Of a stretch of DNA of 64,000 bases, positions 1 through 64,000 are shown piece by piece. The stretch is from positions 2,440 to 66,439 of the forward strand of contig JAGLWU010000002.1 of NCBI GenBank assembly GCA_023133275.1, written 5' to 3'. How positions within the stretch are numbered: position 1 is the first letter of the stretch; each line of letters starts with the position of its first letter. The DNA is from Candidatus Moraniibacteriota bacterium. GTDB taxonomy: Bacteria; Patescibacteriota; Minisyncoccia; Moranbacterales; GCA-2747515. A program made the translations under genes and the position numbers. The notes beneath the pieces were generated by a model. The model was not told the origin of the DNA, did no database searches, and saw only the letters and a program-made list of their open reading frames with translations.

Positions 1-601
1 TTTTTTTAAAATCAAATAAACTATCATTCACCATTAAACCAAAAGCTCGTGCATAATTAGTTTTATCTTTATCTTCATTTTCAATTAAGCCGAACTTTTG
101 ATTATGAATTTTAACTTTTGGAACTTCGAAATCAACAAAATTAACCCATTTGACTTCTCCGATTGACACAACAGCTGAAGAAATATTTTCATTACTTTTT
201 AAACCAATTTCAATTAAATATTTCGATTCAGTAGGTAAAATAAAACTTTTACCTTCACGAAAAACCACAGTCTCTCCAGCTTCATTTTTCAAATCAATTT
301 TATATTTAAATTCCGACGCTCCGTAACGTTCATTAGGATTATTAATTTCAATAGCTAAATCGTAAAGATTATGACCACCATAAATAACATGGTAATCTTC
401 GATGATAATTTTTTCAGCTTCTATTCCTTCTGAGCACTTATTGCACGGACCTCCGCAATCGATATTCTCTTCACCTTGATTTTTCTTTCCATCGACGCAA
501 GATGGATCAGCTGTAAATCTTCTCGTAATTAAAAAAATAATCGTTCCTGCGATAAGCAAATAAATTATTATAATAAAAATTCTTTTCTGGACTCTAAACA
601 T
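1..601 (-). CDS. hypothetical membrane-anchored protein, partial (runs off the left edge); ATG at 601..599
   Basis: Open minus-strand frame from ATG at 601 to position 1 with no stop. Translation MFRVQKRIFIIIIYLLIAGTIIFLITRR... has an N-terminal TM helix and a Cys-rich segment. Missing from the ORF track because it is truncated. Confidence 0.45.
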   Translation of the reverse strand, partial: MFRVQKRIFIIIIYLLIAGTIIFLITRRFTADPSCVDGKKNQGEENIDCGGPCNKCSEGIEAEKIIIEDYHVIYGGHNLYDLAIEINNPNERYGASEFKYKIDLKNEAGETVVFREGKSFILPTESKYLIEIGLKSNENISSAVVSIGEVKWVNFVDFEVPKVKIHNQKFGLIENEDKDKTNYARAFGLMVNDSLFDFKK

Positions 602-779
602 ATTTTGTTTTATTTTAAATTTTCTATATTAAAATTTTACCATAGTTAAAGTCAATTGTCATTTAAAAGCTTTTTGTAAAAAGAAATTTTGCATTATTTA
701 CAAAAGATTGCAAGATTTATAAATTTTAGTAATAATATTTTTAAAATAGATAATATTAGTAATACATTAAACCTCTCGG

Positions 780-1138
780 AAGTAAAAGAAGAAAACAGCA
801 GATTTTAAATTTCCTACTTCAGAACTGCGAGTTAAAGGGTAAAAAGCCAGTGCTTACCTTGCGTTCACCCTTTAATTTGGTGGTTGAATCTAAACATCAA
901 CCTATAATGCTCTCCGTGGTAAAGAACGTTAGAGCTTATTTCATGGAAAGGAATAATGAAGTAAGTTTTTTAAATCTATAAAAAATATCTTTAATCACTC
1001 AAAATAAATCTTACTAATTCAAAGTTAAACACCTTTCAAAGTAAAAGTTATACTATTTTTTGTTTTAAATTACACCGACGGCAACATAACCCTCCCCCTA
1101 CCTCCCCCCACGGGAGAATTTAAAGGGGGTGTTTTTTG
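780..1138 (+). other. candidate structured non-coding transcript ending in a strong intrinsic terminator
   Basis: No ORF on either strand. Internal hairpins (TTAAAGGGT...ACCCTTTAA; GGTTGA...TCAACC). An unusual C-rich run, CCCTCCCCCCTACCTCCCCCC, in an otherwise AT-rich genome. Ends in a CCCCCC/GGGGG hairpin plus TTTTTT at 1104-1138. Confidence 0.2.
1104..1138 (+). terminator. rho-independent terminator (CCCCCC-loop-GGGGG plus T6)
   Basis: cctcccccc acgggagaatttaaa gggggtg tttttt, read directly from the sequence. Confidence 0.55.
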
Positions 1139-1312
1139 CGTATAGAGGTATGAGAAGTGGGGCGTCAAAGACATTTTCTTTTATATATATTGTAAATATT
1201 AATAAAAAATTTAATTAATTTTATAATTATTTTATCTTAACGATAATTTATTTTAAAATTTCAATTATAAGTTTATAGTTTTGATTATATTGTAATGTCG
1301 TCAAAAGTCTAA

Positions 1313-1395
1313 TTTGATTATACGCTAGTGTTATCAAAAAATTAATACCCTTAAAATTGCTTATTTAAAGTATTTTTTGGTTAATTTTGATTTAA
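1313..1395. repeat. direct repeat copy 1 (about 83 bp, roughly 85% identical to 3702..3784)
   Basis: tttgattatacgctagtgttatcaaaaa...ttaaag.attttttgg.ttaattttgattt is shared with the copy at 3702. The pair brackets the 1468..3677 two-gene segment. Confidence 0.7.
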
Positions 1396-1467
1396 TGTTT
1401 TATAAAAAAACAACAGGAACTTTAAAAAAAGATTATTAGTAAAAAGAGTAAAAGTCAAAGTAAAATT

Positions 1468-2079
1468 TCAATACTGCCCATTCAAACTAACTCTTTCTTT
1501 ATAGACATCCACAACCTCATTCGTAAATCTAAATAATTCATTCAAAGTTTCTCTTGCAGTAAAACCGTCATCTTTTAAATCTAGCTTTAAAATAATGTCG
1601 GCTTGAATTGATGAATTGGCATGACTACCCGTTTTTAAATCAAAAGTTATTAATTCTTTTTTATTGTCTTGGTTTGTAATTTCTACCCAACCATCGACAC
1701 CGCATTGATAATCTAACGGCGTACCGACTGCAGTGTAAAATCTAACTTCTCCAATATCTAAATTATTTTCTTTTAATTTTGTCGCAATCATTGATTCAAT
1801 TTCTTTAGCTACATTTTCCTCATCTCTCTCGCTTTCAATTGGTTGATGAGTTCGTGCAAATCCAAAAAGTTCATGCTTTGCTTTTTGGTATGTTTCAGAT
1901 GTTCGATCTGCTGGTACTGGCATTCTTTCGGCTCTTCCAATTATACATCTCCCTAAAATTGCTTGTTCACACTCTTGTCCTCTATCTGCTTTTCGAGTTT
2001 GCGGATCAACCATTTGTCCCATTTTTTCAACTAAACCTCTTCTTTGTGCTTCTCTTTTTATATATTCAATATATGGCAA
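1468..2079 (-). CDS. hypothetical protein; locally GC-richer than surroundings, likely foreign cargo
   Basis: 203-aa ORF with no motif I recognise. Composition is visibly more GC-rich than neighbours. Sits between the direct repeats. Confidence 0.45.
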   Translation of the reverse strand: MPYIEYIKREAQRRGLVEKMGQMVDPQTRKADRGQECEQAILGRCIIGRAERMPVPADRTSETYQKAKHELFGFARTHQPIESERDEENVAKEIESMIATKLKENNLDIGEVRFYTAVGTPLDYQCGVDGWVEITNQDNKKELITFDLKTGSHANSSIQADIILKLDLKDDGFTARETLNELFRFTNEVVDVYKERVSLNGQY

Positions 2080-2231
2080 AAATTCATAGCTTGGCTTTTC
2101 AAATTTTTCACCGCCCCCCCCATTGAATTTAACTACTCTTTTATTTCCTTATGTAGATTCTATTTGATTTTCAAAATTCATATTTTTTTAATAATTTTAT
2201 GATTGTATTCTATTATAAATTGAAATTAACA

Positions 2232-3677
2232 TTAAACCAGTAAAAAATAATCTAACGGAATTTTAACTATATTACCTATAATATCTAATTTTTCACTTCC
2301 GATAACTATTCCATATTTAGTTCTATTATTACTTTTTAAAATAGTTTTTTCTACTTGTTTTATTTCTTCTTTGCCAAAACCAATTTCAATTACAATCTCA
2401 TCTTTACTTGAAAAACGTAAAATAAAATCAGCTCCACCACTTCCATAATCATAATACACAATTATCTCCCTAAATAATTCTTTTGAACAAATTAAAGCTA
2501 CATAATCCTCCAGCAAAGATCCCTTTATATCATCACCAAAAATACCATTTAACAAACCCGCTCTAATATTTGAACTAATAAATAAATATTTTGATGATTT
2601 TTTAACTTGTTTATAGGGTTGTCCATACGGTTTAACCTCAAAAAGTATTTCTGCGTCAACTAAAGATGCTAAAATCTTATTTACAGTACTAGAGTGAATT
2701 TTTAAAGTATTAGCTAAATTACCTGTGCTTATTTCACTAGAATTAGCCAACAAAAATAAAACATCAGGAATCCTTACAAGTGTCTCTGCATCAAAATCAC
2801 CCGAAAGAATTAAATCTCTTTGAATAATATTAGTTAAAACCATATTCTTAATTCTTTCCAATGCTGATGATTTATTTTCCATTTCTGCCGAAAAAGGAAA
2901 AGCCCCTCGCAAAAAATAATTATTTTTTATAAACTGTAAATTTTTAATTTTAGATAATTCCTTTACAATTGATGATTGTAAATTTACTAAAGAATTATAA
3001 ACCTCCTCTGCATTATTTTTATTAAAAATTGAGTTTTTTATTTTTTTACTTAATTTATCATCTAACTCTACATTTTCATGCAAAAACAAATTTTCTGAAA
3101 ATTTCTCGGGCAAAATTCTCTTTGTTTTTGACCTTCTTACCAAATCTTTATTTTTTTGATTTAAGAAAATAGCCGATGAACCAGTAGCCACAATTAATAT
3201 ATTATTATTACCTTTTGTTTTATCAAAAAGTAATTTTAAAAACAAATCCCATTTTTCATCATATTGAATTTCATCAATAAGCAAAAGTATTTTTTTTGAG
3301 CTATTGCTTAATCCACTCCATATATTTTTTTCGAGATAAGATATAAATTCTTGTAAAGATATTTTTTCAGACAAAAGACGGTCCACTGAAATATATATTT
3401 TCTCATCAAGGTTATTTTTTGTTTTATTAAATTTTTCATAAAAATATAGCTGAGATAACAAAGTAGTTTTTCCTACCCCTCGAATACCTGGTAAAACAAT
3501 TATTTTATTTTCTTCTGAAAGAGAATTGTTTAATAAATCATCTAAATATTTTTTTAATTCAATATAAACAAACCTTGTTTTTCTTAATTCTTTTTTTTCA
3601 TTGAAAATATACCCCGATAAATAATCATCGAGATTAGCTTTCCATTCAATATAAAAATTTTCTATTTTTTTGTTCAT
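2232..3677 (-). CDS. AAA+ ATPase, DUF4143/COG1373-like family
   Basis: Walker A VLPGIRGVGKTTLLSQL, Walker B LLLIDEIQY, and a C-terminal region typical of DUF4143-type stand-alone ATPases. Confidence 0.75.
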   Translation of the reverse strand: MNKKIENFYIEWKANLDDYLSGYIFNEKKELRKTRFVYIELKKYLDDLLNNSLSEENKIIVLPGIRGVGKTTLLSQLYFYEKFNKTKNNLDEKIYISVDRLLSEKISLQEFISYLEKNIWSGLSNSSKKILLLIDEIQYDEKWDLFLKLLFDKTKGNNNILIVATGSSAIFLNQKNKDLVRRSKTKRILPEKFSENLFLHENVELDDKLSKKIKNSIFNKNNAEEVYNSLVNLQSSIVKELSKIKNLQFIKNNYFLRGAFPFSAEMENKSSALERIKNMVLTNIIQRDLILSGDFDAETLVRIPDVLFLLANSSEISTGNLANTLKIHSSTVNKILASLVDAEILFEVKPYGQPYKQVKKSSKYLFISSNIRAGLLNGIFGDDIKGSLLEDYVALICSKELFREIIVYYDYGSGGADFILRFSSKDEIVIEIGFGKEEIKQVEKTILKSNNRTKYGIVIGSEKLDIIGNIVKIPLDYFLLV

Positions 3678-3701
3678 ACTATAATCATAACAAAATTATA
3701 T

Positions 3702-3784
3702 TTTGATTATACGCTAGCGTTATCAAAAAGTCAATGCTTTAAGAATAGCTCACTTAAAGGATTTTTTGATTAATTTTGATTTTT
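3702..3784. repeat. direct repeat copy 2 (partner of 1313..1395)
   Basis: See copy 1. Lies immediately upstream of the AAA ATPase start codon, in the minus orientation. Confidence 0.7.
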
Positions 3785-3900
3785 AAAATTTTAACTTTTT
3801 TCATTTTTAAGGTTTAGAAGTTAATTTTTGACATTATCTTTTTTATCATGGAGAGTTTGAATATGGCGGAAAGTGGCATAAAGGACAACACGAACCAATA

Positions 3901-4752
3901 ATGACAAAAAGTGAATTTAATCAAATTCAAGTTATTTTAGGAAAGAAAAGACCTGATAAGCCCCACAAAAACACCTTTCCATTTACTGGATTAATGAAAT
4001 GCGGTGAATGTGGCAAGGTTGTTACTGCTGAACATAAATATAAAAAGCAAAAGAACGGAAATAAACATCATTATATTTATTATCATTGTACAGCTAAAAA
4101 TAAAAGTATATGTTCTCAAAGTGTGGTAAACCAAAAAGAAATAAGTAAGCAAATGATTGATATAGTAAACTCAATTAAAGTCCCTAGAGACTTTGTTAAA
4201 TGGGCTTTAGAGGTGATTAAAAAACAAAATAATGCAGAGGTCCAAACTAGAATTAGTATAATTGAAAGTCAACGCAAAGCCTATGATAAATGTAGTACTA
4301 AGATTGATACTTTGATAGAAATGCGGATTAACGGCGAACTATTAGAAGAGGAATTTTCAAATAAGAAAAAGGATATTCAAGAAGAAAAAGAACGATTGAA
4401 TAAAATTATAAACAATGTTGATAGTAAGGCTGATAAATGGATGGGAGAAGTTGAGGATGTTTTTAATTTTTCTGAAATGATTAGTACTAAATTTGAAAAT
4501 TCAGATGATTTAACAAAGAAAAAAATAATTAGAAATATTTGTTCGAACCTCTACTTAAAAGATAAGAAAGTTAGTATTCAATTGAAAAAACCATTTGAAG
4601 AGTTGCAAGTAGTCTCAAAGTTCATAAGAAACGAAAGTATAGTTGTTAGAACCGCTGGAAATAGCTTAGATAAAAGAAAAACTGCCCTTTCTTATGGACA
4701 GTTTCCTACTATGCTCCGAGAGTCGGATTCGAACCGACGACCAATTGGTTAA
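3901..4752 (+). pseudogene. large serine recombinase, C-terminal fragment only (zinc-ribbon plus coiled-coil); the N-terminal catalytic and recombinase domains are missing
   Basis: FTGLMKCGECGKV...YYHCTAKN is the zinc beta-ribbon that normally sits at about residue 270 of large serine recombinases; here it is at residue 28. The ORF's 3' end overlaps tRNA-Asn on the opposite strand. Confidence 0.6.
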
Positions 4753-4785
4753 CAGCCAACTGCTCTACCGCTGAGCTATCTCGGA
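4714..4785 (-). tRNA. tRNA-Asn (anticodon GTT)
   Basis: Reverse complement TCCGAGATAGCTCAGCGGTAGAGCAGTTGGCTGTTAACCAATTGGTCGTCGGTTCGAATCCGACTCTCGGAG. Perfect 7-bp acceptor stem, T-arm GTCGG/TTCGAAT/CCGAC, anticodon loop CTGTTAA. Confidence 0.85.
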
Positions 4786-4892
4786 ATATCAACATACAAA
4801 TAGAATTATAAATCAATTTTAAAGAATAATCAAGTGTCTCGTACACAAAAAGAAAACGAGACACTCAAAATAATTCTATTAGTACAATTTTA

Positions 4893-6107
4893 TTAGTAAT
4901 CCTTCAATTTGTCAATAACTGCATGTTCTCTAATTTTTTCCAAAGCCTTAGCTTCAATCTGACGAATCCTTTCTCGAGTAACTCCAAACTCCTGACCAAC
5001 TTCCTCCAAAGTATGAGTAACGCCATCTTCTAAACCAAAACGGATTTTAATAATTTTCTGTTCACGAGGCGAAAGTTCACTTAAAACTTCCGTAACATGT
5101 TCAGATAATAAAGTTCGAGAAGCTCCCTTATTTGGCATAATAGTCTCAGTGTCTTCAATAAAATCACTCAACACACTATTATCATCACTGTCCCCAACTG
5201 AAGTTTCCAACGAAACTGTCTCCTGAGAAATCTTTTGAATATGACGAACTTTCTCAATTTCTAAATCCATCTCAGCCGCGACCTCCTCTGGCAATGGCTC
5301 TCTCCCCAACTCTTGTACAAGACGCCTCACAACCTGCATATATTTATTGATCGTCTCCACCATGTGAACTGGAATACGAATAGTTCGAGACTGATCTGCC
5401 AATGCTCGAGTGATCGCCTGACGAATCCACCAAGTCGCATAAGTAGAAAATTTATATCCTCGATGATAGTCAAACTTTTCCACTGCCCGAAATAAACCAA
5501 TGTTCCCCTCTTGAATTAAATCGAGCAAAGAAAGATTAGCTGAACGACCAACATATTTTTTTGCAATTGAAACTACCAAACGTAAATTTGCCTCAGCTAA
5601 TTTTTGTTTAGCTGCCTCATCACCCTTTTCAATCGCCTTAGCCAAAGTAACCTCCTCCTCTGATTTCAAAAGTGGCACCCGTCCAATTTCTTTAAGATAC
5701 ATTTGCACCAAATCACCAGCATTACTTTCAGTTACCGCTGTCTCCTGAACAAGAATCTCATCACTTTTTTTCTGGGCTTTTTTTCTTTTAGACTTATCTT
5801 TAATATGCGACTCTACGTGCAACATTTCATCAGTCCTAAGAATTCTGATATTATTATTTTCCAATTGATCATAAAAATCCTCCAAATCTTCTAAATTTTT
5901 CTCAATATCTGGCATCACGTGCATAATCTCATCTTCAGTAATAAAATTCCGTTGCCTCCCTCGAGCAAAAAGATCTTGAAGAGGTTTACTTAATTCTATT
6001 TGATCAGCTTTTTTACGATCAACTCTTTTTTTTGTCACTTTTTTCTTTGCAGTTTTTTTTCTAGAAGATTTTTTAGTTGCTTTTTTTGTAGTTTTTTTTC
6101 TTACCAT
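4893..6107 (-). CDS. rpoD: RNA polymerase sigma-70 factor RpoD
   Basis: Regions 2-4: [40 protein letters not shown] and a C-terminal HTH. Lys-rich N-terminus. Stop codon TAA. Confidence 0.95.
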
Positions 6108-6144
6108 AATATTTTAATTATTAGTTAATGTTTTTTAAATTTTA

Positions 6145-7944
6145 CTATGAATGATTCACTAAATTTTTTGAAGCCTGATTTATTTTTTCTAAAATATTTT
6201 TCTGTTCTTGATAATCACCCGTCTTCTGCACTTTTTTTAACTCTTGAGTCAACCGAGTAATTTCTTGCTTATTTTTTTCTTGAACAACATTTTTAATATA
6301 ATCTTCCATATCGGAAATAGGACTACTTTCGTCATAATGCTCAATTTCATACCTCTGTTTAAAATTCAAAGCCTCTTTGTAAATATTTTCTCGACTATTA
6401 TCTTTACTAACAAAATTACCCGCTTCAAAATTACAGTCTGGACCTTCTCGAATTAAAACAGCTAAAAAATTATGTTCTTTCAAAATTGAATATCTTTTTT
6501 TATTATCATAAATATGTTTCCAAACGTGCGGATAAGACAACATCATCAAAGCAATTATTTTATACAAACGATATAATCTAGAATTTTTAATTTCATCACT
6601 GACGTTTTTTTGAACACTCTTTTCTGCTGATTTATAATTTTTAAAAACTTTATTGTCTTCTATTTTATATTTATCCACAATGTCAAAAATTACTTTTTCT
6701 TCAACATTGAAAATATCTGCACATTTCGAAATCCACGCCTCCCGCTCTATTTTATTATCAATTTTAGAAACAAAAGAAACTACTTCATCCACTGCCAATC
6801 GTTTATCATGCGGATCAGAAAAATCATATTTACTTTTCGCCAAATCAATAAAAGTCACAATCACATTTTTTGCCTCACTAATAATTTGCTTTAACTTTTC
6901 AGGATCATCTTTAACAATGTCCGCCGCATCTTTTCCTTCTTTCAAGATAATTATGGAAAGACTAACATCTGCCGACAAACAAGTTTTTGCACTTCGCTCA
7001 ACTGCTTTCATCCCTGCATCATCCGAATCAAAAAATAAAACAAAATTTTTCGTATACCGTTTAAGAATTTTAATATGATCATCCGTCAAAGCTGTCCCTG
7101 AAACTGCCACTACATTTTCCACGTCCGCCTGCCAAGCTGCCATCACATCCATATTACCTTCCATAATTATCACCTGATCTTTTTGCTTAATTGACTGTTT
7201 TGCCAAATCAATTCCGTAAAGAATACTACTTTTGTGATAAAGTGGCGACTCTGGCGTATTAACATATTTTGCTTGAGACTCATCTTGCCCAGGTAAAACT
7301 CGAGCCGTAAATCCAACCACTCGACCTAAAGAATCTGCAATCGGAAAAATAATTCTATTACGAAAACGATCGTAATATCCACCTGCATTTTTTTCAACTA
7401 AAAGTCCTGCTTCAAAAATATCTTCTTTCGTAAAATTTTGATTCACTAAAAAATTTTCTAAATAATTCCAACCTTTTGGTGCAAATCCAATTTTAAATTT
7501 TTTAATAATTTCATCGCTCATTCCCCGCTCTCGTAAATATTTTAAAATTTCATTATCATTATTTCCCGCAAAAAGTTGTTTAGCATAAAATCGAGCCGTT
7601 AAATCTAAAATAGAATAAAAAGTATCGTTTTTTTGTTTTGTCTCTTTATTCTGAGAAAAATTATTTTGCAATTCAACACCAGATCTTTCCGCCAACATTT
7701 TCAAAGCCTCTTGAAAACCAATTCCTTCAATTTCCATGATAAAAGTCAAAATATCACCACTCTGATTACAGCCAAAACAGTGATAAAATTGTTTGTCCTC
7801 ATTAACAATAAAAGAAGGTGTTTTTTCCTGATGAAAAGGACAATTAGCTTTTAAACTACTTCCCGTTTTGATCAATTTTACGTACTCACCCACTATATCC
7901 ACAATGTTAACTCTGGACTTTACTAATTCGACATCCGATGACAT
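6145..7944 (-). CDS. dnaG: DNA primase DnaG
   Basis: Zinc-binding CPFHQEKTPSF...CFGCN, a TOPRIM region, dnaG-rpoD synteny. Stop codon is TAG, followed immediately by TAA. Confidence 0.95.
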   Translation of the reverse strand: MSSDVELVKSRVNIVDIVGEYVKLIKTGSSLKANCPFHQEKTPSFIVNEDKQFYHCFGCNQSGDILTFIMEIEGIGFQEALKMLAERSGVELQNNFSQNKETKQKNDTFYSILDLTARFYAKQLFAGNNDNEILKYLRERGMSDEIIKKFKIGFAPKGWNYLENFLVNQNFTKEDIFEAGLLVEKNAGGYYDRFRNRIIFPIADSLGRVVGFTARVLPGQDESQAKYVNTPESPLYHKSSILYGIDLAKQSIKQKDQVIIMEGNMDVMAAWQADVENVVAVSGTALTDDHIKILKRYTKNFVLFFDSDDAGMKAVERSAKTCLSADVSLSIIILKEGKDAADIVKDDPEKLKQIISEAKNVIVTFIDLAKSKYDFSDPHDKRLAVDEVVSFVSKIDNKIEREAWISKCADIFNVEEKVIFDIVDKYKIEDNKVFKNYKSAEKSVQKNVSDEIKNSRLYRLYKIIALMMLSYPHVWKHIYDNKKRYSILKEHNFLAVLIREGPDCNFEAGNFVSKDNSRENIYKEALNFKQRYEIEHYDESSPISDMEDYIKNVVQEKNKQEITRLTQELKKVQKTGDYQEQKNILEKINQASKNLVNHS

Positions 7945-8078
7945 ATTTTGATAATATTGATGATTTAAGAAGTTTCTTAGTAAAAAATGGAAATTTAGTT
8001 TTTTGTTTTTACGTATATATTAATAGTACACATGAAACGATAAAAATATTTCACTTTCTATTTTTTTAAAAAATAATT

Positions 8079-8215
8079 GTACTAGCCGTACGGGCTTTTC
8101 TGAAACAAGGGGTCATGACCCCTCATTCAATTCTTAAAAGTTTTCTGTCACTCTGAACGGAATAATTTTTATGAAACAAAATTACGTAGTGAAGGATCCC
8201 CCACAAAGAATCCGA
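8079..8215. repeat. composite intergenic repeat: GTAC-hairpin module plus 20-bp palindrome CAAGGGGTCATGACCCCT plus TGTCACTCTGAACG...GTGAAGGATCCCC module
   Basis: Same modules recur at 28371-28480, 32850-33035, 36026-36158, 14056-14080, 26233-26253 and 50769-50789. Confidence 0.7.
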
Positions 8216-8290
8216 AAGTCCCCAATCATATCACTTTAAAAAGCTTTCATCAAACTAAAAATTTAAAAATAATAATTCAAAAAAGTACTT

Positions 8291-9277
8291 TTAATTACTT
8301 AAAAGCAATAAAATTAATCCTATCATTTTATCTATTTCTTTAGGATTAGATTCCGCAATCAAAAGAGTAAGAATCGTCAAAGTCTCTGGAGAAATATTTT
8401 TCCGAAAATCAAAATTCGCCTTTTGCAAAAACCAAATGAACGAAAAAGCTCCGGTTCGTTTATTGCCATCAGTAAACGGATGATTCTTAATCACAAAATA
8501 CATCAAATGTGCCGCCTTCTCCTCAACGGTCAAATAAACATCCTTCCCAAAAATAGACTGCAACACATTTCCCAAAATACCATCCAAATTTCCTTTTTTC
8601 TTTTCTTGTGCAAAAAGTTCAGTTGCCTCTTTTTTTGAAACAAGTTCTTTTTTAAATATCTCAATGTCAGCATATAAATCTTTAGCTTGAACTTTCACTT
8701 TTTTCTCACTCATTCCTTTTTGCGGAAATTTTTGTTTATCATACTGATCCAGAGAAAACCAAGTTTCCGAAAATGTTTTAACTAATTCCAAAGCATCTTC
8801 TGTTTTAATTTTAGAATTACTTTTTGTTAAAACTTTTACATTTTCTGCAGTTTGTAAAAATTCTTGATAATTTTTTGCAAGTTGATGTTCGTTAATTGTA
8901 AAACCTTTAGTAATATGTGCTTTCAAAATTTTTATTGCCCATTGTCGAAAAGTAATAGCGACGGAAGAATTTGTACGATAGCCTACCGCAAGAATTATAT
9001 CTAAATTGTAAAATTTTATTTCTCTTGTTTGTGTTTTTCCTTTAACTGCACCATGTTGAGTGGTTTGTGCAAAATTTGCACAAACCATTTGTTCGTCAAT
9101 CTCTCCATCATCAAAAATATTTTTAATATGTTTTGTAATGACTGTTCTATCTACTTCAAAAATTTGAGCAATTTGTTTTTGATTTGCCCAAATTGTTTCA
9201 TTTTGTGCGTCTTCCTTCAAACGGATTTCTCCATCTTTTGTTTGATATATTGCTAATTTTTTGAGATTGTTTTTCAT
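8291..9277 (-). CDS. RhuM-family N-terminal domain fused to a Fic/DOC domain protein
   Basis: N-terminus is RhuM-like: IYQTKDGEIRL...NQKQIAQIF...KHIKNIF. C-terminus carries the Fic/Doc motif NHPFTDGNKRTG. Confidence 0.7.
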   Translation of the reverse strand: MKNNLKKLAIYQTKDGEIRLKEDAQNETIWANQKQIAQIFEVDRTVITKHIKNIFDDGEIDEQMVCANFAQTTQHGAVKGKTQTREIKFYNLDIILAVGYRTNSSVAITFRQWAIKILKAHITKGFTINEHQLAKNYQEFLQTAENVKVLTKSNSKIKTEDALELVKTFSETWFSLDQYDKQKFPQKGMSEKKVKVQAKDLYADIEIFKKELVSKKEATELFAQEKKKGNLDGILGNVLQSIFGKDVYLTVEEKAAHLMYFVIKNHPFTDGNKRTGAFSFIWFLQKANFDFRKNISPETLTILTLLIAESNPKEIDKMIGLILLLLSN

Positions 9278-9343
9278 GATTTTATTATATCATTTAATTT
9301 ACAAAATTTACACATTATTTTTTAAATAGAATAAAATATCATA

Positions 9344-9946
9344 TTATTTGAAATTTTCATCTTCCTCCCATTTTTGAAAATTATAAATAATATAATTTCT
9401 AATATTTAATAATTCTTTTTCATTTCTAATAATTCTATCGTAAAATCTAGGTTGCCATGCAAAATTTATTTTGTGATCTTTATTTTTTATTTTAAAATTC
9501 TTATTTATTGTTTTTGTGCAAATTGATTTAAATGAACCAATTATCGCTGAAATTGTATTTTTACCTTGATTTTGAAAACGATTTTTTCCAATATTTTCAT
9601 CCGCCTCCACCGTAGAGATAAGGCACTGCCTTGTCTCTACATTTGCGGAAATTTCTCGCTCTACCTCATCAATCACAATTATTCCATGAATGTGATTTGG
9701 CATAATTATAAATTCATCTAATCGTACATTTTGAAAATGATTTGGAATTTCCAACCAAAATTTTTCTACGATTTTTCCTATTTCATTTAAAATTAATTTT
9801 TGATCTTTTATTTTTCCAAAATAATTTTCTTTGTTTTTTGTGCAAATTGTTATGTAATACTAACCTGCTGATGCGTAATTCCAGTTTTGTAAACGGGTTG
9901 ATTTTGTGCGATATTTATTTTTGTATTTTTCTGGATTTATTTGCAT
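9344..9946 (-). pseudogene. REP-associated tyrosine transposase (RAYT, IS200/IS605 Y1 family) disrupted by an in-frame TAG at 9860-9862
   Basis: N-terminus MQINPEKYKNKYRTKSTRLQNWNYASAG, then TAG, then YYITICTKNKENYFGKI...IIMPNHIHGII (HuH) ...FAWQPRFYDRIIRNEKELLNIRNYI in the same frame. The ORF track shows only the TTG-initiated downstream part, 9344-9754. Confidence 0.75.
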
Positions 9947-9963
9947 TTGTTTAATTCTTCACA

Positions 9964-9998
9964 ATCGTAGAAACGTTGCAATGCAACGTTTCTACGAT
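9964..9998. repeat. REP hairpin 1 (GTAGAAACGTTGCA / TGCAACGTTTCTAC), directly adjacent to the RAYT gene
   Basis: Perfect palindrome beginning with GTAG. Same family as the hairpins at 35988, 37367 and elsewhere. Confidence 0.75.
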
Positions 9999-10024
9999 AT
10001 GATAATTTTTACTTTTAAATTTTA

Positions 10025-10966
10025 TTATTTTCCAATTGGAAATTTATCTGTAATTATGTTACCCGTAAAACTTCCATTGTCTGTATCATTAAAATGATTA
10101 GAATTAACAGGTGTTGTAATTAAATCAACAACTTTAGAAATTAAATGATTCTTTAATCCTTCATCTGTTTTTTCTTTTAATAAATAATTTTCTAAAATTT
10201 TTGCATTTAATTGCAAATGTCTGTATCTTGAAAGTAGATCTGCATAAATACGATAATTCTTTTGAGCAAAATAATATTGAGAATAAAGTAAACCAAAAAA
10301 TGCCAATTTAAAAAGTGCTAAAGCATATAGTTCATTTCTATCTATTTCTTTACAAAAATATAAAATAAAATATGACAAAAAAATAATAATTGAAAATATA
10401 ATAAGCAAACCAAAAATATTATTTCTTTTATCCATCCAATATTTTGCTGATTCTTCATTATTATTATCAGTACCTAATTCACTGACTCTATCTGAAATTT
10501 GTTTTTCAATAACATTACTTGTTTTACCATCGATAACATTTTCAACATTTTTTAATGCATTATTTAATTTTTCTATTTGATTATCTACTGCAATTTTATC
10601 TTCTTTTAATTTTTCTATTGAATTATTTTTTGTCTCCTCAGTTTCAAAATTTTTTAAAACAAAATCATTTCTTAAAAATAAATCTATAGTAAAATCTCTT
10701 ACTTCAATTACAGACTGTTTTAAATTATTTATATATTGAGCAGCAAAAGAATTTGGATCTTGTTCTACTTGTTTTATACCTTGAGAAACTTTCATAAACT
10801 TTTTATTCAATTCAAGTTCCTCAACCTCATCAGCAACACCAAGAAAATCAATTAAATTAAAAAATTTATTACATTTATCTATTTCTTTTGTATACTGATA
10901 TATAATTTTTCCATTAATTTTATAAGTATTTAATTTATTAATAAATTCTTCTTTTTTTATATTCAT
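10025..10966 (-). CDS. hypothetical coiled-coil / two-TM membrane protein
   Basis: 313-aa ORF with a long coiled-coil region followed by two hydrophobic helices (LLIIFSIIIFLSYFILYF; LYALALFKLAFFGLLY). No motif recognised. Confidence 0.5.
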   Translation of the reverse strand: MNIKKEEFINKLNTYKINGKIIYQYTKEIDKCNKFFNLIDFLGVADEVEELELNKKFMKVSQGIKQVEQDPNSFAAQYINNLKQSVIEVRDFTIDLFLRNDFVLKNFETEETKNNSIEKLKEDKIAVDNQIEKLNNALKNVENVIDGKTSNVIEKQISDRVSELGTDNNNEESAKYWMDKRNNIFGLLIIFSIIIFLSYFILYFCKEIDRNELYALALFKLAFFGLLYSQYYFAQKNYRIYADLLSRYRHLQLNAKILENYLLKEKTDEGLKNHLISKVVDLITTPVNSNHFNDTDNGSFTGNIITDKFPIGK

Positions 10967-11026
10967 AATATTAAAATTTTAATTTCACTAAAAAGAAACA
11001 TACCCAAAAGAACGCCTCTCACAAAA

Positions 11027-12670
11027 TTACTCACTCAATTTCTTCGCCGCCTTCACAAAACTTATAAACAAAGGATGCGGACTCAACGGAGCAGACTGAA
11101 ACTCCGGATGAAACTGCGTTGCCAAATAAAACGGATGAACACTCATTGGCAATTCCATAATCTCCATCAATTCACCATTCGGCGACTTTCCAGAAAAAAC
11201 CAATCCAGCCTCTTCCAATTTCTCAACAAACTCAGGATTAACCTCATACCGATGACGATGACGTTCAGAAACCTCAGTCTCCTTGTATGTCTTAAACGCA
11301 ATTGTTTTTTTCGCAATAACCGCAGGATAACTGCCTAATCGCATCGAACCACCGAAATCCTTATTCTCCAATTTCTTTTTTTGCTCTGGCATAATATCAA
11401 TAATTTTATTCTTCGCATTCGCTTTCATCTCCACCGTGTGAGCATCTTCAAGTTTCAAAACATTTCGAGCATATTCAACTACCGCAATTTGCATACCATA
11501 GCAAAGTCCGAAATAAGGAACTTTATTTTCTCGACAAAATTCCGCTACTTTAATTTTTCCTTCAATCCCTCGAGAGCCAAATCCACCAGGAACTACAATT
11601 CCTGCATAATTTTTAAGATCCTTAAGTTTTTTTGGATCTTTTTCATATTCACTACTATCTAACCAATCGATTTCAGGTTTACAACCATTGTAATAACAAG
11701 CATGTTTAACTGCTTCAATCACACTAATATATGCGTCTGAAAGAACGAAATCTCCGCTAGAAAAATATTTTCCAACAACTCCAATCTTCAAAGTTTTCTT
11801 CGCTCGGGTAATTTTATTAGCAAACTTAGTCCATTCAGTTAAATCTTTAGTCTTCGATTTTAAGTTTAATTCTTTAAGTAAAATATCACTCAAACCATCT
11901 TTTTCAAAATTAACAGGAACATGATAAACACTTTCTACATCAGGTGCACTAATCACATTTTCTTTTTTCACACTGCAGGAAAGAGAAATTTTTTCTTTTC
12001 GCTTTTCATCTAATTTAATATCGGAGCGAGCCACGATAATATCTGCCTGAATACCTGCTCCATTTAAAGTTCGAGAAGCATATTGAGTTGGCTTAGTTTT
12101 CATTTCACCAACCTTACTCGGCATTGGAACATAACTAACTAAAACGAAAAGTACATCTTCTGGATATTTTGTTTTCATCATCCGTGCTGCTTCGAGAAAA
12201 AGTATGTTTTGATATTCGCCAATTGTTCCTCCAATTTCGATTACTGAAACATCCGCATCAGCTTTTTCAGCAGCTGTTTCAATTCGATCGATAATTTCTA
12301 ATGGAATGTGTGGCACTACTTCAACGCATTTTCCTTTGTATTCTCCATTTCTTTCTCGTTCAATTACGGTTTGATAAACTCGTCCTGTTGTCATGTAATT
12401 TGTGCGAGTCAAAGTTGTTCCTAAGAATCTTTCGTAATTCCCCATGTCTTGATCGGTTTCATCTCCGTCTTTGAGAACGAAAACTTCTCCGTGTTCTGTT
12501 GGGTTCATTGTTCCTGCATCTACGTTAATGTAAGGATCGATTTTAATTGCGGTTACGTTAAATCCTCGGGATTGGATTAATTTTCCAACGGATGATGCGG
12601 TTATTCCTTTTCCGACTCCGCTCATCACTCCTCCAACTACGAATATAAATTTCTTATTTTTTTTCGCCAT
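11027..12670 (-). CDS. pyrG: CTP synthase PyrG
   Basis: GGVMSGVGKGITASS, the synthetase domain, and a GATase domain with GLCYGMQ. Confidence 0.95.
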   Translation of the reverse strand: MAKKNKKFIFVVGGVMSGVGKGITASSVGKLIQSRGFNVTAIKIDPYINVDAGTMNPTEHGEVFVLKDGDETDQDMGNYERFLGTTLTRTNYMTTGRVYQTVIERERNGEYKGKCVEVVPHIPLEIIDRIETAAEKADADVSVIEIGGTIGEYQNILFLEAARMMKTKYPEDVLFVLVSYVPMPSKVGEMKTKPTQYASRTLNGAGIQADIIVARSDIKLDEKRKEKISLSCSVKKENVISAPDVESVYHVPVNFEKDGLSDILLKELNLKSKTKDLTEWTKFANKITRAKKTLKIGVVGKYFSSGDFVLSDAYISVIEAVKHACYYNGCKPEIDWLDSSEYEKDPKKLKDLKNYAGIVVPGGFGSRGIEGKIKVAEFCRENKVPYFGLCYGMQIAVVEYARNVLKLEDAHTVEMKANAKNKIIDIMPEQKKKLENKDFGGSMRLGSYPAVIAKKTIAFKTYKETEVSERHRHRYEVNPEFVEKLEEAGLVFSGKSPNGELMEIMELPMSVHPFYLATQFHPEFQSAPLSPHPLFISFVKAAKKLSE

Positions 12671-12700
12671 ATTTTTTTGTTAAAATGTTATTTTAAATTA

Positions 12701-13381
12701 TTATTTCACTTTCTTAAAAATTCTATTGCACTCAGAAATATTTTCAATTTCTCCATAATGATAACAATTATCTTTATCTCTTGCATAATATTCGGAACCA
12801 CCATACCCATTAAAATAAACTTCCGTAAATGCTTCAAATGATTCCAAATCAATATTGATAATTTTTTCATTCTTATAATAGATATTATTCTTATCTTTTG
12901 CATAATTTTGATTCAAGACTTCAAAAGATTTATAATCAATATCATTCACTTTTTCACAATTCCAGCTACAATGATAAAAACTATTTTTATCTTTTATGTA
13001 GCCACTATTATCTCCTCGAACAAGTCCATCGCCATTATCAAAACTAAGTAAATCCAATGTTTCAATATCTACATCATTCATTATTTGTGGAGGAGTAGGC
13101 ATCGCTGTATATACACACTCAAAGTAAAGTTGATTTTTATCTTTAAAAAAAGTCCCTGCAATATGCTCAAAGGTTTCAGAATCAGAATTTTCCAATTTAA
13201 CTAACTCATAATTTTTCAAAAAACATCCATCAAAATAAACTGTGTTATGATCTTTTTTATAACAACCTACAAAATCAACTGGCTCCGACTCAATTTTATT
13301 TTCTTCAGTTATAATTTCATCATTCTTTCCACAACCAACCAAAGTCCCACACAAAATTAACAAAATAAAATATTTTTTCAT
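12701..13381 (-). CDS. DKNYY-family lipoprotein
   Basis: Lipobox LILCGTLVGC. Repeated KDKNxxY(Y/H) motifs: DKNQLYF, KDKNSFYHC, KDKNNIYYKNE, RDKDNCYHYGE. Confidence 0.6.
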   Translation of the reverse strand: MKKYFILLILCGTLVGCGKNDEIITEENKIESEPVDFVGCYKKDHNTVYFDGCFLKNYELVKLENSDSETFEHIAGTFFKDKNQLYFECVYTAMPTPPQIMNDVDIETLDLLSFDNGDGLVRGDNSGYIKDKNSFYHCSWNCEKVNDIDYKSFEVLNQNYAKDKNNIYYKNEKIINIDLESFEAFTEVYFNGYGGSEYYARDKDNCYHYGEIENISECNRIFKKVK

Positions 13382-13499
13382 AAAATTAAATTTAATAAAT
13401 TACTTAAAAACTAAATTAATCACCTAAAATCCCCTTTTACAAAGTCAAAGAGACGCTTGAGTAAAAGCGCCTCTTTTAAAATCTAAATTAACCAAAAAT

Positions 13500-13946
13500 C
13501 TATTTTGAAGAAATCGTTAGAATAACACCAGCCTTAGCCTTGTCACCATAATCAATCACAATTTCTAAAGTAGTCAACTCCTTAATTGGCTCAGCCAAAA
13601 TAACCATGTTTTCATCAACATCAATTTTGTGCTGTTCTTTAATTGCCTCAGCAATCTGTTTCTTATCCACAGAACCAAACAATTTATTGCCTTCAGCTTT
13701 AGAAATAATATTAACTTTCTTCTTATCTAATTTCTTAGCATTTTCTTGGGCAGCTTTTACTTTATCAGCTTGAACAGCCTCATCCTGAGCTTTTTGTCGC
13801 TCCAATTCAGCCAACGTCTCCTTAGTCGCAGGACTAGCCATACCATTCGGAATCAAACTATTAAAAGCAAAACCATCAGAAACATTAACAATGTCTCCTT
13901 TTTTCTTACCCAAATTCTTATTGTCTTCGTTTAATATAACTTTCAT
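13500..13946 (-). CDS. rplI: 50S ribosomal protein L9
   Basis: MKVILNEDNKNLGKKKGDIVNVSDGFAFNSLIP is a typical L9 N-domain. Stop codon TAG. Confidence 0.9.
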   Translation of the reverse strand: MKVILNEDNKNLGKKKGDIVNVSDGFAFNSLIPNGMASPATKETLAELERQKAQDEAVQADKVKAAQENAKKLDKKKVNIISKAEGNKLFGSVDKKQIAEAIKEQHKIDVDENMVILAEPIKELTTLEIVIDYGDKAKAGVILTISSK

Positions 13947-14055
13947 AAAATCTTTAATACAAATACAAATTTCACATAATCTAATTTCTAGTATACACGA
14001 ATTATTTCTTTTTGCAAGACTTTAAAAATTAAATTGTGCTCGCCGCACGGACTTT

Positions 14056-14275
14056 TTAACCGCAAGAAACTTTTCAATCCATACAAAATTTATGCAAACC
14101 CTTAGATTTGTCATTCCGGAAAATATATTTTCTTTCCGTAGTAGGGCTCAAGCATGCCTGAGCCCTACTACTACAAGAAAACAATTTATTCAGAATCTAT
14201 ACTTTAAATTTAAAGAAAACTCAAAGTACACTTTTTTCTGAAATCCTGAATAAATTATCTTTCCACTTCGTTACA
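14056..14275. repeat. composite repeat: GTGC-hairpin module plus a TGTCATTCCGGAAAATA long hairpin element with REP hairpin 2 nested in its loop
   Basis: gtcattccggaaaatatattttctttcc ... GTAGTAGGGCTCAagcatgccTGAGCCCTACTAC ... caatttattcagaatc; then ttctgaaatcctgaataaat. Confidence 0.7.
14138..14171. repeat. REP hairpin 2 (GTAGTAGGGCTCA...TGAGCCCTACTAC)
   Basis: Perfect 13-bp arms, GTAG head, inserted into the loop of a TGTCATTCCGG hairpin element. Confidence 0.7.
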
Positions 14276-14326
14276 AAATAATTTTTTAGGATTACAGTTT
14301 TTTTAATTTTCTAACTATCTACAAAT

Positions 14327-15472
14327 CTACTGATCTATCTCACCCAAAACACTCAACAAAACCCCACTGCTCCACGCAAACGGACTTGCACTTTCCCAAA
14401 AACGTTTTTTATAAACTTCACCACCTACAAAATAAGTCTCACCTGCTTCTTGATTTTTAACAATAATTTTTTCAATTTCCTGTAACATTTTTTCCGCTAA
14501 TTCAATTTCTCCATTTTCATAAAAAGCTTTGATTAAAAAAGCATCAATCCATAACCAACTAGTCGACGTATGATAATCCGCAATTCCCATCACTCGCACC
14601 ACTGGATTAATTTTATACCATGGATGACCTGTCGGCACAGCTGGAACAAAAGTTCCGTATTCATAAAAATAATCTTTTAATTTTTTCACAACTAAATTTT
14701 TCTGATTTTCTTCACCAACATTAAAAATTACCGCCAATACATTTCCCGCTAAATCAAAAATCTTTTCATTGTTATCCTTCCTAGTCTCATCAACAAAAAA
14801 TTCTCCGTTCCAAAATCTGTCTTGAATAATATTTTGAGTTTTAACGGCTAATTCTAAATATTTAATTTCCATTTCTTTATTTCCGAGAGTCCTCGCCAAA
14901 ACAGACATTTGCTTCAACGCTTGAAAATATAAAACATTCGTATACAAAACTGGACCGAATTTAAAAACCGTATCCATCCAATTGCCTAAAAAATATTCAC
15001 TAATCAATCCACCTTTTTCAGTTTTAATATGCCAATCAATTGCTTTTTGAAGTTTTGAAAAGTTTTTTTGTAAAAATTCTGTGTCCTGAGTTTTTTTAAT
15101 GTATTGAGTAAAAGCATTAATTAAAAGTAATTCACTATCTTTAGCGTAAAAAGGTTTTACTAAACCATGATAAGTTGGCTGTGATTTCTTTCGTTTTAAT
15201 TTTTTGCCTGTTAAATATTTTATTGCATTTAAATCGAGTGAAATTTTACGAGGAATTTTTCCGTCTTCGCGTTGATAAGAAAGGAAGTATTCGAAACAGT
15301 TTTTTGCTTCTTGTGCATCTCCAATTTCTAACATTCCAGATAATGCCCAAAAGGTATCTCGTGCCCAAAAGTCTGAAAAGTGTGTTGGTGATGCGACTAC
15401 TTTTCCGTCTAAATAACAAGCTCGTAAACTTTTTTTGGTTATTTGTTTTAGTTGTGAGTGGTTTTGATTCAT
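14327..15472 (-). CDS. (alpha/alpha)6-barrel glycoside hydrolase-like protein (GDE_C / GH63-like)
   Basis: FWARDTFWALSGML and C-terminal SPFAWSSG motifs resemble amylo-1,6-glucosidase/GH63-type six-hairpin enzymes. Stop codon TAG. Confidence 0.5.
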   Translation of the reverse strand: MNQNHSQLKQITKKSLRACYLDGKVVASPTHFSDFWARDTFWALSGMLEIGDAQEAKNCFEYFLSYQREDGKIPRKISLDLNAIKYLTGKKLKRKKSQPTYHGLVKPFYAKDSELLLINAFTQYIKKTQDTEFLQKNFSKLQKAIDWHIKTEKGGLISEYFLGNWMDTVFKFGPVLYTNVLYFQALKQMSVLARTLGNKEMEIKYLELAVKTQNIIQDRFWNGEFFVDETRKDNNEKIFDLAGNVLAVIFNVGEENQKNLVVKKLKDYFYEYGTFVPAVPTGHPWYKINPVVRVMGIADYHTSTSWLWIDAFLIKAFYENGEIELAEKMLQEIEKIIVKNQEAGETYFVGGEVYKKRFWESASPFAWSSGVLLSVLGEIDQ

Positions 15473-15477
15473 GGTTT

Positions 15478-16882
15478 TTATGACATTATCCTCTTTCCCT
15501 TTCCTGAAATAAAATATTTAACTTCCCTGCCTACTTTTTTATTATCGACTAAATACTCTTTTTTTAAAACTTTAAAATCTTTAATTCCTGTTGATTTCGT
15601 AATCTGATTATTATCCACATAAACACTTAGGGTCATGACATTTCCAACAGACTTAGTAAGATATTCTAAGAGTTCTATTTGTCTATCATTTAAACTAAAT
15701 TTTAATTCCAATCTTTTATTTCTACTTTTCTTTTTTTTCTGTTCAATAGATATTTTTTCTATATATTTTTCAAAATCTTTTTTTGCCTGTTTTATTTTTC
15801 TTATATTATAATCGATAAAATATGTCAAGTCTTCATCATCTTGCTCTGAATATACATAAGACATTTTATATTGTTGTTGAGATTTTTTTATCACTAAAGA
15901 AATAGGATAATAGCCAAAAAAATGATAGTCATGTTTTAAAAGATATAAATAAAAAAGTAATCGAGCCATTCTTCCATTACCATCATAGAATGGATGTAAA
16001 TATCCTATCCAAAAATGGATCATTATAGCTTTAATTACTGGATGAACAAATTCATATTTTTTATCATCGTTAACAAAATCTATCAACCTTTTCAATTCTT
16101 TTCTCACAAAAGAAATATTTGGAGAAATATGTAAAATATAATTTTTTTCATTATCAACAACATTAATAATTTCATTCTTCTTTCTTAATCTACCAATAGC
16201 ATCCAAATTATCATCTTCTATAGCTCCTTTTGTTAAAATCTTATGATATTTCAATAAAGTCTCTAAGCCAATTTTTTTGTCTTTTTGACCAGCAAATTCT
16301 GATTCCAACTTCATCATAGCTTTATAATTATTCAGAATCATTATTTCATCTTTTGTTTTTGGCTCTCTTTGTTCTGTAATCATCTTTATTGCTGCATCTC
16401 GGGAAGAATGTGCCCCTTCAAGTTGAGCAGAGGCAATAGCTTCCTCAGACAAGGAATTAAGAAAAATTCTTTTTTTTGTCTTTTCATCTAAATTATCCCC
16501 AATAGAAAAATTACCACCTAAATATAAATCTGTCTCATGTAGAAACTGATCAAGTCCAGGTAAATCATTGTATGTAAAAAATTTATCACCTTCTGTTCTT
16601 ATAGGTGTTTTTTTGGATTTAATATTTCTTGCAACTTTAATCATTTTCCAAGCAAGATTAATATCAAACCCTTCTAATTTTTTATCACCATTTTTAAAAA
16701 TTTCTTCATACTTATATTTAACCTTGTCCCAAAATAAGTATCTTTTATCTTTCTCTGAAAAACCAAAATCATAAAAAATATATCCATCTTTTTCATTTTC
16801 TAAAAGTCTAATCTTTATAGTATTATTAGGATCTTTTATATCTTTTGGCTTTTCTAAAATAAATTTTGGTAAATTAGTCATA
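15478..16882 (-). CDS. Fic family protein (Fic_N plus Fic domain); start trimmed to ATG at 16882
   Basis: SAQLEGAHSS (Fic_N) and HPFYDGNGRMARLL (Fic motif). The annotated 5' extension to 16977 only translates the upstream palindromic repeat. Confidence 0.8.
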
Positions 16883-16892
16883 TTTTTTAGTA

Positions 16893-16995
16893 AAAAATCA
16901 ATAGGTGTAGTGTATACCTTTACTATACCTATAGTATACCTATTCTTGAAAAAATGCAATAGGTATAGTGTACACATTTAGTACACCTATTTTTG
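16893..16995. repeat. two tandem, roughly 50-bp, internally palindromic direct repeats (AATAGGTGTAGTGTATAC...GTATACCTATT)
   Basis: Unit 1 at 16893-16948 and unit 2 at 16949-16995, between the Fic start and the mrdA stop. Candidate operator. Confidence 0.6.
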
Positions 16996-17001
16996 AAAAA
17001 A

Positions 17002-18915
17002 CTATTTATCTTCACTCTTTTCTTCCTCACCAAAATACCATTTATAAACATCATACGCCACTGGCACAGTCGAAGAAGAAATCCTATCCGTCTGATCCTC
17101 CACCATCACCACCAAAGCAATCTCTGGATCATCATAAGGAGCATAAGACACAAACCAAGAATGTACCCTATCATTCCCCCTTTTACCAAATTGAGCAGTA
17201 CCAGTTTTACCCGCAACTTCCACAGACAAATCTTTTAACATTGTCGCAGTCCCATCACTAATTGCTTGTCTCATTCCTTCTTGAGCAACTTTAATATCTG
17301 TTTTACTCGCAATATCATTTTTTAAAATAACTGGTTCAAATTTCTGCTCATTTTCTTCCACATCAATAATATGAGAAACAATTTGCGGTTTATATAAAAT
17401 CCCTCCGTTCGCAATAACTGAAATCGAATTAAGAACCTGCAGAGGCGTGGCTGTAATATAACCTTGACCAATCGATGAATTATAAGTATCTCCTAAATAC
17501 CATTTTTCATTAATTTTATTTTTTTTCCATTCTTTATCAGGATAAACACCAGCTACTTCACCAAATAAATCAATTCCTGTTTTTTTACCATAACCAAACT
17601 GTTGCATATATTTTTTCATTTTTTCGATACCTAAACCTTGAATATCTGGATAATTTTCATGTCCACCACAGGCAGTATAAAAATAAACATCACTAGAAAC
17701 TGCAATCGCTCGTCGCATATCAGTAAATCCATGAACTTTCCAATCTCCAAAAAAAGAATTTCCTACTTTTATACCTCCCTTACTTTCAATTTCATAATCA
17801 GGTGAAATAATTTTTTCCTGTAATATTGCCAAAGCCTCCACTGGTTTCACTGTTGATCCAGGTGGATAAGCTCCACTGATAGATCGATTAAAAAGAGGAT
17901 TATTTTTATTACTGATCAAAGAATTATATTCAGACGCTTCAATTCCTCGGGCGAAAAGATTATTATCATACGACGGCAAACTAACCATCGCTAAAATTGC
18001 TCCAGTTTTTGGATTCATAGCTATAGCTGTGGCTTTTTGTGTATCAGCTCTTTCTAATTGTTTTTCTAAACTTTCTATAATAACTTTTTGCAATTCTGAA
18101 TCAATATTTAAGTAAACGTTTGAACCTTTTTTAGCTGGAATATCACTTAATTTTCGTACTAATTCCCCTCGACTATTTACCATTGACTGAGTTGATCCGT
18201 GCCCCCCTCTTAAAGATTTTTCATAATAAGTTTCAATACCTGTTTTTCCAATCCGATCAGTTAATAAATAATCCACTTCATTTTCCCATTCTTCTTTTTG
18301 AATTAAGCCTTCATAACCAATAATGTGTGAAAATAAAATTCCATCTGAATACTCTCGTAACGCTGTATTTTGAATAGCAATTCCTGACACATCCTGACCC
18401 AAACCTGAAATAATTAGAGATTCCTCATGAGAAATATTTTCTGCAAGAATGAGAGATTTTTCAGTTTCATCAGATAAATTAATTTTGACTAAAGTTTGGT
18501 CATACTCAAGAGAAGTTTTTTCACTTAATATTTTAGCAATTTCTTCTCTCTGAGAATTTTCACTAGGCAAATTTTCTGGAATAATAATAACGCTTTGATT
18601 AGGTACATTTTTAGCTAAAACTTTTCCATTTTTATCAAAAATCTCACCACGAGCAGCAATAATAGGAACTGAACGAACACTTTGACCTCCAGCAATTTCA
18701 GAGTAATAATCACCCTGAACAATAGTTAAATAAAAAACTCTCCCCGCTAAAAAAAACAAAGTCAAACAACTTATTGCCCACAAAAAATTAAACCATTTAC
18801 TATCAGATTTAAAAACTTGTTTATTTTCACTTTTGCTAAATTTATCAATAATAGGATCATCGATCTCCACCATTGAACGTTTAATTTTATCTCTCATAAA
18901 AAATTTATTTATCAA
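17002..18915 (-). CDS. mrdA: penicillin-binding protein 2 (peptidoglycan transpeptidase)
   Basis: N-terminal TM, dimerisation domain, transpeptidase motifs STVKP, SSD-like and KTGTAQ. Synteny with mreCD. Confidence 0.9.
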   Translation of the reverse strand: MINKFFMRDKIKRSMVEIDDPIIDKFSKSENKQVFKSDSKWFNFLWAISCLTLFFLAGRVFYLTIVQGDYYSEIAGGQSVRSVPIIAARGEIFDKNGKVLAKNVPNQSVIIIPENLPSENSQREEIAKILSEKTSLEYDQTLVKINLSDETEKSLILAENISHEESLIISGLGQDVSGIAIQNTALREYSDGILFSHIIGYEGLIQKEEWENEVDYLLTDRIGKTGIETYYEKSLRGGHGSTQSMVNSRGELVRKLSDIPAKKGSNVYLNIDSELQKVIIESLEKQLERADTQKATAIAMNPKTGAILAMVSLPSYDNNLFARGIEASEYNSLISNKNNPLFNRSISGAYPPGSTVKPVEALAILQEKIISPDYEIESKGGIKVGNSFFGDWKVHGFTDMRRAIAVSSDVYFYTACGGHENYPDIQGLGIEKMKKYMQQFGYGKKTGIDLFGEVAGVYPDKEWKKNKINEKWYLGDTYNSSIGQGYITATPLQVLNSISVIANGGILYKPQIVSHIIDVEENEQKFEPVILKNDIASKTDIKVAQEGMRQAISDGTATMLKDLSVEVAGKTGTAQFGKRGNDRVHSWFVSYAPYDDPEIALVVMVEDQTDRISSSTVPVAYDVYKWYFGEEEKSEDK

Positions 18916-18954
18916 ATTATCAATATATCAGTTGTAACTTAAATTTTAATTTGT

Positions 18955-19002
18955 GAATCTAAATATCTACAAGTCTAATTGTCTAAAAGTCTAATTCTCT
19001 AA
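18955..19002. repeat. array of six units with TCTA phased every 8 bp (gaaTCTAa ataTCTAc aagTCTAa ttgTCTAa aagTCTAa ttcTCTAa)
   Basis: Read directly. An inverted partner array lies at 19527-19554, so mreD is bracketed by the two. Confidence 0.65.
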
Positions 19003-19511
19003 AGATGTCTTTTTACATCGATTTTCTGAGTATAAAAAGAAATAACTTTTTCCGAGCGACTAATTAATTTGGAAAAAATAAAAAAATAAAAAACACTTAT
19101 TAAAATATAAAAGAAAATTTGTCGTCCTAAAAATAAATAATTTATTTCATTTCTTTCAAAAAAATAATTAGCAACAACTACGGCGGTCGTTAAAAAACTA
19201 ACTCCAATATACGCCAAAAAAATCCTTTTTCCAGAAACTTCAAAAATGGAATAGTTTATAAAATTGAAAATTATTACAGTAGAAAAAATAACTAAAAAAT
19301 ATATTCCAATATGAGAGGATGCTAAAAAATCATAAATTAAGGCAAAAATACTTATTTCCCAAAAAACTTCCTCAAAAGATTTTACAAACACCCAAGAACA
19401 TCCGAAAATAATTGGCAATATTAAAGGAATGGATAAAATTGCCGAGGCAAAACCTATGCAAATAATTAAGAAAAAAATTATAATTAAAAATCTAACAAAA
19501 AAATTTAACAT
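18999..19511 (-). CDS. mreD: rod shape-determining protein MreD (by synteny and topology)
   Basis: 170-aa polytopic membrane protein encoded between mreC and mrdA. Confidence 0.55.
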   Translation of the reverse strand: MLNFFVRFLIIIFFLIICIGFASAILSIPLILPIIFGCSWVFVKSFEEVFWEISIFALIYDFLASSHIGIYFLVIFSTVIIFNFINYSIFEVSGKRIFLAYIGVSFLTTAVVVANYFFERNEINYLFLGRQIFFYILISVFYFFIFSKLISRSEKVISFYTQKIDVKRHL

Positions 19512-19526
19512 AAATAAAACAGATAA

Positions 19527-19554
19527 TTAGACTTGTAGAATGTAGATAGTTAAC
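19527..19554. repeat. TAGA/TCTA 8-bp phased array, inverted relative to 18955-19002
   Basis: ttagacttgtagaatgtagatagttaac. Confidence 0.6.
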
Positions 19555-19687
19555 TTTTAGTCATATTTATTCTACTAAAAATTCTGTCAATAAAAATTTA
19601 TTGAAAATAATAAATTAATAAATCAAAAATTATTTAAACAAACGCAAAACATTGCAATACAATTATTTCTAAATATTTAAAAATCTA

Positions 19688-20494
19688 TCATTCAACAATT
19701 ACTGAAACAAAACGAATTTTATTGAAATCTACTAAAGGCGTAATTCGAGCTTCTTTAAATAAACCATCTTGTGTAGTAGCCACACTTTGTACCACCCCAA
19801 CCGAAAGACCTCTCGGGAATTTTCCACCAATTTGCGAAGTGATGAAAGTCATTCCTGTTTCTATTTCTGCATCTTGATGAATATTTTCTGCTTTTATTGA
19901 AATTCCGTGTTCGCCTTTTGCGATTGCTTCTGTTCCTGATTCAACGGTAACAATATTAACTGAACTATCTGGATGATTGGTTAATTTTACTTTTGATTGA
20001 TTGACAAAAACTTCATCGACAAAACCGATTAAATTTTTCCCTGCAACTATTACTGGCAACCCTTCTTTTAATCCATCTTGACTCCCTAAATTAATTTTAA
20101 TCCAATCGATTTTTCCTGAAATATCTCGATTGATAACTTCTGCTCCAATTAAATTAAATTCTTCTTTAGGTGATAAATTTAATTCTTCTCTTAATTTTTT
20201 ATTTTCATTGGTTATATCTTTTAATTCTGTAATTTTTGATTTTAATTTTAAGTTTTCTTTGTATAAATTTTGATTGTCTTGTTTTAATGTTCCGATGGAT
20301 TTTAAAGTGTTTGTTGTATCTTTTAATTTATTTCCGCCGATATATCCAACTTGGACTACTGGCATAAAAATTGTGTGGAAAAAATTTCTGACTGGTGAAA
20401 GTTTGTCATAGGGATTGAGGATTACTAGAAAAATCGCCACTGCGAAAACTAGTGTTATTTTTAGTTTTGTTCTTTTTTTATGTATTTTTTGCAT
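19688..20494 (-). CDS. mreC: rod shape-determining protein MreC
   Basis: TM helix, coiled-coil (LKQDNQNLYKENLKLKSKITELK), C-terminal beta domains. The ORF track's TTG start at 20542 was trimmed to the ATG at 20494 (MQKIHKK). Confidence 0.75.
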   Translation of the reverse strand: MQKIHKKRTKLKITLVFAVAIFLVILNPYDKLSPVRNFFHTIFMPVVQVGYIGGNKLKDTTNTLKSIGTLKQDNQNLYKENLKLKSKITELKDITNENKKLREELNLSPKEEFNLIGAEVINRDISGKIDWIKINLGSQDGLKEGLPVIVAGKNLIGFVDEVFVNQSKVKLTNHPDSSVNIVTVESGTEAIAKGEHGISIKAENIHQDAEIETGMTFITSQIGGKFPRGLSVGVVQSVATTQDGLFKEARITPLVDFNKIRFVSVIVE

Positions 20495-20551
20495 GGGAAA
20501 CTTTTTTGATTTTACGATGTAATTATAGCATGTTGTGAGCAAATTACTTGA

Positions 20552-21706
20552 TTATAAATCCCCAAATACGCCATCCTTTATTGACTTTTCCATTTCATCA
20601 CATTCAGACATTTCCACTACCTTTCCCCAATAATAACAATTATTCTTATCTTTGACATAAAGAAGTCCTATAAAATGAAAACTTTCTACATCTACACCTT
20701 CAAATATTTTTCCAATATCATATACACTATTTTTGTCTTTTAAATAACTTCCTCCCACATATTCTATGGTATATGGTTCAGCTCCTTCCACTATTTCATT
20801 TTTATAATACAAATTATTTTTATCTTTTGAATAATATTTTGCTTTTTCAAAACTTAAAATTTCAAAAGTATCTAAATCAACTCCTTCAATTTTATCATAA
20901 TCATCATAATAAATTTTACCGTATTTTTTTGTATAGTCATTATACAAATACATTTCTTTTAAACTATTTTTATCTAAAATATTTTTTTGATTTTGACATT
21001 CACTAAAATTAACTTTTTTTCCTTGAAAATAACAATTATTCCTATCCCTAGAATAATCATTTTCTAAAATTTCAAAACTATATACATCAGCTTCTTCTAT
21101 TTTTTTATTTAGATAATAAAAATTATTTTTATCCCTAGAATATTTACCATATAAATAAACTCTCTCCGCATTAACTTTATAATTTTCACATTTTTTTATA
21201 TTATCGACTTCTTTTTCCTCATGAAAACAATGTTTTTCATCCTTTGAATAATTATTTTTTAATATCTCAAAAGTATTTGGATCGCAATTATTTATTTTTA
21301 TGCTTTTATTTTTTAAGGGGAAATAACAATTATCTTTATCCTTTGTGTAATTAAGCTCTAGCAATTCGAAAGTATTTGGATCAGCTTCTTCTACTCTTGC
21401 ACATCCAGAATACACATTATTTTTGTCTTTAGTATAATCATCCCCTAAATATTCAAAAGTAACTGGATCTCCATTTTCCATTTTATTATTCCTGCAATAC
21501 ACGTTATTTTTGTCTTTCCCATAAATATCTTGAAAAACCTGGAAAGTTTCAGGATCAGCCCCTTCTATTTCCTGTCTTCCATAGTAAACACTATTTTTAC
21601 TTCTAACAAACATATCATTATCACTTATATTTTCTTTGTCAATATTAAAAATAAAACTGGAAATTGTACTAAAAATTATAAGTAACCACCAAAATATTAC
21701 CTCCAT
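20552..21706 (-). CDS. DKNYY-family repeat protein, membrane anchored
   Basis: N-terminal TM, then many repeats of (K/R)DKNNxY(Y/C/S) spaced about 25 aa apart. Confidence 0.6.
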   Translation of the reverse strand: MEVIFWWLLIIFSTISSFIFNIDKENISDNDMFVRSKNSVYYGRQEIEGADPETFQVFQDIYGKDKNNVYCRNNKMENGDPVTFEYLGDDYTKDKNNVYSGCARVEEADPNTFELLELNYTKDKDNCYFPLKNKSIKINNCDPNTFEILKNNYSKDEKHCFHEEKEVDNIKKCENYKVNAERVYLYGKYSRDKNNFYYLNKKIEEADVYSFEILENDYSRDRNNCYFQGKKVNFSECQNQKNILDKNSLKEMYLYNDYTKKYGKIYYDDYDKIEGVDLDTFEILSFEKAKYYSKDKNNLYYKNEIVEGAEPYTIEYVGGSYLKDKNSVYDIGKIFEGVDVESFHFIGLLYVKDKNNCYYWGKVVEMSECDEMEKSIKDGVFGDL

Positions 21707-21730
21707 AAATTTAAAATTAAATTATTTAAA

Positions 21731-21765
21731 AATTTTACAAAAAGCCACGAGATAAATCGTGGCTT
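21731..21765 (-). terminator. intrinsic terminator downstream of fusA
   Basis: Minus-strand reading: agccacgatttatctcgtggct followed by ttttgtaaaattttt. Confidence 0.55.
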
Positions 21766-21787
21766 TTCTCTCACAAACTAAAAAAGT

Positions 21788-23884
21788 TTATTTCTCTTCC
21801 CCCTTGCCATTCATAATCTCCTCAGCAACACTACGAGGAACCTCGCTATAATGACTAAACTCCATCGCATAATTAGCTCTCCCCTGAGTCATTGAACGCA
21901 ACTGAGTCGCATAACCAAACATAGCCGCCAAAGGAATCTCCGCATCAATCTCCTTCAATAAAGCATTTCCCTCACCACGATCATTCATTTCTTTAACAAG
22001 ACCTCGCTTAGAACTAATATCACCCACAACATCACCCATATAACCTTCAGGAGTAGTTACTTGAACTTTCATTATCGGTTCAAGAATAACAGGTTTAGCC
22101 TGTCTAACTGCTGCTTTAAATGCCATAGACCCTGCTACTTTGAAAGCCGCTTCTGATGAATCAACATCATGAAATGAACCATCATATAAAGTCGCTGACA
22201 CATCCACCATTGGAAATCCTGCCAACACACCATTATTCATCGCTTCTTCAATACCTTTTGCAGTCGGTTTAATAAATTCTTGGGGAATAACTCCACCTTT
22301 AATTTCATCAATAAATTTAAATCCTTCACCTTGCTCAAGCGGTGCGACTCTCACCCAACAATGACCATACTGACCACGTCCACCAGACTGACGAACAAAT
22401 TTTCCTTCAGCTTCTGATTCAGCCTTGATAGTTTCACGATAAGAAACTTGCGGTTGACCAATACTCGCCTCAACTTTAAATTCTCGCTTCAAACGATCAA
22501 TAATAATATCAAGATGTAATTCACCCATGCCAGAAATAATAGTTTGTCCAGATTCCTCATCTGTACGTACTCGAAAAGTTGGATCTTCTTCAGCTAATTT
22601 ACTTAAAGCAATTGCCATTTTTTCTTGATCAGCTTTTGTCTTTGGTTCAACTGCGATAGAAATAACTGGCTCTGGAAATTCAATTGATTCAAGAATTACT
22701 TGATTATCAGGATCACACAAAGTATCGCCAGTTTTAGTGTCTTTCATTCCAACTAATGCTCCAATTTCACCTGCATACAATTCTTCCACTTCTTCACGAT
22801 CATTAGAGTGCATCCGTAAAATACGTCCAACTCGTTCTTTTTTGCCACTAGTTACGTTGTAAATATATGAACCTGATTTTAAAGATCCAGCGTAAATTCG
22901 GAAAAATACCAATTGACCAACAAAAGGATCAGTAGCTACTTTAAAAGCTAAAGCTGCAAATGAACCCTCATCAGAGTGCTCTACTTTAATTTCTTTTTCT
23001 GAATCATCAGGATCAGTCCCAACGATAGCTGGCACATCAACTGGGGAAGGTAAATAATCAACTACTGCATCAAGAACTAATTGTACACCTTTATTTTGCA
23101 AAGCTGTTCCTGTGAAAACTGGAATTAATTTATTAGCAATCACTCCTTTTCGAATAGCACTTTTAATCTCTTCTTCAGCAAGTTCTTCACCGCCTAAATA
23201 TTTCTCCATCAAAGCATCATCATGCTCTACAGCTTTTTCGATTAATTTTTCTCTCCATTTATTTGCTTTTTCTTTCAATTCTTCAGGAATTTCACTTTCA
23301 ATAACTTTCTCTCCCATATCACCTTCAAAAGTAAATTTTTTCATTTTAACCAAATCAATAACTCCTTCAAATTCATCTCTTTCACCAACTGGCATCTGAG
23401 CAGGAATTGCATTTGGAGTTAATCGATCAAGAATTGACTGAAAAGCTCGATCAAAATCTGCTCCATTTTTATCAATTTTATTTATAAAACAAATTCGTGG
23501 AACTTCGTATTTGTCAGCTTGTCGCCAAACAGTTTCTGATTGTGGTTCAACACCTTCTTTTCCATCAAAAACTACAACACCTCCATCTAAAACACGCAAT
23601 GAACGCTCTACTTCTACTGTAAAATCTACGTGCCCCGGTGTGTCGATAATATTAACTTGGCAGTCTTTCCAAAAACAGGTTGTTGCTGCTGATGTAATTG
23701 TGATTCCTCGTTCTTGTTCTTGTTCCATCCAATCCATAGTTGCTTCTCCTTCGTGGACTTCACCGATTTTATGAGACATTCCTGTGTAGAACAGTACTCG
23801 TTCTGTTGTTGTGGTTTTACCTGCATCGATATGTGCGATAATTCCGATATTTCTTAATTTGTCAATTGATTTTTCCCTTGCCAT
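21788..23884 (-). CDS. fusA: elongation factor G
   Basis: [15 protein letters not shown] and a full five-domain EF-G. Stop codon TAA. Confidence 0.97.
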
Positions 23885-23919
23885 ATTTTTTTCTTATTAA
23901 ATGATTTTAATGTATAATT

Positions 23920-24813
23920 TTAAACTTGCTCAGTTGTTTCTTCTTTGCTTTCCAATTTCTCCATCTTATCACTTTCTTTTATTTCATCTTCCTCCACTTT
24001 ATTACTCTTATTATTTTTAATATGAAACAAATTTATTGAAAAGATTATTGAAAAAATTATAAATGTAGAAAAAGGCATATTCATCTCTATAAAAAGCGAG
24101 AATAATTCAATAGGCAAAACAATAAAATAAAAATTCAAAATTATCTCATAAGATTTTCCATAACTAATCTTATTGTTTATAATCAAACAAATTAAGAAAA
24201 GTAGCAAAGCCCACCATAGAGCAGTCAACAATCTAAAAATTGCTAAAAATAAAAAAATTAGAACAAAAACTACAATATACAAAACAATCACACCTGCAAA
24301 AAAATAGTCATTAAAATATTTTTCAATCTCTTTAAATTTTACAGAAAAATTTGGAGCTTCATGATTTTTATATACAACTGTTTCATAACTAATATTGTCA
24401 TTATCTTTTGAATATAATTTGTCTTTTAAAAGAATTAGACCTGATTCATATTCATTTAGAATTTCTGGATCATTTTCCTTATTTTTATTAGTATCAATAA
24501 CCAACAAAAAACTTTTATCTTCAGCTGAATATACAAAAGGTTCCTGTATTTCATTAGTAGATAACTGACCATCTTTCATAGTAAGTTCAGCATCTTTGGA
24601 AATAACTTCATTATTAAAAATTTCATCAGCCATTAAAGAAATTTCTTTTTGAACAACAAAAACAATATAAAAAGAAATTGTAAATGAAAATATTACACTA
24701 AAAATAATCCAAAACCAAATAGTTGTATTTGTAGTTTTTTCTTTTGATGTTGTAAGTTTATGTAGAAAATCAGACTTCCATACATCCACAAAACGTTGTA
24801 AAACTTTTTTCAT
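23920..24813 (-). CDS. hypothetical polytopic membrane protein inserted between rpsG and fusA
   Basis: 297-aa ORF with four or more TM segments and an acidic C-terminal tail. No recognisable motif. Confidence 0.5.
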   Translation of the reverse strand: MKKVLQRFVDVWKSDFLHKLTTSKEKTTNTTIWFWIIFSVIFSFTISFYIVFVVQKEISLMADEIFNNEVISKDAELTMKDGQLSTNEIQEPFVYSAEDKSFLLVIDTNKNKENDPEILNEYESGLILLKDKLYSKDNDNISYETVVYKNHEAPNFSVKFKEIEKYFNDYFFAGVIVLYIVVFVLIFLFLAIFRLLTALWWALLLFLICLIINNKISYGKSYEIILNFYFIVLPIELFSLFIEMNMPFSTFIIFSIIFSINLFHIKNNKSNKVEEDEIKESDKMEKLESKEETTEQV

Positions 24814-24917
24814 ATTATTAATTAAAAATTACTTAAGAGGTCTATAAAAAACAAAAGATTTTTATGTGTAAAATTAAATAAAATTCATATACATAAAAAT
24901 CTTTTATAAACACGGAT

Positions 24918-25148
24918 TTAAGCAGAAGATCCAACAGAAATCATTATAAACATGATGATCATAAAAAAATAAAGAATGAAAAAAGGAATACTGACAATTA
25001 AACTCGCAACCATCGCATACCCATAAACTGCAAAAGCCCTTTTTAAAAAATTATCCGAATTCAACCATCCTTTATAGCTATGAGTATCTATTTTTTTAGT
25101 TGTCTGCAGTTGTACTTCTTCTTGTTTATTTTGGCTATCTTGTTCCAT
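24918..25148 (-). CDS. small membrane protein (76 aa)
   Basis: A single C-terminal TM segment (YAMVASLIVSIPFFILYFFMIIMFIMISV). Position within the operon supports it being expressed. Confidence 0.35.
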   Translation of the reverse strand: MEQDSQNKQEEVQLQTTKKIDTHSYKGWLNSDNFLKRAFAVYGYAMVASLIVSIPFFILYFFMIIMFIMISVGSSA

Positions 25149-25165
25149 AAATTTTTAAATTGAAA

Positions 25166-25633
25166 TTAAGCAAAATGAGCAAAAGCCTTATTTGCATCAG
25201 CCATTCGGTGAGTCTCATCTCGTTTTTTCATCGCACCACCATCTTTTTCAGCCGCAGCCAAAAGCTCTTCAGCCAATATTTCAGCAAAGCCCTTCCCTTT
25301 CTTATTTCGACAAACCTCTCGAATCCACCGCATTGCTAAAGTCTGCCTTTTATCCCCAACAACTGGAATTGGAACTTGATAATTAGCTCCACCAATTCTC
25401 CTTGATTTAAGAGAAACTAATGGCGAAACATTTTTAATCGCTTGTTCAAAAACATTCAAGCCACCTTTTTTAGTTTTTTCATGAATAATATCAAAAGCAT
25501 CGTAAACCAATCTTTCCGCAGTTGATCTTTTTCCACCTTTCATAATTTGACCAACAAATCGTCCTACTAACATATTGTTATAAATAGGATCAGGTTTCCA
25601 TGATTTTTTGAATTTTCTTTTACGTCTAGGCAT
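25166..25633 (-). CDS. rpsG: 30S ribosomal protein S7
   Basis: MPRRKRKFKKSWKPDPIYNN...VPIPV typical of S7. Confidence 0.95.
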   Translation of the reverse strand: MPRRKRKFKKSWKPDPIYNNMLVGRFVGQIMKGGKRSTAERLVYDAFDIIHEKTKKGGLNVFEQAIKNVSPLVSLKSRRIGGANYQVPIPVVGDKRQTLAMRWIREVCRNKKGKGFAEILAEELLAAAEKDGGAMKKRDETHRMADANKAFAHFA

Positions 25634-25677
25634 AGTTATATATAGAAATTACTTACTAAAATTTATTTGCTAAAAAA

Positions 25678-26097
25678 TTATTTGTTATCTTTAGGTTTTT
25701 TAGCACCATACTTTGATCGCCCTCGACGACGATCTTCCACTCCAGCACAGTCAAGAACACCTCGAACAACGTGATAACGAACACCTGGCAAATCCTTAAC
25801 TCGACCACCTCTAATCATTACGATTGAATGCTCTTGTAAATTATGTCCAATTCCCCCAATGTACGCTGTAACTTCCATACCGTTAGTAAGTTTCACACGA
25901 GCAATTTTTCGCAACGCTGAATTAGGTTTTTTAGGAGTAACAGTTGAAACCTTAAGACAAACTCCTCGCTTAAAAGGACTTTGTGATTTAACTGACTTAT
26001 TTTTATGTGTATTAAACACGGTTGTCATCGCAGGAGCCTTGTTTTTTTTCTCTTTACTTTTACGAGGCTTGCGTTTTAATTGATTGATTGTAGGCAC
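25678..26097 (-). CDS. rpsL: 30S ribosomal protein S12, with an N-terminal insertion of about 20 aa
   Basis: MPTINQL...[31 protein letters not shown]. The extra [21 protein letters not shown] segment makes it 139 aa against the usual 124. Confidence 0.95.
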
Positions 26098-26193
26098 AGT
26101 AAATAAATTTAAATTTTATTAAAAAAGCAACTCTTTTTGTTTATTTGGAATCAAAATATAAACAAAAATAACTAGTTTCGACTAGTAATTACT

Positions 26194-26222
26194 AATATAT
26201 ACTTTATTTTTAATTTTGTCAA
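26194..26222 (-). promoter_or_regulatory. candidate sigma-70 promoter of the str operon (-35 TTGACA, 17-bp spacer, -10 TATATT)
   Basis: Minus-strand reading: ttgacaaaattaaaaataaagtatatatt, about 95 bp upstream of the rpsL ATG. Confidence 0.3.
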
Positions 26223-26232
26223 ACGGATTCAA

Positions 26233-26405
26233 GTGCTCGCCGCACGGGCTTTTCACCATTTCTCATTCATATCATTCCGGAAAATATATTTTCTTTCATA
26301 GTGCAACGATGAAATAGAAAATAATTTATCCGGAATCTTTACTCTAAGTTCAAATAAAACCTAAAGCAAAACTTTCTTCCGAGATCCTGAATAAATTTTT
26401 TTAAG
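26233..26405. repeat. composite repeat: GTGCTCGCCGCACGGGCTTTT module plus a TCATTCCGGAAAATA long hairpin element ending in AAGATGACA
   Basis: A stem of about 26 bp (attccggaaaatatattttctttcat / atgaaatagaaaataatttatccggaat), then cttccgagatcctgaataaat. Confidence 0.7.
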
Positions 26406-26435
26406 ATGACACACTAACTAGTTACGAATTACCGA

Positions 26436-26942
26436 TTATTCGTTACTTTCCCTCGCCATCTCAATTGCTTTCACTTCCTCATCTGTCAATTTATACTTTT
26501 CACTTTCACCTTTAATCACTGGTTTTGAATAAACCCGTGTTCCTTCTCGTGTGTGCATTGATGAAATTACTAAACCATTGTCTTGACTATCTAAAAATGT
26601 CGCCACGAAACTTTGATCGCCTCCTAAATCTTTAAACGGATTGAAACGCAAAACTGAAAAACGACTTAATCCTTTTTGTGATAAAGAATTTATTTTATTA
26701 GAAATATCGAAAAGTTCTTGAATTTCTTTATCGAAATGTTTTATTTTGTCGTTATTGTCTAAAATGATTTGTTCTAAATCTTTTCCTTTTTTTCCACGAA
26801 AAAGTAATTTTAATTTTTTGTTATTCTTTCGATTTTGTAAAAAGAAGATTAGAGACAAAATTAAAGACACCAGACTTATTGATAAGGCTATTATTGCAAT
26901 CATTCCAACATTATTTTCATTTATAAAATAGAAATTTTTCAT
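26436..26942 (-). CDS. membrane-anchored hypothetical protein (DUF4446-like)
   Basis: N-terminal TM, conserved-looking C-terminal region SRFSVLRFNPFKDLGGDQSFVATFLD. Confidence 0.5.
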   Translation of the reverse strand: MKNFYFINENNVGMIAIIALSISLVSLILSLIFFLQNRKNNKKLKLLFRGKKGKDLEQIILDNNDKIKHFDKEIQELFDISNKINSLSQKGLSRFSVLRFNPFKDLGGDQSFVATFLDSQDNGLVISSMHTREGTRVYSKPVIKGESEKYKLTDEEVKAIEMARESNE

Positions 26943-27032
26943 AATTTCTTTGTACTAGTTGATTGTATTGAGATTATCATTTAAAAGGGGGTTTGTAAAG
27001 GTTTTTTTGAGGAATTATAAATTGGGCTTGAC

Positions 27033-27058
27033 ATAATAATAATAATAATAATAATAAT
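27033..27058. repeat. (AAT) microsatellite, about 8.7 units
   Basis: ataataataataataataataataat. Confidence 0.9.
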
Positions 27059-27138
27059 GTATGATGAACTATTAGTTTTTAGTTTAAAAGTGGAATAAAT
27101 AATTATTCCCGCTAAAAATTAATAAAAAAAGGAAAAAA

Positions 27139-27393
27139 ATGAGAGTACTATTTACTCTTTTGACGATGATTTTAATCGCCACTGTCCAGTCCTGTTGGGC
27201 AGGCGATCTTGAAGATACTAAAAATTCCGTCCCGATAGAAAAAGATGGAATGGTCATTTCTGACATCCCATTACCTAAAGAAGAAAAAGAAGAAGAAAAT
27301 CCTCTTGTGATAATTACTCCCCAAAATTTATTCCTGCAAAGTGCAGGAATATTACCAAAAATGATTTTTTCGAAAAAAACTGAGGAGGACTAA
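27139..27393 (+). CDS. small secreted protein (84 aa) with a signal peptide
   Basis: MRVLFTLLTMILIATVQSCWA signal-like N-terminus. GGA-type RBS 8 nt upstream. Preferred over the overlapping minus ORF 27084-27266. Confidence 0.35.
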   Translation: MRVLFTLLTMILIATVQSCWAGDLEDTKNSVPIEKDGMVISDIPLPKEEKEEENPLVIITPQNLFLQSAGILPKMIFSKKTEED

Positions 27394-27494
27394 ACTGTAG
27401 CCAGCGAGAGAATCTTGATAGATTTTCCGCTGGTTTTTTATTTGTCAAAAACCCAAAATTTGCCTAAAACTCACTTTAACGCTAAAATAATTCC

Positions 27495-28196
27495 ATGAAT
27501 GAATACACAATAAAACTAAAGAAAAAACAAAAAGTCGCAGAAGAAACTTGGATGTTTACTTTTCAAAAACCTGCCGATTTAAAATTTCAAGCAGGACAAT
27601 ACGCCATGTTAGAAATTATCGAAGAACGTTTTACCGACGACCGACCAAAATTCCGAGCCATGTCCATCGCCTCCGCACCGCAAGACAATCACCTAGATTT
27701 CATCATGCGAGAAAGTGAAAGTGCTTTTAAAAAAAATATTACCACTTTAGAAATTGGAAAAGAAATAAAAATAAAAGCCCCAATTGGACATTTCAGTTTA
27801 CCTGAAGATAAAAATAAAAAAATAGTTTTCCTAACCGCTGGCGTTGGAATTACACCCATTCGCTCAATTTTAAGAGAAGAGGAGTTGAAAAAATCTGAAC
27901 GAAAAATTACTTTATTTTACTCAAATCGAAATGTTGAAAGTGCTGCTCTTTACAAAGAAATGGAAAAATTTAAATTAAAAAATTACAAGTGTGTTAACAC
28001 AATGACTAGAAAATGTACCAACTGGAATGGCGAGTATGGTAGAATTAATGATGAGATGATAAGCAAGTACCTTGACGAAGTGGAAAATTCGTTATATTAT
28101 GTTGTAGGGACTAAAAAATTTATTGAAGCGATGAGAAAAACGCTTACAGAAATGAAAGTTGAAAAAGAAAATATTATTTTTGACAATTTTGGTTAG
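27495..28196 (+). CDS. FAD/NAD(P)-binding oxidoreductase, ferredoxin-NADP reductase-like
   Basis: RAMSIAS (RxYS-like FAD motif) and FLTAGVGITPIRS (NAD-binding GxGxxP). Confidence 0.65.
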   Translation: MNEYTIKLKKKQKVAEETWMFTFQKPADLKFQAGQYAMLEIIEERFTDDRPKFRAMSIASAPQDNHLDFIMRESESAFKKNITTLEIGKEIKIKAPIGHFSLPEDKNKKIVFLTAGVGITPIRSILREEELKKSERKITLFYSNRNVESAALYKEMEKFKLKNYKCVNTMTRKCTNWNGEYGRINDEMISKYLDEVENSLYYVVGTKKFIEAMRKTLTEMKVEKENIIFDNFG

Positions 28197-28242
28197 AAAA
28201 TAATTTTAAAATAAAGAGTTTTGAAAGTAAAAAGTTAGACAA

Positions 28243-28315
28243 GCGGGTGTCGTATAGTGGCTTATTATGCCAGCCTTCCAAGCTGAGGACGAGGGTTCGA
28301 TTCCCTTCACCCGCT
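28243..28315 (+). tRNA. tRNA-Gly (anticodon TCC)
   Basis: GCGGGTG acceptor paired with CACCCGC, T-arm GAGGG/TTCGATT/CCCTT, anticodon loop CTTCCAA. Confidence 0.7.
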
Positions 28316-28327
28316 CAGAGATAATAA

Positions 28328-28357
28328 AAACAGTCTGTAAAAAGGCTGTTTTATTTT
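28328..28357 (+). terminator. weak hairpin plus T-run downstream of tRNA-Gly
   Basis: aacagtctgtaaaaaggctgttttatttt. Confidence 0.35.
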
Positions 28358-28370
28358 GCAAAAAATCACA

Positions 28371-28672
28371 AACAAGGGGTCATGACCCCTTGTTCAATTT
28401 CTAAAATTTTCCTGTCATTCTGAACGAAGTAATTTTTTGTAAAAAAAATTACGTAGTGAAGAATCCCCCACAGAAAATTAGAAAACTTCTATTTTTCAAG
28501 ATTTTAAACCCCTACAAAATTGTACAAATTCCCAAACATGTCATTCCGGAAAATAATTTTGGAGTGAAACGAAGAAATTATTTATCCGGAATCTATAAAT
28601 TAAGTTTAAAGAAAATTTAAAGCATAATATTCTTCCGAGATCCTGAATAAATCATTTCATTTTTCAAGATGA
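28371..28672. repeat. composite repeat region: 20-bp palindrome CAAGGGGTCATGACCCCTTG plus TGTCATTCTGAACG module plus TGTCATTCCGGAAAATA hairpin element
   Basis: Modules shared with 8079-8215, 14056-14275, 26233-26405, 36026-36158 and 50530-50790. Confidence 0.7.
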
Positions 28673-28676
28673 CAAA

Positions 28677-28726
28677 ATGTCTAATTATCTAAAAATCTAC
28701 CGTTCTACAAGTCTAAATTAGATTTC
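28677..28726. repeat. TCTA 8-bp phased array (5 units), upstream of the ZIP transporter gene
   Basis: tctaatta tctaaaaa tctaccgt tctacaag tctaaatt; a TATAAT lies 6 bp downstream. Confidence 0.6.
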
Positions 28727-28777
28727 TTTTCTATAATTTGTTAAAATAAAGTTATAACTCAATTAATTATTAAAAAT

Positions 28778-29551
28778 ATGGATCTCAACACTCTCGTTTA
28801 TTTAGCAATATCAATACTGATAGTAATCACCGTCTCAATTTCTGGCGTCTTTTTTATTCAAAAAAATCTGAAAAAGTTTTTAGATAAAAATTTACACTAT
28901 TTAATATCTTTTTCCGCTGGAGTATTTTGTTTACTATCTTATGAAATGTTTCATGAAGCTGAACATATTTTAGATAATTTTAAATATGCAATCTTATCTT
29001 TTGCAACGGGTTTTTTCGGAATTTTCATAATAACTAAAATATTACCTCAAATTCACGAACATCATGATTCTTGCTGCGATCACTCTCATAAAAATAAAAT
29101 TGAAGCAAAAAAAATCCTAATTGGTGATGCTTTTCATAATGTCGGTGATGGAATTATTTTGACAACTGCTTTTTTAACTTCTCTCCCCTTAGGCTTAGCT
29201 GTTTCTCTTTCTGTGATTATTCATGAGTTTTTGCAGGAAATTTCAGAGTTTTTTGTTTTAAAAGAAGCTGGTTTTTCCACCAAAAAAGCACTTGTTTATA
29301 ATTTTTTAGTTTCTTTAACGATTATTATTGGTGTAATAATAGCTCTGCTTTTTTCTAATTTAAATTCGATAAATGGAATAATAATTGGAATAACTTCAGG
29401 AATATTTTTTAATACTGTAATTGTTGATTTAATTCCGCATGGTTTTAAAAAGAAAAAACATAGTGATTCTAAATTGATTCATATTAGTTTGTTATTTTTT
29501 GGGATATTATTTATGTTTTTGATTTTGCATTCACTTGAGCATTCTCATTAA
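28778..29551 (+). CDS. ZIP family zinc transporter (ZupT-like)
   Basis: HNVGDG and HEFLQE motifs, His-rich loop HEHHDSCCDHSH, eight predicted TM helices. Confidence 0.8.
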   Translation: MDLNTLVYLAISILIVITVSISGVFFIQKNLKKFLDKNLHYLISFSAGVFCLLSYEMFHEAEHILDNFKYAILSFATGFFGIFIITKILPQIHEHHDSCCDHSHKNKIEAKKILIGDAFHNVGDGIILTTAFLTSLPLGLAVSLSVIIHEFLQEISEFFVLKEAGFSTKKALVYNFLVSLTIIIGVIIALLFSNLNSINGIIIGITSGIFFNTVIVDLIPHGFKKKKHSDSKLIHISLLFFGILFMFLILHSLEHSH

Positions 29552-29620
29552 ATTTAAAAAGCGACAGTTTTCTTTACTAGAAAACTGTCGCAATAAAGAC
29601 ATGCTACATAGAAACAAACT

Positions 29621-29944
29621 TTAAAAGAAGTCCGCTTTGCAAGGCTCTTCTGAAAATCTTAATCCACGAGAGACTGATTTGTTATCCCAACTCACAACAT
29701 AATCCTCTCCTTCTATGTAGCCAATGCAGGCTATACCCACACTTCTAGTTCCCTCTACATAAAAAATTTCTTCTTTTTGAAAAGAGTTACGGTTTTTCAA
29801 ATAAATAATGACATCGGTAATCTGGAGTTGAGATGCTCCAATTTTCATAGCTACTGCACACTTATCCATATCTCCACTTGCATGAAAAACTAACTTAAAA
29901 CCTTTGGGCAGACTTATGGCGTCGTACCAATTTTCATTCTTCAT
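29621..29944 (-). CDS. hypothetical protein (107 aa); start moved to MKNENWYD, which has an AAGGGG RBS
   Basis: GC-richer than neighbours. No recognisable motif. Confidence 0.4.
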   Translation of the reverse strand: MKNENWYDAISLPKGFKLVFHASGDMDKCAVAMKIGASQLQITDVIIYLKNRNSFQKEEIFYVEGTRSVGIACIGYIEGEDYVVSWDNKSVSRGLRFSEEPCKADFF

Positions 29945-30019
29945 ATTACACCCCTTTTTAGAATTAAAGAACAAATTTTCCCCTACCACTCAATTAATAA
30001 AGAAATTTTAGTCTATCAA

Positions 30020-30037
30020 AAGAAGAAGAAGAAGAAG
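30020..30037. repeat. (AAG) x6 microsatellite
   Basis: aagaagaagaagaagaag. Confidence 0.9.
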
Positions 30038-30153
30038 TCAAACGAAAAAATTTTATAATTTTCAAACCATTGACTAGACACCAATAAAAGTGCATAATTA
30101 AAACATTAACTCAAAACGTTATTCAATAAATTTAACTAATAAAAAATACACTT

Positions 30154-30894
30154 ATGGGATTTTACAATACAGTTATTTATCAGCCTATTTACAACCTGCT
30201 AATTTTTTTATACTCAATTTTAGGAAGTGATTTAGGTTTAGCTATTATCGCACTGACTGTCATAATTAAATTAATTTTCATACCACTTTCTAAAAAACAA
30301 ATCGAATCGCAAAAAGAACTTCAAAAAGTACAGCCTAAAATTAAAGAGCTGCAGGCAAAATACAAAGACGACAAAGAAACTCAGTCAAAAGAAATGATGA
30401 AATTATACAAAGAGCATAAAATCAATCCTGCTGCTGGTTGCTTGCCGTTGATTATTCAAATGGTAGTTTTTATAACCATGTATAAAATTATCAATAAATT
30501 AACTGAAAATTTCCAAGTTGATTTAAGTAGTCTATACAACTTCATTTCTCATCCTGAAAGCGTAGGGAAAATGTTTATGGGATTTTTAAATTTATCTACT
30601 CCAAGTATTCCTCTGGCTATTGTTACTGCTGGTCTGCAATATTATCAAATTAAAATGATGCAACAGAAAAATGCGAAAACTAAAGTTGTTACTGAGCCTA
30701 AAAAAGATGGTACACCCGATATTGCTACAATTATGTCAAAACAAATGTTAATAGTTATTCCGATGATGACATTATTTATCGGCGCAACCTTTCCCTCAGG
30801 TCTGGCTCTTTATTGGTTTACATCTACGCTTTTCATAATAGTTCAACAGTGGATAGTTATGCACAAAGAAGCTGAAAAAGAAAATAATAAATAA
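30154..30894 (+). CDS. yidC: membrane protein insertase YidC (short form)
   Basis: 60-kDa inner-membrane-protein fold with conserved PLIIQMVVF and YWFTSTLFIIVQQ segments. Followed by jag. Confidence 0.85.
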   Translation: MGFYNTVIYQPIYNLLIFLYSILGSDLGLAIIALTVIIKLIFIPLSKKQIESQKELQKVQPKIKELQAKYKDDKETQSKEMMKLYKEHKINPAAGCLPLIIQMVVFITMYKIINKLTENFQVDLSSLYNFISHPESVGKMFMGFLNLSTPSIPLAIVTAGLQYYQIKMMQQKNAKTKVVTEPKKDGTPDIATIMSKQMLIVIPMMTLFIGATFPSGLALYWFTSTLFIIVQQWIVMHKEAEKENNK

Positions 30895-30903
30895 TTAAAA
30901 ATT

Positions 30904-31389
30904 ATGACTGAATCTAAAGAAATAATTGAAGAAAGTATTGAAAAATTGCTCAATTTGACGGGTTTTGAAGGGGAAATTTCAATTGTAGAGCGTTCGGATT
31001 CTAAAGCGGATTATAAAAATATTAATTGCAACATTGAAATTAAAAAAGATTCAAATTTTATTATCGGTAAAGATGGAGTAACTCTTCAGTCCTTGGAAAG
31101 TCTTTTGAGAATAATTCTTTTTAAAAAAGATGTTAAAGATAGAATTATTATTGATATCAATGATTATCGTGAAAGTAAAAAAAATAATATCAAAAGATTA
31201 GTTTTAGAATTGGCTGAAAAAGTGGCTCGTGAAAAAAAACCTCAGGTTTTAAAACCGATGAATGCTTTCGAGCGAAGAAATGTGCATATTTTTTTGGAAA
31301 ATGATAAACGTGTGCAAACTGAAAGTATTGGCGAAAAATTGGAGCGAAAAATTGTTATTAAACCTCAAAGCATTATTGAATCTTTATGA
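30904..31389 (+). CDS. jag: Jag/KhpB RNA-binding protein (KH plus R3H)
   Basis: Jag_N, then a KH-like region, then R3H (PMNAFERRNVHIFLEN). yidC-jag synteny. Confidence 0.8.
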   Translation: MTESKEIIEESIEKLLNLTGFEGEISIVERSDSKADYKNINCNIEIKKDSNFIIGKDGVTLQSLESLLRIILFKKDVKDRIIIDINDYRESKKNNIKRLVLELAEKVAREKKPQVLKPMNAFERRNVHIFLENDKRVQTESIGEKLERKIVIKPQSIIESL

Positions 31390-32807
31390 TTGCTAGAAAA
31401 ATTGCTTACAATGTAGTTTTTAATGGAATTACTAAATTTATTTCCATTGGTTTAGCTATTTTCAGTATAGGAATGTTACAACATTATCTAGGTGTAACTG
31501 GTTACGGTAAATATACAACCGTTCTTTTCTACTTTGCATTATTTGGATCTGTTAGCGACTTAGGATTACACTCAATAATGACTAGGGAAATTTCTAAAAA
31601 ATCAGCAAATGAAAGTGAAATTTTAAGTAAAATATTTACACTAAGAGTTTTAATTTCTTTTAGTGTTTTTTTGATTTCATTAATATTGATTCCATTAGTG
31701 TCAATATTATTTTTTCACTACCCAATAGATATTCAAATTGGTATTTTGATTGCAGGAATATCATTCTTATTATCATCAAGTTATGGTTTACTCAACGGTC
31801 TTTTTCAAAAAAAATTAGCAATGGATAAAATAGCTTTGACTGAGCTAGCTGGAAAAGTTATTCAAGCCATCATTATCATATTAGCTGTAAAATTGAATAA
31901 AAGTTTTTTATTTGCAGTTAACTCACTATTGTTTTCAATGGTATTTAATTTTATAATAATTTATTTTCTTGCTAATAAATTTGTAAAAATAAGATTTATT
32001 ATAGATCTGCCATACTGGAAAAAGTTTTTGAAAAAATCTTTACCACTTGGAATTGGTGCAATAGCTACTTTTTGTTATTTTAATATTGACACCTTACTTT
32101 TAGGCTTTTTTCACACGCAAGAACAAGTTGGAATTTACGGGGCGGCTTATAAAATAATCGGGACTCTAGTTTTCTTCCCTGCTATGGTGATTGGATTAGT
32201 TTTCCCTCTTTTCTCTCGTTACATTAACGAAAAAGAAAAGTTCAATAAAATAGTTAACATTACTTTTAAATTTTTTATAATTATTGTTACTCCTTTAGTA
32301 GTCAGTGTTCAATTTTTAGCTGATGAAATTGTTACTATAATCGGTGGTGCTGAATTTATAAGATCAGCTTTTCCGCTACAGCTTTTGATTTTTGCTCTAG
32401 CTTTTATATTTTTTGGTCAATTATCTACTAATATTTTAATTGCTGCCTCTAAACAAAAAACTTTAATGAAAATTTTAATTGGTGTAGCTATATTTAATTT
32501 GTCAGCTAATATTATTTTTATACCGCTTTATTCATACAATGGAGCTGCTCTTATTTCTGTAATTAGCGAATTTTTAGTAACTATAATTTCATTTTTCGTT
32601 TTATTTAAAAATAATATTTATCGACCTAATGTGCCTAAAATTTTATTTATATTTTTAGCTGGAATAATAATGCTATCTGTCTATTGCTTCTCTAAATTAT
32701 TTTTACCAGTTACTGTAATATTAGCTGTGCTGAGTTATTTTTTCATTCTTTTTATTTTTAAAGTTATTTCGAAATCAGAAATTCAACAACTCTTGTTAAG
32801 GAAATAG
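31386..32807 (+). CDS. oligosaccharide flippase (Wzx/MOP superfamily)
   Basis: 473 aa with about 14 TM segments, typical of polysaccharide biosynthesis flippases. Clustered with GT2 and O-antigen ligase-like genes. Confidence 0.7.
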   Translation: MIARKIAYNVVFNGITKFISIGLAIFSIGMLQHYLGVTGYGKYTTVLFYFALFGSVSDLGLHSIMTREISKKSANESEILSKIFTLRVLISFSVFLISLILIPLVSILFFHYPIDIQIGILIAGISFLLSSSYGLLNGLFQKKLAMDKIALTELAGKVIQAIIIILAVKLNKSFLFAVNSLLFSMVFNFIIIYFLANKFVKIRFIIDLPYWKKFLKKSLPLGIGAIATFCYFNIDTLLLGFFHTQEQVGIYGAAYKIIGTLVFFPAMVIGLVFPLFSRYINEKEKFNKIVNITFKFFIIIVTPLVVSVQFLADEIVTIIGGAEFIRSAFPLQLLIFALAFIFFGQLSTNILIAASKQKTLMKILIGVAIFNLSANIIFIPLYSYNGAALISVISEFLVTIISFFVLFKNNIYRPNVPKILFIFLAGIIMLSVYCFSKLFLPVTVILAVLSYFFILFIFKVISKSEIQQLLLRK

Positions 32808-32849
32808 TTTAAAAAAATATTTAATACTAAAAATTTCAAACTCTCATAA

Positions 32850-33035
32850 TTTTCCTGTCATTCTGAACGGATTTATTTTTTCGTTAGAAAAAATAAAGGA
32901 GTGAAGAATCCCCTACAGAAAATTATAGAATTTTGAAATTACTAAAGTTTCAGAAAAACTTATTGAGATTCTTCACTGCATAAATTTTTTGTAAAAAAAT
33001 TTATTACGTTCAAAATGACAGTTTATATTAAAAGT
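32850..33035. repeat. inverted pair of TGTCATTCTGAACG...GTGAAGAATC modules
   Basis: ctgtcattctgaacggattt...gagtgaagaatcccc, and the reverse complement of cagtgaagaatctc...gttcaaaatgacag. Confidence 0.65.
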
Positions 33036-33058
33036 TTAAATAAAAAAATCAAAGTAAA

Positions 33059-33862
33059 ATGCCCAAAAACAACAAGAAATTTTCCATCATTATCGTTAAT
33101 TTTAAAAGCCGAAACTTTTTGAATGATTGTTTAGAGAGTATTGATAAATTTATTACACCTGTTTTAAAAAATGATTTTGAAATAATTATTGTTAATAATG
33201 ATAGCAATAAATTAAACTTTAAAGACAATTTTTCTTTTCCTGTTAAAATTGTTGGGAATAATAAAAATTTAGGCTTTGGTAGTGCTGTAAATTGTGGAGT
33301 TAAAGTTGCTGAAGGAGAATATTTATTTTTCTTGAATCCTGATACGCTTTTTAAAGATAGCTCTTTTGTTAAAGTTATTGATTATATTAGAAATAAAAAA
33401 TGTAAAAAAAAGAAAATTGGAATTGTGGGTTTGAAAATTTTGGAAGAGAAAAATGATAAAATTCAAAAATGGTCATGTGGTAATAAAACATCTTTGTGGC
33501 ATATTATTTCGAGAAATATTTTTAATGAAAAAAAATGGGAGGAGATTGAAATTACTAAAGTTGATTGGGTCAGTGGCGGGGCGATGATTGTTGAGAGAAG
33601 TCTTTTTGATAGGTTGAATGGTTTTGATGATAATTTTTTTATGTATTTTGAGGATCAGGATTTGTGTTTGCGGGCGAAAAAGATTGGTGCGGAAATTATT
33701 TATTTTCCGTATTCTTGGGTTTGGCATTTGGGTGGTGGGAGCTGGTCGGAAAGTGAGTTGCAGAAAATTGAGTATTATAAATCGCAGGATTATTTTTTTG
33801 GGAAGCATTTTGGGAAATGGCAAAGCTGGGTTTTGAGATTTTTTCGAAGGATTTTTAAATGA
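33059..33862 (+). CDS. glycosyltransferase family 2
   Basis: FSIIIVNFKS, DxD-like IIIVNNDS, GFGSAVNCG. Confidence 0.85.
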   Translation: MPKNNKKFSIIIVNFKSRNFLNDCLESIDKFITPVLKNDFEIIIVNNDSNKLNFKDNFSFPVKIVGNNKNLGFGSAVNCGVKVAEGEYLFFLNPDTLFKDSSFVKVIDYIRNKKCKKKKIGIVGLKILEEKNDKIQKWSCGNKTSLWHIISRNIFNEKKWEEIEITKVDWVSGGAMIVERSLFDRLNGFDDNFFMYFEDQDLCLRAKKIGAEIIYFPYSWVWHLGGGSWSESELQKIEYYKSQDYFFGKHFGKWQSWVLRFFRRIFK

Positions 33863-33910
33863 TTGTGTATCTTATGTTATAATAAATTAAGTTAATTTTA
33901 AAGTAATGTT

Positions 33911-34540
33911 ATGAAAAAAATATTTTTAGTATTGGGTTTGTTAGTTGTTTTATTTGGTTGTAGTGAGCAAGAAGAAGTAAAAAATTTAGAAGCTGGTATT
34001 CCAAGTTATAAAATTGAAAAAAAGGATTTCATGAAACCTATTAAAGCCAGTTTTGACGTAAGACTTGAAAATAAAATTACTGAAAAAGAAATCCAGATTA
34101 TTGCCAATAAAATAAAATCTGAAAATGCTGGATATGATAAATATTTTATTCTTTACTATTTGCCTGATATGAAAATAGGTGCTGGTGCTTGGGCAACTAG
34201 TAATTTTAATCCAGATTTAGAGATAAAAATATTAGGATTAACTTTAGAAGAAGAAAATAAAACCAAAAATCCATCATTAATGCCGACTGGTAAAATAGTG
34301 GGTAAATGGTTACATGAAATGCATAATAATACAACTGTTATTTTCAATGAAGACAATAAATTCAAAATGAGACAACTATTTAAAGATGGTTCATTTGGCG
34401 ATAAAGACTTAGTAAAAAAAGATGATAATATATATACTTATCAAAACGATTTCGGTGAATATGTCAAAATAGAAAACGATGGTAGTTTAAGTTGGTACTC
34501 TGAAAATGGAAAATTTGCAACTTTGCAAAAAATTGACTAA
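33911..34540 (+). CDS. hypothetical lipoprotein
   Basis: Lipobox LLVVLFGCSEQ. Confidence 0.5.
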   Translation: MKKIFLVLGLLVVLFGCSEQEEVKNLEAGIPSYKIEKKDFMKPIKASFDVRLENKITEKEIQIIANKIKSENAGYDKYFILYYLPDMKIGAGAWATSNFNPDLEIKILGLTLEEENKTKNPSLMPTGKIVGKWLHEMHNNTTVIFNEDNKFKMRQLFKDGSFGDKDLVKKDDNIYTYQNDFGEYVKIENDGSLSWYSENGKFATLQKID

Positions 34541-34544
34541 AAAT

Positions 34545-34572
34545 AAAATCCGCTTAATTAAGCGGATTTTTT
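34545..34572 (+). terminator. intrinsic terminator (AAATCCGCTTAA / TTAAGCGGATTT plus T-run)
   Basis: Perfect 12-bp palindrome followed by TTTTTT. Confidence 0.6.
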
Positions 34573-34617
34573 ATTTAAAATTATTTAATCAAAAATAATC
34601 TTTTAATAACTCAGACT

Positions 34618-35892
34618 ATGAAACTAATCCAAAACTTCACACAATTTCTCCTCTTCCTAATCCCCTTCCAATTCGCCCTCAACATCGGAAGCACCATCGA
34701 CCTAGCCATTATTCGAGTAGCAATAATAGCCCTATTTTTAATTTACCTCACCGTCGCCTTATACAAAAAAAACCTAATCATCCCCAAAGGACTAATCGCC
34801 CTATTCAGTTTCCTCTTCATTTTCTGGACAACCTTTTCAATATTTTACACCCCAGTTCTCAGCTGGACATTAAGAAAGATAATATTCTTAATTTTCATCG
34901 GAATAATTTTTCTAGTTTTCACCAACATTTTAAATTATGCCAAAAAAGAAAATAAAATAGATTCACTGATCAAATATTTAGTCGCTGGATCAATCCTCGT
35001 ATCTCTAATAGGAATCATTCAATTTTTCTCCCAATTCATACTTGGCTTAAACACAATTTTAAATTTATGGACTGCCATCGCACCGTTTTTTCTCGGCAAT
35101 TCATTTTCTGAAGCAGTCATCGGATACAACAGTTGGCTAGTCAACGTGGCTGGAGTAAATTTAATTCGAGCCACCGCCTTTTTTCCCGACCCGCACATTT
35201 TTTCTTTTTACTGTGGTTTAACTGCACCATTTTCTCTCGCTTTATTTTCAAAAACAAAAAAATATTTTTGGCTTTTAGGATTTTTCACAATCATTCTAGT
35301 CGACTTACTAACTTTCACCCGAGGAGGATATTTCGGTTTACTCGTCGGATTTACAGTCGGAATAATTTTATTTTGGAGTCAATTGAAAACTTTTCACAAA
35401 CATCTTGCCACACTATTTATAATTTTATTTATTTTAATTCTCTTCATTCCAAATAATTTTTTCATAAACAGATTTCAGTCTTCTTTTGATCAGTCAGATA
35501 ATTCTGTGAATCTTCGCTTGGAATTACTGTCAGAAGCTTGGCAAACTGTACAAGAAAATTTATTTGTCGGCGTTGGACTGGGAGCTTATCCGAAAGTAGT
35601 CAATCCACAGGCAGATTATCGGATGCCAATTTATGCACACAATACATATTTAGATATTTGGGTTGAATTAGGACTAATAGGCTTCTTACTATTTTTAATT
35701 TTATTATTTACTCTTTTAATTATTTTTTATAAAAACAGAGAGAAAACTTTTCCTAAATTTGCTATAATAAGCTTAAGTATTTTCATGGGACATTTAATTT
35801 TCGACACGCCAATTTTTTCCGTTCACATTTTTCCTGTTTTTATTTTTATAGTTGCTCTAGGTTCTTTTTATGAAAATGAAATTAGTAACTAG
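34618..35892 (+). CDS. O-antigen ligase-like (Wzy_C) membrane protein
   Basis: AHNTYLDIWVELGLIGFLLFL is the Wzy_C signature. Twelve TM segments. Confidence 0.7.
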   Translation: MKLIQNFTQFLLFLIPFQFALNIGSTIDLAIIRVAIIALFLIYLTVALYKKNLIIPKGLIALFSFLFIFWTTFSIFYTPVLSWTLRKIIFLIFIGIIFLVFTNILNYAKKENKIDSLIKYLVAGSILVSLIGIIQFFSQFILGLNTILNLWTAIAPFFLGNSFSEAVIGYNSWLVNVAGVNLIRATAFFPDPHIFSFYCGLTAPFSLALFSKTKKYFWLLGFFTIILVDLLTFTRGGYFGLLVGFTVGIILFWSQLKTFHKHLATLFIILFILILFIPNNFFINRFQSSFDQSDNSVNLRLELLSEAWQTVQENLFVGVGLGAYPKVVNPQADYRMPIYAHNTYLDIWVELGLIGFLLFLILLFTLLIIFYKNREKTFPKFAIISLSIFMGHLIFDTPIFSVHIFPVFIFIVALGSFYENEISN

Positions 35893-35987
35893 TCATCAGT
35901 AATCCGTAACTAAAAAAATTTTAAATGTGCTTTTTTATCATACTCTTATCATAAGACTTTTCATTTATCTTAGTGAAATTTTTCTAA

Positions 35988-36022
35988 TTCGTAAAAACGT
36001 AGCACTGCTACGTTTCTACGAA
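35988..36022. repeat. REP hairpin 3 (GTAG head on the minus strand: GTAGAAACGTAGCAG TGCTACGTTTTTAC)
   Basis: Compensatory change relative to REP1: GTTGCA/TGCAAC becomes GTAGCA/TGCTAC. Confidence 0.7.
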
Positions 36023-36025
36023 TAG

Positions 36026-36158
36026 AGAAGAAAATATATTTTCCGAAATGACTGCTCGAGTAACTACAAAGGATCACTCCTATAAAATATATGAAAAGCC
36101 CGTGTAGCGAACATTTAAACTCTTTTAAAAAAACAGTGGGTCATGACCCACTGTTCAA
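36026..36158. repeat. composite repeat: inverted TGTCATTTCGGAAAATA end plus GCCCGTGTAGCG module plus palindrome CAGTGGGTCATGACCCACTG
   Basis: The palindrome carries paired substitutions relative to CAAGGGGTCATGACCCCTTG, so the hairpin is preserved. Confidence 0.7.
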
Positions 36159-36168
36159 AAATAAATTT

Positions 36169-37377
36169 ATGCAAAAATTAATCAAAAAAAATATAACAAT
36201 TGACATTTTATTATTTCTCTCAATAATATCAATTCCCCTTTATCAAATAAGAGTAAATATTTTTATCACATCTTTAAGTTTATTGAGTCTCGCAGAATTA
36301 ATTTTAATAATGTTTGGTATTTTTATTTACAGGAGAGAATTAAAAATTATTTATTTAAAAGAAAAATATTTTTTTAATTTAATTTTAAGTCTTTTGGCAA
36401 TTTTATTATTAAGCGTTTTAAAAACAAACACTATTCACGCTTACGGAATTTTTATAGAATGGTTTCTCCTTCCAATATTAGCCAGTTTTATTATTTTAAT
36501 TTACTTGCGACAAAATGAAAATAAAATTTTGTTATTAAAAAAAATGATAACTTTTATTTTTTTTGCTGTTTCTGTAGTGGCTTTATTTTATTGGTTCAAA
36601 AAAGATTTAACTTTTGATGATCGTTTAAAAACCTTTTATCTTTCTCCAAATCATTTGGCAATGTTTATTTCTTCAACAATATTTATTGTTTTTAGTTTAA
36701 TTTATGAAATTAAAAATAAGTTAATAAAAATTTTGTTAGCAATAATAATTTTAATTGGAATATTAATTTTATTTAAAACTAATTCGATTATTAATTTACT
36801 GGCAGTTTTTATGGCTATTAATATTTACTTGATTTATTTTTATCGTAAAAGTTTTATTTTAATAGTAAGTATATTTTTAACAATAAGTTTAATTTTTATT
36901 TCTGTTCAACATAAAATTCCAAATGTTGAAACTGTTTTTAAAAAAAATTCTGGCAGTTCCAGATTAGTTATTTACACCGTTTCATTAAATTTAGCAAGAA
37001 AAAATTTGTTTATTGGAAAAAATTTAGGCAATTTTCAAAATAAATATTTAGCACAACAACAATTTTACCCGCCGTATCCAGAATGGGCAGTGCCAACTCC
37101 TCATAATTTCATTTTGATGAATTTGTTTTCTGGCGGACTTATTTTTACAATATTGTTTATTTTAATAATTGTTTATTGGATTTTTAAGATGTTTATTAAA
37201 TTAGGAAAAGCAAAAAATAAACAAAAAATTATTTTTCTTTATATTTTAACAATACTTGTAATTATCATTCAAGGAATTTTTGATACGCCATATTGGAAAA
37301 ACGATTTGTCTTTCATTTTTTGGATTGTGATAATTTTAGGTTTAAGTGAAAAAAGTTTTTTAAAATTAAAAACGTAG
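36169..37377 (+). CDS. O-antigen ligase-like (Wzy_C) membrane protein; start trimmed to ATG at 36169
   Basis: PHNFILMNLFSGGLIFTILFIL Wzy_C-like motif. The 5' extension to 36091 only translates the intergenic repeat. Confidence 0.65.
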   Translation: MQKLIKKNITIDILLFLSIISIPLYQIRVNIFITSLSLLSLAELILIMFGIFIYRRELKIIYLKEKYFFNLILSLLAILLLSVLKTNTIHAYGIFIEWFLLPILASFIILIYLRQNENKILLLKKMITFIFFAVSVVALFYWFKKDLTFDDRLKTFYLSPNHLAMFISSTIFIVFSLIYEIKNKLIKILLAIIILIGILILFKTNSIINLLAVFMAINIYLIYFYRKSFILIVSIFLTISLIFISVQHKIPNVETVFKKNSGSSRLVIYTVSLNLARKNLFIGKNLGNFQNKYLAQQQFYPPYPEWAVPTPHNFILMNLFSGGLIFTILFILIIVYWIFKMFIKLGKAKNKQKIIFLYILTILVIIIQGIFDTPYWKNDLSFIFWIVIILGLSEKSFLKLKT

Positions 37378-37394
37378 CAGTACTACGTTTCTAC
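37367..37394. repeat. REP hairpin 4 (minus-strand GTAGAAACGTAGTACTGCTACGTTTTT)
   Basis: AAACGTAG/CTACGTTT stem. Confidence 0.65.
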
Positions 37395-37428
37395 ATTAAG
37401 ATATTTCGTAATATTTCAATAAATCTAA

Positions 37429-38562
37429 TTAATCCATGCTCAAACGATACAATAAACCATTTGCTCGATTGATAAAAAATAAGGCATCTTCAGTTTTTGA
37501 AAGAAATAAATTAGTAGCATCAAGTTGCTCAATTAATTCTTCTAATTTAACTAATCGTTCTTTTTTTCCTGTCGCTATTTCCATTTTCCAGAAAGTATCT
37601 TGAGTAACAAACTTTTTATTCAAATAATCATTCGGCATCACACTTCCGTCAGAGACACCGCTTGGCTGAGCATAATAAATTGTTTTACTATCTTTGCTCC
37701 ACACCACTTTTTGAATTAAGGTAGGAATCTGTAAATCTTGAAATTCTTCACCTTGACTATTAGCAATTCCTAAATTCATTTTCTGTCCTCCTTCTTCATT
37801 AACATAACTCACAATAAATTTACTTCCATCAGGAGAAAACAAAAAATCTGCACCAAATTTATCACCAAATATTTTTTGCGGTTCACTAAGACTGGTTATA
37901 TTTGTTTTAAATAATTTTGTTATTGAAGAAGAATCTGGTTTTGACCAAAAAGCTATTTGAATAGAATGAGGAATACTTTGAAATGAAACGTGCCGAAAAT
38001 CTAAATTAACAATTTTTTTCCAATTAGATCCATCAAGATTGGCTGAATTTAAAGAACGTTCCTTTTTATTTTCATCAAAATATTTGTAAATAATCTTATC
38101 ATTTATGTTTGACCAACCAGCCGAATCGATATTTTCCTTTAAATTAATTTGCTCTCCAGTTTGATGATTATTAATTACAATATGACCATCACTAAAAGTT
38201 ATAATAGCAAGCTGAGAATCATTAGACCAATCAATGGATTTAATATTGAGTAGTTTTTCATCACTAATTTTAGTAGCATTAGTGCCTCTTTCAGTTATAT
38301 TCCACAAAGTTCCATCGAGATTACTGTAATAATAAATTGATCCATCCTTAATATTCACAGCGGCTGAAATAACCGTTCCACTAGTCATACTAGCTATTTT
38401 TAAACTGACTGTTTCTAATGACTCAAAACTTTTTTCTTTTATTGGTTCATTTTTAATAATTTTTTCTGGAGATTTTTTAAAAACTAGAAAATAAATTCCC
38501 GAAAAAATACTTATAAAAACCATGATTACAGCGGAAATAATAAATATTTTTTTTAATAACAT
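37429..38562 (-). CDS. membrane-anchored beta-propeller-like protein (TolB/PD40-like repeats)
   Basis: N-terminal TM, then repeated beta-rich segments containing W/Y...D/G. Confidence 0.45.
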   Translation of the reverse strand: MLLKKIFIISAVIMVFISIFSGIYFLVFKKSPEKIIKNEPIKEKSFESLETVSLKIASMTSGTVISAAVNIKDGSIYYYSNLDGTLWNITERGTNATKISDEKLLNIKSIDWSNDSQLAIITFSDGHIVINNHQTGEQINLKENIDSAGWSNINDKIIYKYFDENKKERSLNSANLDGSNWKKIVNLDFRHVSFQSIPHSIQIAFWSKPDSSSITKLFKTNITSLSEPQKIFGDKFGADFLFSPDGSKFIVSYVNEEGGQKMNLGIANSQGEEFQDLQIPTLIQKVVWSKDSKTIYYAQPSGVSDGSVMPNDYLNKKFVTQDTFWKMEIATGKKERLVKLEELIEQLDATNLFLSKTEDALFFINRANGLLYRLSMD

Positions 38563-38819
38563 AGTAAATTTTTATTTATGATGAATGATAAAATTCTTTT
38601 TAAAAATAATGAGTTTTTAAAAAATTTTTAAATTAATACTTTTTAAACTGAGATCTTTTATGATCTGTTTTTTTAAACAAACTTTTTCAAAAAAACTTAT
38701 TTTTTTATTTAAATTAAAGCGAAATAATTTAAAATTTAAAGTCTCTAAAAAAGTTTAATTAAATAGAAAAATTAAAACTTCTTTAGTTAAAAATAATCTT
38801 ACTCAAAAAAAATTCAAAA

Positions 38820-41687
38820 CTATCGATTATTATAAGAAGTAAAACTTAATGCTAAATGAGAAACAAATAACATAACACTGACCATTAAAACCATTTTTAA
38901 AAGAAAAAAGAAATAGGCAGGCGTATTGCTAGCGGTTGTGGCAAAAAATCCGATTGCTTTATTTTTACTCACTGCCTCATCATTATTGCCTGCAACTAAT
39001 CTAACACTTGTACTCATATAAAAATCTGAAATGTCATATTGATTAATGCCAAAAATATTAGCTAAAGCTTCTTTTTTATCAGGTCTATAAACTGCTTTAA
39101 GACTTAAGTTAGTACTTGATTCTGGAACAATTTGTAAAGTTTTTTCATAACTTTTGTCTCCATTAAATTCCCATTCTGTTACTAAATTAGAATCAATAAA
39201 GCTTGGCGTGGTAACAACTTTGAAATCAACGCTATTACCTTCTTCTATTATTTCAATAATTCTATCACTCTTATCTGGAAATTTATTACCTTGCACATCT
39301 ACATAATTTCCTGAAAATTTATAATCAGCATTTTTTATTGGCTTAGCAATTATTTTAGGTTCAACTATTCTAAATTTTCTTGGAACAACTTGATAACCGT
39401 GAGTGTTTTCACTTGGATCATTGTAAACAGCGATAACTTCTACATAATCACCGACATCGCCAACCACAGGAAAAAATATTTTATTTGTATTTGTCTCATC
39501 AATACATTCACTAGAGACACTACTATTACAGGAATAATCTTGACCATTAACTGTCCAAGAAATTAAATCTTCAGTACCATCTTCGGGAATAAACATTTCT
39601 ATTCCAATAATTTCTCCTCTGACCACTCGACAAAGTGCTTCATCAATACCGTCTCCACAAATTTCCTCTTTACTAGAAACAGTTTGTCCATCAGAAGTTG
39701 TTGAATAAGCTTTTAACCGTCCTCCTGATTTTTGAATTGGAATTATTATTGAATTCATTCCATAACTACTAGTATTTCCTTTAAAATTTGTATTGGCTTG
39801 TAGAGTCGTGCAGGCATACCCTCTTCCACCACTGTCAAAGCAAGAATCTGGAAAATCTGCTTCCATATTGAAGGAATTTATATTGTTTCCTTTTGTTTTA
39901 TTGAATATATTACCCGCTTCACGCATTTCTTGAGTAACATCATCACCCTCTTCACAAACAGTATTTTCATTATCTCCACATTTAATATTCCACTGATAAT
40001 GTAATTGTGTTGGATTAAGATTTTTTCCACTATCACTTTTAATTCCAACGTTAAATTCTATTGTGCTACCTACTCCACTTGTTGCAACTAAGTCTCCCCA
40101 ATTTGAAGTTAATGAGAGATTTAATGCATCATATTCACTTGACCCAGGTTCAACTAAATTATCTGCCAAACATTTATTTATTTTTTTATTAGTCATTGCA
40201 GCTGTTGGAACTAATAATTGCTTTCCCTTTACATCTGTCATGTATCCGCCCATTTCCTCTAAATCACAACCTCCCGCCATAAATGAAAAAATTGGCATAA
40301 ATCCTCCACCGTCATCAGTACTATCTTCATCATAATGCGGAGTTGGAGTAGTTGAAAGACCTTCAACTATAACACCAATTCTATCTCCTGGTGAATATTT
40401 AAAAGTTAATTCACTAACACCCTTTCCTCTTATCAAATCTATATCTGGAATACCTAAACTAGTCGTCGCTATTGATGTTGGATCCATACCCAAACTTATT
40501 TTTGTAATCGAATCTAAGGTATTTCCTAAGCCAAGTATTTTTCCATCAAGTCTTGGAAATAAATGCATTTCATCTGAATCATAAGGTTCAAAATCTTCTT
40601 CACTATCTGCACTTACTTCACAATTACTTTCTCCCGGAATACCAGCATTACAATCATTTGCAAGATCTGACGCCTCACAACTTCCATTTTCATAAGAAGA
40701 TGCATCATCAATACTGTAACTATAACTATTCCCCGCTGCTGTTTCACAATTTACAGTAAAAGATCCTGTCTTACCTAAACCTCTTTGAAACATTATTCGG
40801 TTATCTGTTTCCATTCCTCGATATGAAAAACCGCTATCACAACTCACAATATTAGGAGAAGCTGGACATAATATTAAAACGGAATAAGGAACATTTTCAT
40901 CTGAACCATCGGGATTATAATGATGAAAACCAGTATCTGAACCATAATTACGACCGTCTTCTGGACCTGGACACCTACCACCATCTGAGGGCTCATCGTA
41001 ACATTCTTCATAAGATATTTCATCGGCTTCTCCTAATTGATAAAATTTTCCGGCTCCTCCATGCATGTATAAAAGAGCATTTTTCACATCCCTATTATTG
41101 TCTCCACCAAAAAAAGCATCTGCAACTTCAAAAGTTTTTTCTGGTATTTCAAACGGATCTAATATTCCATTACCATTACCGCCATTAAAAATTTGATCAT
41201 GCACCAATGGATTAAAATTAGAATTGGCTTTTATATTTTCTTTTATTGCTCTAAGTTTTCCCTCATTTATAACAGCAGGATCACTTGGATCTGCACCTTC
41301 TGGTATAATGTACCAGGTAAAATAGGCATTTTCATGATTACTTATTCCATCAACAGCAGCAGTTGCTGTAAGATTTTCACCAGCTCTAATTGTTCCTTCA
41401 AAATTTATATTTATTTCTGGTTTTTTTACTTTTCCATCCATTAAATTTAATTGTTCGGTTAGTGGCTCAAGAGATTGCTTTATGTTTATATCAAGCATAT
41501 CTTCGAGAGCTGTTCTTATCGCATCACCAATAGGATCACTAATACCACCTGCTATATTAACAGTTTCAGTTTCTTCTTCATCATCAGCAGCTTGGATAGA
41601 ATAAATTGGTGTTCCAGAAAAGATTAAAATTTCGAAAATAATAAATAGCGAAAATAACTTTTTTTTAAAAACTTTTTGTTTTTTCAT
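38820..41687 (-). CDS. giant Cys-rich secreted or surface protein (955 aa) with a signal peptide and a C-terminal TM anchor
   Basis: Signal MKKQKVFKKKLFSLFIIFEILIFSGTPIYSIQA, more than 30 Cys, C-terminal FFFLLKMVLMVSVMLFVSHL. Part of the T4SS-like block. Confidence 0.6.
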   Translation of the reverse strand: MKKQKVFKKKLFSLFIIFEILIFSGTPIYSIQAADDEEETETVNIAGGISDPIGDAIRTALEDMLDINIKQSLEPLTEQLNLMDGKVKKPEININFEGTIRAGENLTATAAVDGISNHENAYFTWYIIPEGADPSDPAVINEGKLRAIKENIKANSNFNPLVHDQIFNGGNGNGILDPFEIPEKTFEVADAFFGGDNNRDVKNALLYMHGGAGKFYQLGEADEISYEECYDEPSDGGRCPGPEDGRNYGSDTGFHHYNPDGSDENVPYSVLILCPASPNIVSCDSGFSYRGMETDNRIMFQRGLGKTGSFTVNCETAAGNSYSYSIDDASSYENGSCEASDLANDCNAGIPGESNCEVSADSEEDFEPYDSDEMHLFPRLDGKILGLGNTLDSITKISLGMDPTSIATTSLGIPDIDLIRGKGVSELTFKYSPGDRIGVIVEGLSTTPTPHYDEDSTDDGGGFMPIFSFMAGGCDLEEMGGYMTDVKGKQLLVPTAAMTNKKINKCLADNLVEPGSSEYDALNLSLTSNWGDLVATSGVGSTIEFNVGIKSDSGKNLNPTQLHYQWNIKCGDNENTVCEEGDDVTQEMREAGNIFNKTKGNNINSFNMEADFPDSCFDSGGRGYACTTLQANTNFKGNTSSYGMNSIIIPIQKSGGRLKAYSTTSDGQTVSSKEEICGDGIDEALCRVVRGEIIGIEMFIPEDGTEDLISWTVNGQDYSCNSSVSSECIDETNTNKIFFPVVGDVGDYVEVIAVYNDPSENTHGYQVVPRKFRIVEPKIIAKPIKNADYKFSGNYVDVQGNKFPDKSDRIIEIIEEGNSVDFKVVTTPSFIDSNLVTEWEFNGDKSYEKTLQIVPESSTNLSLKAVYRPDKKEALANIFGINQYDISDFYMSTSVRLVAGNNDEAVSKNKAIGFFATTASNTPAYFFFLLKMVLMVSVMLFVSHLALSFTSYNNR

Positions 41688-42373
41688 AATGATAATTTAA
41701 TAATAGTTGTATTAAAAATAATATTTAAAATTAAAAGTAGAAAATATAAAGACCAAATTGATCGAGCAACATTAACTATTTTTCTAAAGAATAAAGTCGG
41801 CAAACTCATCAACAATACAATTAATACAGTTTTTATAGAAAAATTAAAAAAAGACATCAGAAGTAAACAAAATACTATAACAGGAAATATTTTATTTAAC
41901 TGATTGTATTCTTTAGTTATAAAATTTACAAATCCAAAACTAAAAATTACAAAAAATAAATAGAAAATAGCTACAAATATTTCGTATATTAAAAATACTT
42001 GAAACTTTATTGATAAATAACCTACTAATAAATGATAATGTTCTGCTAAAAAAGATTGGGTTATAAATATAATTGAGAACAATCCCAGTGCAAAAGCAAA
42101 AATGATTGGCAAAATTGTTTTGGAAGTATATTTATATTTTCCGATATACATGTCAGCGAAACTTTTTTTTAAAATAATGCGAATGTATAAAATCGGAAAA
42201 ACTACGAGAAATAGGAAGGATCTTAATAAAATTTCTATTATATCTGATCGACCTTTGATTTCTGTGGGCAGTAACCAAAATAATAATAAGCAACTGGTAG
42301 CAAAAAACAGTGAGACTATTAATTCTATTGTTTGGTGTTTTATTTTTTTTAAATCGCTTGCTATGAAATACAT
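41684..42373 (-). CDS. hypothetical polytopic membrane protein (6 TM)
   Basis: 229 aa, hydrophobic throughout. Overlaps the stop of the upstream gene by 4 nt, so it is operonic. Confidence 0.5.
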   Translation of the reverse strand: MYFIASDLKKIKHQTIELIVSLFFATSCLLLFWLLPTEIKGRSDIIEILLRSFLFLVVFPILYIRIILKKSFADMYIGKYKYTSKTILPIIFAFALGLFSIIFITQSFLAEHYHLLVGYLSIKFQVFLIYEIFVAIFYLFFVIFSFGFVNFITKEYNQLNKIFPVIVFCLLLMSFFNFSIKTVLIVLLMSLPTLFFRKIVNVARSIWSLYFLLLILNIIFNTTIIKLSL

Positions 42374-42434
42374 TTTAATTTTGAAAAATAATGTTATATT
42401 TATAATTTACCATAAATCGGATGAATAGTCAGCT

Positions 42435-43136
42435 TTATTCTAAAACTAAATTTGGATATTTTTTCTGTAATTTTTTTACTTCAACTTTAGCTTTTCTAGA
42501 CTCCTTAATTGAATCTTCATATGCTATAAAAACTGTTGCTATACTTATTGGTAAAATTCCTATATAAGGAATTGCGTCTGCTATCAACATTGCAACTCTT
42601 ATTACTCTTTTTTTAGTCCTAGCTTTTCTGTTTCCAACCCGCCAAAGAGAAATTGTTAAATAGATACTTCCACAAAATGCACAAAAACCTCCCACAATCC
42701 AACCAACATAAGGAATAAGCGAAACAATATCTACTATAAAATCTAAAGAAAAAGCTATAATAAAATTTAAAATCCATATTGGTCTTTCATGTCTATTTAT
42801 TCTGCGATAAGATCTTTTTAGTAAAATTTTTGCTTTACGTGGAATTTTTATACCAAACTCTCTTTTGTCTAACTCTTCCTCTCGTTGCAATTGCCTTAAT
42901 TCATTCATTTTTTCTTTCTGTCGATCATCAGAAAAATTTTGACTTACATTAGAATCAAATGTTTGCATAGGTCTAGTTATGTTTCCATAAAGTTTTCTAA
43001 CTTTTTTTCCCTGTTCTTCCTGATCAATATTTTCTTGTAAACGAACATTTCTAAGTTTAGCTTTTGTTTCACTATCTGATCTCGCCTCAGGATTTCGTAC
43101 AAAAAGCCTACCAACATGTTCTTGATCTCTTTCCAT
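42435..43136 (-). CDS. hypothetical membrane protein with a charged N-terminal domain
   Basis: 233 aa. Coiled-coil-like charged N-terminus, three C-terminal TM segments. Confidence 0.5.
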   Translation of the reverse strand: MERDQEHVGRLFVRNPEARSDSETKAKLRNVRLQENIDQEEQGKKVRKLYGNITRPMQTFDSNVSQNFSDDRQKEKMNELRQLQREEELDKREFGIKIPRKAKILLKRSYRRINRHERPIWILNFIIAFSLDFIVDIVSLIPYVGWIVGGFCAFCGSIYLTISLWRVGNRKARTKKRVIRVAMLIADAIPYIGILPISIATVFIAYEDSIKESRKAKVEVKKLQKKYPNLVLE

Positions 43137-43172
43137 ATTTTTATATATTAGACTTCTTAAAAACCCTTGCTA

Positions 43173-43282
43173 CTGTCATCTCGAGCGTAGCGATAGCGAA
43201 GTCAAGAGATCTCAAAACTCTGTAATTGTCTGTAAGCCTTGAGATTTCTCCGTTCCGCTTTGCTTCAGTCAAAATGACATGA
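43173..43282. mobile_element. MITE-like, GC-richer palindromic element (TGTCATCTCGAGCGTAGCG...AGAGATCTC / inverted copy) inside the T4SS-like operon
   Basis: Terminal inverted repeats of about 40 bp: ctgtcatctcgagcgtagcgatagcgaagtcaagagatctc versus reverse complement ctcatgtcattttgactgaagcaaagcggaacggagaaatctc. Related to the TGTCATTCTGA modules. Confidence 0.55.
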
Positions 43283-43335
43283 GTAGATTTTTTTGGAAGT
43301 TTCTTCTTTAAAACACTACAACACAACATTTATAT

Positions 43336-43396
43336 AAATCTAAAAGTCTACCCGTTTACCAGTCTAATTATCTAATAATACTACCAGTCTAAAACT
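43336..43396. repeat. TCTA-type 8-bp phased array (about 7 units)
   Basis: aatctaaa agtctacc cgtttacc agtctaat tatctaat aatactacc agtctaaa. Confidence 0.55.
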
Positions 43397-43418
43397 ACTG
43401 ATACCTAATATCATCAGA

Positions 43419-45266
43419 CTAACGTTGAACACCATCTAATCCAACTTCCTGTTCCAATTCCTCCTGCTCTTTCATTTTTTCCAATTGTCGAGGATCGGAA
43501 GTGATAACTTTATCCTCACTGTAAGAACTAATAATTTTAATCGCGGCATGTTTTGGTCCTGCAAAAAGAATACCCTCTCCTACTCCACTTTCCAAAAGAA
43601 GAAATTTCTCATGATCTGTTAAATAAAAAGTATCCGCAATTACATCCACTGAAGCTGGAGATTGTCGAAGAAGTAATTGGAGCGATGAGTTTGTAACAAT
43701 TGGTTTGCCATAGCGACTCGACATAAAATCACTTACATCCTGTGTAATTGTCGTTAATCCTGTGTAATATTTACGACAACGTTTCGCAATGCTAAACATA
43801 AAAGAAGCTGCGTCTTCGCTCTGCATCATCACCCATGCCTCATCCACTACCACCATTCTCTGAGTCATATTGGAACGCATCTCATTCCAAATAAATTGCA
43901 AAATAATATACATCGCAATCGGTCGCAATTCGTCTTCCAAATCTCTAATGTTAAAAACTACCATTTGATTTTTGATTTCAACATTTGTTGGTCTATTTAA
44001 AAATCCAGAAAAAATTCCCTCGGTATATTTAGCTAATCTTTTTGCCAAAGAATCGCCACCTTCCATATTAACTAAAACATCGTAGAGATCAGACATGGTT
44101 GGATAGCCAGAATGTGGAATAGATCCAAAATTGCTATTTTCATTAATGTCACGTACTGCATAACTTTCTCGAATCGCCCGTTCTAAAACGGTGTCCTCCT
44201 CGGCTGTTACAGAACCTAACATTAAATGCAAAAGTCCAATTAAACCTGCTATCGTATTTCGAAAAACGTCTTGTGGTCTTTCATCGGCAGGAATTGGAGG
44301 TAATTCAAATGGATTTATACAAGCCTTTGAACCTAAAGAAATTCTGATATAACTTCCTGCCACAGTTTGACATAAATGTTTATATTCATTTTCAGGATCA
44401 ATTACAATTACATTTGTTCCAAACATCATTGATCGCAAAATTTCTAATTTAACAAAATAAGATTTACCTGCTCCTGATTTAGCAAAAATTACCATGTTGG
44501 CATTTTCCATGTTAAAACGGTCGAATAAAATTAAACTATTATTATGTCGATTAATTCCGTAAAGAATACCTTCGTTTGAAGATAAATTTGATGAAACGAA
44601 TGGAAAGGTAGTTGAAAGTGGTGCGGTATTTAAATTATTGCCATTATTTAATTTATCTTCACAAAGTGGGATACTGGAAATAAAACCTTGATCCATCCGC
44701 AAAGTAGCTGGTTTAGTGTAAATCATCTGAGCCTCTAAAATTGCAGTAACTTCATTTTTATTTTTTCGTAATTCTTCTTCGTTTTCACCGTAAAAAGTGA
44801 TGTATAAACCAAAGCGGAAAAACCGTTCAGTTCCCTGTTGTAATTGAGTTCTCAAAGTTTCCACATTTTCTAAGGCAGTTTCTAACATTGGGTCGCGAAT
44901 TTTTCCTGCTTCAGCCTCGATGTGCATTTGTGATTGAACGTGAGTTGAGGTTTTTTTCAAATTTTTTAAAACATTGCGAGTGTCTGCTGGATGGATAAAC
45001 ATTGATACGTCCATTGGAAAATCGATGTTGACAATGGGAGAAAACCAGTTATCATTTAAATATCGGGGATATGCCATGACGAATAGAGTGGTTGAAAGTA
45101 CATCGCCAATTTGAATTTTGCTAGCTGAAATTTCTAAAGCACTGGGTGCAATGAGTCCTCTAACGGTGGCTACTCCTTTTTGATAGAATTTTTCACGTTC
45201 TAAGATTTCTTCTGGAGTATCTACAACTATTTGTTCTTGTTTTTTGTTTTTTTTATTGAATAACAT
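43419..45266 (-). CDS. VirB4/TrbE/CagE-family type IV secretion ATPase
   Basis: N-terminal VirB4 region IAPSALEISASKIQIGDVLSTTLFVMAYPRY, Walker A FAKSGAGKSYFV, Walker B MVVVDEAW. Confidence 0.85.
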   Translation of the reverse strand: MLFNKKNKKQEQIVVDTPEEILEREKFYQKGVATVRGLIAPSALEISASKIQIGDVLSTTLFVMAYPRYLNDNWFSPIVNIDFPMDVSMFIHPADTRNVLKNLKKTSTHVQSQMHIEAEAGKIRDPMLETALENVETLRTQLQQGTERFFRFGLYITFYGENEEELRKNKNEVTAILEAQMIYTKPATLRMDQGFISSIPLCEDKLNNGNNLNTAPLSTTFPFVSSNLSSNEGILYGINRHNNSLILFDRFNMENANMVIFAKSGAGKSYFVKLEILRSMMFGTNVIVIDPENEYKHLCQTVAGSYIRISLGSKACINPFELPPIPADERPQDVFRNTIAGLIGLLHLMLGSVTAEEDTVLERAIRESYAVRDINENSNFGSIPHSGYPTMSDLYDVLVNMEGGDSLAKRLAKYTEGIFSGFLNRPTNVEIKNQMVVFNIRDLEDELRPIAMYIILQFIWNEMRSNMTQRMVVVDEAWVMMQSEDAASFMFSIAKRCRKYYTGLTTITQDVSDFMSSRYGKPIVTNSSLQLLLRQSPASVDVIADTFYLTDHEKFLLLESGVGEGILFAGPKHAAIKIISSYSEDKVITSDPRQLEKMKEQEELEQEVGLDGVQR

Positions 45267-45341
45267 TTTTTGTTTTGTAATTAGCGACTGATAAATTAGT
45301 AGCTAGAATTATTGATTATGAATTTATTTTGTATTTTTAAA

Positions 45342-45764
45342 TTACCATTTTATTTTTCTTCGCAACGGATCAGTTATTTTTAAAACTATTAAACTAAACA
45401 TATATAAAAATAACCAAACTTTGAAAAAATATATAATAAAATCAATAATAAAAATTTTTTCAGAATTTAAAATATCTACAAATATAATAGAAAATAATAA
45501 ATATATTGGAATTAATACTAGAACGGAACAAATAAAAATATTATATTTATCCTTTTTAACCTTATTATAAATAAATGCTACTAGGCTAGCAGGTAAAGCA
45601 AAAAATAAAAATTCTAACAAATAAATATCGTGATTATCTGGGGGACACACCCTTAATTGACAATTATACAAAAAAATTAGAAAAATAAATAGTATAGATA
45701 TAATATTCAAACTTAAAAAATATATTATTTTTTCTTTTGTGATTTTCATAAATTTAATTTTCAT
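45342..45764 (-). CDS. small 4-TM membrane protein (possible VirB3-like T4SS component)
   Basis: 140 aa, hydrophobic. Located immediately upstream of virB4. Confidence 0.4.
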   Translation of the reverse strand: MKIKFMKITKEKIIYFLSLNIISILFIFLIFLYNCQLRVCPPDNHDIYLLEFLFFALPASLVAFIYNKVKKDKYNIFICSVLVLIPIYLLFSIIFVDILNSEKIFIIDFIIYFFKVWLFLYMFSLIVLKITDPLRRKIKW

Positions 45765-45801
45765 TGAACAATAGATTATGACCCATTGTTTATAAATAAT
45801 T

Positions 45802-46485
45802 CTACAATCTAACTAATTCAGTCTTTTCAATATTCTTAATCGCTGACTGAGCAAAAACAGACGGATTATACGCATTGTAAAACAATTCAATCAATTCATC
45901 AGTATTCAAAGTCGTAAAATTTAAACCCGTTCCCCCCAACGCCGCCGCAATATGATCAACTCTCTGATAAAGCTGATTTTTATAAGTCTCAAATAATTCC
46001 TTACGCTCAGTTACAACCTGAGAAGGATTCAACAATGACGACATTTTATTCAAAAAACCACCAGTCGTACTCTCAATCGGAGAAAAAGGCACCACAATAT
46101 AAAAATATTTACTCATGATATTAGTAACCTCAGTAAGATGTTGCACGAATGCACGATATTCTGCTGTCTGAATTTTTAACAATTCATTACGTTGTTTTTT
46201 TTCACTTTCTTTTAAACTCTCTAAATATGGTCTAATATTTAATTTCCGAGAACTAATTACGATTTGAATAGGAAAATCTAAAGAATTGAGAAAATTTTGA
46301 TACGCCCCCACAATAGCCACTTGCTCATCAGAAGCTTTCAAATCAAAATTAATTGACGACACTAATAAAACCGATCTCAACGATCCATTTTTTAACACAA
46401 CAACTCCATCTTTAATTGTTTGAATATCAACATATTTTAAAGTGCTGATATTTTGATTTTCTTTTTGTTTTTTCTTTTTCGCCAT
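45802..46485 (-). CDS. hypothetical soluble protein in the T4SS-like cluster
   Basis: 227 aa with no TM. The N-terminus IKDGVVVLKNGSLRSVLLVSS resembles the beta-rich N-domains of conjugation proteins; weak evidence. Confidence 0.45.
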   Translation of the reverse strand: MAKKKKQKENQNISTLKYVDIQTIKDGVVVLKNGSLRSVLLVSSINFDLKASDEQVAIVGAYQNFLNSLDFPIQIVISSRKLNIRPYLESLKESEKKQRNELLKIQTAEYRAFVQHLTEVTNIMSKYFYIVVPFSPIESTTGGFLNKMSSLLNPSQVVTERKELFETYKNQLYQRVDHIAAALGGTGLNFTTLNTDELIELFYNAYNPSVFAQSAIKNIEKTELVRL

Positions 46486-46607
46486 TTTATTTTTGATAAG
46501 TTAGTAACTGGTAATCAGTAACTAGAAATTAATTGTAAATTGCTATTCTAAATAAATACTTTTTTAAGTTCTAAATTGTAAATTTCTATTTTAAAACGTA
46601 GTAATAT

Positions 46608-46650
46608 TTCTACAAATCTAATGGTCTAAAAATCTATCCTCGATAATCTG
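46608..46650. repeat. TCTA 8-bp phased array; its inverted partner lies at 47447-47478
   Basis: tttctacaaatctaatggtctaaaaatctatcc versus reverse complement atattctacaaatctaatggtctaaaaat. Confidence 0.6.
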
Positions 46651-47086
46651 TTCTTTTTTTAAGGATTTCTTCTAATTTATTATTGCCATTAACACCTCTG
46701 GTATCAAGAGTGTGGGCTAATATGGAAATATCATCTGTATCTAACGGTTTTTTATTGTAAACCACTTGATTCATTTCTATCGGTTCAATTTTTTTCTGTT
46801 TTTTTATTTCGGGATCTCTTTGCCAAGTGTAGGCACGTGGTTTAAATATGTAAAGAATGGCAAATCCAACAAATTGAATTAGAGGTAATCCCTGCGGTTT
46901 GTAAAAAGCGAATGAAACAACAATGATAGTAATTGGAATTGCAACGGTATAAAAAGCGGATTCGTCCAATAGTTTCCAAAGAATTACTAAAATTGTTCCG
47001 CCCGCAAAAAACCAGCCTAATTGTTTCCAAGTTAGTGGTCCAACTATTTTATCTTCAATATCGACATACTGTGGTACTACTTTCAT
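46634..47086 (-). CDS. PrgI-family (VirB3-like) small membrane protein of Gram-positive-type T4SS
   Basis: VPQYVDIEDKIVGPLTWKQLGWFFAGG is the PrgI signature N-terminus; two TM helices. Confidence 0.6.
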   Translation of the reverse strand: MKVVPQYVDIEDKIVGPLTWKQLGWFFAGGTILVILWKLLDESAFYTVAIPITIIVVSFAFYKPQGLPLIQFVGFAILYIFKPRAYTWQRDPEIKKQKKIEPIEMNQVVYNKKPLDTDDISILAHTLDTRGVNGNNKLEEILKKRTDYRG

Positions 47087-47263
47087 TTTTTTGTTTTTGG
47101 ATAAATTAAATTTACAAAAATAATATTTCTAATTTACTTCTTTATTATAACACTTTTTCCTTTTTTGAGAATAGCGTAGCGATAAGTAAAAATAATTTAA
47201 ATAAGTTGTTAAAATTAATAGTTGTTTTTTGTCTTATCGTGATGTATTTATTTCAAGGAAACA

Positions 47264-47294
47264 AAAAAGTTCCGCAATAAAGCGGAACTTTTTT
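47264..47294. terminator. bidirectional hairpin terminator (AAAAAGTTCCGC aataa GCGGAACTTTTT) downstream of tRNA-Pro
   Basis: Perfect 9-bp stem flanked by an A-run and a T-run. Confidence 0.6.
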
Positions 47295-47303
47295 ATTTCC
47301 TTG

Positions 47304-47375
47304 TCGGGGTACAGAGACTCGAACTCTGACTAAATCCTCCCAAAGGACTCGTGCTAGCCATTACACTATACCCCG
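47304..47375 (-). tRNA. tRNA-Pro (anticodon TGG)
   Basis: Reverse complement CGGGGTATAGTGTAATGGCTAGCACGAGTCCTTTGGGAGGATTTAGTCAGAGTTCGAGTCTCTGTACCCCGA. C1-G72 pair typical of bacterial tRNA-Pro. Anticodon loop TTTGGGA. Confidence 0.85.
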
Positions 47376-47446
47376 CAAATTTACTTTGATAATTTACTTT
47401 GATATTGTATAACTTTATTGAAAATAAATCAAGAGAGAAATGGATC

Positions 47447-47478
47447 GGTAGATTTTTAGACCATTAGATTTGTAGAAT
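47447..47478. repeat. TAGA/TCTA 8-bp phased array (inverted partner of 46608-46650)
   Basis: ggtagatttttagaccattagatttgtagaat. Confidence 0.6.
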
Positions 47479-47526
47479 ATAAACTTCACCTCCCTACTCA
47501 TAAAAAGTAAAGAGGTGAAAATTTTA

Positions 47527-47697
47527 TCATACTATCCCTACTGAGCTTTTATCATCAATCTTATCATTGATTTCAACTAATTGATCATAAACATTTTTTA
47601 GAACAGTCTGAATTTCAATGTCTTTTTCATTACTACGAGCATATTCTTTAGTTATCTCAACAGACATCTCTAAAAGTTTTCTATTGTCGTGTTTCAT
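47527..47697 (-). CDS. possible small protein (56 aa), not in the ORF track
   Basis: MKHDNRKLLEMSVEITKEYARSNEKDIEIQTVLKNVYDQLVEINDKIDDKSSVGIV, followed by a 7-bp stem hairpin. Weak. Confidence 0.2.
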   Translation of the reverse strand: MKHDNRKLLEMSVEITKEYARSNEKDIEIQTVLKNVYDQLVEINDKIDDKSSVGIV

Positions 47698-47996
47698 AAA
47701 TTTTAAATTAAACGTTAATTAAATAGATATTTCGACCTTTGAATAATATCTATTTTAATTTTAACATGTTAAGAATAGGAGGGAAATTTATAAACTGTGA
47801 AGTCATTGTAGATTAATAATTCTCAGTAAAAAAACTTGCCAAACATCAATTTTAGTGATAAATTAAATAAAGTTGACCATCAATTAAAAATGATGGTATT
47901 TAAAATTTACGCAATTAATTATTAAGTGTTTACCAGCGTTGAACACATATCTATATTTAAGCCTAACTAAAAGACTTAAATCATAGAATTTTACCT

Positions 47997-49322
47997 ATGT
48001 CAGCAACAAGAGATCTTTTAGATAAAATTGTTAGTCAAGTTAAAGGAGAAGACGAAAAAAAAGCTTCTTCAAAAAAAGTTGTAAAAAAAGAAGTTTCATT
48101 AGATGAAAACGCTTCAATGGAAGAATTGATGCAAGTAAATGTAAATGATTCAGATTTTCCAAAAGTAGGAGATATTATCGAGAGTACAGTTATAGACATC
48201 AGTTCCAGCGTTACTCTTTTAGACATCGGTCTGATTGGAACAGGAATGGTTATCGGGAGAGAGGCAAAAAGTGGTTTAGCTGAGGACGATAAAATTAAAA
48301 TTGGTTCAAAAGTTACTGCAACTGTAACAGATTTAGACAATGATGAAGGTTACATTGAACTTTCTATTCGAGAAGCTTCTTATGGAAGAGCTTGGGATGA
48401 TTTGGATGGGAAAAAAGAAAGTAAAGAAACAGTTCCTACTAAAATTTTAGATGCTAACCGAGGTGGTTTGATGATTGAAATTAATGGAATTACTGGATTT
48501 TTGCCAGTTTCTCAACTTTCCAGTGAAAATTATCCACGAGTTGAGGATGGAGATAAAAATAAGATTTTAGAAATTTTGAAAGCATTGATTGGTAAAGAAT
48601 TGGGTGTGCGAATTTTAGACATTGATCAAGAAGATGAAAAATTGATTGTTTCAGAAAAAGCTGCACACAGTGAAAAAGAACGTCAAGTTATTGCTGATTT
48701 ATCTATTGGTGATGAAATTGAAGGTTATGTTAGTGGCGTAGTTGATTTCGGTGCATTTATTAAATTTGCTCCAAAAGGTTCAGATGAATCAAAGAATTTG
48801 GAAGGTTTGGTGCATATTAGTGAATTAGCTTGGCAGTTAATTGACAATCCTCGTGAAATTATTAAAGTTAATGATAAAGTTAAGGCAAAAATTATCGGAA
48901 TTGATGATACTCGAATTTCACTTTCAATCAAGGCTTTAACTAAAGATCCTTGGAGTCAAATTGAGAAGAAATATGAAATTGATGAAATTTACAAAGGAAA
49001 AGTTGATAAAATTAATCACTTTGGAGCATTTGTTTACTTGGATAGTGATATTCATGGGCTGGCACATATTAGTGAGTTTCAGGAGTCTTTCCCTGGAAAG
49101 AAACTTGAGGATAAGATGACGGCTGGTGAAGAATACATGTGGAAAGTTATTTCAATTGAATCTAAAGCTCATAGAATGGGACTGGTTTTAGTTGATGAAA
49201 AAGCAGAGAAAACGAAGAAGAAAAAAGTAGTTAAAAAAGAAACTAAAAAAGAGGTTAAATCTAAAGTTGAACCTAAAGAGAAGAAAAAGTCTGAAGATGA
49301 GAAAAAATCTGAAGATAAATAA
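47997..49322 (+). CDS. rpsA: 30S ribosomal protein S1-like (four S1 domains, Lys-rich tail)
   Basis: Repeated S1 folds (GxV...G.V..V..fGaFv). cmk lies adjacent. Confidence 0.7.
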   Translation: MSATRDLLDKIVSQVKGEDEKKASSKKVVKKEVSLDENASMEELMQVNVNDSDFPKVGDIIESTVIDISSSVTLLDIGLIGTGMVIGREAKSGLAEDDKIKIGSKVTATVTDLDNDEGYIELSIREASYGRAWDDLDGKKESKETVPTKILDANRGGLMIEINGITGFLPVSQLSSENYPRVEDGDKNKILEILKALIGKELGVRILDIDQEDEKLIVSEKAAHSEKERQVIADLSIGDEIEGYVSGVVDFGAFIKFAPKGSDESKNLEGLVHISELAWQLIDNPREIIKVNDKVKAKIIGIDDTRISLSIKALTKDPWSQIEKKYEIDEIYKGKVDKINHFGAFVYLDSDIHGLAHISEFQESFPGKKLEDKMTAGEEYMWKVISIESKAHRMGLVLVDEKAEKTKKKKVVKKETKKEVKSKVEPKEKKKSEDEKKSEDK

Positions 49323-49328
49323 TAAAAT

Positions 49329-49349
49329 CGCGCCTTCGGGCGCGTTTTT
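49329..49349 (+). terminator. intrinsic terminator/attenuator between rpsA and cmk (CGCGCC ttcg GGCGCG plus T5)
   Basis: GC-rich tetraloop hairpin followed by TTTTT. Confidence 0.6.
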
Positions 49350-49376
49350 GCTTTTAAGTAACTTTATTTTAATCTT

Positions 49377-49931
49377 ATGATAATTACAATAACAGGAGAT
49401 GCTGGTGCTGGAAAAAGCACTCTCGGTGAAATGTTAGCTGAAAAATTGAACTTCGAGAGATATTACATGGGACAAATTCTTCGTGATTTGGCAAAGAAAA
49501 AAGGGATGACATTGGTCGAATTATTGAAATATGGAGAAAGTCATTCTGAAATTGATAACGAACTTGATGATTACCAAAAACATTTAGGAGAAGAAAAAGA
49601 AAATTTTATCATTGAAGGCAGAACAAGTTGGTTTTTGATTCCTCATTCTATCAAGCTTTACATTAAAGTTGATCCTAAAGTTGGAGCGGAGAGAATATTT
49701 GAGGATTTACAGCACGAAAATAAAAGAAATGAAGGCTCTAACTTAAATACAGTCGAAGATGTAATGAACAGTAATAGAAAAAGAAGAGAAAGTGATGATC
49801 TGAGGTATAAGAAATATTATGATAAAGATTGTTTTGATGAGAATAATTTTGATTTAGTGGTGGATACTACGGAAATGACTCCTGAAGAAGTGCTTAATAA
49901 AATTTTGGAGTTTGTCGAAAGTAAAAAATAG
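49377..49931 (+). CDS. cmk: cytidylate kinase
   Basis: P-loop ITITGDAGAGKST, NMP-kinase fold, synteny with rpsA. Confidence 0.8.
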   Translation: MIITITGDAGAGKSTLGEMLAEKLNFERYYMGQILRDLAKKKGMTLVELLKYGESHSEIDNELDDYQKHLGEEKENFIIEGRTSWFLIPHSIKLYIKVDPKVGAERIFEDLQHENKRNEGSNLNTVEDVMNSNRKRRESDDLRYKKYYDKDCFDENNFDLVVDTTEMTPEEVLNKILEFVESKK

Positions 49932-49955
49932 CTTTCAATTACGAATTTTTAAAAA

Positions 49956-49985
49956 AGCCTCGGTTGTAAAAACTGAGGCTTTTTG
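49956..49985 (+). terminator. intrinsic terminator after cmk
   Basis: agcctc ggttgtaaaaact gaggct tttt. Confidence 0.55.
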
Positions 49986-50021
49986 TTATTCTGAATATAT
50001 AATTATATTAAAATAATAAAT

Positions 50022-50462
50022 ATGGAAGAACAGAATAAGTTACAAGAAATTAAAAGACCTTGGCAAGGTACAGCTTGGGCGTGGTTGAATATAGTTGGAA
50101 CAGTTTTTTTGTCTATAATTGCTATTATTTTACTCTTAGGATTTGCAGGTGCAGGGATGCTTATGGGAAGTGAGCTAGCTCAAGAAGGGCTTGATCCAGC
50201 TACATTTATAGCAGGCTTGTCAGCATTACTCATTATAATTGCTATACCATTGTTAATTTTAGAAATATTTTTGATTATTGGATTTTTTAAAGGTTGGAAA
50301 TGGGCGGTAATTGTCGCAATTATTTTCGAAGCATTAGGAATAATGAGCTCTTTATTTAGCTTGGGTGAAAATGGAGGTTTTTTCAATTTATTAATTACTG
50401 GATTCATGTTATATTTAGCAATTGCTTGTGTACAACATCCATTTTACAATAAGAAAAAATAG
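50022..50462 (+). CDS. hypothetical 4-TM membrane protein
   Basis: 146 aa, hydrophobic, followed by a terminator. Confidence 0.5.
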   Translation: MEEQNKLQEIKRPWQGTAWAWLNIVGTVFLSIIAIILLLGFAGAGMLMGSELAQEGLDPATFIAGLSALLIIIAIPLLILEIFLIIGFFKGWKWAVIVAIIFEALGIMSSLFSLGENGGFFNLLITGFMLYLAIACVQHPFYNKKK

Positions 50463-50486
50463 CTGATTCAAAAAAAAGATTTCGTA

Positions 50487-50521
50487 AAACTCTGTGATTT
50501 TCACAGAGTTTTATTTTTTTT
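50487..50521 (+). terminator. intrinsic terminator (AAAACTCTGTGA tttt TCACAGAGTTTT plus T-run)
   Basis: Read directly. Confidence 0.6.
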
Positions 50522-50529
50522 AGACCTCC

Positions 50530-50790
50530 CATTATGTCATCCTGAAAAATTATTTCATTTTTTGTAAAAAAATTAAAAAATTTATTCAGGATCTCAGAAG
50601 AACATCATACTTTAAATTTTCTTAAAACTTAAGGTGTAGATACTGAATAGATTAATTTGTATTCAATCGCTACGCTCTTGAACAAATTATATCTTCCAGC
50701 ATGACATATCTGGGAGTTTGTACAGTTTTGCAGGAGTAAAAAATCTTTAATTAAATTTTCAACCCAAAAAGCCCGTGCGGCGAGTACTTT
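50530..50790. repeat. composite repeat: TGTCATCCTGAAAAATTATTT hairpin element with an inverted end (TTCCAGCATGACAT) plus an inverted GCCCGTGCGGCGAG module
   Basis: atgtcatcctgaaaaattatttcattttttgtaaaaaaattaaaaaatttattcaggatc forms an 18-bp hairpin. Confidence 0.65.
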
Positions 50791-50841
50791 TTATGATATA
50801 ATTATGTTAAAGTTAATTTAAACTTTTTAAAAAATATCGAA

Positions 50842-51804
50842 ATGAAAAACCTAGTAAAATACGTACAAAACACCAATTCTCGCCATAATCTTTGGAAAAA
50901 AGGTGAAGGAATAATTTTAGGTGTGTCGGGCGGAGCAGATAGCATGACTTTATTTCACATTTTTTCAATTTTAGCCAAAAAAGAAAACTTAAAATTAATT
51001 GTCGCTCATGTAAATTACGGATTTCGTGAAGATTCTTACAAAGACGAAAAAATCGTTAGAGATTTTGCAAAAAAACACAATATTCCCTGTGAAGTTTTAT
51101 CAAATTTTAAATTAGACAAAAAAGACTGTAATGAAAATAAGTGGCGTCAAATTCGCTTCGATTTTTTTTCCCAAATTAAAGAAAAATATCAGGCAGATAA
51201 AATTGTTTTAGCTCATACAAAAAACGATCAATCGGAAACTTTACTTCTTCACCTTTTGCGTGGAAGTGGTTTAAACGGCTTGAGTGCGATACGATATAAA
51301 AGGAATAATATTATTCGTCCACTTTTAGATATTTCTCGAGAAGATATTTTAAAGTATATTAAAGAAAACAACATTTCTTTCGCTATAGATAGCAGTAACA
51401 TGAATACAAAATTTTTGCGTAATAAAATTCGATTGGAGTTACTTCCCTATTTAAAGAAAAATTATAATGAAAATATTATTAACACGCTTTCTCAAGCAAC
51501 AAAAAACATTGCCGATGATTATAATTATTTAACTGATCAACAAGAAATTTTTTGGAAAATTAATGATGAAAAAACTGAAATTTCTTTTTCTGCTCAAAAA
51601 TTCTCGAAAAAACATATTTCTGAGCAGAAATTTTCTTTGCGAACAATGATTTTCGAACTTTTAGGACATTTGCAAAATATTGAATCTGGCACAATTGAAG
51701 AAATTAGATTGTTAACTTTAAGTTCAAAAAACAAATCACAAGTGATGCAATTTAAAAACTTGAAAATAGTGAGAAAAGGTGATATTATTACAATGTTTAA
51801 GTAG
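50842..51804 (+). CDS. tilS: tRNA(Ile)-lysidine synthetase TilS
   Basis: PP-loop LGVSGGADSMTL. tilS-ftsH synteny. Confidence 0.85.
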   Translation: MKNLVKYVQNTNSRHNLWKKGEGIILGVSGGADSMTLFHIFSILAKKENLKLIVAHVNYGFREDSYKDEKIVRDFAKKHNIPCEVLSNFKLDKKDCNENKWRQIRFDFFSQIKEKYQADKIVLAHTKNDQSETLLLHLLRGSGLNGLSAIRYKRNNIIRPLLDISREDILKYIKENNISFAIDSSNMNTKFLRNKIRLELLPYLKKNYNENIINTLSQATKNIADDYNYLTDQQEIFWKINDEKTEISFSAQKFSKKHISEQKFSLRTMIFELLGHLQNIESGTIEEIRLLTLSSKNKSQVMQFKNLKIVRKGDIITMFK

Positions 51805-52005
51805 GCTTTTAGAAAAAAATAAAAGTTTAGTTTTAGGTTATTTAAGCATTTTGTAAATAAGTGTTGGACAAAAAATATAACCTTTGTATTTAAAAAATTT
51901 GAAAACATAGACTTTTTATAATTTTTTATTTTATAAAATAAATCTGTTTAGATAATTTTTAAATAAGTTTAGTAAATTTAATTTATCCTTAATATTGTAA
52001 AGAAA

Positions 52006-53919
52006 ATGAATAAGTTACAAAAAAATGCATCGTTAATTGTGCTTTTATTATTATTGATAGGATCTTTTGTGATTTTATCTCAAAGTAATAAAAAAGAGAT
52101 TGAAGAAATAACACTTACTAAGTTAGTTGCCGAAATTAATGAAGAAAAAGTCAAAACTATAGAAATAAACGGTGAAAAAATTTCTATCCAATTAAATGAT
52201 GAAACAAAACAGAAAACTAATAAAGAATTAAATACCTCTCTTTCAGAAACTTTAACTAATCTGGGTGTAAATAAAGAAAGTTTTAATAAAGTAGCTATTA
52301 ATAGTAAGGCGCCTTCTTCAGCTTCATTTTGGATAGGGACATTAATTCCTTTTATCTTCATAATTCTTATTATAGGAAGTATTTGGTTTATGATGAAAAA
52401 AGCCATGCGAGGTAATAGTCAAGCACTTTCATTTGGAAATAGCAAAGCTCGAATGATTGACCCAAAAGATAAAAATAAAAAAATCACCTTTAAAGATGTA
52501 GCTGGAAACAAAGAAGGTAAAGAAGAATTAGGAGAGGTGGTTGATTTTCTTAAAGAACCGAAGAAATTCCAAAAATTAGGAGCTAAAATTCCAAAAGGCG
52601 TGTTACTTTTAGGAAAACCTGGAACTGGAAAAACCTTAATGGCAAAAGCAGTAGCTGGTGAAGCTGGCGTTCCCTTTTTCTCAATCAGTGGTTCAGAATT
52701 TGTGGAAATGTTTGTTGGTGTGGGAGCAAGTCGAGTACGAGACCTTTTTAAACAAGCAAAGAAAAAAGCACCTGCGATTGTATTTATTGATGAAATTGAT
52801 GCAGTTGGACGACATCGTGGAGCTGGTATGGGCGGTGGAAATGATGAAAGAGAACAGACTTTGAATCAGATTTTAGTGGAAATGGATGGTTTTGAAGATA
52901 ATGCCAACGTTATCGTTATCGCAGCAACTAACCGTCCAGATGTTCTTGATCCAGCTTTGCTACGACCAGGACGTTTTGACCGTCGAGTTACTATCGATCT
53001 CCCAGACATTAAAGATCGAATAGAAATTTTAAAAATCCATGCACGAGGTAAAAAAATGGAAAAAGATGTTGATTTAGAGCAAATTGCGCAAAGAACTCCT
53101 GGTTTTTCTGGAGCAGACTTAGCTAATTTAATGAATGAGGGAGCTTTACTAGCAGGAAGAGAAAATCTTTCAGAAGTAAAAATGGATAATTTGATTGAAG
53201 CAATTGAAAAAGTTCTTCTTGGACCAGCTCGAAAAAGCCGTCATTTAGATAAACAAGAAAAGAAAATCACAGCTTATCATGAAGCAGGACATGCTTTAGT
53301 TGGTGCGAGCTTGAAAAATGCTGATCCTGTTCATAAAGTTTCTATCATTTCTCGAGGTTCTGCAGGCGGTTATACACTATCAGTTCCTGAAAAAGATCAA
53401 ACTTTACATTCAAAAGCTTACTTTTTAGACAGATTAGCAGTGTTATTAGGTGGTTATGTAGTTGAAAAAATGGTTTTTGGTGATACTACAACTGGACCTT
53501 CTAGTGATTTAGAGAGAGCTACCCATACTGCTCGAAGTATTGTTACTCGTTACGGAATGAGTGAATTAGGTGCAAGAACTTTCGGTAAAAATAATGATTT
53601 AGTTTTCTTAGGTAAAGATAGTACAGAAGAACGTGATTATTCTGATAAGACTGCTGAACAAATTGATCGAGTTGTTTCAGAATTTATTGAAAATGCTCGA
53701 AAGGTTGCTGAAGAAATCGTTACTGAAAAACGTGATTTATTGGATAAAATTTCTAATGTTTTATTGGAAAAAGAAACTATCGAGAAGGATGAGTTCAATT
53801 CGATTATAGAAGGAAAAGAATATATTCCTGAGGTAAAAGTTGAAAAGGTTGAGGAAAATGAAGAAATTAAAGAAATTAAAGAAGTTGAAGAAGTTGAAGA
53901 AGCTGAAGATTCAAAATAG
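52006..53919 (+). CDS. ftsH: ATP-dependent zinc metalloprotease FtsH
   Basis: AAA Walker A GKPGTGKT, second region of homology, zinc motif HEAGHAL. Confidence 0.97.
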
Positions 53920-53928
53920 ATTTTATTT

Positions 53929-53956
53929 GTAGGGAACGCAGATCTGCGTTCCCTAC
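53929..53956. repeat. REP hairpin 5 (GTAGGGAACGCAGA / TCTGCGTTCCCTAC, perfect 14-bp arms)
   Basis: Between the ftsH stop and tRNA-Val. Confidence 0.7.
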
Positions 53957-53961
53957 GAAAT

Positions 53962-54035
53962 GCGCGTGTAGCTCAGTTGGTTAGAGTGCTTGCTCGACAC
54001 GCAAGAGGTCTCAGGTTCGAATCCCGACACGCGCA
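53962..54035 (+). tRNA. tRNA-Val (anticodon GAC)
   Basis: GCGCGTG acceptor paired with CACGCGC, D-arm TAGCTCAGTTGGTTAGAGT, anticodon stem CTTGC/GCAAG with loop TCGACAC (C at position 33 is unusual), T-arm TCAGG/TTCGAAT/CCCGA. Confidence 0.75.
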
Positions 54036-54041
54036 CAAATA

Positions 54042-54076
54042 AAAGTAGGGACTAGTCATTGGCTAGCCCCTACTTT
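54042..54076. repeat. REP hairpin 6 (AAAGTAGGGACTAG tcattgg CTAGCCCCTACTTT)
   Basis: GTAG-headed palindrome directly after tRNA-Val. Confidence 0.65.
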
Positions 54077-54090
54077 AATATTAAAATATT

Positions 54091-55254
54091 TTACCGATTT
54101 CCTTTCGCTCGATTGTGAGTTTTACATAACATCTGACAATTTTCAACTGAAGTAGCTCCATTTTTACTCCAAGCTGTAACATGATCAGCATCCATTTCTG
54201 TCAACTTCCAAATTTTATTCTTATTAGCGTCATGTCCAATAGCACAATGTGAACAATTTGATTTATTTTCATTTTTGGCTATTTCTGTTTGTTTTGCATA
54301 AACTAATTTTTTAGTCGCTTCATCAAAAATTCGAACATTTAGCAATTTTGTGTCAACTGAACCACCAAGAATATATTCAAAAATACCTTTACGATTTTTA
54401 ATATACGGATCAGCATAAAGTTTATGTACTTCCGCAGAAACTTTAGCTGGATCATAAGATTTTTTGTGATATTCCTCATACAATCGCCCCCATTCCAATC
54501 CACGCATTTCGCTTTCAACATCTTCAAACACGCCTGAAACCCAATCGATCACACTGTTAAAATAAGTTTTTAATTCATTGATAGTATCATCGTTACGGTG
54601 GCTACTCATATAATCTCCAATATTATTTTCACTAACCCAATCTAAAGCTTGTTCTAAAAATTCTTGTCGGTTGGCACTTCCTTTTATGTAAGCATTCCAT
54701 TTTTGAATATTAGCATTTTGACTATTACTAAATTCTTCTTTGGCGAGAGTTACAAATTGTCCGGAATAAACAGCGTTTAATAATTCTTGATTATTTAAAG
54801 GAACTCCAGCAATATTAATTGTTTTAAACCATTCTTTGATTTCACTTTCACTTCCCTCGCATTGATAAATTAAAAGCTCAGTTTCTAAAATCTTTTTTTG
54901 TTTATCTTCGGCGATTCCGCTGAAATATTGTTCCATACCGTTTTCGTCTTTGATGGCGAATTTATTGGATACGAATCGTCCGATACTAGTAATGCGTTGT
55001 TGTCCATCTAAGACTTCTAAATTGTCATCATCAATTTTATTGAAGTAAATTAATCCTAGTGGATAGCCTTTTAAAATTGATTCGATTACGGCTACATCTT
55101 TTTTACCATCAGCATAAATGTAGTTTCGTTGGTATTCTGGTTGGATAGTTAGTTTTCCTGATAGTCCAAATAATCCTTTGCCTTCGAGTTCGTTATAGAT
55201 AAATCCTTCGCAGATGTCTTTTATGGTGATGTTAGTTTTTAGGGTTGTTTTCAT
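54091..55254 (-). CDS. DUF262 (ParB-like, DGQQR) plus HNH nuclease; GmrSD-like putative type IV restriction/defence enzyme
   Basis: [16 protein letters not shown]262 signature. C-terminal HNH: CSHCA...[12 protein letters not shown]...[10 protein letters not shown]. Confidence 0.7.
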
Positions 55255-55500
55255 TATATTTGTAAAAATTGATTAAAGTTTTTCTTTTTATCTTAAACTA
55301 TGCACTAATTTTATGATATTTTGTGTATAATTGCAAACCTTTGCACAATTTTTTAGTTTTTTTGTACATAGTTTCGGGTCTTTGCACCATTGTGGTGCAG
55401 ACTTGTAATTTTATAGCATCAAATTTGCAAGTATTTTTATTTATAGTTGCAAAAAACGCTAAATTTGTAAGTATAGAAAATTATAGTCTCAAATTTGCAA

Positions 55501-55580
55501 CTATTATTTCTTATAGTCTCTAAAATTACATTATTAGAGACTATTATTCCTTATAGTCTCTAAAATTACATTATTATTTT
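55501..55580. repeat. two tandem 40-bp direct repeats (CTATTATTYCTTATAGTCTCTAAAATTACATTATTA); the second overlaps the Fic gene stop
   Basis: Read directly. A third TTATAGTCTC copy is at 55481. Confidence 0.7.
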
Positions 55581-56645
55581 TATAAGATCATCAAAAAAAT
55601 AGGTTTTATTTTTATTTTTACCGTTATCAGAAATTATTTTTTTATCCTTTAAAAATTTTAAAATTTTAAAAGTATTTGATTTGGGTATTTTAGTTTTAAC
55701 TATGAAGTCCCTTGAATCAAAAAGAGGCATTGAAAAAAGAAAGTCTAAAACTTTAAAATTATTTTTAGGTGTTGGAATATCTACTATTTTATCTTTCAAG
55801 TCGTCATGTAATTTTAAAATTTCTTGTACTTTATTGATATTTTTTATTGACTGTTTTTCTGTTGCAATAAGAAAAAACTTTATCCAGTTTTCCCAATCAT
55901 TATTTTTAGAAATATCTTGTAATCTTTCATAATATTCATCTCTGTGAGTTTCGAAGTACTCACTTAAATAAAACATTGGAGAATGTAGAACTTTTTTATA
56001 GTACAAAAATAGTGGCATTAAAATTCTTCCCGTCCTTCCATTTCCATCCCAAAAAGGATGAATAATTTCAAATTGTGCATGTACTATTGCTAATTGCACT
56101 AAAAAATCTTTTTCATCAAAATGAATATATTTTTCAAATTCTGAAAAGTATTTTTCTATTTCTTGAGGTTCAGGTGGAATATGACTTGCACCTTCAATGC
56201 CCAATCCTTGTTTACCGATAAAAACAGATCCCGTTCTAAATTTTCCAGGTTCTTTTCCGTCTCCTCTTGCTCCTTGTAAAAGTATTTTGTGAATTTTTTT
56301 GATAAGCCTTGTGGAAAGTGGTAATTCATCTAATTTTTCAATTGCCATATTCATGGCTTTTCTGTAATTGATAATTTCTTGAATGTCTTCGTATTTTTCT
56401 GTCTTCTTTTTTGGATTAGCTTCAAATTCTAAAACTTCTTCTAGCGTTGCTTGAGTTCCTTCAATTTTTGAGGATAAAACAGCTTCTTTTGTGGAAAGTG
56501 GGGAAAGTAAAATTTTGGCATTTGGAATGCTTTGTAAAAATCCATCAAATTTTGCTACGGCACGATTTGCTCCTCCAATGTGTTGAACGAAGTCTTCCCA
56601 GTTTAGTTTTTCTAATGGTAGTTTGTGTGGCTTAAATGATTTCAT
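55566..56645 (-). CDS. Fic family protein (Fic_N plus Fic plus C-terminal winged-helix-like tail)
   Basis: SKIEGTQATLEE (Fic_N), HPFWDGNGRTGRILMPLFL (Fic motif). Confidence 0.8.
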   Translation of the reverse strand: MKSFKPHKLPLEKLNWEDFVQHIGGANRAVAKFDGFLQSIPNAKILLSPLSTKEAVLSSKIEGTQATLEEVLEFEANPKKKTEKYEDIQEIINYRKAMNMAIEKLDELPLSTRLIKKIHKILLQGARGDGKEPGKFRTGSVFIGKQGLGIEGASHIPPEPQEIEKYFSEFEKYIHFDEKDFLVQLAIVHAQFEIIHPFWDGNGRTGRILMPLFLYYKKVLHSPMFYLSEYFETHRDEYYERLQDISKNNDWENWIKFFLIATEKQSIKNINKVQEILKLHDDLKDKIVDIPTPKNNFKVLDFLFSMPLFDSRDFIVKTKIPKSNTFKILKFLKDKKIISDNGKNKNKTYFFDDLIKIIM

Positions 56646-56709
56646 GTATTTTAATTATTTATTTAAAAATTTATACTTTGAAACGATTATTTTTATTATA
56701 AAGGAATTT

Positions 56710-56800
56710 TGTCATCCTGAAAAATTATTTTGTAGTTTGCCTTTGTCGGCAGACAGGCGTAGCGGAGAAATTATTTATTTGGGATCTGGGATGAACGCAA
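56710..56800. repeat. TGTCATCCTGAAAAATTATTT hairpin element with REP hairpin 8 nested in its loop
   Basis: gtcatcctgaaaaattatttt GTAG tttGCCTTTGTCGGCAGACAGGC GTAGcgg agaaattatttatttgggatc. Confidence 0.6.
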
Positions 56801-56827
56801 AACTTTAATTTTAAAATAGCTTATAAA

Positions 56828-57457
56828 CTAATTTTTATTTAAAACAATCTTTCCTCTAGTTTTTCTATTTTCATCATTTCCATAGAATCCAGTAATAACA
56901 CTTTCTTTATCTTCGTTAAAAAATAAAACGGCAAAACCATTATGTTCCACAAAACCAGTCGGAATCATTTTTGGATCTTCAGGATTATTTTTATAATGAT
57001 AACCTATCATCCAATTTTTCTTATTATTCTTATCTTGCTTCAAAAAACTAAACGTACTTTCAAATCCTGACTTATCAAAATCACCAGAAAAACTAAAACC
57101 ATTAATAATTTTTTTAATGACAATATCTTTTCCAATCACTTTAGTTTCATACTCTTCCGTATCCCAATTAAATTTATAGGAACTCCAACATTTCATTGTC
57201 CAACTTCCATCAATTTTAGGATATTCTTGAAAACCTAATTGAATAAATATTTTCTTAAAAACCCAATATTTCCATAAATACTTTTCATATAAAATATGAA
57301 GCCCATAAACTATTAAAAAAATAATACTTGATACTATACCATATTTCCAAATATTATATTTAGGATCTATCAAGATGATCTTTTCATTCAAATAATATAA
57401 TACAAAAGTTAAAATTATTATTAATATAATTGCTTTTTTTAAATTTAATTTAGCCAT
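56828..57457 (-). CDS. 2TM plus beta-rich domain protein, Cap15-like candidate CBASS effector
   Basis: Two N-terminal TM helices (AIILIIILTFVLYYL; YGIVSSIIFLIVYGLHIL), then a 150-aa beta-strand-rich soluble domain. The stop lies 12 bp before the nucleotidyltransferase gene on the same strand. Confidence 0.5.
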   Translation of the reverse strand: MAKLNLKKAIILIIILTFVLYYLNEKIILIDPKYNIWKYGIVSSIIFLIVYGLHILYEKYLWKYWVFKKIFIQLGFQEYPKIDGSWTMKCWSSYKFNWDTEEYETKVIGKDIVIKKIINGFSFSGDFDKSGFESTFSFLKQDKNNKKNWMIGYHYKNNPEDPKMIPTGFVEHNGFAVLFFNEDKESVITGFYGNDENRKTRGKIVLNKN

Positions 57458-57469
57458 CGTTGTTATTTT

Positions 57470-58387
57470 TTAATCATTACAAAAATCAGCAATCGCAATT
57501 ATAAATTTATAAGTATTCTCTAAATCCCACATTTTATCAGAAAATAGCATATCTTGACCATTAGCACATTCATAATTTTTTATATTTTCATTTTTTATAT
57601 CATTTGACCAATTTCGAATTATTTTAATAAGCATATCTTGATAGCTTCCATTAAAAATTTCAATTGGAGAATTATAAACTAAATTTTCAACAAAGTATGA
57701 CGGTGCTGAATCTTTCTCTATCTTCATATCTTGCAAAAGTTTTTTCTTCATATTTTTAAAAATACGAACAACAGATTTAAATTTTCCGTTTGTTCTGTCA
57801 TTTAAAGAACTACAATTTTTTAAATGCTCTTTTGGATAATTAATAATAACTTCTCTTGTTCCAGAATTAAATAACTTAATTCCAGGAATATAACTTTTAT
57901 TATTTAAGGAAATAAATCTTTCATATTTTTTATGTTTAAAAGCAGGCACAACATCAGCATTAACTCTATAAGTATTAGCTGGAACTTTTAAACTCTTATT
58001 ATCAAATTTAATTGAGGTGTCAAAATACATTTCAAGCACTTCATGTACATCTTTTTTAAATTTATGGAAATCATACTCAGAGCTATCATAGGAAATTTTA
58101 AAAACTTCTTTTTCTATTTCACTTAAATGATTTATATCGTAAGAAAAAGATTTCTCTAATTGAATAACAACATCAACATCGCTATCAACTTTTATATTAG
58201 TGCTATTCGCATAAGAGCCCTGTAAATATATTTCACAATCAGAAGATTCTATTGAATAATTATGGTTTTTAGAAACTACATGAGAAATATATTTATCTAA
58301 AGCCTCTCTAATTTGTTTGTGTGTATGTATATATCTTGTCGCAACAGGTACATTTGCCCAAGTGCTTAATTGTTGTTCTGTAATCAT
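57470..58387 (-). CDS. cGAS/DncV-like nucleotidyltransferase (CD-NTase/OAS-fold), candidate CBASS cyclase
   Basis: GS-x11-DVD (IYLQGSYANSTNIKVDSDVDVVI), third acidic strand NADVVPAF, OAS/cGAS-type helix SAPSYFVENLVYN. 305 aa. Confidence 0.65.
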   Translation of the reverse strand: MITEQQLSTWANVPVATRYIHTHKQIREALDKYISHVVSKNHNYSIESSDCEIYLQGSYANSTNIKVDSDVDVVIQLEKSFSYDINHLSEIEKEVFKISYDSSEYDFHKFKKDVHEVLEMYFDTSIKFDNKSLKVPANTYRVNADVVPAFKHKKYERFISLNNKSYIPGIKLFNSGTREVIINYPKEHLKNCSSLNDRTNGKFKSVVRIFKNMKKKLLQDMKIEKDSAPSYFVENLVYNSPIEIFNGSYQDMLIKIIRNWSNDIKNENIKNYECANGQDMLFSDKMWDLENTYKFIIAIADFCND

Positions 58388-58405
58388 ATTTTTAAAATTA
58401 AAAAA

Positions 58406-59458
58406 TTATTTTCCCCTATGTTTAATAAAAATTCTCTTAAAAGTTTCTTTACCATTTAAATATAAGCCTTTTCCAAAAATTCCGTTCGGATCTTGATCTA
58501 CTCCTCGATTTGATCCAATTAATTCAAACTGCTCAGGAGAATATTTATTAAGAAAACTAATCGGCACACCCATCACCCCATCAAAATCACTCGGAATATT
58601 TTTCACTAATGAAACCTCTATTGCATTATAATTATCATATTTTTCAAAGGGTTTTTTTGTTACAAACTTCATTATTTCTGATTCAGTCATTAACGATAAA
58701 GGTTGATGACGTTTACCATGATCAATATTAGTAAACCAGATTGTTCCAGCAACAAACGCATATTTATTCCCATCTTCTTCTTTGTGAAAATTTTCATAAC
58801 TATCAGGAACTTGATACCATACATTTCGTCCATCATTTTTTCCAGCACCAATCCACATTTTATTTTCCTTAATCAATGGAAAAACCTCCTTATAAGTAAT
58901 CGCATTCATATTCCCAATAATCACAAACAACTTCCCCGCCTCCACAATCCACCCCAAAAAATCCCGAAACAACGAAAACGGCGGATTCGTAATAATTACA
59001 TCAGCCTCATCCCGCAACACCTTAATCTCATCACTCCCAAAATCACCATCCCCCTTCAAATAACTCCATTCCAAATCATCAACATCCACTTTACCATCGC
59101 CCGTCTTATCATGCATCAAAGTAAAAATCTTCCCATGCTTTTCAGTCTTACTTTCATCAAACTGCGGATCATCCGTTTCAAAAAGAGTCGGTTGATAATT
59201 ATTTTTACAATTCTTACTTTCCGTTGCATAACTAGTACTAATCAATTTTTTCAAACCAAACCTCTCAAAATTTTGAGCAAAAAACTTAGTAAAATTACTC
59301 CATTCCGGATCATCACACGGCAATAAAATAGTCTTATTTCGAAAAACATCAGGATTATACTCAATATAAGCGTTAATTTCTTTTTCAATATCATGATACT
59401 GAGTATAAAACTCATCATTCTTTGCTTTCTTTGCATTTGTGAGATTGCTATTTGCCAT
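58406..59458 (-). CDS. N6-adenine DNA methyltransferase, M.EcoRI-family-like (NPPF)
   Basis: N-terminal KNDEFYTQYHDIEKEI, SAM region ILLPCDDPEWS, catalytic DVIITNPPFSLF. An 18-bp gap to the nucleotidyltransferase gene suggests co-transcription. Confidence 0.55.
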   Translation of the reverse strand: MANSNLTNAKKAKNDEFYTQYHDIEKEINAYIEYNPDVFRNKTILLPCDDPEWSNFTKFFAQNFERFGLKKLISTSYATESKNCKNNYQPTLFETDDPQFDESKTEKHGKIFTLMHDKTGDGKVDVDDLEWSYLKGDGDFGSDEIKVLRDEADVIITNPPFSLFRDFLGWIVEAGKLFVIIGNMNAITYKEVFPLIKENKMWIGAGKNDGRNVWYQVPDSYENFHKEEDGNKYAFVAGTIWFTNIDHGKRHQPLSLMTESEIMKFVTKKPFEKYDNYNAIEVSLVKNIPSDFDGVMGVPISFLNKYSPEQFELIGSNRGVDQDPNGIFGKGLYLNGKETFKRIFIKHRGK

Positions 59459-60080
59459 ATTTATGAATTACACGATTAAATTACATTTTTACTTTTAAAA
59501 ATATTCATTAATATTAAACATAAAAATACAATTTTGTCAAATAAAAACTGTTTACTATAAAAATAAATTTACATTAATCCATTATGTAATATAGCATAAA
59601 ATGTCTATTAAAGCAATAGTAAAAGTAGTAATTCCTTACGTTTATCTTCTTGAAAAAAACCATTCTTTTTCAAAATAAATTTTAAAAAAATCAGAAAAAA
59701 TATTTATTTGGTGCTATATTAGGTATGTTATATTTAAAATAATGCAAATGTGTCGTTAAAATCCGATACTAATTAATTTTTAGCATATTCCCCGCTGTGG
59801 ACATAAAATAATCTCTAAAATATATAAGTTGCAATGAAAATAAAATAAATACTTTTGTAGCAATTTTAAATCAAAAAGATGGCATAACAGTTTATTCATA
59901 TTAAGTCAATCCTTTAATTTACCAAAATCCACAATTTATAAATATCTGGATTTCATATTGATAAAAACAGTTTTTTCAAGGTTTTTGTTAATTTTGTTGA
60001 ATTAAGGTTGAAAAAGAATATTTGGATAAATATTTCATTATCTGAAAAAAAGATAATTTGATTTAAAGGAAAATAAGTTT

Positions 60081-60299
60081 ATGGGACATCTTAATCCTAA
60101 AAAATCTTTACGAGAAATTAGAATTTTACCAAAAAATATTGATTTTACGATGGGTTATGGTATTTATGGTAATGAAGTAGCTTTTATTCCATCACAAAGG
60201 GAAAATTATGATTAGGTGATTGATAGTAAAGAATTGGGTGAAACGATGAAGAATCATTTTGATTATTTCTGGGGAATTTCTAAAAAGTATATAAAATAA
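60081..60299 (+). pseudogene. small ORF interrupted by an in-frame TAG (60213-60215); likely gene remnant
   Basis: MGHLNPKKSLREIRILPKNIDFTMGYGIYGNEVAFIPSQRENYD, then TAG, then VIDSKELGETMKNHFDYFWGISKKYIK in the same frame. Confidence 0.2.
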
Positions 60300-60327
60300 T
60301 CTATTTGTTGGGTTTTTGTTAAATTCT

Positions 60328-60565
60328 TTGTTCCACGTGGAACAATTGTGATAAAAAAAGGTATAATTGTTCCACGTGGAACATTAAAATATATTTAAAA
60401 CAAAAAATTGTTCCACGTGGAACAATTTTTGGTATTTATTAGTTTTATTTGAATTAGTGAATAGTTTTCGTAGCAAACGGTTTGAAACCGTTCACCACAA
60501 TAATTATAAGAAATTTATTAATTTTGTTGTCTCTTTTTTTATATATTTTGTTCCACGTGGAACAA
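60328..60565. promoter_or_regulatory. array of four 18-bp palindromes TTGTTCCACGTGGAACAA (three perfect, one 17/18), candidate operator/iteron sites
   Basis: Copies at 60328-60345, 60367-60383, 60408-60425 and 60548-60565. Spacings 39, 41 and 140 bp. Confidence 0.55.
60470..60498. repeat. REP-like hairpin 7 (GTAGCAAACGGTTT g AAACCGTTcacc), degenerate
   Basis: GTAG head and an AAACGGTTT/AAACCGTTT stem, sitting between palindrome copies 3 and 4. Confidence 0.4.
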
Positions 60566-60590
60566 TTTGAGTATTCAATTTACAAATGAT

Positions 60591-61073
60591 CTATTTTTTC
60601 CATTTATTCATTGAAACAAATAATTTTCGATGTGTGATAAAAATTAATACCATTCCGGAAGCAAATATTAACCAAAATATTGCAATTGAAAATGGCCAGA
60701 TAGGTGCATTTAAATGTATTTTTTCAGTTTTACTGCTTAATTTATCTTTTATTAAAACAGTATTAAATGGTGTAACACTATAAATTTTGTTATCTGTTTT
60801 AAAATAATTCTTCTGAGTCATGTGGTATTTTAATTGTAATTCTTTCTGATTAAATTCTTTTTCTTGAGAAATTAGACTGCCTTTATTAAAAACAAAATAA
60901 TTACCATTAGAATCTACAACTACTCCATTTTTACCATTAAGAGGGGTTTTTGTAATTTCGTGAGATCTTCCTTGAAATGAGTTTGATACAAAACCTATAA
61001 GCCCAAATAAAGCTAGAAAAAAACCAAATAAGGTTAGAACAGTTTTAAAGACTACTTTGTTAGTTAAAATCAT
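60591..61073 (-). CDS. hypothetical two-TM membrane protein
   Basis: 160 aa with N- and C-terminal TM helices. Divergent from nrdD. Confidence 0.45.
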   Translation of the reverse strand: MILTNKVVFKTVLTLFGFFLALFGLIGFVSNSFQGRSHEITKTPLNGKNGVVVDSNGNYFVFNKGSLISQEKEFNQKELQLKYHMTQKNYFKTDNKIYSVTPFNTVLIKDKLSSKTEKIHLNAPIWPFSIAIFWLIFASGMVLIFITHRKLFVSMNKWKK

Positions 61074-61322
61074 AGAAAGTTTATATTAAAATTTATTATT
61101 GATAATTCAATTATACTATCATTTAAAACTTAAATCAAACAAATATTACAAAATGTCAACAAAAACCCAGTTGTAGTCAACATTCACAATAAACCACAAC
61201 ATATAGTATATTTCCCAATTCTTGTGGATATGTCTACAATATTCACCAAAAAAAGTATGCTATAATAATTTCAAGTAAGTAAGGGCAATCCCCTTTATTT
61301 TTTTAACTAAAAAACACAAACT

Positions 61323-63392
61323 ATGGGAATACATAAAATAAAAAAACGTAATGGCAATGTAGTAGATTTCGATATCTCAAAAATAGAAAGTGCGATCGAA
61401 AAAGCCTTTTTAGCGACAGGAATAAAAGACGATTCAAGTAAAATTTGTGAAAAAGTTTATGCAGAATTAAAAGAAAAATATAAAGATAGCGTTCCTACCG
61501 TTGAAGAAATCCAAGATGCTGTAGAAGATATTCTAATTAAAGAGGATTATGTTGAAACTGCTAAGTCATACATTCTTTACCGTCAAAAAAGAATCGAGGA
61601 TCGAGCGGATGAAAATGTGATGGTGGATGTAGAAAAAACCATGGGAGAATACCTCGATCGATTGGACTGGCGAGTTGATGCTAATTCAAATCAAGGATAT
61701 TCATTGGGAGGTATGATTCTTAACACTTCTGGAAAAGTTACTGCTAATTATTGGTTATCTCACATTTATCCAAAATCTGTGGGCGAAGCTCATCGTAATG
61801 CTGACATTTACATTCATGATTTAGATTTTTTTGCTGGATATTGTGCAGGATGGAGTTTACGAGCTTTATTAGAAGAAGGCTTTAACGGTGTGAACAATAA
61901 AATTGAATCTAAACCGCCAGAGCATCTTTCTAGTGCAGTTTCTCAAATGGTTAATTTTTTAGGAACTTTGCAAAATGAGTGGGCTGGAGCACAAGCCTTT
62001 TCTAGTTTTGACACATATTTAGCACCTTTTGTCAAGAAGCGAGAACTGGAAATTAGAGATGATATTGAAAATTTTGAAATAGAATTTGAATCAGAAGAGA
62101 AAAAAGAAAAATATATTGCTAAAATTCTTGAAAAATACGTTTATCAAAGTGTTCAGTCATTTGTTTTTAATTTGAATATTCCATCAAGGTGGGGGAATCA
62201 AACTCCTTTTACTAATATTACTTTGGACTGGACTTGCCCTGAAGATTTGAAAGAAAAAAGATTATTATTAGGTGGAAAGCCATTTAAGTATACTTTCGGT
62301 GAGTTAAAAAAAGAAATGGATATTGTTAATAAAGCTTTTATTAAAGTGATGACGAATGGAGATGCCAAAGGACGAACTTTTACTTTTCCAATTCCAACTT
62401 ATAATATTACTAAAGATTTTGATTGGGATGATCAAAAAGTTTTACCACTTTTTGAAATGACTGCTAAATATGGAACTCCTTATTTCCAAAATTTCATTAA
62501 TTCTGATTTAAATCCAAGTGATGTGCGGTCAATGTGTTGCCGTTTACAGTTAGATTTAAAAGAATTGCGAAAAAGAGGTGGAGGATTATTCGGTTCAGCG
62601 GAAATGACAGGTTCAGTCGGGGTTGTTGATGTTAATATAGCTAGAATTGGTTACACTTTTGCTGGAGACAAAGAAGGTTTTTTTGCTAGAATTAAAGAAT
62701 TAATGGAATTAGGGAAAACATCTTTAGAAATTAAAAGAAAAGTTATTCAAAAATGGATGGATCGTGGTTTATTTCCCTACACAAAACGTTATTTAGGAAA
62801 ATTGGACAGTCATTTTTCAACCATTGGAGTGAACGGAATTAATGAGGCAATTCGAAACTTTACTAAAGATAAAGAAAATATTACTACAGAATATGGTCAA
62901 GAATTTGCTAAAGAAGTCCTTGATTTTACTAGAAATATTTTGTCTGAATTTCAAGAAGAGACTGGTAATATGTATAATTTGGAAGCTAGCCCGGGAGAGG
63001 GTGCAACTTATCGTTTTGCTAAAGAAGATCAAAAAAAGTTTAAAGATAGTATTCAAGCGGGAACTGAAGATGCACCTTATTACACTAATTCTTCGCAAAT
63101 TCCTGTTGGTTATACGGATGATGTGTTTGAAGCTTTGGATTTACAGGATGAATTGCAGACGAAATACACTGGTGGAACAGTTTTTCATGCTTATATGAGT
63201 GAAAAGATTAGTTCAGGTGAATCCTGTCGTGATTTAGTGAAAAAGATTTTGACTAATTATCATCTCCCGTATCTTACAATTACTCCAACTTTTTCTATTT
63301 GCCCCAAGCATGGTTATTTAAAAGGAGAGCATGAATTTTGTCCAAAGTGTGATGAGGAATTGGGTATTATGGATGGTGAAATAGTTGATTAA
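61323..63392 (+). CDS. nrdD: anaerobic ribonucleoside-triphosphate reductase NrdD (class III), lacking its glycyl-radical tail
   Basis: ATP-cone (KIKKRNGNVVDFDISKIESAIEKAF), core, C-terminal zinc site CPKHG...CPKCDEE. Ends with TAA exactly where the RVxGY strand would begin. Confidence 0.9.
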   Translation: MGIHKIKKRNGNVVDFDISKIESAIEKAFLATGIKDDSSKICEKVYAELKEKYKDSVPTVEEIQDAVEDILIKEDYVETAKSYILYRQKRIEDRADENVMVDVEKTMGEYLDRLDWRVDANSNQGYSLGGMILNTSGKVTANYWLSHIYPKSVGEAHRNADIYIHDLDFFAGYCAGWSLRALLEEGFNGVNNKIESKPPEHLSSAVSQMVNFLGTLQNEWAGAQAFSSFDTYLAPFVKKRELEIRDDIENFEIEFESEEKKEKYIAKILEKYVYQSVQSFVFNLNIPSRWGNQTPFTNITLDWTCPEDLKEKRLLLGGKPFKYTFGELKKEMDIVNKAFIKVMTNGDAKGRTFTFPIPTYNITKDFDWDDQKVLPLFEMTAKYGTPYFQNFINSDLNPSDVRSMCCRLQLDLKELRKRGGGLFGSAEMTGSVGVVDVNIARIGYTFAGDKEGFFARIKELMELGKTSLEIKRKVIQKWMDRGLFPYTKRYLGKLDSHFSTIGVNGINEAIRNFTKDKENITTEYGQEFAKEVLDFTRNILSEFQEETGNMYNLEASPGEGATYRFAKEDQKKFKDSIQAGTEDAPYYTNSSQIPVGYTDDVFEALDLQDELQTKYTGGTVFHAYMSEKISSGESCRDLVKKILTNYHLPYLTITPTFSICPKHGYLKGEHEFCPKCDEELGIMDGEIVD

Positions 63393-63473
63393 AAAATAGT
63401 GAAAAAACATAAAAGTACGGAAGCACATCGTTAAAAAATTTAAAAAATAATTTATAATTAATATAAAAATAAT

Positions 63474-63641
63474 ATGCAAAATGCAAAGCGAACTCGTTGT
63501 GAGGTTTGGACAAGAGTGATGGGATATTTTCGTCCAGTTTCATTCTTTAATATTGGGAAGAAATCTGAACATAGAGGTAGAAAACATTTTGAGGAATGTG
63601 TTTGTGCTAACAAGGATTTTAGTGAGAAGTATTCTGATTAA
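63474..63641 (+). CDS. stand-alone NrdD glycyl-radical domain (55 aa), in frame with nrdD after an 81-nt spacer carrying stop codons
   Basis: MQNAKRTRCEVWTRVMGYFRPVSFFNIGKKSEHRGRKH aligns with the E. coli NrdD tail TRRVCGYLGSPDARPFNAGKQEEVKRRVKH. Followed by a terminator. Confidence 0.7.
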   Translation: MQNAKRTRCEVWTRVMGYFRPVSFFNIGKKSEHRGRKHFEECVCANKDFSEKYSD

Positions 63642-63654
63642 ATAAAAGATGGTT

Positions 63655-63686
63655 AAAAAAACCCCGCTAAATAGCGGGGTTTTTTA
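63655..63686 (+). terminator. intrinsic terminator (AAAAAACCCCGCT aaat AGCGGGGTTTTTT)
   Basis: Read directly. Confidence 0.65.
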
Positions 63687-63863
63687 ATTTTAGATTTCAA
63701 AAAATAATTATTTCTGAGACAATACATTAACCTTACCGTTCTCATCATTTTATTTGAAAACAGAATATTTCAATGAAAAGTTATTTTACAGTCTATTCGC
63801 TATCCAAACAATTAAAAAATAAATTATTGAATATTAGAATTTTCTATTATTAAACAAAATTAA

Positions 63864-64000
63864 AAAAACGCATTATTTGCGTTCTCTTAATCCAAACTTT
63901 TTCAATATTTTTTTGTAAGTCTTTGGTTCATTATCTGCCAAATAATCCAAAAGCTTCTTTCGTTTAGACACCATTTTCAACAAACCTCGTCGAGAATGAA
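63864..64000 (-). CDS. rpsO: 30S ribosomal protein S15, C-terminal part (gene continues beyond the right edge)
   Basis: HSRRGLLKMVSKRKKLLDYLADNEPKTYKKILKKFGLRERK matches the S15 C-terminus [20 protein letters not shown]...LGLRR. Confidence 0.8.

Follow-up and report, generated by a model that had tools for sequence, protein, structure and literature searches.

The window, by which we mean the whole 64,000-nucleotide stretch of DNA that was analyzed, belongs to the tiny genome of an uncultured Candidatus Moranbacteria organism (CPR/Patescibacteria), and homologues of its DUF4446 protein are named Moranbacteria. Its intergenic spacers, several of them next to genes such as rplI, rpsL and tilS, carry dense mosaics of several independent hairpin-repeat families, and a RAYT-like Y1 transposase ORF is encoded here as well (Table 1). 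An earlier note on this DNA had described the repeats as a combinatorial mosaic of short intergenic hairpins built from four recurring modules in different orders and orientations, and this general idea is upheld. Repeats are present at essentially all of the places where they had been reported. Self-BLASTN of the window joins 8103-8217, 28370-28484 and 32835-32950 with one another, and likewise 14071-14261, 26269-26401, 28495-28664 and 50568-50750 (the last inverted), at 74-84% identity and E-values of 1e-9 to 1e-29. Repeat density is far above chance; TGTCAYYYYGRA occurs nine times in the window, always between genes, versus 0.23 copies expected. Sharing extends beyond low-complexity AT-rich DNA: in a window of 29.5% GC, the conserved repeat cores are the islands richest in GC.

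Other parts of the earlier description had to be revised. The recurrence of the four modules stands, but their number does not: two prove to be a single class, and the window holds at least two more. Their order is not free, since co-occurring modules run M1, M2, M3, M4 on one strand, with the sole exception of 36026-36158, where M2 precedes M1. The list of sites lacked the doublet at 43174-43279 as well as a copy of module 1 (14036-14056). The mosaic does create or lengthen spurious ORFs, as proposed. Two ORFs had been named as inflated at their 5' ends; this holds for 36091..37377, whose first 26 codons cross modules 1 and 2 and whose true start is likely at 36169, but not for 15478..16977, where the 5' end contains other local palindromes (TAGGTGTAC) and none of the four modules.

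Table 1. Repeat elements and the RAYT-like ORF in the window.
Feature	Position	Strand	Remark
Module 1 (GTACTAGCCGTACGGGCTTTT)	8079..8099	+	Reverse complement faces dnaG-like 6145..7944; compensatory G-C to A-T relative to other copies
Module 2, imperfect copy (ACAAGGGGTCATGACCCCTCAT)	8105..8126	.	
SRM-like unit, M3 type (TGTCACTCTGAACG..AGTGAAGGATCCCC)	8146..8202	+	
RAYT-like Y1 transposase ORF	9344..9754	-	Pfam Y1_Tnp E 1.1e-7
REP-like palindrome GTAGAAACGTTGCAATGCAACGTTTCTAC, fifth module	9967..9995	.	213 nt upstream of RAYT-like ORF
Module 1	14036..14056	+	Reverse complement faces rplI (13500..13946)
SRM-like unit, M4 type, long GC-rich inner hairpin	14109..14197	+	Left doublet half; DNA fold z = -6.1
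SRM-like unit, C type, degenerate head TGTAAT	14240..14297	-	Right doublet half; 88% identical to L063:629-685
Module 1	26233..26253	+	Reverse complement faces rpsL (25678..26097)
SRM-like unit, M4 type, head TATCAT	26270..26337	+	DNA fold z = -7.1
SRM-like unit, C type, short	26381..26411	-	Doublet partner of 26270-26337
Module 2, perfect copy (ACAAGGGGTCATGACCCCTTGT)	28372..28393	.	
SRM-like unit, M3 type	28413..28469	+	DNA fold z = -4.3
SRM-like unit, M4 type	28539..28593	+	Left doublet half; DNA fold z = -4.3
SRM-like unit, C type	28639..28674	-	Right doublet half (with 28539..28593)
SRM-like unit, M3 type	32856..32914	+	Left half of M3/M3 doublet
SRM-like unit, M3 type	32965..33020	-	Right half of M3/M3 doublet
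REP-like GTAG-type palindrome	35991..36019	.	
Truncated M4-type unit (AGTCATTTCGGAAAATATATTTTC..)	36026..36056	-	
Module 1	36094..36114	-	Reverse complement on + strand, faces Wzy_C gene
Module 2, covarying variant (ACAGTGGGTCATGACCCACTGT)	36133..36154	.	
REP-like GTAG-type palindrome	37366..37394	.	Most diverged copy
SRM-like unit, D type (TGTCATCTCGAGCGTAGCGATAGCGAAGTCAAGAGATCTC)	43174..43213	+	Not in earlier list
SRM-like unit, D type	43241..43279	-	Right doublet half (with 43174..43213)
SRM-like unit, C type, long loop	50535..50593	+	z = -5.4; 96% identical to L063:3588-3655
SRM-like unit, M4 type (head TGTCATGC)	50640..50706	-	Doublet with 50535-50593; z = -3.0
Module 1	50766..50787	-	Reverse complement on + strand, faces tilS (50842..51804)
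SRM-like unit, C type, GC-rich loop	56710..56787	+	Solo

SRM-like units and the ssn genes of related Moranbacteria

Modules 3 and 4 are not separate, as had been thought, but share one design, TGTC followed by a palindrome and C. The sequence TTCTTCCGAGATCCTGAATAAAT, previously described as following the hairpin of module 4, belongs to a second unit in inverted orientation, of which it forms the 3' arm, and each "module 4" is therefore a heads-out doublet. Of the 16 such units in the window, which we term SRM-like (SRM, Ssn-related motif), 12 are paired as six heads-out inverted doublets. A unit consists of an unpaired 5' (T)GTC, a palindrome that opens with AT and closes with AT, and an unpaired C. 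The head is TGTCAT in 12 of the 16 (TGTCAC, TATCAT, TGTAAT and AGTCAT in the other four), 12 of 13 intergenic TGTCAT sites head a unit, and all 15 complete units end in ..AT|C (GGAATC, AGGATC, AGAATC, GAGATC, GGGATC or AGTATC). The predicted DNA stem opens directly after GTC in 13 of 15 units, those with a folding outer stem, and closes directly before C in 12 of these 13, the unit at 8146 folding out of register. Nine units have a DNA fold z-score of -2.9 or below, and the units at 26381, 28639, 43174 and 43241 fold no better than shuffled sequence. Stems are AT-rich, and in many units inner hairpins enlarge the loop to 20-60 nt. Between the M4 and C units lies a conserved spacer of ~45 nt, and a segment that we call pre4 is also conserved.

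In architecture, most of the repeats correspond to the DNA hairpins of the Neisseria NTS/dRS3 repeats. The NTS/dRS3, prototype of the SRMs (CGTCATTCCC...GGGAATC; NTS, CGTCATTCCCGCGMAVGCGGGAATCYRG) is the single-stranded DNA target of SsnA, a 94-aa GIY-YIG endonuclease of Neisseria that acts only on a folded single strand (Chenal et al. 2025, PMC11893778). Binding to the NTS depends most critically on the C that follows the palindrome, and cleavage on the three bases that precede this palindrome (GTC); the loop may be lengthened or dispensed with. The ssn gene itself is typically flanked by the motif in an IS-like manner (PMC11893778). The published SRM pattern, HGTCWYN(0-2)YYVSBRHN(0-5)WNVSBRGN(0-2)RNCYNB (PMC11893778), admits only GC-rich stems with loops no longer than 5 nt. 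It has no match in the window or at the Moranbacteria ssn loci, and the Neisseria NTS, as a positive control, matches. The putative assignment of the window units to the SRMs follows from their architecture and gene association and not from this pattern.

As the window contains no ssn gene, we infer the cognate nuclease from relatives. At six Moranbacteria loci ssn is a GIY-YIG gene of 94-102 aa; all six loci examined have a unit within ~60 nt upstream of it, and four also have a unit downstream. At one locus (L016:1073-1357) the gene encodes a single-domain protein of 94 aa (Pfam GIY-YIG E 3.4e-19) and is flanked by at least six units. The complete genome CP175956.1 (L121) has heads-out copies of TGTCATCCTGAACTTGTTTCAGGATCTC on either side of ssn, at 9949(+) and 10315(-), which gives a clean, IS-like unit-ssn-unit layout between murC and the next gene, and at L119 an M3-type unit lies upstream. 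Homologues number 1,935 at E <=1e-10, and the source-named ones among the 120 matches listed are from Moranbacteria or Patescibacteria. The Moranbacteria proteins carry Y7, Y18 and E65 where the published SsnA has Y6, Y17 and E64 (PMC11893778). Pfam GIY-YIG, length and the spacing of these three residues make them putative members of the Ssn clade (cd10448); the protein has no sequence match to any solved structure.

The modules are found repeatedly in other genomes, and in a 16-mer scan the only genomes with two element matches each were Moraniibacteriota MAGs. The sequence L063, which has no gene-level similarity to the window, shares with it M1, M3 and C units that are 82-96% identical. Orthologous sites differ in content: the spacer between tRNA-Gly and Zip holds M2, M3, M4 and C elements in the window, whereas in L124, a relative with 83% identity, it is occupied by a D-type doublet, and the doublet found at 43174-43279 in the window is present in L124 at a different site.

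Hairpin families other than the SRM-like units

At least three other hairpin repeat families are mixed in with the SRM-like units, and one of the non-SRM families is widespread and undescribed. The core of module 1 occurs five times in the window. The GT(G/A)C..G(C/T)AC hairpin reported for it is borne out by compensation at two stem positions (GTGC..GCAC to GTAC..GTAC, and to GTGT..ACAT). In eight of nine copies from the window, L063, L124 and L126, the reverse complement of module 1 precedes a start codon of the same orientation by 75-165 nt; the module is a lineage-specific hairpin upstream of gene starts, at the promoter-proximal edge of the spacer.

Module 2 has three copies in the window, and the covariation claimed for it is real, consisting of a compensatory change from AG/CT to GT/AC. 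A metagenome search for the 20-bp palindrome, suggested in the earlier note, found it on more than 120 contigs, perfectly palindromic at 123 of 126 sites; it also occurs in frame within long ORFs. One Y1 (IS200/RAYT-like) clade is present at 16 of 120 module 2 loci, at about ten of them inside MmeI-type restriction enzymes, and the surroundings of module 2 on these contigs are not enriched in SRM units or ssn genes. Ssn does not account for modules 1 and 2.

The fifth module is a GTAG-type palindrome with three copies in the window versus none expected. GTAG combined with a palindrome is the classic REP signature. A conserved 5' GTAG, multiple copies and proximity to a RAYT gene come together in this module only, and not in the TGTCAT units. 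The RAYT-like ORF scores 32.4 bits against Pfam Y1_Tnp (cut-off 23) and, in two stretches, 57.9 bits against NCBIfam REP_Tyr_transpos (E 1e-15), below the cut-off of 80. It has an in-frame TAG near 9868, in an N-terminal extension, and a GTAG-type palindrome embedded at ~9609-9650, and is probably degenerate.

Proposed mechanism and alternative explanations

We consider it likely that the dominant family of this intergenic hairpin mosaic is a local, AT-rich SRM variant that an Ssn enzyme would recognize. An Ssn homologue encoded elsewhere in the genome would bind the units in single-stranded DNA, exposed during replication, DNA uptake or conjugation, and the units would have multiplied as heads-out inverted doublets. 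The geometry of a doublet is that of unit-ssn-unit minus the gene, which gives the doublets the look of non-autonomous derivatives akin to REPINs or MITEs. They would pile up at harmless insertion spots, past a stop codon or terminator and ahead of the following promoter. Three other families share these spacers: the GTAG-type REPs, the module 2 palindrome, associated elsewhere with a different Y1 clade, and the module 1 hairpin. The unit anatomy, the copy statistics, the occurrence in other Moranbacteria, the nearness to ssn there and the divergent orthologous spacer are observations, and what we infer is that Ssn cuts the units, how they spread and whether they serve the host; since neither a target-site duplication nor an empty site with exact boundaries was found, mobility remains a proposal.

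It is unlikely that the repeats are instead transcribed RNA structures (terminators, mRNA-stabilizing 3' UTR hairpins or small RNAs) kept for a shared regulatory role. Every array does lie between genes, and the position of module 1 relative to start codons would fit such a role, as would G.U wobbles on the gene-sense strand only in two module 1 copies and terminator-like flags on module 2 (28369-28396) and module 1 (36098-36112). Some arrays also fold much better in the gene sense (14040-14280, -80 vs -44 kcal/mol). However, none of the elements matched an Rfam family, even at E = 1, and the heads-out doublets place SRM-like units in both orientations at one site. The most conserved bases of a unit are the unpaired GTC and C and not the stem, and the bracketing of ssn genes in relatives, the different elements in orthologous spacers and the in-frame copies of module 2 within long ORFs argue in the same direction. 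As a side effect, the elements, modules 1 and 2 above all, may still act as terminators or stabilizers.

The TGTCAT...ATGACA ends of all six doublets could also be read as terminal inverted repeats; the doublets would then be MITEs, cut and pasted by the transposase, encoded elsewhere, of a conventional DDE element (Correia-, BOX- or RPE-like), and an IS1595-family DDE gene is present in the same organism (L126). This "terminal repeat" is nevertheless only the head of a hairpin whose 3' end (ATC) is equally conserved, solo units are common, and in relatives the same heads bracket a GIY-YIG gene and not a DDE gene. TA is found on both flanks of one copy (50535-50706), but across the six doublets the flanking sequences reveal no consistent target duplication, and we regard this origin as highly improbable. 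About as improbable is that the TGTCAT units are REPs or REPINs moved by the RAYT-like Y1 transposase of the window and not by Ssn: the ORF is there, and the doublets match the REPIN definition of inverted doublets separated by a spacer (PMC3337134), but the GTAG-type palindromes just upstream of and inside the ORF form a separate three-copy family, the nearest 1 kb around it holds no TGTCAT unit, its frame is interrupted by a stop, and the TGTCAT units of relatives flank GIY-YIG genes.

Comparison with known repeat systems

The closest known systems appear to be the Neisseria intergenic mosaic elements (NIMEs) and REPIN/BIMEs, and not Correia elements, BOX elements or Rickettsia palindromic elements (RPEs), to which the repeats had been likened. 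Correia elements have long (26-bp) terminal inverted repeats and a TA target duplication; none of these defining features was found in the window, where the doublet ends have only the 6-nt head TGTCAT in common and TA flanks occur at one of six doublets. BOX elements, with their A/B/C modules, are a Streptococcus family. The repeats resemble all three in being short, multi-copy and hairpin-forming, in occurring in small genomes and in their capacity to extend or create ORFs, and module 2 resembles RPEs in lying in frame within genes.

NIMEs are repeat units bounded by dRS3. Like them, the window has intergenic arrays in which short conserved spacers are bounded by SRM-type inverted repeats; unlike them, it shows no sequence similarity to Neisseria RS units, and its arrays also mix in REPs, module 1 and module 2. 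With the REP/REPIN/BIME and RAYT system (PMC3337134, PMC3116915), the units have in common non-autonomous inverted hairpin doublets with a spacer and a single-copy gene bracketed by the repeat, and the window also has a RAYT-like ORF with GTAG palindromes. The partner gene of the main family is, however, a GIY-YIG nuclease and not a Y1 transposase, and its 5' bases are GTC and not GTAG.

The likeness to the Neisseria NTS extends to the unpaired GTC, a palindrome opening with AT(T/C)C and closing with G(A/G)AT, and the unpaired C, and M4 and the NTS have GTCATTCC...GGAATC in common, letter for letter. As with the NTS and SRMs, the hairpins are oriented and have many intergenic copies, and in Moranbacteria relatives they bracket a single-domain GIY-YIG gene of 94-102 aa. 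The window units differ in their AT-rich stems, their loops of 20-60 nt, their arrangement mostly as heads-out doublets and their host, a CPR bacterium, a group that the main text of PMC11893778 does not mention. Because the unit flanks match NTS/dRS3 and the units adjoin ssn in relatives, the nearest system is NIME/SRM, together with REP/RAYT-type repeats.

Units and composite repeats in the window

The earlier note had proposed that four recurring modules make up a mosaic of intergenic repeats at eight regions. Reading those regions and running sensitive self-BLASTN bore out the repeats and resolved them into two composite repeats, elements A and B (Table), whose copies share 74-84% identity with E-values down to 5e-29. 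The conserved cores stand out as GC-rich islands amid an AT-rich genome (29.5% GC in the window), and therefore the sharing is not a matter of low complexity. Rfam returned no match in the window besides the four tRNAs, and the elements were unmatched both at gathering thresholds and at E <= 1.

In alignment, modules 3 and 4, previously treated as separate, follow one common design, which takes the forms TGTC[ATTCTGAACG...CGTAGTGAAGAAT]CCCC and TGTC[ATTCCGGAAAATA...TATTTATCCGGAAT]CT. The "tail" assigned to module 4 (TTCTTCCGAGATCCTGAATAAAT) really belongs to a third variant on the opposite strand, TGTC[ATCYTGAAAAAT...ATTTATTCAGGAT]CTC, and forms its 3' arm. The unit is thus TGTC, a stem-loop bounded by AT, and C; its types are called M3, M4, C and D below. 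The head TGTCAYYYYGRA occurs nine times in the window against 0.23 expected, and 12 of 13 intergenic TGTCAT sequences head a unit, with 19 further occurrences inside 52 kb of genes. We counted 16 units, approximately one per 4 kb, 12 of which are paired as six inverted doublets with their heads outward; the doublet at 43174/43279 had been missed in the earlier list. Folding as single-stranded DNA recovers the outer stem in 13 of 15 units. It begins directly after GTC and, in 12 of the 13, ends directly before C; the unit at 8146 folds out of register. Nine units reach z <= -2.9. A generic structural scan (GTCAT, arm, reverse complement, C) performed no better than on shuffled sequence (3 matches vs 3.2 expected; 24 vs 18), and because shuffled AT-rich sequence was not beaten we dropped it in favor of sequence heads and gene association.

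The repeats were also said to inflate two ORFs. This holds for 36091..37377, which gene callers accept, and fails for 15478..16977, where the palindromes at the start are unrelated to the four modules. Local inverted repeats at 16900-16990, TAGGTGTAC / GTACACCTA (AATAGGTGTAC..GTACACTATACCTATT), overlap the annotated start of the latter and look operator-like.

Several other features lie in the same window. TCTA arrays with 3-6 nt spacing (e.g. TCTAATTATCTAAAAATCTACCGTTCTACAAGTCTA) number five against 0.01 expected; three adjoin the C-unit head of doublets, and three are found directly past minus-strand gene stops, where the TAGA repeats give stop codons in shifting frames. A direct repeat of 120 nt with 78% identity, unrelated to the modules, is shared by two spacers near the left window end. 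Three copies of TTGTTCCACGTGGAACAATT fall inside a gene-free stretch of 1.1 kb (59459-60590); they resemble the parS consensus, TGTTNCACGTGAAACA, with one symmetric change per half-site, and the cluster may be centromere-like. ORF 56828-57457 (-) matches the Cap15 cyclic-dinucleotide receptor domain (E 6.4e-11), which suggests a CBASS-type defence effector adjoining the solo unit at 56710.

Positions of repeats and associated features (window positions unless a comparison contig, L-number, is named)
Feature	Positions	Method
Element A	8103-8217, 28370-28484, 32835-32950; inverted copy 33021-32926	self-BLASTN
Element B	14071-14261, 26269-26401, 28495-28664; inverted 50750-50568	self-BLASTN
Heads-out doublets	14109/14297, 26270/26411, 28539/28674, 32856/33020, 43174/43279, 50535/50706	
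TCTA arrays	14310, 18958, 28680, 46609 (+); 47476 (-); looser one ~43335-43400	
GTAG-type palindromes	9967-9995, 35991-36019, 37366-37394	
Direct repeat of 120 nt	1274-1393, 3663-3782	
TTGTTCCACGTGGAACAATT copies	60314-60567	
Type IIG proteins with Y1 domain	L132:1-3540, L219:1554-5375(-), L227:2560-6306; also L146, L149, L154, L196, L202	

Relatives with ssn genes, and turnover of the arrays

The window units carry the flanks GTCATTCC...GGAATC, the same as those of the Neisseria dRS3 repeat. In Neisseria, SsnA, a 94-aa GIY-YIG nuclease, binds and cuts the NTS repeat, CGTCATTCCCGCGMAVGCGGGAATCYRG, solely as single-stranded DNA (PMC11893778). For binding, no base is more critical than the C that follows the palindrome; cleavage depends most on the three bases ahead of it, and the loop can be removed or extended (PMC11893778). 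The nuclease gene, ssn, is typically bracketed by the motif in an IS-like manner, and the system of Ssn and Ssn-related motifs (SRM), first described in 2025 (Chenal et al.), is tied to the control of natural transformation (PMC11893778). These structural points all hold for the Moranbacteria units.

Using approximate GIY-YIG consensus sequences, tblastn found no such gene in the window and one in comparison contig L016. The 94-aa protein encoded there matches Pfam GIY-YIG (E 3.4e-19), confirming the tblastn lead, and its residues Y7/Y18/E65 are spaced as the published Y6/Y17/E64. The gene is surrounded by at least six units. Its protein family comprises 1,935 homologues at E <= 1e-10, and the source-named homologues among the 120 matches listed are from Moranbacteria or Patescibacteria. 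Homologues whose source profile resembled that of the window traced to other samples. The complete genome CP175956.1 has ssn between murC and the gene after it, bracketed heads-out by TGTCATCCTGAACTTGTTTCAGGATCTC (L121:10001-10285, with flanking units, between murC and murB-region genes), and at all six loci examined a unit is found no more than ~60 nt upstream of ssn, of M3 type in L119. The gene and its flanking units also occupy the atpG/atpD gap inside a conserved operon, at L128:2905-3201 and in an ENA contig; such placement within conserved operons is what one would expect of an insertion. None of these units, ssn loci included, matched the published degenerate SRM pattern, which did match the Neisseria control. 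We therefore class them with the SRM kind as an AT-rich variant, many with large loops, and not as members by the published pattern, since it misses them.

Contig L063 and the window have only repeats in common (M1, the first module, and M3 and C units; 82-96% identity). At L063:823-895 a REP-like pair, GTAGGGGC...GCCCCTAC, adjoins M3, C and module 1 units and is another hairpin family in the same spacers. A 16-mer scan of GTDB genomes gave mostly chance matches inside genes, a 16-mer being too short; the true elements came from two Moraniibacteriota MAGs, a Gammaproteobacteria MAG and Pedobacter. The unit design is seen outside CPR in the Gammaproteobacteria MAG (L034 ~356-470; 50.6% GC), in Pedobacter (L071, L106) and in L095, and even the doublet tgtcattctggaaagtgcgcagcacttatccggaatctc + GAGATCCTGAATAAATgcagtgcatttttcaggatgac recurs there, which points to a superfamily crossing phyla. 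The window itself fits a CPR bacterium in gene content (PrgI/TraC/VirB4-like genes, YidC, R3H, Wzy_C), and its DUF4446 protein has homologues named Moranbacteria.

The arrays differ between close relatives. The tRNA-Gly to Zip spacer holds M2 (the second module), M3, M4 and C in the window vs a D-type doublet in the 83%-identical relative L124, where the doublet is the same element as window 43174-43279. This shows that one orthologous site differs in content, short of a clean filled-versus-empty comparison. Going down from window position 36903, the NCBI contig DAOVMA010000006.1 (L126; assembly GCA_030630955.1, same organism) and the window are essentially identical as far as ~26370 (99.8% over the BLAST alignment 36903-26261) and then diverge inside element B, compared at window 26261-26373 vs L126:10468-10760. 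DUF4446 is followed by infB in L126, L124 and L125 and by rpsL in the window, and a Logan contig ends at 26373. Therefore the window junction is either a rearrangement at a repeat site or an assembly chimera. Assemblies from ENA, Logan and NCBI all contain the same sequence, so the repeats as such are no assembly artefact. Identical contigs in ENA ERZ23498665 and Logan SRR13892600 carry the gene for a 955-aa window protein. For metagenome work, the repeats thus both inflate an accepted ORF and lie at a place where two assemblies of one organism conflict.

Module 1, the GTAG-type palindrome and module 2

Module 1 has the conserved core AGCCCGTGCGGCGAGCAC (reverse complement) with a 4-bp hairpin, GTGC[GGCGA]GCAC, whose stem is supported by two compensatory changes and by two G.U wobbles present solely on the reverse-complement strand. 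Eight of nine copies precede a co-oriented start codon by 75-165 nt. The genes that follow include a dnaG-like one (named from N-terminal sequence alone), rplI, rpsL, the Wzy_C gene, tilS and infB, as well as two in L063 that are unannotated. Ahead of infB, module 1 is present in both L124 and L126, and the SRM array in L126 only. A fixed promoter element was rejected, as the distance to promoter-like hexamers varies from ~0 to 40 nt. We think that module 1 is a lineage-specific feature already in place where the upstream transcription unit ends, with arrays accumulating next to it.

A fifth module, the GTAG-type REP palindrome GTAGAAACGTTGCAATGCAACGTTTCTAC, has three copies vs none expected, one of them 213 nt upstream of ORF 9344-9754; a similar palindrome is embedded within this ORF (~9609-9650). 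The ORF is RAYT-like (Pfam Y1_Tnp, E 1.1e-7; NCBIfam REP_Tyr_transpos, E 1e-15, below the family cut-off), with an in-frame TAG near 9868 in its N-terminal extension. Together with its cognate-looking REP it would represent a second hairpin-repeat system in the window.

The 20-bp palindrome of module 2 (C-A-R-K-GGGTCATGACCC-M-Y-T-G), for which a metagenome search had been proposed, proved widespread, with at least 126 sites on at least 120 contigs of 21%-68% GC. Among the 126 listed sites, 123 are perfectly palindromic, in four covarying variants, and ~80% are intergenic; 24 fall in frame inside long ORFs and mostly read RGHDPL. A phage or plasmid element was rejected on zero matches in IMG/VR and no real match among plasmids, and an Ssn motif because neither SRM units nor ssn genes show enrichment beside module 2. 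The sequence was not found in searchable literature on bacteria.

One Y1 clade is present at 16 of the 120 listed module 2 loci, and a full-length type IIG query matches 17. Stand-alone proteins of this clade (~200 aa; among them L212:379-981 and L184:1693-2286) have the palindrome either upstream, at 44-75 nt, or within the loop that separates HUH motif and catalytic tyrosine. The same clade is also found as a domain of MmeI/Eco57I-type enzymes (~1,200 aa), which contain one to three palindromes each. In these type IIG proteins (Table) the Y1_Tnp (IS200/RAYT-like) domain is embedded at approximately residues 590-710, and the palindromes are in frame, translated ..RGHDPL..; we know of no description of such an architecture. 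The window itself encodes no member of the clade. From these associations we read module 2 as a putative REP-like palindrome of the Y1 clade, and this link between a widespread palindrome and a Y1 domain embedded in restriction enzymes is the most novel lead. In seven metagenome contigs of 35-40% GC (L129, L152, L174, L182, L184, L212, L236) module 2 is flanked by other GC-rich hairpins, such as ggaaggatccctgcggggatccttcc and gttgctgcgctccgcgcagcaac, so that mosaic hairpin arrays look general in these organisms.

Possible mechanism and known systems

Oriented hairpin units with Ssn-type flanks occur across Moranbacteria genomes and adjoin ssn genes, and the heads-out doublets share the geometry of unit-ssn-unit. 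An Ssn encoded elsewhere in the genome would act on the folded single strand, and the doublets could be non-autonomous derivatives spreading in the manner of REPINs. Arrays would persist at harmless positions, from a terminator to the next promoter, with terminator or mRNA-stabilising effects as possible by-products. CPR bacteria have genomes of ~1 Mb under strong size constraint; a density of one unit per ~4 kb despite the small genome implies very effective selfish replicators or repeats useful to the host.

A wider reading, in which genome size (~1 Mb) is assumed from complete Moranbacteria genomes, is possible but rather doubtful: a "safe-site" community shared by at least three or four independent families of single-strand-hairpin replicators, with module 2 as an undescribed REP class with a Y1 enzyme, and Ssn-type repeats far commoner than the published pattern detects. 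The cognate enzyme of module 2 would then be a Y1 (IS200/RAYT-like) domain, as a ~200-aa protein or a type IIG insert, seeding perfect palindromes in the surroundings of its own gene and within it, translated there as ..RGHDPL.., and Ssn-type repeats would extend to CPR, Pedobacter and other Bacteroidota.

The reach of Ssn/SRM would extend here to a new superphylum. Variants that are AT-rich or have long loops escape the published pattern, so that SRM counts across genomes, like the inferred host range, are probably too low. BOX and Correia/RPE elements had been suggested as analogues and are set apart here by their described features. Among known systems, NIME/NTS-Ssn of Neisseria comes closest, together with REP/RAYT repeats. 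Like NTS, the window units are oriented hairpins with Ssn-type flanks, whereas the Moranbacteria units are AT-rich and their loops are often large.

Follow-up and report, generated by a model that had tools for sequence, protein, structure and literature searches.

A probable RAYT REPtron, recently broken by a single nonsense change, in a Moraniibacteria-like genome

What is one to make of an open reading frame that looks like a REP-associated tyrosine transposase (RAYT) from end to end, except that a single TAG interrupts it near the start, and that stands next to a perfect palindrome? The locus that raises this question lies on the minus strand of a 64,000-nucleotide stretch of DNA from a Candidatus Moraniibacteriota bacterium, which we refer to throughout as the window. 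Our analysis favours, with a probability of roughly three in four, the reading that the locus is an ordinary RAYT REPtron recently broken by one nonsense change, with its cognate GTAG hairpins alongside and with a Moraniibacteria-like (CPR/Patescibacteria) host. By REPtron we mean a RAYT gene that is present once, at a fixed chromosomal position, together with the GTAG-headed hairpins cognate to it.

The gene extends from 9946 down to 9344, and its translation yields 200 codons followed by TAA, with exactly one internal stop and no frameshift, just as the first-pass annotation had read it. The stop is the TAG at codon 29 (9860 to 9862, minus strand), which directly precedes strand beta1 (YYITICT; residues 31-36 form a strand in an AlphaFold model of the protein). 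Since the TAG falls at codon 29, translation from the native start would end after 28 residues, and codons 1-28 (9863 to 9946, minus strand) are the sole segment expected to be translated from there; they carry the N-terminal motif KYR..S.RL..W.Y, of which S16, R18, L19, W22 and Y24 are shared by 91-100% of 118 homologs. Beyond the stop, the HuH motif His85-Ile86-His87 lies within MPNHIHGI (9686 to 9694, minus strand), the WQ motif is W164-Q165, and the Tyr motif reads Y185-I-I-Y-N189-F190 (9377 to 9394, minus strand), with Tyr185 (9392 to 9394) as the predicted catalytic residue and Asn189 as the predicted metal ligand. Among the same 118 homologs H85 is found in 98% and H87 in 100%, and H85, H87 and Y185 each fall in the range 98-100%. 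The HuH and N-terminal motifs named in the first-pass annotation are present; the stretch WQPRFYDRII that it quoted is the W motif and not the Tyr motif, the tyrosine itself lying in NYIIYNF. As it had also stated, ORF callers report only a TTG-started fragment of 136 aa (9344 to 9754, minus strand), without beta1, the beta-hairpin and helix alphaA, and it is this remnant that has been deposited in public databases (entry P0002).

Both its sequence and its predicted fold mark the protein as a Y1 HUH transposase of RAYT/TnpA-REP type, and the earlier identification therefore stands. The Y1_Tnp family (Pfam PF01797) matches at 34.9 bits against a gathering cut-off of 23 (E = 1.9e-8). The best NCBIfam match is REP_Tyr_transpos (NF047646), at 66.4 bits; since this is below the equivalog cut-off of 80, the copy does not count as an equivalog of the RAYTs that the model represents. 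We found 3,453 homologs, about 3,450 of them full-length (180-250 aa) and reading straight through the position of the TAG. A sequence-only search of the PDB gave a marginal match (E = 0.07). When the AlphaFold model (pLDDT 75.7, pTM 0.70) was compared with the PDB using Foldseek, the 30 best matches were all IS200/IS605 or TnpA-REP chains, and the best superposition was with E. coli TnpA-REP (4ER8; rmsd 3.0 A, 16% identity in the structural alignment). When the protein is aligned with 4ER8, H85, I86, H87, Y185 and N189 correspond to H59, M60, H61, Y115 and N119 of 4ER8, the tyrosine Y115 being named as such in PMC3479197.

Among the RAYTs, the sequence agrees with subclass 2.4 as defined by Quentin et al. 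in 2018 (PMC6006769), which is group 4 of Bertels, Gallie and Rainey 2017 (PMC5581495). Members of this subclass have the motifs NH[IFV]H, WQ and YIxNNP and a median length of 194 aa, and both double-foot REPs and a REP inserted within the gene have been described for them (PMC6006769). Our gene has NHIH, WQ and YIIYNF (Y-I-x-x-N) in its 200 codons, a variable insert between beta3 (HuH) and alphaC, double-foot GTAG...CTAC REPs and a REP in frame within the coding sequence. It also appears to be low-copy, vertically inherited and unlike an insertion sequence, as judged from the 64-kb window, which holds no second RAYT copy, and from a syntenic ortholog. It differs from the described members in its nonsense codon, in the final Pro of YIxNNP, which has become Phe in this copy only, in having no downstream flanking REP, and in its CPR/Patescibacteria host: the text of PMC6006769 makes no mention of Candidatus, Parcubacteria, Patescibacteria or "candidate phyla", and a literature search on RAYTs in Patescibacteria gave irrelevant matches only. 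In type, then, the locus is a further example of an already known RAYT/REP system.

How was the reading frame broken? A sister genome, Candidatus Moraniibacteriota HOU_bin.0114, has an intact RAYT ortholog of 197 aa within the shared context pyrG - x - RAYT - dnaG - rpoD, and the two pyrG genes are 91% identical at the nucleotide level and align codon for codon over 547 codons. At codon 29 the ortholog has TGG (Trp), so that the lesion amounts to a single TGG to TAG transition (G to A). The first-pass annotation had placed the TAG at the conserved Ala of a G-A-Y-F motif; since the column is in fact variable (A 44, Y 41, W 6 and others among the 118 homologs, with Trp in the ortholog), the lesion did not strike a conserved alanine. 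The further claim that the amber codon is the sole lesion holds in so far as it is the only stop and, of the 61 columns with a conservation of 85% or more, 60 are intact. It needs qualifying at position 190, where Phe replaces the Pro expected from the family consensus YIxxNP; this is the sole window-specific deviation and is itself suspect. Against the sister, dN/dS is 0.11-0.15 for codons 1-95 and 0.30 for codons 141-200, and such low values, with only one other suspect change, would make the knock-out very recent. Taken together, the absence of frameshifts, the visible purifying selection and the nearly complete set of conserved positions point to a recent event.

The same observations could also mean that the gene is not broken at all, the TAG being an artefact of assembly or consensus, or else a minority or segregating allele, in a RAYT that really reads TGG. 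Only one base separates the codon of the window from that of the ortholog, the remaining ORF looks selected, its conserved sites are kept, and there is one independent assembly only; the one other contig with the TAG, ENA ERZ23498665 scaffold_213, agrees with the window at every one of the 19,754 bases compared and is therefore not independent support, and a look-up of sequence clusters yielded no further members. On the other hand, the neighbouring genes are intact, with pyrG colinear with that of the sister, and the assembly is therefore not prone to errors; the gene shows a second and independent oddity in P190F, within its catalytic motif; and substitution errors are rare in short-read consensus, which also counts against an artefact. 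We regard an intact RAYT as unlikely.

We now turn from the gene to its palindromes. The GTAG-headed perfect palindrome reported earlier at 9964 to 9998 is indeed present: ATCGTAGAAACGTTGCA-T-TGCAACGTTTCTACGAT has 17-nt arms, 100% complementary, around a 1-nt spacer (17+1+17), and is separated by 17 nt from the ATG (here and below, REPs are given without strand). As single-stranded DNA it is predicted to fold with -17.8 kcal/mol, z = -10 relative to shuffles. Its core, about 29-31 nt, is identical before the sister ortholog, and directly outside this core there is a compensatory T:A versus C:G pair. A second double-foot REP, GTAGAGACAAGGCAGTGCCTTATCTCTAC on the coding strand, lies inside the gene at 9612 to 9640, in frame, where it encodes VETRQCLIST (codons 103-112); its fold is weaker (-9.4 kcal/mol, z = -6.4), and in the model the peptide falls in a loop with pLDDT below 50 (residues 98-126). 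The sister ortholog also has an internal REP, and among metagenomic homologs the site is occupied at 53 of 80 loci, where flanking REPs, if present, are usually near-identical to the internal one. External REPs have a GTAGAAAC foot, and most internal REPs in homologs a GTAGAGAC foot. Downstream, no flanking REP occurs in the 66 nt that separate the RAYT from the gene that follows, whereas the sister ortholog has both flanking REPs. We dropped the thought that the internal REP might be a novelty, since it is already in Quentin et al. 2018 (PMC6006769). That the palindrome at 9964 to 9998 is itself a REP is supported by its GTAG and CTAC feet, by its conservation before the ortholog, and by its recurrence both in the window and at RAYT homologs.

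The recurrence within the window can be made quantitative. A double-foot REP has been defined as a palindrome of 20-40 nt with a 5' GT[AG]G foot and a 3' C[TC]AC foot (PMC6006769), and the REP palindromes described here have this form. A hairpin census counted 7 GTAG-footed hairpins in the 64 kb, and a strict double-foot scan found 5 distinct ones, compared with 0.12 per mononucleotide shuffle; all GTAG hairpins of the window are extragenic save the one internal to the RAYT. Two belong to the family of the upstream REP: GTAAAAACGTAGCA-C-TGCTACGTTTCTAC at 35987 to 36023, intergenic between two Wzy_C paralogs, and a degenerate copy at 37367 to 37393, which overlaps the TAG stop of the gene at 36064-37377. 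An intergenic double-foot REP with a second stem type, GTAGGGCTCAAGCATGCCTGAGCCCTAC, lies at 14138 to 14171, and two more, GTAGGGAACGCAGATCTGCGTTCCCTAC (53926 to 53959) and GTAGGGACTAGTCATTGGCTAGCCCCTAC (54042 to 54076), lie directly 5' and directly 3' of a tRNA-Val gene. These last form the only close pair, their palindromes at 53929-53956 and 54045-54073 being different in sequence; no REPIN arrangement (two inverted REPs with a spacer) occurs in the window, where the copies are solitary palindromes. In a scan of a genome collection, whose matches did not include the window's own genome, the sister genome had a strict 25-mer of the REP at only 4 loci, a low copy number, and most matches in distant phyla had no RAYT within the 8 kb examined. 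Classically, REPs number more than 100 copies per genome.

Could the REPs do more than accompany the gene? One may suppose that they bound a recombination-prone cassette, internal and flanking REPs serving as joints in subclass 2.4, with exchange at these joints either mediated by the RAYT or stimulated by the hairpins. The upstream REP and the first 95 codons show a dS of 0.15 against the sister, compared with 0.42 for pyrG (p about 5e-4); similarity to the sister RAYT collapses a few codons before the internal REP; and, when window and sister are compared, the genes on both outer sides of the REPtron are unrelated or inserted. If this were true, exchange at REP joints would let lineages trade halves of the gene and adjacent cargo, and the TAG would have arisen very recently, on a segment that had itself just been exchanged. 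We consider such a cassette distinctly doubtful.

Alternatively, the palindromes might simply serve the upstream genes, as transcription terminators or as hairpins that stabilise mRNA, and be functionally unlinked to the transposase. They are intergenic and downstream of genes, REPs elsewhere in bacteria do act as RNA elements (PMC3733652), and a role of this kind would be compatible with that of a REP, the two not being mutually exclusive. However, no T-tract follows the palindromes, and a scan for promoters and terminators around the RAYT gave no signal stronger than in shuffles, and the REP had no terminator. Moreover, all the palindromes have GTAG/CTAC feet, the same 29-mer precedes the orthologous RAYT, related hairpins lie inside or beside RAYT homologs at 53 of 80 loci, and one hairpin is inside a coding sequence, where a terminator would be harmful. 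An Rfam scan of the window found its four tRNAs only, with no known RNA family at the hairpins. An explanation of the palindromes solely in terms of the upstream genes thus strikes us as very improbable.

One might also accept the TAG and suppose that it is decoded, whether by readthrough, by a suppressor tRNA or by a recoded genetic code, so that full-length RAYT is made, perhaps in throttled amounts. The column at codon 29 tolerates at least 14 different residues, and a working protein would therefore result from nearly any amino acid inserted there. But TAG is the stop of 19 of the 51 long ORFs in the window, reading through it adds almost no ORF length (54.7 kb of coding length with readthrough and 53.5 kb without), none of the four tRNAs of the window has a CUA anticodon, and the ortholog has an ordinary TGG. 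We therefore rejected an alternative code for TAG; in this single assembly the premature stop is there, and the code does use TAG to end translation. Recoding of TGA (code 4 or 25, as in some CPR) was set aside as well, pyrG and other long genes being uninterrupted under code 11. Decoding of the TAG is an idea to which we give hardly any credence.

Least of all do we believe that we are dealing with the ordinary transposase of a mobile IS200/IS605 insertion sequence and not with a domesticated RAYT, the palindrome then being an IS end: the TnpA proteins of IS608 and ISDra2 do share the Y1 HUH fold and the recognition of (subterminal) DNA hairpins and have the best Foldseek E-values, but transpos_IS200 of NCBIfam scores 21.7 bits against a cut-off of 55, the motifs are those of class 2 (NHIH / WQ / YIxxNP) and not DH[VI]H / Y..NQ, the gene occurs once in 64 kb and without TnpB, its chromosomal position is shared with the sister genome, and the hairpins are dispersed on their own.

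Returning to the recently broken REPtron, how would the intact locus have worked? Binding and cleavage of single-stranded REP DNA have been described for the E. coli enzyme alone (PMC3479197, PMC3333891), and the RAYT literature cited here reports no enzymatic activity of any subclass 2.4 member, for which we infer REP mobilisation. In subclass 2.4 the REPs are double-foot palindromes running from 5' GTAG to CTAC 3', and the gene usually has one of them in frame, at a surface loop that follows the HuH strand and precedes helix alphaC. If the intact enzyme behaved like E. coli TnpA-REP, it would bind REP hairpins extruded in single-stranded DNA, would read the GTAG foot, and would cleave and rejoin nearby DNA by means of His85 and His87, a metal ion and Tyr185; the predicted substrate of a protein with Trp29 restored would be single-stranded GTAGAAACGTTGCA... 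hairpins. The G to A change turned Trp29 (TGG) into TAG just before the first core beta-strand. The first in-frame restarts, TTG65 and ATG82, would give a product without beta1, the beta-hairpin and alphaA that should not fold as an HUH nuclease. The remaining REPs would then be orphaned and should slowly decay.

The analogy with E. coli has its limits. The E. coli protein (RayT, YafM; subclass 2.2) shares with ours the HUH fold, the aligned catalytic residues and GTAG-footed hairpins. However, E. coli REPs are imperfect, bulged and single-footed and occur in hundreds of copies, whereas the window has near-perfect palindromes with two feet, about one in every 9 kb, and the E. coli gene has no internal REP while the RAYT here has one. 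A closer parallel for the lesion is found in Neisseria gonorrhoeae, where a single-copy RAYT was inactivated by a point lesion and its repeats remain (Bertels and Rainey, bioRxiv 10.1101/2021.07.10.451892). That lesion is a frameshift, a premature stop codon also being mentioned, and the same work provides the precedent for a RAYT knock-out followed by REPIN decay. The gonococcal RAYT differs in belonging to group 2, in a lesion that is clade-wide and in REPIN decay that was measured; here we have one genome.

The importance of the locus is modest, and the current understanding of RAYTs is unchanged by it. It does place a RAYT/REP system, hallmarks of subclass 2.4 included, in the ultra-small genome of a Moraniibacteria-like CPR bacterium, a kind of genome that has little mobile or repetitive DNA. 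Furthermore, the intact gene of the sister and the one-base knock-out of the window constitute a natural matched pair, which could show whether REPs decay after the loss of their RAYT. For annotation, the deposited "protein" of 136 aa would be the tail of a 200-codon pseudogene. As a further point for annotation, conserved-looking peptides, such as VETRQCLVST in the RAYT family, are encoded by a DNA palindrome.

Our analysis indicates that the RAYT (TnpA-REP transposase) gene at 9946-9344 on the minus strand is a complete reading frame broken at one place only. Translated from the ATG at 9946-9944, the frame gives 200 sense codons and then TAA at 9346-9344, its sole interruption being the TAG at 9862-9860, codon 29. 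There is no frameshift between 9946 and 9344, the sign by which the first-pass annotation would have recognized an older decay, and its account of a RAYT interrupted by a single stop beside a hairpin holds, with corrections for the lost residue and the catalytic tyrosine. As it also stated, the mechanical ORF listing gives only a TTG-started fragment of 136 amino acids (9344-9754); the public-database entry P0002 is exactly this fragment. In the window (G+C 29.5%), the 51 long ORFs end in TAA (27), TAG (19) or TGA (5), reading TAG as sense yields almost no gain in ORF length, and none of the four tRNAs (Asn, Gly, Pro, Val) is a suppressor. TAG thus serves here as a normal stop.

Profile and homolog searches were made with the protein carrying X at the stop position. 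It matches Pfam Y1_Tnp (PF01797) with 34.9 bits (cut-off 23), the similarity expected from the first reading; its best NCBIfam match, REP_Tyr_transpos, scores 66.4 bits, under the equivalog cut-off of 80, and with the NCBIfam IS200 model it obtains no more than 21.7 bits (cut-off 55). The 3,453 homologs are nearly all ~175-250 aa long and uninterrupted at the codon-29 position. The AlphaFold model, for which 25 sequences were used (pLDDT 75.7, pTM 0.70), shows a predicted Y1 HUH fold: its PDB matches are Y1 HUH transposases only, and it superposes best on E. coli TnpA-REP (4ER8; rmsd 3.0 Å, TMq 0.50). A phmmer alignment with 4ER8 pairs H85/H87 with H59/H61, Y185 with Y115 and N189 with N119, and since these 4ER8 residues are the catalytic and metal-binding ones (Messing et al., PMC3479197), the predicted catalytic tyrosine is Tyr185, in NYIIYNF, and not the Tyr of WQPRFYD, the stretch quoted in the first-pass annotation.

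The closest full-length relative is P0001, a 197-aa protein of 'Candidatus Moraniibacteriota bacterium HOU_bin.0114' (GCA_942490825.1), whose gene has the same neighbourhood as in the window: pyrG, one gene, RAYT, dnaG, rpoD. Codon 29 is TGG in P0001 and TAG in the window, so by this comparison the lesion is one G->A transition from Trp to stop. The stop had been placed at a conserved Ala; however, the column is variable: of 118 homologs, 44 have Ala, 41 Tyr and 6 Trp, and the rest share eleven further residues. Ala is the commonest; the residue lost is Trp. In the AlphaFold model codon 29 directly precedes strand beta1 (residues 31-36). The earliest canonical in-frame restart codons after the TAG are TTG65 and ATG82, and a product restarted at either lacks beta1, the beta-hairpin and helix alphaA and would presumably be non-functional.

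How old is the lesion? Between the window and P0001 dN/dS is 0.15 in codons 1-95, rising to 0.30 in codons 141-200, and of the 61 alignment columns with at least 85% conservation in the family, 60 are either kept in the window or altered just as they are in the intact P0001, the sole window-specific deviation being Phe for Pro190 in the catalytic YIxxNP motif. These values argue that RAYT has been under purifying selection over essentially its whole divergence. The TAG stop is either very recent or else not real; the fragment is on just one further contig, which matches the window with 100% identity over 19,754 compared bases.

What the data show directly is how the locus is built, the modelled fold, the match of the catalytic residues, the change to a stop codon, and hairpins that are conserved and vary in a compensatory way. 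A mechanism may be added to this by analogy with the E. coli enzyme (PMC3479197, PMC3333891, PMC8266576). An intact RAYT would bind REP hairpins in single-stranded DNA, reading the GTAG foot, and would cut and join DNA by Tyr185. With RAYT truncated at codon 29, the genome's REPs would be orphaned and expected to decay, as reported for REPs with a frameshifted RAYT in Neisseria gonorrhoeae (bioRxiv 10.1101/2021.07.10.451892). Mobilisation of REPs by subclass 2.4 is likewise putative. In our view the system is a CPR-genome RAYT that was broken only recently.

Quentin et al. 2018 (PMC6006769) define TnpA-REP subclass 2.4, which is Bertels RAYT group 4, as proteins with NH[IFV]H, WQ and YIxNNP motifs and a median size of 194 aa, in which beta3 and alphaC are separated by a variable insert; their REPs are of the 'double-foot' type, having GT[AG]G as the 5' foot and C[TC]AC as the 3' foot. 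The window RAYT matches all the defining features, with YIIYNF (P190F) as its own Tyr motif. A REP also lies inside the gene, at 9612-9640 (coding strand GTAGAGACAAGGCAGTGCCTTATCTCTAC), where it encodes in frame VETRQCLIST, codons 103-112, within a loop (residues 98-126) of pLDDT <50 in the AlphaFold model. While striking at first sight, such an internal in-frame REP is already published for the subclass. A double-foot palindrome occurs at gene nt 234-376 in 53 of 80 metagenomic homolog loci; its stem tops vary with complementarity kept, and a flanking REP, where found, is in most cases nearly identical with the internal copy (for instance L030, L034, L037, L039, L044, L056, L067, L099, L102). 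The homolog peptides VETLQCNVST and VEKRHCLFST, and RDKALPCLY in another frame, are as predicted by compensatory DNA changes. What is conserved is the DNA palindrome, not the encoded peptide. In some metagenomic homologs (L048, L049) the same loop holds internal REPs in tandem, two or three of them, with the protein lengthened, which indicates repeated in-frame REP gain within the gene.

The perfect GTAG palindrome reported beside the gene is indeed there: the upstream REP (9964-9998) consists of 17-nt arms that pair perfectly across one central T, lies 17 nt 5' of the ATG, and folds as single-stranded DNA at -17.8 kcal/mol, against -3.4 +/- 1.4 in shuffles. Its 31-nt core is identical 5' of the sister ortholog, and the pair just outside the core differs in a compensatory manner (T:A in the window, C:G in the sister). 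The sister RAYT has a downstream REP (7187-7216 of its locus, L001); none is present in the window within the 66 nt ahead of the next gene. A census found seven GTAG-footed hairpins in the window, namely the internal and the upstream REP and those at 14138-14171, 35987-36023, 37367-37393, 53926-53959 and 54042-54076, and a stricter double-foot scan gave 5 distinct hairpins against 0.12 per mononucleotide shuffle. Among tetranucleotide-headed palindromes in the window, GTAG ranks second after AAAA, the mark of terminator-like hairpins; no T-tract follows the hairpins near RAYT. All the GTAG hairpins are extragenic save the one inside RAYT, and their density of ~1 per 9 kb indicates a low-copy REP family.

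A tRNA-Val (53962-54036) lies between two GTAGGG-type double-foot REPs with different stems (53926-54076). Within 34579-37393, two Wzy_C (O-antigen ligase-like) paralogs lie in tandem, each 437 aa long and each with a GTAGAAACGTAGCA-type REP behind it. The second of these REPs overlaps the TAG stop of its gene; GAAAATATATTTTCCGAAATGAC, the sequence after the first, also comes after the sister RAYT's downstream REP. Two more intergenic repeat families, with copies of ~115-180 bp that share 73-84% identity, have no relation to the GTAG hairpins (8103-8217, 28370-28484, 1279-1393 and 3668-3782; 14176-14296, 26260-26424, 28495-28687 and 50535-50750), and one includes a GGGGTCATGACCCC palindrome.

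Beyond the window, the strict 25-mer AAACGTWGCANTGCWACGTTTCTAC has no more than four sites in the sister genome and occurs 1-2x per genome in Nostoc, Flavobacterium, Saprospiraceae, Chloroflexota and others. The 29-mer GTAGAAACGTTGCANTGCAACGTTTCTAC, varying solely at the central loop base, is found in distant phyla (loci L003-L024): in Nostoc, Calothrix, Flavobacterium, Saprospiraceae and Chitinophagales, and one-footed in Chloroflexota and Roseiflexus. At these loci, usually 1-2 per genome, there is usually no RAYT within the 8 kb examined.

Set against its sister locus (window 9344-9998, L001 6485-7140), RAYT with its upstream REP is a mosaic. Codons 1-95 together with this REP have 95.7% nucleotide identity and a dS of 0.15, lower than that of pyrG (0.42; binomial p ~5e-4). 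Identity to P0001 is 61.5% over codons 96-140, the drop beginning a few codons ahead of the internal REP, and 77.8% over codons 141-200 (dS 0.69). At the protein level the N-half is 94% and the C-half 69% identical, an outlier in 7,021 family pairs; all other listed pairs with an N-half of at least 85% have a C-half of at least 78%. The gene between pyrG and the REP (window 10025-10966, minus; L001 5620-6480) is not the same in both genomes, the two versions being unrelated (BLASTP E=1.8), and nucleotide homology restarts ~14 nt ahead of the palindrome, so that the REPtron (RAYT with its cognate REPs) sits between two variable slots. Between RAYT and dnaG a RhuM/Fic-DOC family gene (8291-9277, minus; Pfam Virulence_RhuM and Fic) is present only in the window, the sister having there a REP and a ~370-nt spacer. 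The mosaic, seen in one genome pair, is compatible with gene replacement or recombination whose joints lie in the REPs or close to them, a reading to which we give a low probability.

Finally, among the database homologs, P0010 has Trp at Gly positions of its Gracilibacteria relative P0008 (SNWWYF, FWKIAE, QNQWKWT), which suggests that TGA, read as Gly in code 25, was wrongly translated as Trp.

Follow-up and report, generated by a model that had tools for sequence, protein, structure and literature searches.

Probable double-foot REP hairpins and a subclass 2.4 RAYT gene in a Patescibacteria genome close to Ca. Moraniibacteriota

The GTAG hairpins dispersed over the 64-kb window (the whole stretch of DNA analysed) were very probably 'double-foot' REPs, with GTAG at the 5' end and CTAC at the 3' end, of a REPtron around a RAYT/TnpAREP of subclass 2.4 (Bertels Group 4) in a Patescibacteria genome close to Ca. 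Moraniibacteriota. Their membership in one family and their physical link to the RAYT gene were demonstrated: the copy at 9964-9998 followed the stop of gene 10025-10966 by 29 nt and preceded the RAYT start codon by 20 nt, another copy lay inside the RAYT gene, and the same upstream REP was kept in the ortholog of a related genome. The original prediction that these hairpins were REPs tied to a RAYT was thus borne out.

Strict GTAG...CTAC hairpins, defined by at least 9 bp and at most one mismatch, occurred at five places in the window versus a mean of 0.023 and a maximum of 1 in 300 dinucleotide-based shuffles, and the reversed arrangement CTAC...GTAG was not observed in the window. GTAG was the only high-count foot of the window not made purely of A/T. 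Seven to eight copies were counted within the 64 kb (Table 1), with cores of 28-35 nt, stems of 12-16 bp and loops of 3-4 nt, sizes falling within the 20-40 bp described for REP palindromes (Di Nocera 2013). GTAG paired with CTAC at the opposite end, unlike the unpaired tag carried at one end by the GTAG-tagged REPs of Di Nocera 2013; such pairing corresponds to the 'double-foot' variant of PMC6006769. The covariance model built for the family recovered the hairpins at 35991 and 14141, neither of which was in its training set, and the copies with a GTAGGG foot scored E values of 1e-5 to 7e-4. When two stem positions were left unspecified in a pattern search, complementary pairs of five different types were present in 16 of the 17 matches; one set of covariation counts is partly circular, its sequences having been picked as palindromes.

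Table 1. Features of the REP system in the window (z, folding relative to shuffles; bits and E, match to the family covariance model)
Feature	Position	Strand	Structure, sequence or context	z	Model match
RAYT/TnpAREP gene (subclass 2.4 type)	9344..9946	-	200 codons; in-frame TAG at 9860-9862 (codon 29)		
REP inside RAYT reading frame	9612..9640		GTAGAGATAAGGCACTGCCTTGTCTCTAC; between HuH and Tyr motifs; encodes VETRQCLIST	-6.3	43.1 bits (sequence in training set)
REP type A	9964..9998		16 bp, perfect; core 9967-9995 = GTAGAAACGTTGCA-AT-GCAACGTTTCTAC	-7.9	
TGTC-tagged hairpin element hosting REP 14138	14110..14197	+	window has about 14 elements of this kind		
REP with GTAGGG foot	14138..14171		13 bp	-5.8	25.4 bits, E 7e-4 (outside training set)
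REP type A variant (GTAGCA/TGCTAC)	35987..36023		16 bp, 1 mismatch	-7.7	33.9 bits, E 6e-6 (outside training set)
Decayed copy of type A variant (35988 type)	37366..37394		8 bp left	-4.7	16.9 bits, E 0.07
REP with GTAGGG foot	53926..53959		9 nt after ftsH stop, 5 nt before tRNA-Val	-8.7	
REP with GTAGGG foot	54042..54076		1 mismatch; 8 nt after tRNA-Val	-4.5	
Possible decayed REP	55534..55563		TTAGAGACTAT..ATAGTCTCTAA, also written TTAGAGAC...GTCTCTAA	-5.2	15.4 bits, E 0.16

Eight GTAG-headed hairpins had been listed originally, among which those at 9964, 14138, 35988, 53929 and 54042 were retained, together with that at 37367 as a decayed copy. The hairpin at 56732 folded no better than shuffles (z -0.85; 39 of 200 shuffles equally good), and positions 56732..56767 were assigned instead to the variable centre of a TGTC-tagged element, 56711-56786. 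The hairpin at 60470..60498, listed as a degenerate family member, had a stem of 7 bp with GTAG unpaired (z -2.2) and was rejected by folding and by the covariance model, which matched neither 56732 nor 60470 even at E <= 10. Two copies were absent from that list, namely the one in the RAYT gene and the possible decayed one at 55534-55563. GTAG, stated to head every hairpin, did so in most copies; the 5' foot of the 35988 copy (35987-36023) read GTAA on the + strand and GTAG on the - strand only, and that of 37367 read TAAA. The stem-preserving paired change that distinguishes GTTGCA/TGCAAC (9964) from GTAGCA/TGCTAC (35988 and 37367) was real, and is one event common to two neighbouring copies.

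Every extragenic copy was positioned 3' of a gene, between co-directional or convergent genes, a placement that has been reported for REPs (PMC3733652). The decayed copy at 37366-37394 supplied the TAG stop codon of gene 36169-37377. Inverted REP doublets (REPINs) were not found, each copy in the window being a single hairpin; according to a suggestion in PMC6006769, a dimer might have collapsed to give the double foot.

The window RAYT matched Y1_Tnp of Pfam (E 1.9e-8; 34.9 bits, above the cut-off of 23), and its best NCBIfam match was REP_Tyr_transpos (NF047646), at 66.4 bits under the cut-off of 80; transpos_IS200 of NCBIfam gave 21.7 bits, under the cut-off of 55. The predicted protein possessed the motifs NHIH (in MPNHIHGII), WQ and YIIYNF, the first of which conforms to NH[IFV]H, the HuH motif defined for subclass 2.4 (PMC6006769, Table 1), with both His residues invariant in a 24-sequence alignment. 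Its single PDB relative was 4ER8, a TnpAREP, at very low protein similarity (E 0.07). The window segment WQPRFYDRIIRN aligned with the GTAG-contact segment WQPRFWEHAIRN of 4ER8, and FAWQPRFYDRIIRN with NIWQPRFWEHAIRN, such that WQ and the GTAG-contact positions, taken from the E. coli enzyme (W94, Q95, E100/D, H101/R and R104), were represented; D and R substitutions at contact residues have been reported for related subclasses (PMC6006769). No tnpB was found beside the gene, which was single-copy within the 64-kb window. A REP was present on one side only of the gene, with none downstream within the window.

As judged from its sequence, the window RAYT is probably a pseudogene. In the alignment, codon 29 was TAG where the syntenic ortholog has TGG (Trp), and the same TAG was present in the ENA assembly; the interrupted reading frame bears on activity, not on homology. 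The Tyr motif read YIIYNF, versus YIFQNP in the ortholog and YIxxNP in the family consensus. Compared with the subclass signature YIxNNP (class 2 Y...NP), Tyr, Ile and Asn were kept and Pro was replaced by Phe, a change compatible with decay of this copy. Because of the nonsense codon and the damaged Tyr motif the gene is most likely inactive, and the earlier description of the system as active-looking could not be upheld. Present-day mobility is therefore doubtful, and the copies would be relics, unless a RAYT located elsewhere in the genome moves them.

The closest relative was a Ca. Moraniibacteriota genome, designated L003, in which the gene order L9, CTP synthase, hypothetical gene, RAYT, DnaG and sigma-70 was kept. 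The same REP as in the window was located about 12-20 nt upstream of the start of its RAYT, with a half copy downstream, and the hairpin inside the gene differed from that of the window by four paired changes. L003 also had a second RAYT, associated with a REP type of its own that lay 12 nt before the start codon and was present twice within the gene. REP 14138 was missing from the matching intergenic region of L003, and dispersed copies turn over between these two related genomes. No presence/absence differences were seen at the strain level, other assemblies of the organism being 100% identical over the compared stretches.

The link between gene and hairpin extended to 80 related loci from many phyla, where GT[AG]G-foot hairpins, 88 of the 467 hairpins in all sequences scanned, had densities of 0.985/kb inside the gene, 0.308/kb within 500 bp and 0.006/kb farther away, i.e. 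about 160 and 50 times the distant density inside the gene and within 500 bp, respectively. A hairpin in the same position as that at 9612-9640 was present in 46-54 of the 80 related genes; it occurred in two reading phases and encoded several distinct peptides, indicating that the DNA and not the peptide is conserved. Dispersed copies were about 8 times denser in the window than in the 10-kb flanks of the 80 other loci. Homologues of the window RAYT were found in several Patescibacteria genomes.

Among known systems, the subclass 2.4 REPtrons (Quentin et al. 2018, PMC6006769), equivalent to RAYT Group 4 (Bertels et al. 2017, PMC5581495), were nearest. Shared features included NH[IFV]H, WQ, a length of about 194-200 residues, an insert of variable sequence separating the HuH motif from the Tyr motif, double-foot REPs (5' GT[AG]G, 3' C[TC]AC), an in-frame REP inside the gene, a GT[AG]G REP within 1 kb of the gene (9964-9998 in the window; both sides in L003), few copies of the gene and a non-proteobacterial host, whereas the nonsense codon, NF in place of NP and a REP on one flank only set the window gene apart. 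The E. coli REP/BIME and TnpAREP system (subclass 2.2, 4ER8; PMC3479197, PMC8266576) has in common with the window a 5' GTAG foot, a GC-rich hairpin, a single-copy HuH/Tyr enzyme with the conserved segment WQPRF..[DE][RH]..R, an intergenic location after gene 3' ends, and mosaics with other repeat motifs. However, GTAG is unpaired and the stem bulged in E. coli, whereas the window copies have perfect stems in which GTAG is paired to CTAC, so that the same hairpin is obtained from both strands. IS200/IS605 insertion sequences likewise have a transposase of the Y1 HuH fold, which recognises single-strand hairpins by means of a guide tetranucleotide on the 5' side; the window RAYT, however, lacked a Y...Q motif and an accompanying tnpB, and did not occur as several identical copies.

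Some of the REPs were nested in a second repeat family. Its elements had a tag followed by ATTCYGRA...TYCRGAAT, with T preceding GTCA[TC] in nine clear copies. REP 14138 occupied the exact centre of element 14110-14197, and REP 35988 abutted the left arm of element 35986-36052 read on the - strand; nesting atop TGTC-tagged elements recurred in the relative. Both empty and filled elements were present within the same 64 kb. No dedicated transposase is known for CGTC/TGTC-tagged REPs or for the TGTC elements of the window. The proposed nesting in the loops of host hairpins was upheld for 14138 and also held for 35988, which had not originally been listed as nested; 56732, although central, was not a credible REP. 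That REPs might insert preferentially into hairpin loops is a reasonable conjecture. The host elements most closely matched the CGTC/TGTC-tagged REPs (Di Nocera et al. 2013), with a terminal TGTC and an 8-bp stem (8-9 bp in those families) opening A-T, T-A; unlike the published families, with loops of 4-5 nt, their 'loop' was an AT-rich inner hairpin of 20-50 nt with a variable centre. REPs within other palindromes have been on record since 2013 (PMC3733652), where, as here, a GTAG REP is central in a longer unrelated palindrome (GTAG-15 of Anabaena variabilis, GTAG-23 of Thermomicrobium roseum); in the window, unlike these cases, the host palindrome also belongs to a repeat family, TGTC-tagged and with about 14 copies. 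Other palindromes of the window, e.g. TGTTCCACGTGGAACA, present four times, resembled operator sites.

That the hairpins are intrinsic terminators or stabilisers of mRNA 3' ends, sharing GTAG by chance and having no connection with the RAYT, is very unlikely. The extragenic copies did all lie 3' of a gene, mRNA stability in E. coli is known to be influenced by REPs (background in PMC3733652), and copy 54042-54076, the only one with a T-rich tail (on the - strand), scored as terminator-like and had a GC stem plus T run. Six of seven copies nevertheless lacked a T run, those at 9964, 14138 and 53926 being scanned and left unscored and the flanks of 35987 and 37366 being judged by eye, and the evident terminators of the window had A/T-tract flanks and no GTAG. 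One copy was within coding sequence, and the same hairpin type clustered in and beside RAYT genes at 80 loci in many phyla. This statistical association with RAYT genes speaks against termination or stabilisation as the sole explanation; the hairpins may have a secondary role at the RNA level. Palindromic binding sites of a dimeric DNA-binding regulator are less probable still, and hardly credible: perfect palindromes in intergenic DNA, in a window whose other palindromes look operator-like, would suit such sites, but 12-16 bp stems whose foot is conserved while the upper part varies are unlike operators, and the copies were at gene 3' ends rather than promoters and were RAYT-linked across phyla.

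With the hairpins taken as REPs of a RAYT, there is an appreciable chance, somewhat below even, that those with a GTAGGG foot (14138, 53929 and 54042) belong to a second RAYT elsewhere or are older orphans, rather than belonging to the window RAYT. The three had little in common beyond the foot and basal pairs, their upper stems differing from type A and from each other; the two RAYTs of L003 are each paired with a REP type of their own, and several REP families with matching REPtrons per genome have been documented (PMC3733652). On the other side, no second RAYT was seen within 64 kb, GTAGGGAC-type feet occurred as internal hairpins in other subclass 2.4 genes, and the E values of the three copies with the family model imply that one enzyme might accept GTAGGG hairpins. 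It is unlikely that the mobile unit was a composite in which the TGTC left arm GTCAYTYCGGAAAATATATTTTCTT and the REP spread as a block, the REP not inserting into loops by itself. On four occasions (14110, 35986 on the - strand, L077:1464, and downstream of the L003 RAYT) this arm and a REP were 2-8 nt apart, the right arm being missing or poor in two of them, and the 'empty' copy at 26271 has in its middle AGTGCAACG, which may be what is left of a REP. The four REPs, however, differed in sequence type (GTAGGGC, GTAGAAACGTAGCA, GTAGAAACGTCGAT and AAACGTTGCA), which argues for separate events; moreover, most TGTC-tagged elements had no REP and most REPs did not adjoin such an element.

For double-foot REPs of a subclass 2.4 REPtron, a route of spread can be proposed by analogy with studied systems. 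The folded hairpin in single-stranded DNA would serve as the binding site of the HuH/Tyr nuclease, with GTAG as the enzyme's guide; cleavage at a CT dinucleotide, which the 3' CTAC of a double-foot REP would provide, would be followed by strand transfer, and this would seed new REP copies in intergenic DNA.

The system type has been known since 2018, and what is new is only its host, a Patescibacteria bacterium with a small genome. An active-looking system in a streamlined genome of this type was originally held to be unusual. It is not very unusual: subclass 2.4/Group 4 has been described as common in Cyanobacteria, Bacteroidetes, Chlorobia and scattered phyla (PMC6006769, PMC5581495). Patescibacteria and Ca. 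Moraniibacteriota are not named as hosts in these two papers, and REPtrons are not known to have been described in Patescibacteria. Rather doubtful at present is a more specific proposal: in this lineage, GTAG REPs would insert specifically atop TGTC-tagged elements beside GTCAYTYCGGAAAATATATTTTCTT, and both families, with at least two other short motifs, would build BIME-like mosaics that occupy a large share of a streamlined genome's intergenic DNA. If true, the nested copies would record, as natural footprints, where RAYT activity had inserted REPs into hairpin loops extruded as single strands.

The original prediction listed eight hairpins headed by GTAG, and the observation of such a family in the window was partly confirmed. 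Seven hairpins folded far better as single-stranded DNA than their shuffles (z -4.5 to -8.7), including one decayed copy and one copy absent from that list. A covariance model of the REP family, scanned over the window with filters off, recovered from outside its training set the copies at 35991-36019 (E 6e-6), 14141-14168 (E 7e-4) and 37366-37394 (E 0.07), and flagged 55534-55563 as a possible decayed REP. Strict GTAG...CTAC hairpins occurred at 5 places in the window versus 0.023 expected from shuffles, and the reversed CTAC...GTAG arrangement at none. The listed hairpins at 9964, 14138, 35988, 53929 and 54042, as well as the decayed one at 37367, were upheld by folding together with the family model or the strict pattern, whereas those at 56732 (z -0.85, no better than shuffles) and 60470 (7-bp stem, GTAG unpaired, z -2.2) were not, neither giving a match to the model in the whole window even at E <= 10. 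The copy at 35988 reads GTAA on the plus strand, so that its GTAG foot is present solely on the minus strand.

Hairpins, repeats and selected genes of the window
Feature	Position (strand)	Remark
REP	9964-9998	type A; folds well
REP	14138-14171	GTAGGG foot; folds well
REP	35987-36023	folds well
REP	53926-53959	GTAGGG foot; folds well
REP	54042-54076	GTAGGG foot; folds well
REP	37366-37394	decayed; folds well
REP	9612-9640	absent from original prediction; folds well
TGTC-tagged element	8147-8198	
TGTC-tagged element	14110-14197	
TGTC-tagged element	26271-26337	
TGTC-tagged element	28414-28465	
TGTC-tagged element	28540-28593	
TGTC-tagged element	28639-28673 (-)	
TGTC-tagged element	32857-32910	
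TGTC-tagged element	32967-33019 (-)	
TGTC-tagged element	35986-36052 (-)	
TGTC-tagged element	50536-50593	
TGTC-tagged element	50639-50705 (-)	
TGTC-tagged element	56711-56786	
TGTC-tagged element	43175-43227	GC-richer variant
TGTC-tagged element	43234-43278 (-)	GC-richer variant
AACAnnGGGTCATGACCCnnTGTT palindrome	8110-8121	
AACAnnGGGTCATGACCCnnTGTT palindrome	28371-28394	
AACAnnGGGTCATGACCCnnTGTT palindrome	36132-36155	
CGTGCGGCGAGCAC(AA) hairpin	8077-8092 (-)	
CGTGCGGCGAGCAC(AA) hairpin	14034-14049 (-)	
CGTGCGGCGAGCAC(AA) hairpin	26231-26246 (-)	
CGTGCGGCGAGCAC(AA) hairpin	50774-50789 (+)	
TGTTCCACGTGGAACA palindrome	60329-60344	perfect copy
TGTTCCACGTGGAACA palindrome	60368-60383	perfect copy
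TGTTCCACGTGGAACA palindrome	60409-60424	perfect copy
TGTTCCACGTGGAACA palindrome	60549-60564	perfect copy
Inverted repeat	16900-16991	38 nt, imperfect
Hairpin	47254-47303	21-22 bp
RhuM/Fic-domain gene	8291-9277	between RAYT and dnaG
Defence island	54091-59458	
GmrSD-like restriction enzyme	54091-55254	HNH domain
Fic protein	55566-56645	
Cap15-like cyclic-dinucleotide receptor	56828-57457	
Nucleotidyltransferase	57470-58387	weak SMODS similarity
EcoRI-type adenine methyltransferase	58406-59458	

The ORF at 9344-9754 (-) was the tail of a longer gene which, read from the ATG at 9946, spanned 200 codons, just one of them (codon 29) an in-frame TAG; its product was a HuH protein of the Y1 type (Pfam Y1_Tnp, E 1.9e-8). 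The best NCBIfam match of this RAYT was REP_Tyr_transpos, which at 66 bits fell short of the cut-off of 80, with IS200 far lower, and 3,494 homologs were found at E <= 1e-5, part of them annotated 'REP element-mobilizing transposase RayT'. The protein resembled TnpAREP subclass 2.4 (Quentin et al. 2018), that is Group 4 of Bertels et al. 2017, in its NHIH, WQ and Tyr motifs, its length and the variable insert between HuH and Tyr. Members of this subclass are marked by 'double-foot' REPs (5' GT[AG]G, 3' C[TC]AC) and by REPs lying in frame inside the gene (PMC6006769; PMC5581495), both of which were present in the window. The only relative with a solved structure, E. coli TnpAREP (4ER8), aligned over the HuH motif and the GTAG-contacting segment.

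Hairpins and RAYT genes were compared in 80 loci encoding RAYT relatives, fetched from Bacteroidota, Cyanobacteria, Chlorobia, Ignavibacteria, Gammaproteobacteria and six Patescibacteria contigs. Of the 467 hairpins in an unbiased census, which took in these loci together with the window and another two loci duplicating sequence already included, 88 carried GT[AG]G within 7 nt of the start of the 5' arm. The enrichment near the RAYT gene that the original prediction proposed to look for was evident in the 80 loci, the density of GT[AG]G-foot hairpins being 0.985 per kb inside the gene, 0.308 per kb within 500 bp and 0.006 per kb in the 1.12 Mb lying farther out. Under identical criteria, about 62 kb of the window contained three dispersed copies, which is roughly 8 times the density farther out. 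The hairpin internal to the gene was near-identical across phyla (GTAGAGACAAGGCA..TGCCTTGTCTCTAC) and was read in two codon phases, giving peptides that included VETRQCLVST, VETRHALSLQ and RDKALPCLY, which argues that it is conserved as DNA or RNA and not as protein. A positional profile of 50 distinct hairpins gave the consensus GTAG-RRAC-RNNGC(A), with stems of 12-13 bp, loops of 3-4 nt and positions 10-11 least conserved. The REP/RAYT reading of the hairpins is supported. In a Ca. Parcubacteria contig (L078), three tandem copies of GTAGAGACGTTGCAATGCAACGTCTCTAC at 87-nt spacing (18522-18724), following a partial second RAYT, show local tandem amplification of a double-foot REP.

The paired stem changes noted originally (GTTGCA/TGCAAC versus GTAGCA/TGCTAC) were real but represented one event only, because the copies at 35988 and 37367, 1.4 kb apart, share the variant and count once. 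A metagenome search for the type A REP, with the pattern GTAGAAACG-NN-GC...GC-NN-CGTTTCTAC and NN left free, gave matches solely in unrelated contigs (15 contigs, 36-64% G+C); NN was complementary in 16 of 17 matches, with five kinds of pairs (TT/AA, AG/CT, TA/TA, AC/GT and GC/GC), and in three of the 15 contigs the REP lay beside or inside a RAYT gene. Pair counts on 38 distinct hairpins agreed with this test, but were circular and given little weight because the sequences had been selected as palindromes.

The window, with 29.5% G+C and 15% intergenic DNA, had a gene content typical of Patescibacteria (ribosomal proteins, EF-G, FtsH, DnaG, sigma-70, MreC/D, PBP2, VirB4-like proteins, and several genes of the Fic and defence types); in the defence island, the Cap15-like and nucleotidyltransferase genes adjoin as a CBASS-like pair. 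The nearest genome found was Ca. Moraniibacteriota bacterium HOU_bin.0114 (GCA_942490825.1), which shared genes at 82-91% DNA identity and the identical order L9, CTP synthase, hypothetical gene, RAYT, DnaG and sigma-70. Contigs matching the exact RAYT fragment or the FtsH proteins were all 100% identical to the window, and provided no filled/empty REP site pair within the species.

At L003, the locus of the related genome with the syntenic RAYT, the same REP (GTAGAAACGTTGCAtTGCAACGTTTCTAC) lay a short way before the RAYT start codon and a half copy shortly after the gene, and the internal hairpin GTAGAGACGTTGCAGTGCAACGTCTCTAC differed from ACAAGGCA/TGCCTTAT of the window by four changes per arm with pairing kept. 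Identity was ~96% over the upstream REP and the initial ~280 nt of the gene (window 9344-10009 versus L003 6485-7136), whereas the remainder of the gene was much more diverged and neighbouring genes were 82-91% identical; this may be due to gene conversion, to recent exchange or to a 5' half under strong constraint. Between RAYT and dnaG, the related genome lacked the RhuM/Fic-domain gene and had a half REP and TGTC-type elements in its place. The L003 intergenic region corresponding to that of REP 14138 lacked this REP, though its promoter-proximal 130 nt aligned well. A second RAYT of the related genome was intact, with its own REP type (GTAGAAACGCGAT...) 12 nt upstream of the start codon and two copies of that type inside the gene; this type would not explain the GTAGGG copies of the window.

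The 'active-looking' system of the original prediction was not borne out, since the window RAYT is broken by its TAG, which replaces TGG (Trp) of L003 through one G-to-A change, and its Tyr motif reads YIIYNF versus YIFQNP. The stop codon was also present in an ENA assembly of the same organism. Recoding of TAG was rejected because TAG serves as the stop of gene 36169-37377 and codon 29 of the RAYT is TGG in the ortholog.

The 'TGTCATYCNGAAAAATA' elements did form a family, with about 14 copies in the 64 kb, each consisting of a TGTC tag, an 8-bp stem ATTCYGRA/TYCRGAAT and, further in, an AT-rich hairpin whose centre varied; they also occurred in the related genome (L003 and another locus, L077), and no associated gene was identified. 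In tag and stem base they agree with the CGTC/TGTC-tagged REPs (Di Nocera et al. 2013), but their centre is much longer. Of two REPs originally placed in the loops of such elements, 14138 was exactly central, whereas 56732, though central, was not a credible REP. In addition, REP 35988 abutted the inner end of a TGTC-type arm with a poor partner arm, and in the related genome one REP was central in L077:1464-1544 and another, downstream of the L003 RAYT, abutted a TGTC-type arm. No two of these four REPs share a sequence type, which suggests that they arose in separate events. Since the intergenic DNA totals 9.2 kb and element tops make up ~1.5% of it, placement of at least two of six REPs on them by chance is unlikely (~0.003 by our own estimate). 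GTAG REPs inside other palindromes were reported in 2013 (PMC3733652). Nesting may stem from REPs inserted into extruded loops or from a composite unit that spreads.

Besides GTAG REPs and TGTC-tagged elements, the repeat families of the window included GGGTCATGACCC palindromes. Two copies of the third palindrome family, AACAnnGGGTCATGACCCnnTGTT, differed by paired changes (AG/CT versus GT/AC), and every copy adjoined a TGTC-tagged element, the motifs together forming BIME-like mosaics. The small GC hairpin motif CGTGCGGCGAGCAC(AA) lay upstream of dnaG, rplI, rpsL and tilS, ~50-135 nt from the start codons on the coding strand; the related genome retains it before rplI and dnaG, and the motif may be either linked to promoters or an element of 5' leaders. 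The TGTTCCACGTGGAACA copies, in a 1.1-kb intergenic region (59459-60590) downstream of a small membrane-protein gene (60591-61073, -) beyond which lies an anaerobic ribonucleotide reductase gene (61323-63392), look like operator sites for a dimeric regulator. The inverted repeat AATAGGTGTAGTGTATACC... / ...GGTATAGTGTACAC... lies partly in the 5' end of a Fic gene (15478-16977) and partly in the short stretch that precedes the stop of the PBP2 gene (17002-18915).

That the hairpins are tRNA-linked terminators, one of the refuting possibilities named originally, would agree with the tRNA-Val bracketed by two REP copies and with the T-rich tail of REP 54042 (- strand). However, the other copies were unrelated to tRNAs, no other copy had such a tail, and the evident terminators of the window had A/T-tract flanks and no GTAG; terminators were therefore rejected as the main explanation. 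At gathering thresholds, Rfam found only four tRNAs in the whole window and no known RNA family overlapping the hairpins. The genes on either side of each extragenic REP copy were co-directional or convergent, as is reported for REPs (PMC3733652). A separate hairpin (CAAGGAAACAAAAAAGTTCCGC / GCGGAACTTTTTTATTTCCTTG), directly abutting tRNA-Pro (47303-47375, -), is probably a bidirectional terminator.

Studied TnpAREP enzymes bind folded single-stranded REP, need GTAG to cleave and cut at CT or CA (PMC8266576). By analogy, a RAYT of the window type would bind folded REP, need GTAG and cut at CT in the same way; the 3' CTAC of a double-foot REP would supply the CT, and both DNA strands would give the same substrate. 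With the RAYT broken, the REP copies of the window, perfect and decayed, are either relics or served by a RAYT elsewhere.

Such a system was originally supposed to be unusual in a genome of this type, yet its kind was described in 2018 and homologs include several from Ca. Falkowbacteria and Ca. Gracilibacteria. What is new is the host phylum, Patescibacteria, which the main text of Quentin et al. does not name (PMC6006769); no paper on REPs or RAYTs of this phylum came up in full-text literature searches. A known system is thereby extended to genomes in which intergenic DNA is scarce; the window nevertheless holds three repeat families and a recurrent GC hairpin motif before four genes. The spread of REPs has been described as poorly understood (PMC8266576), and their recurring placement atop another hairpin element is a modest, testable clue to REP target choice. 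The freshly broken RAYT, its perfect and decayed REPs and the intact ortholog could provide a natural comparison of REP fate after enzyme loss.
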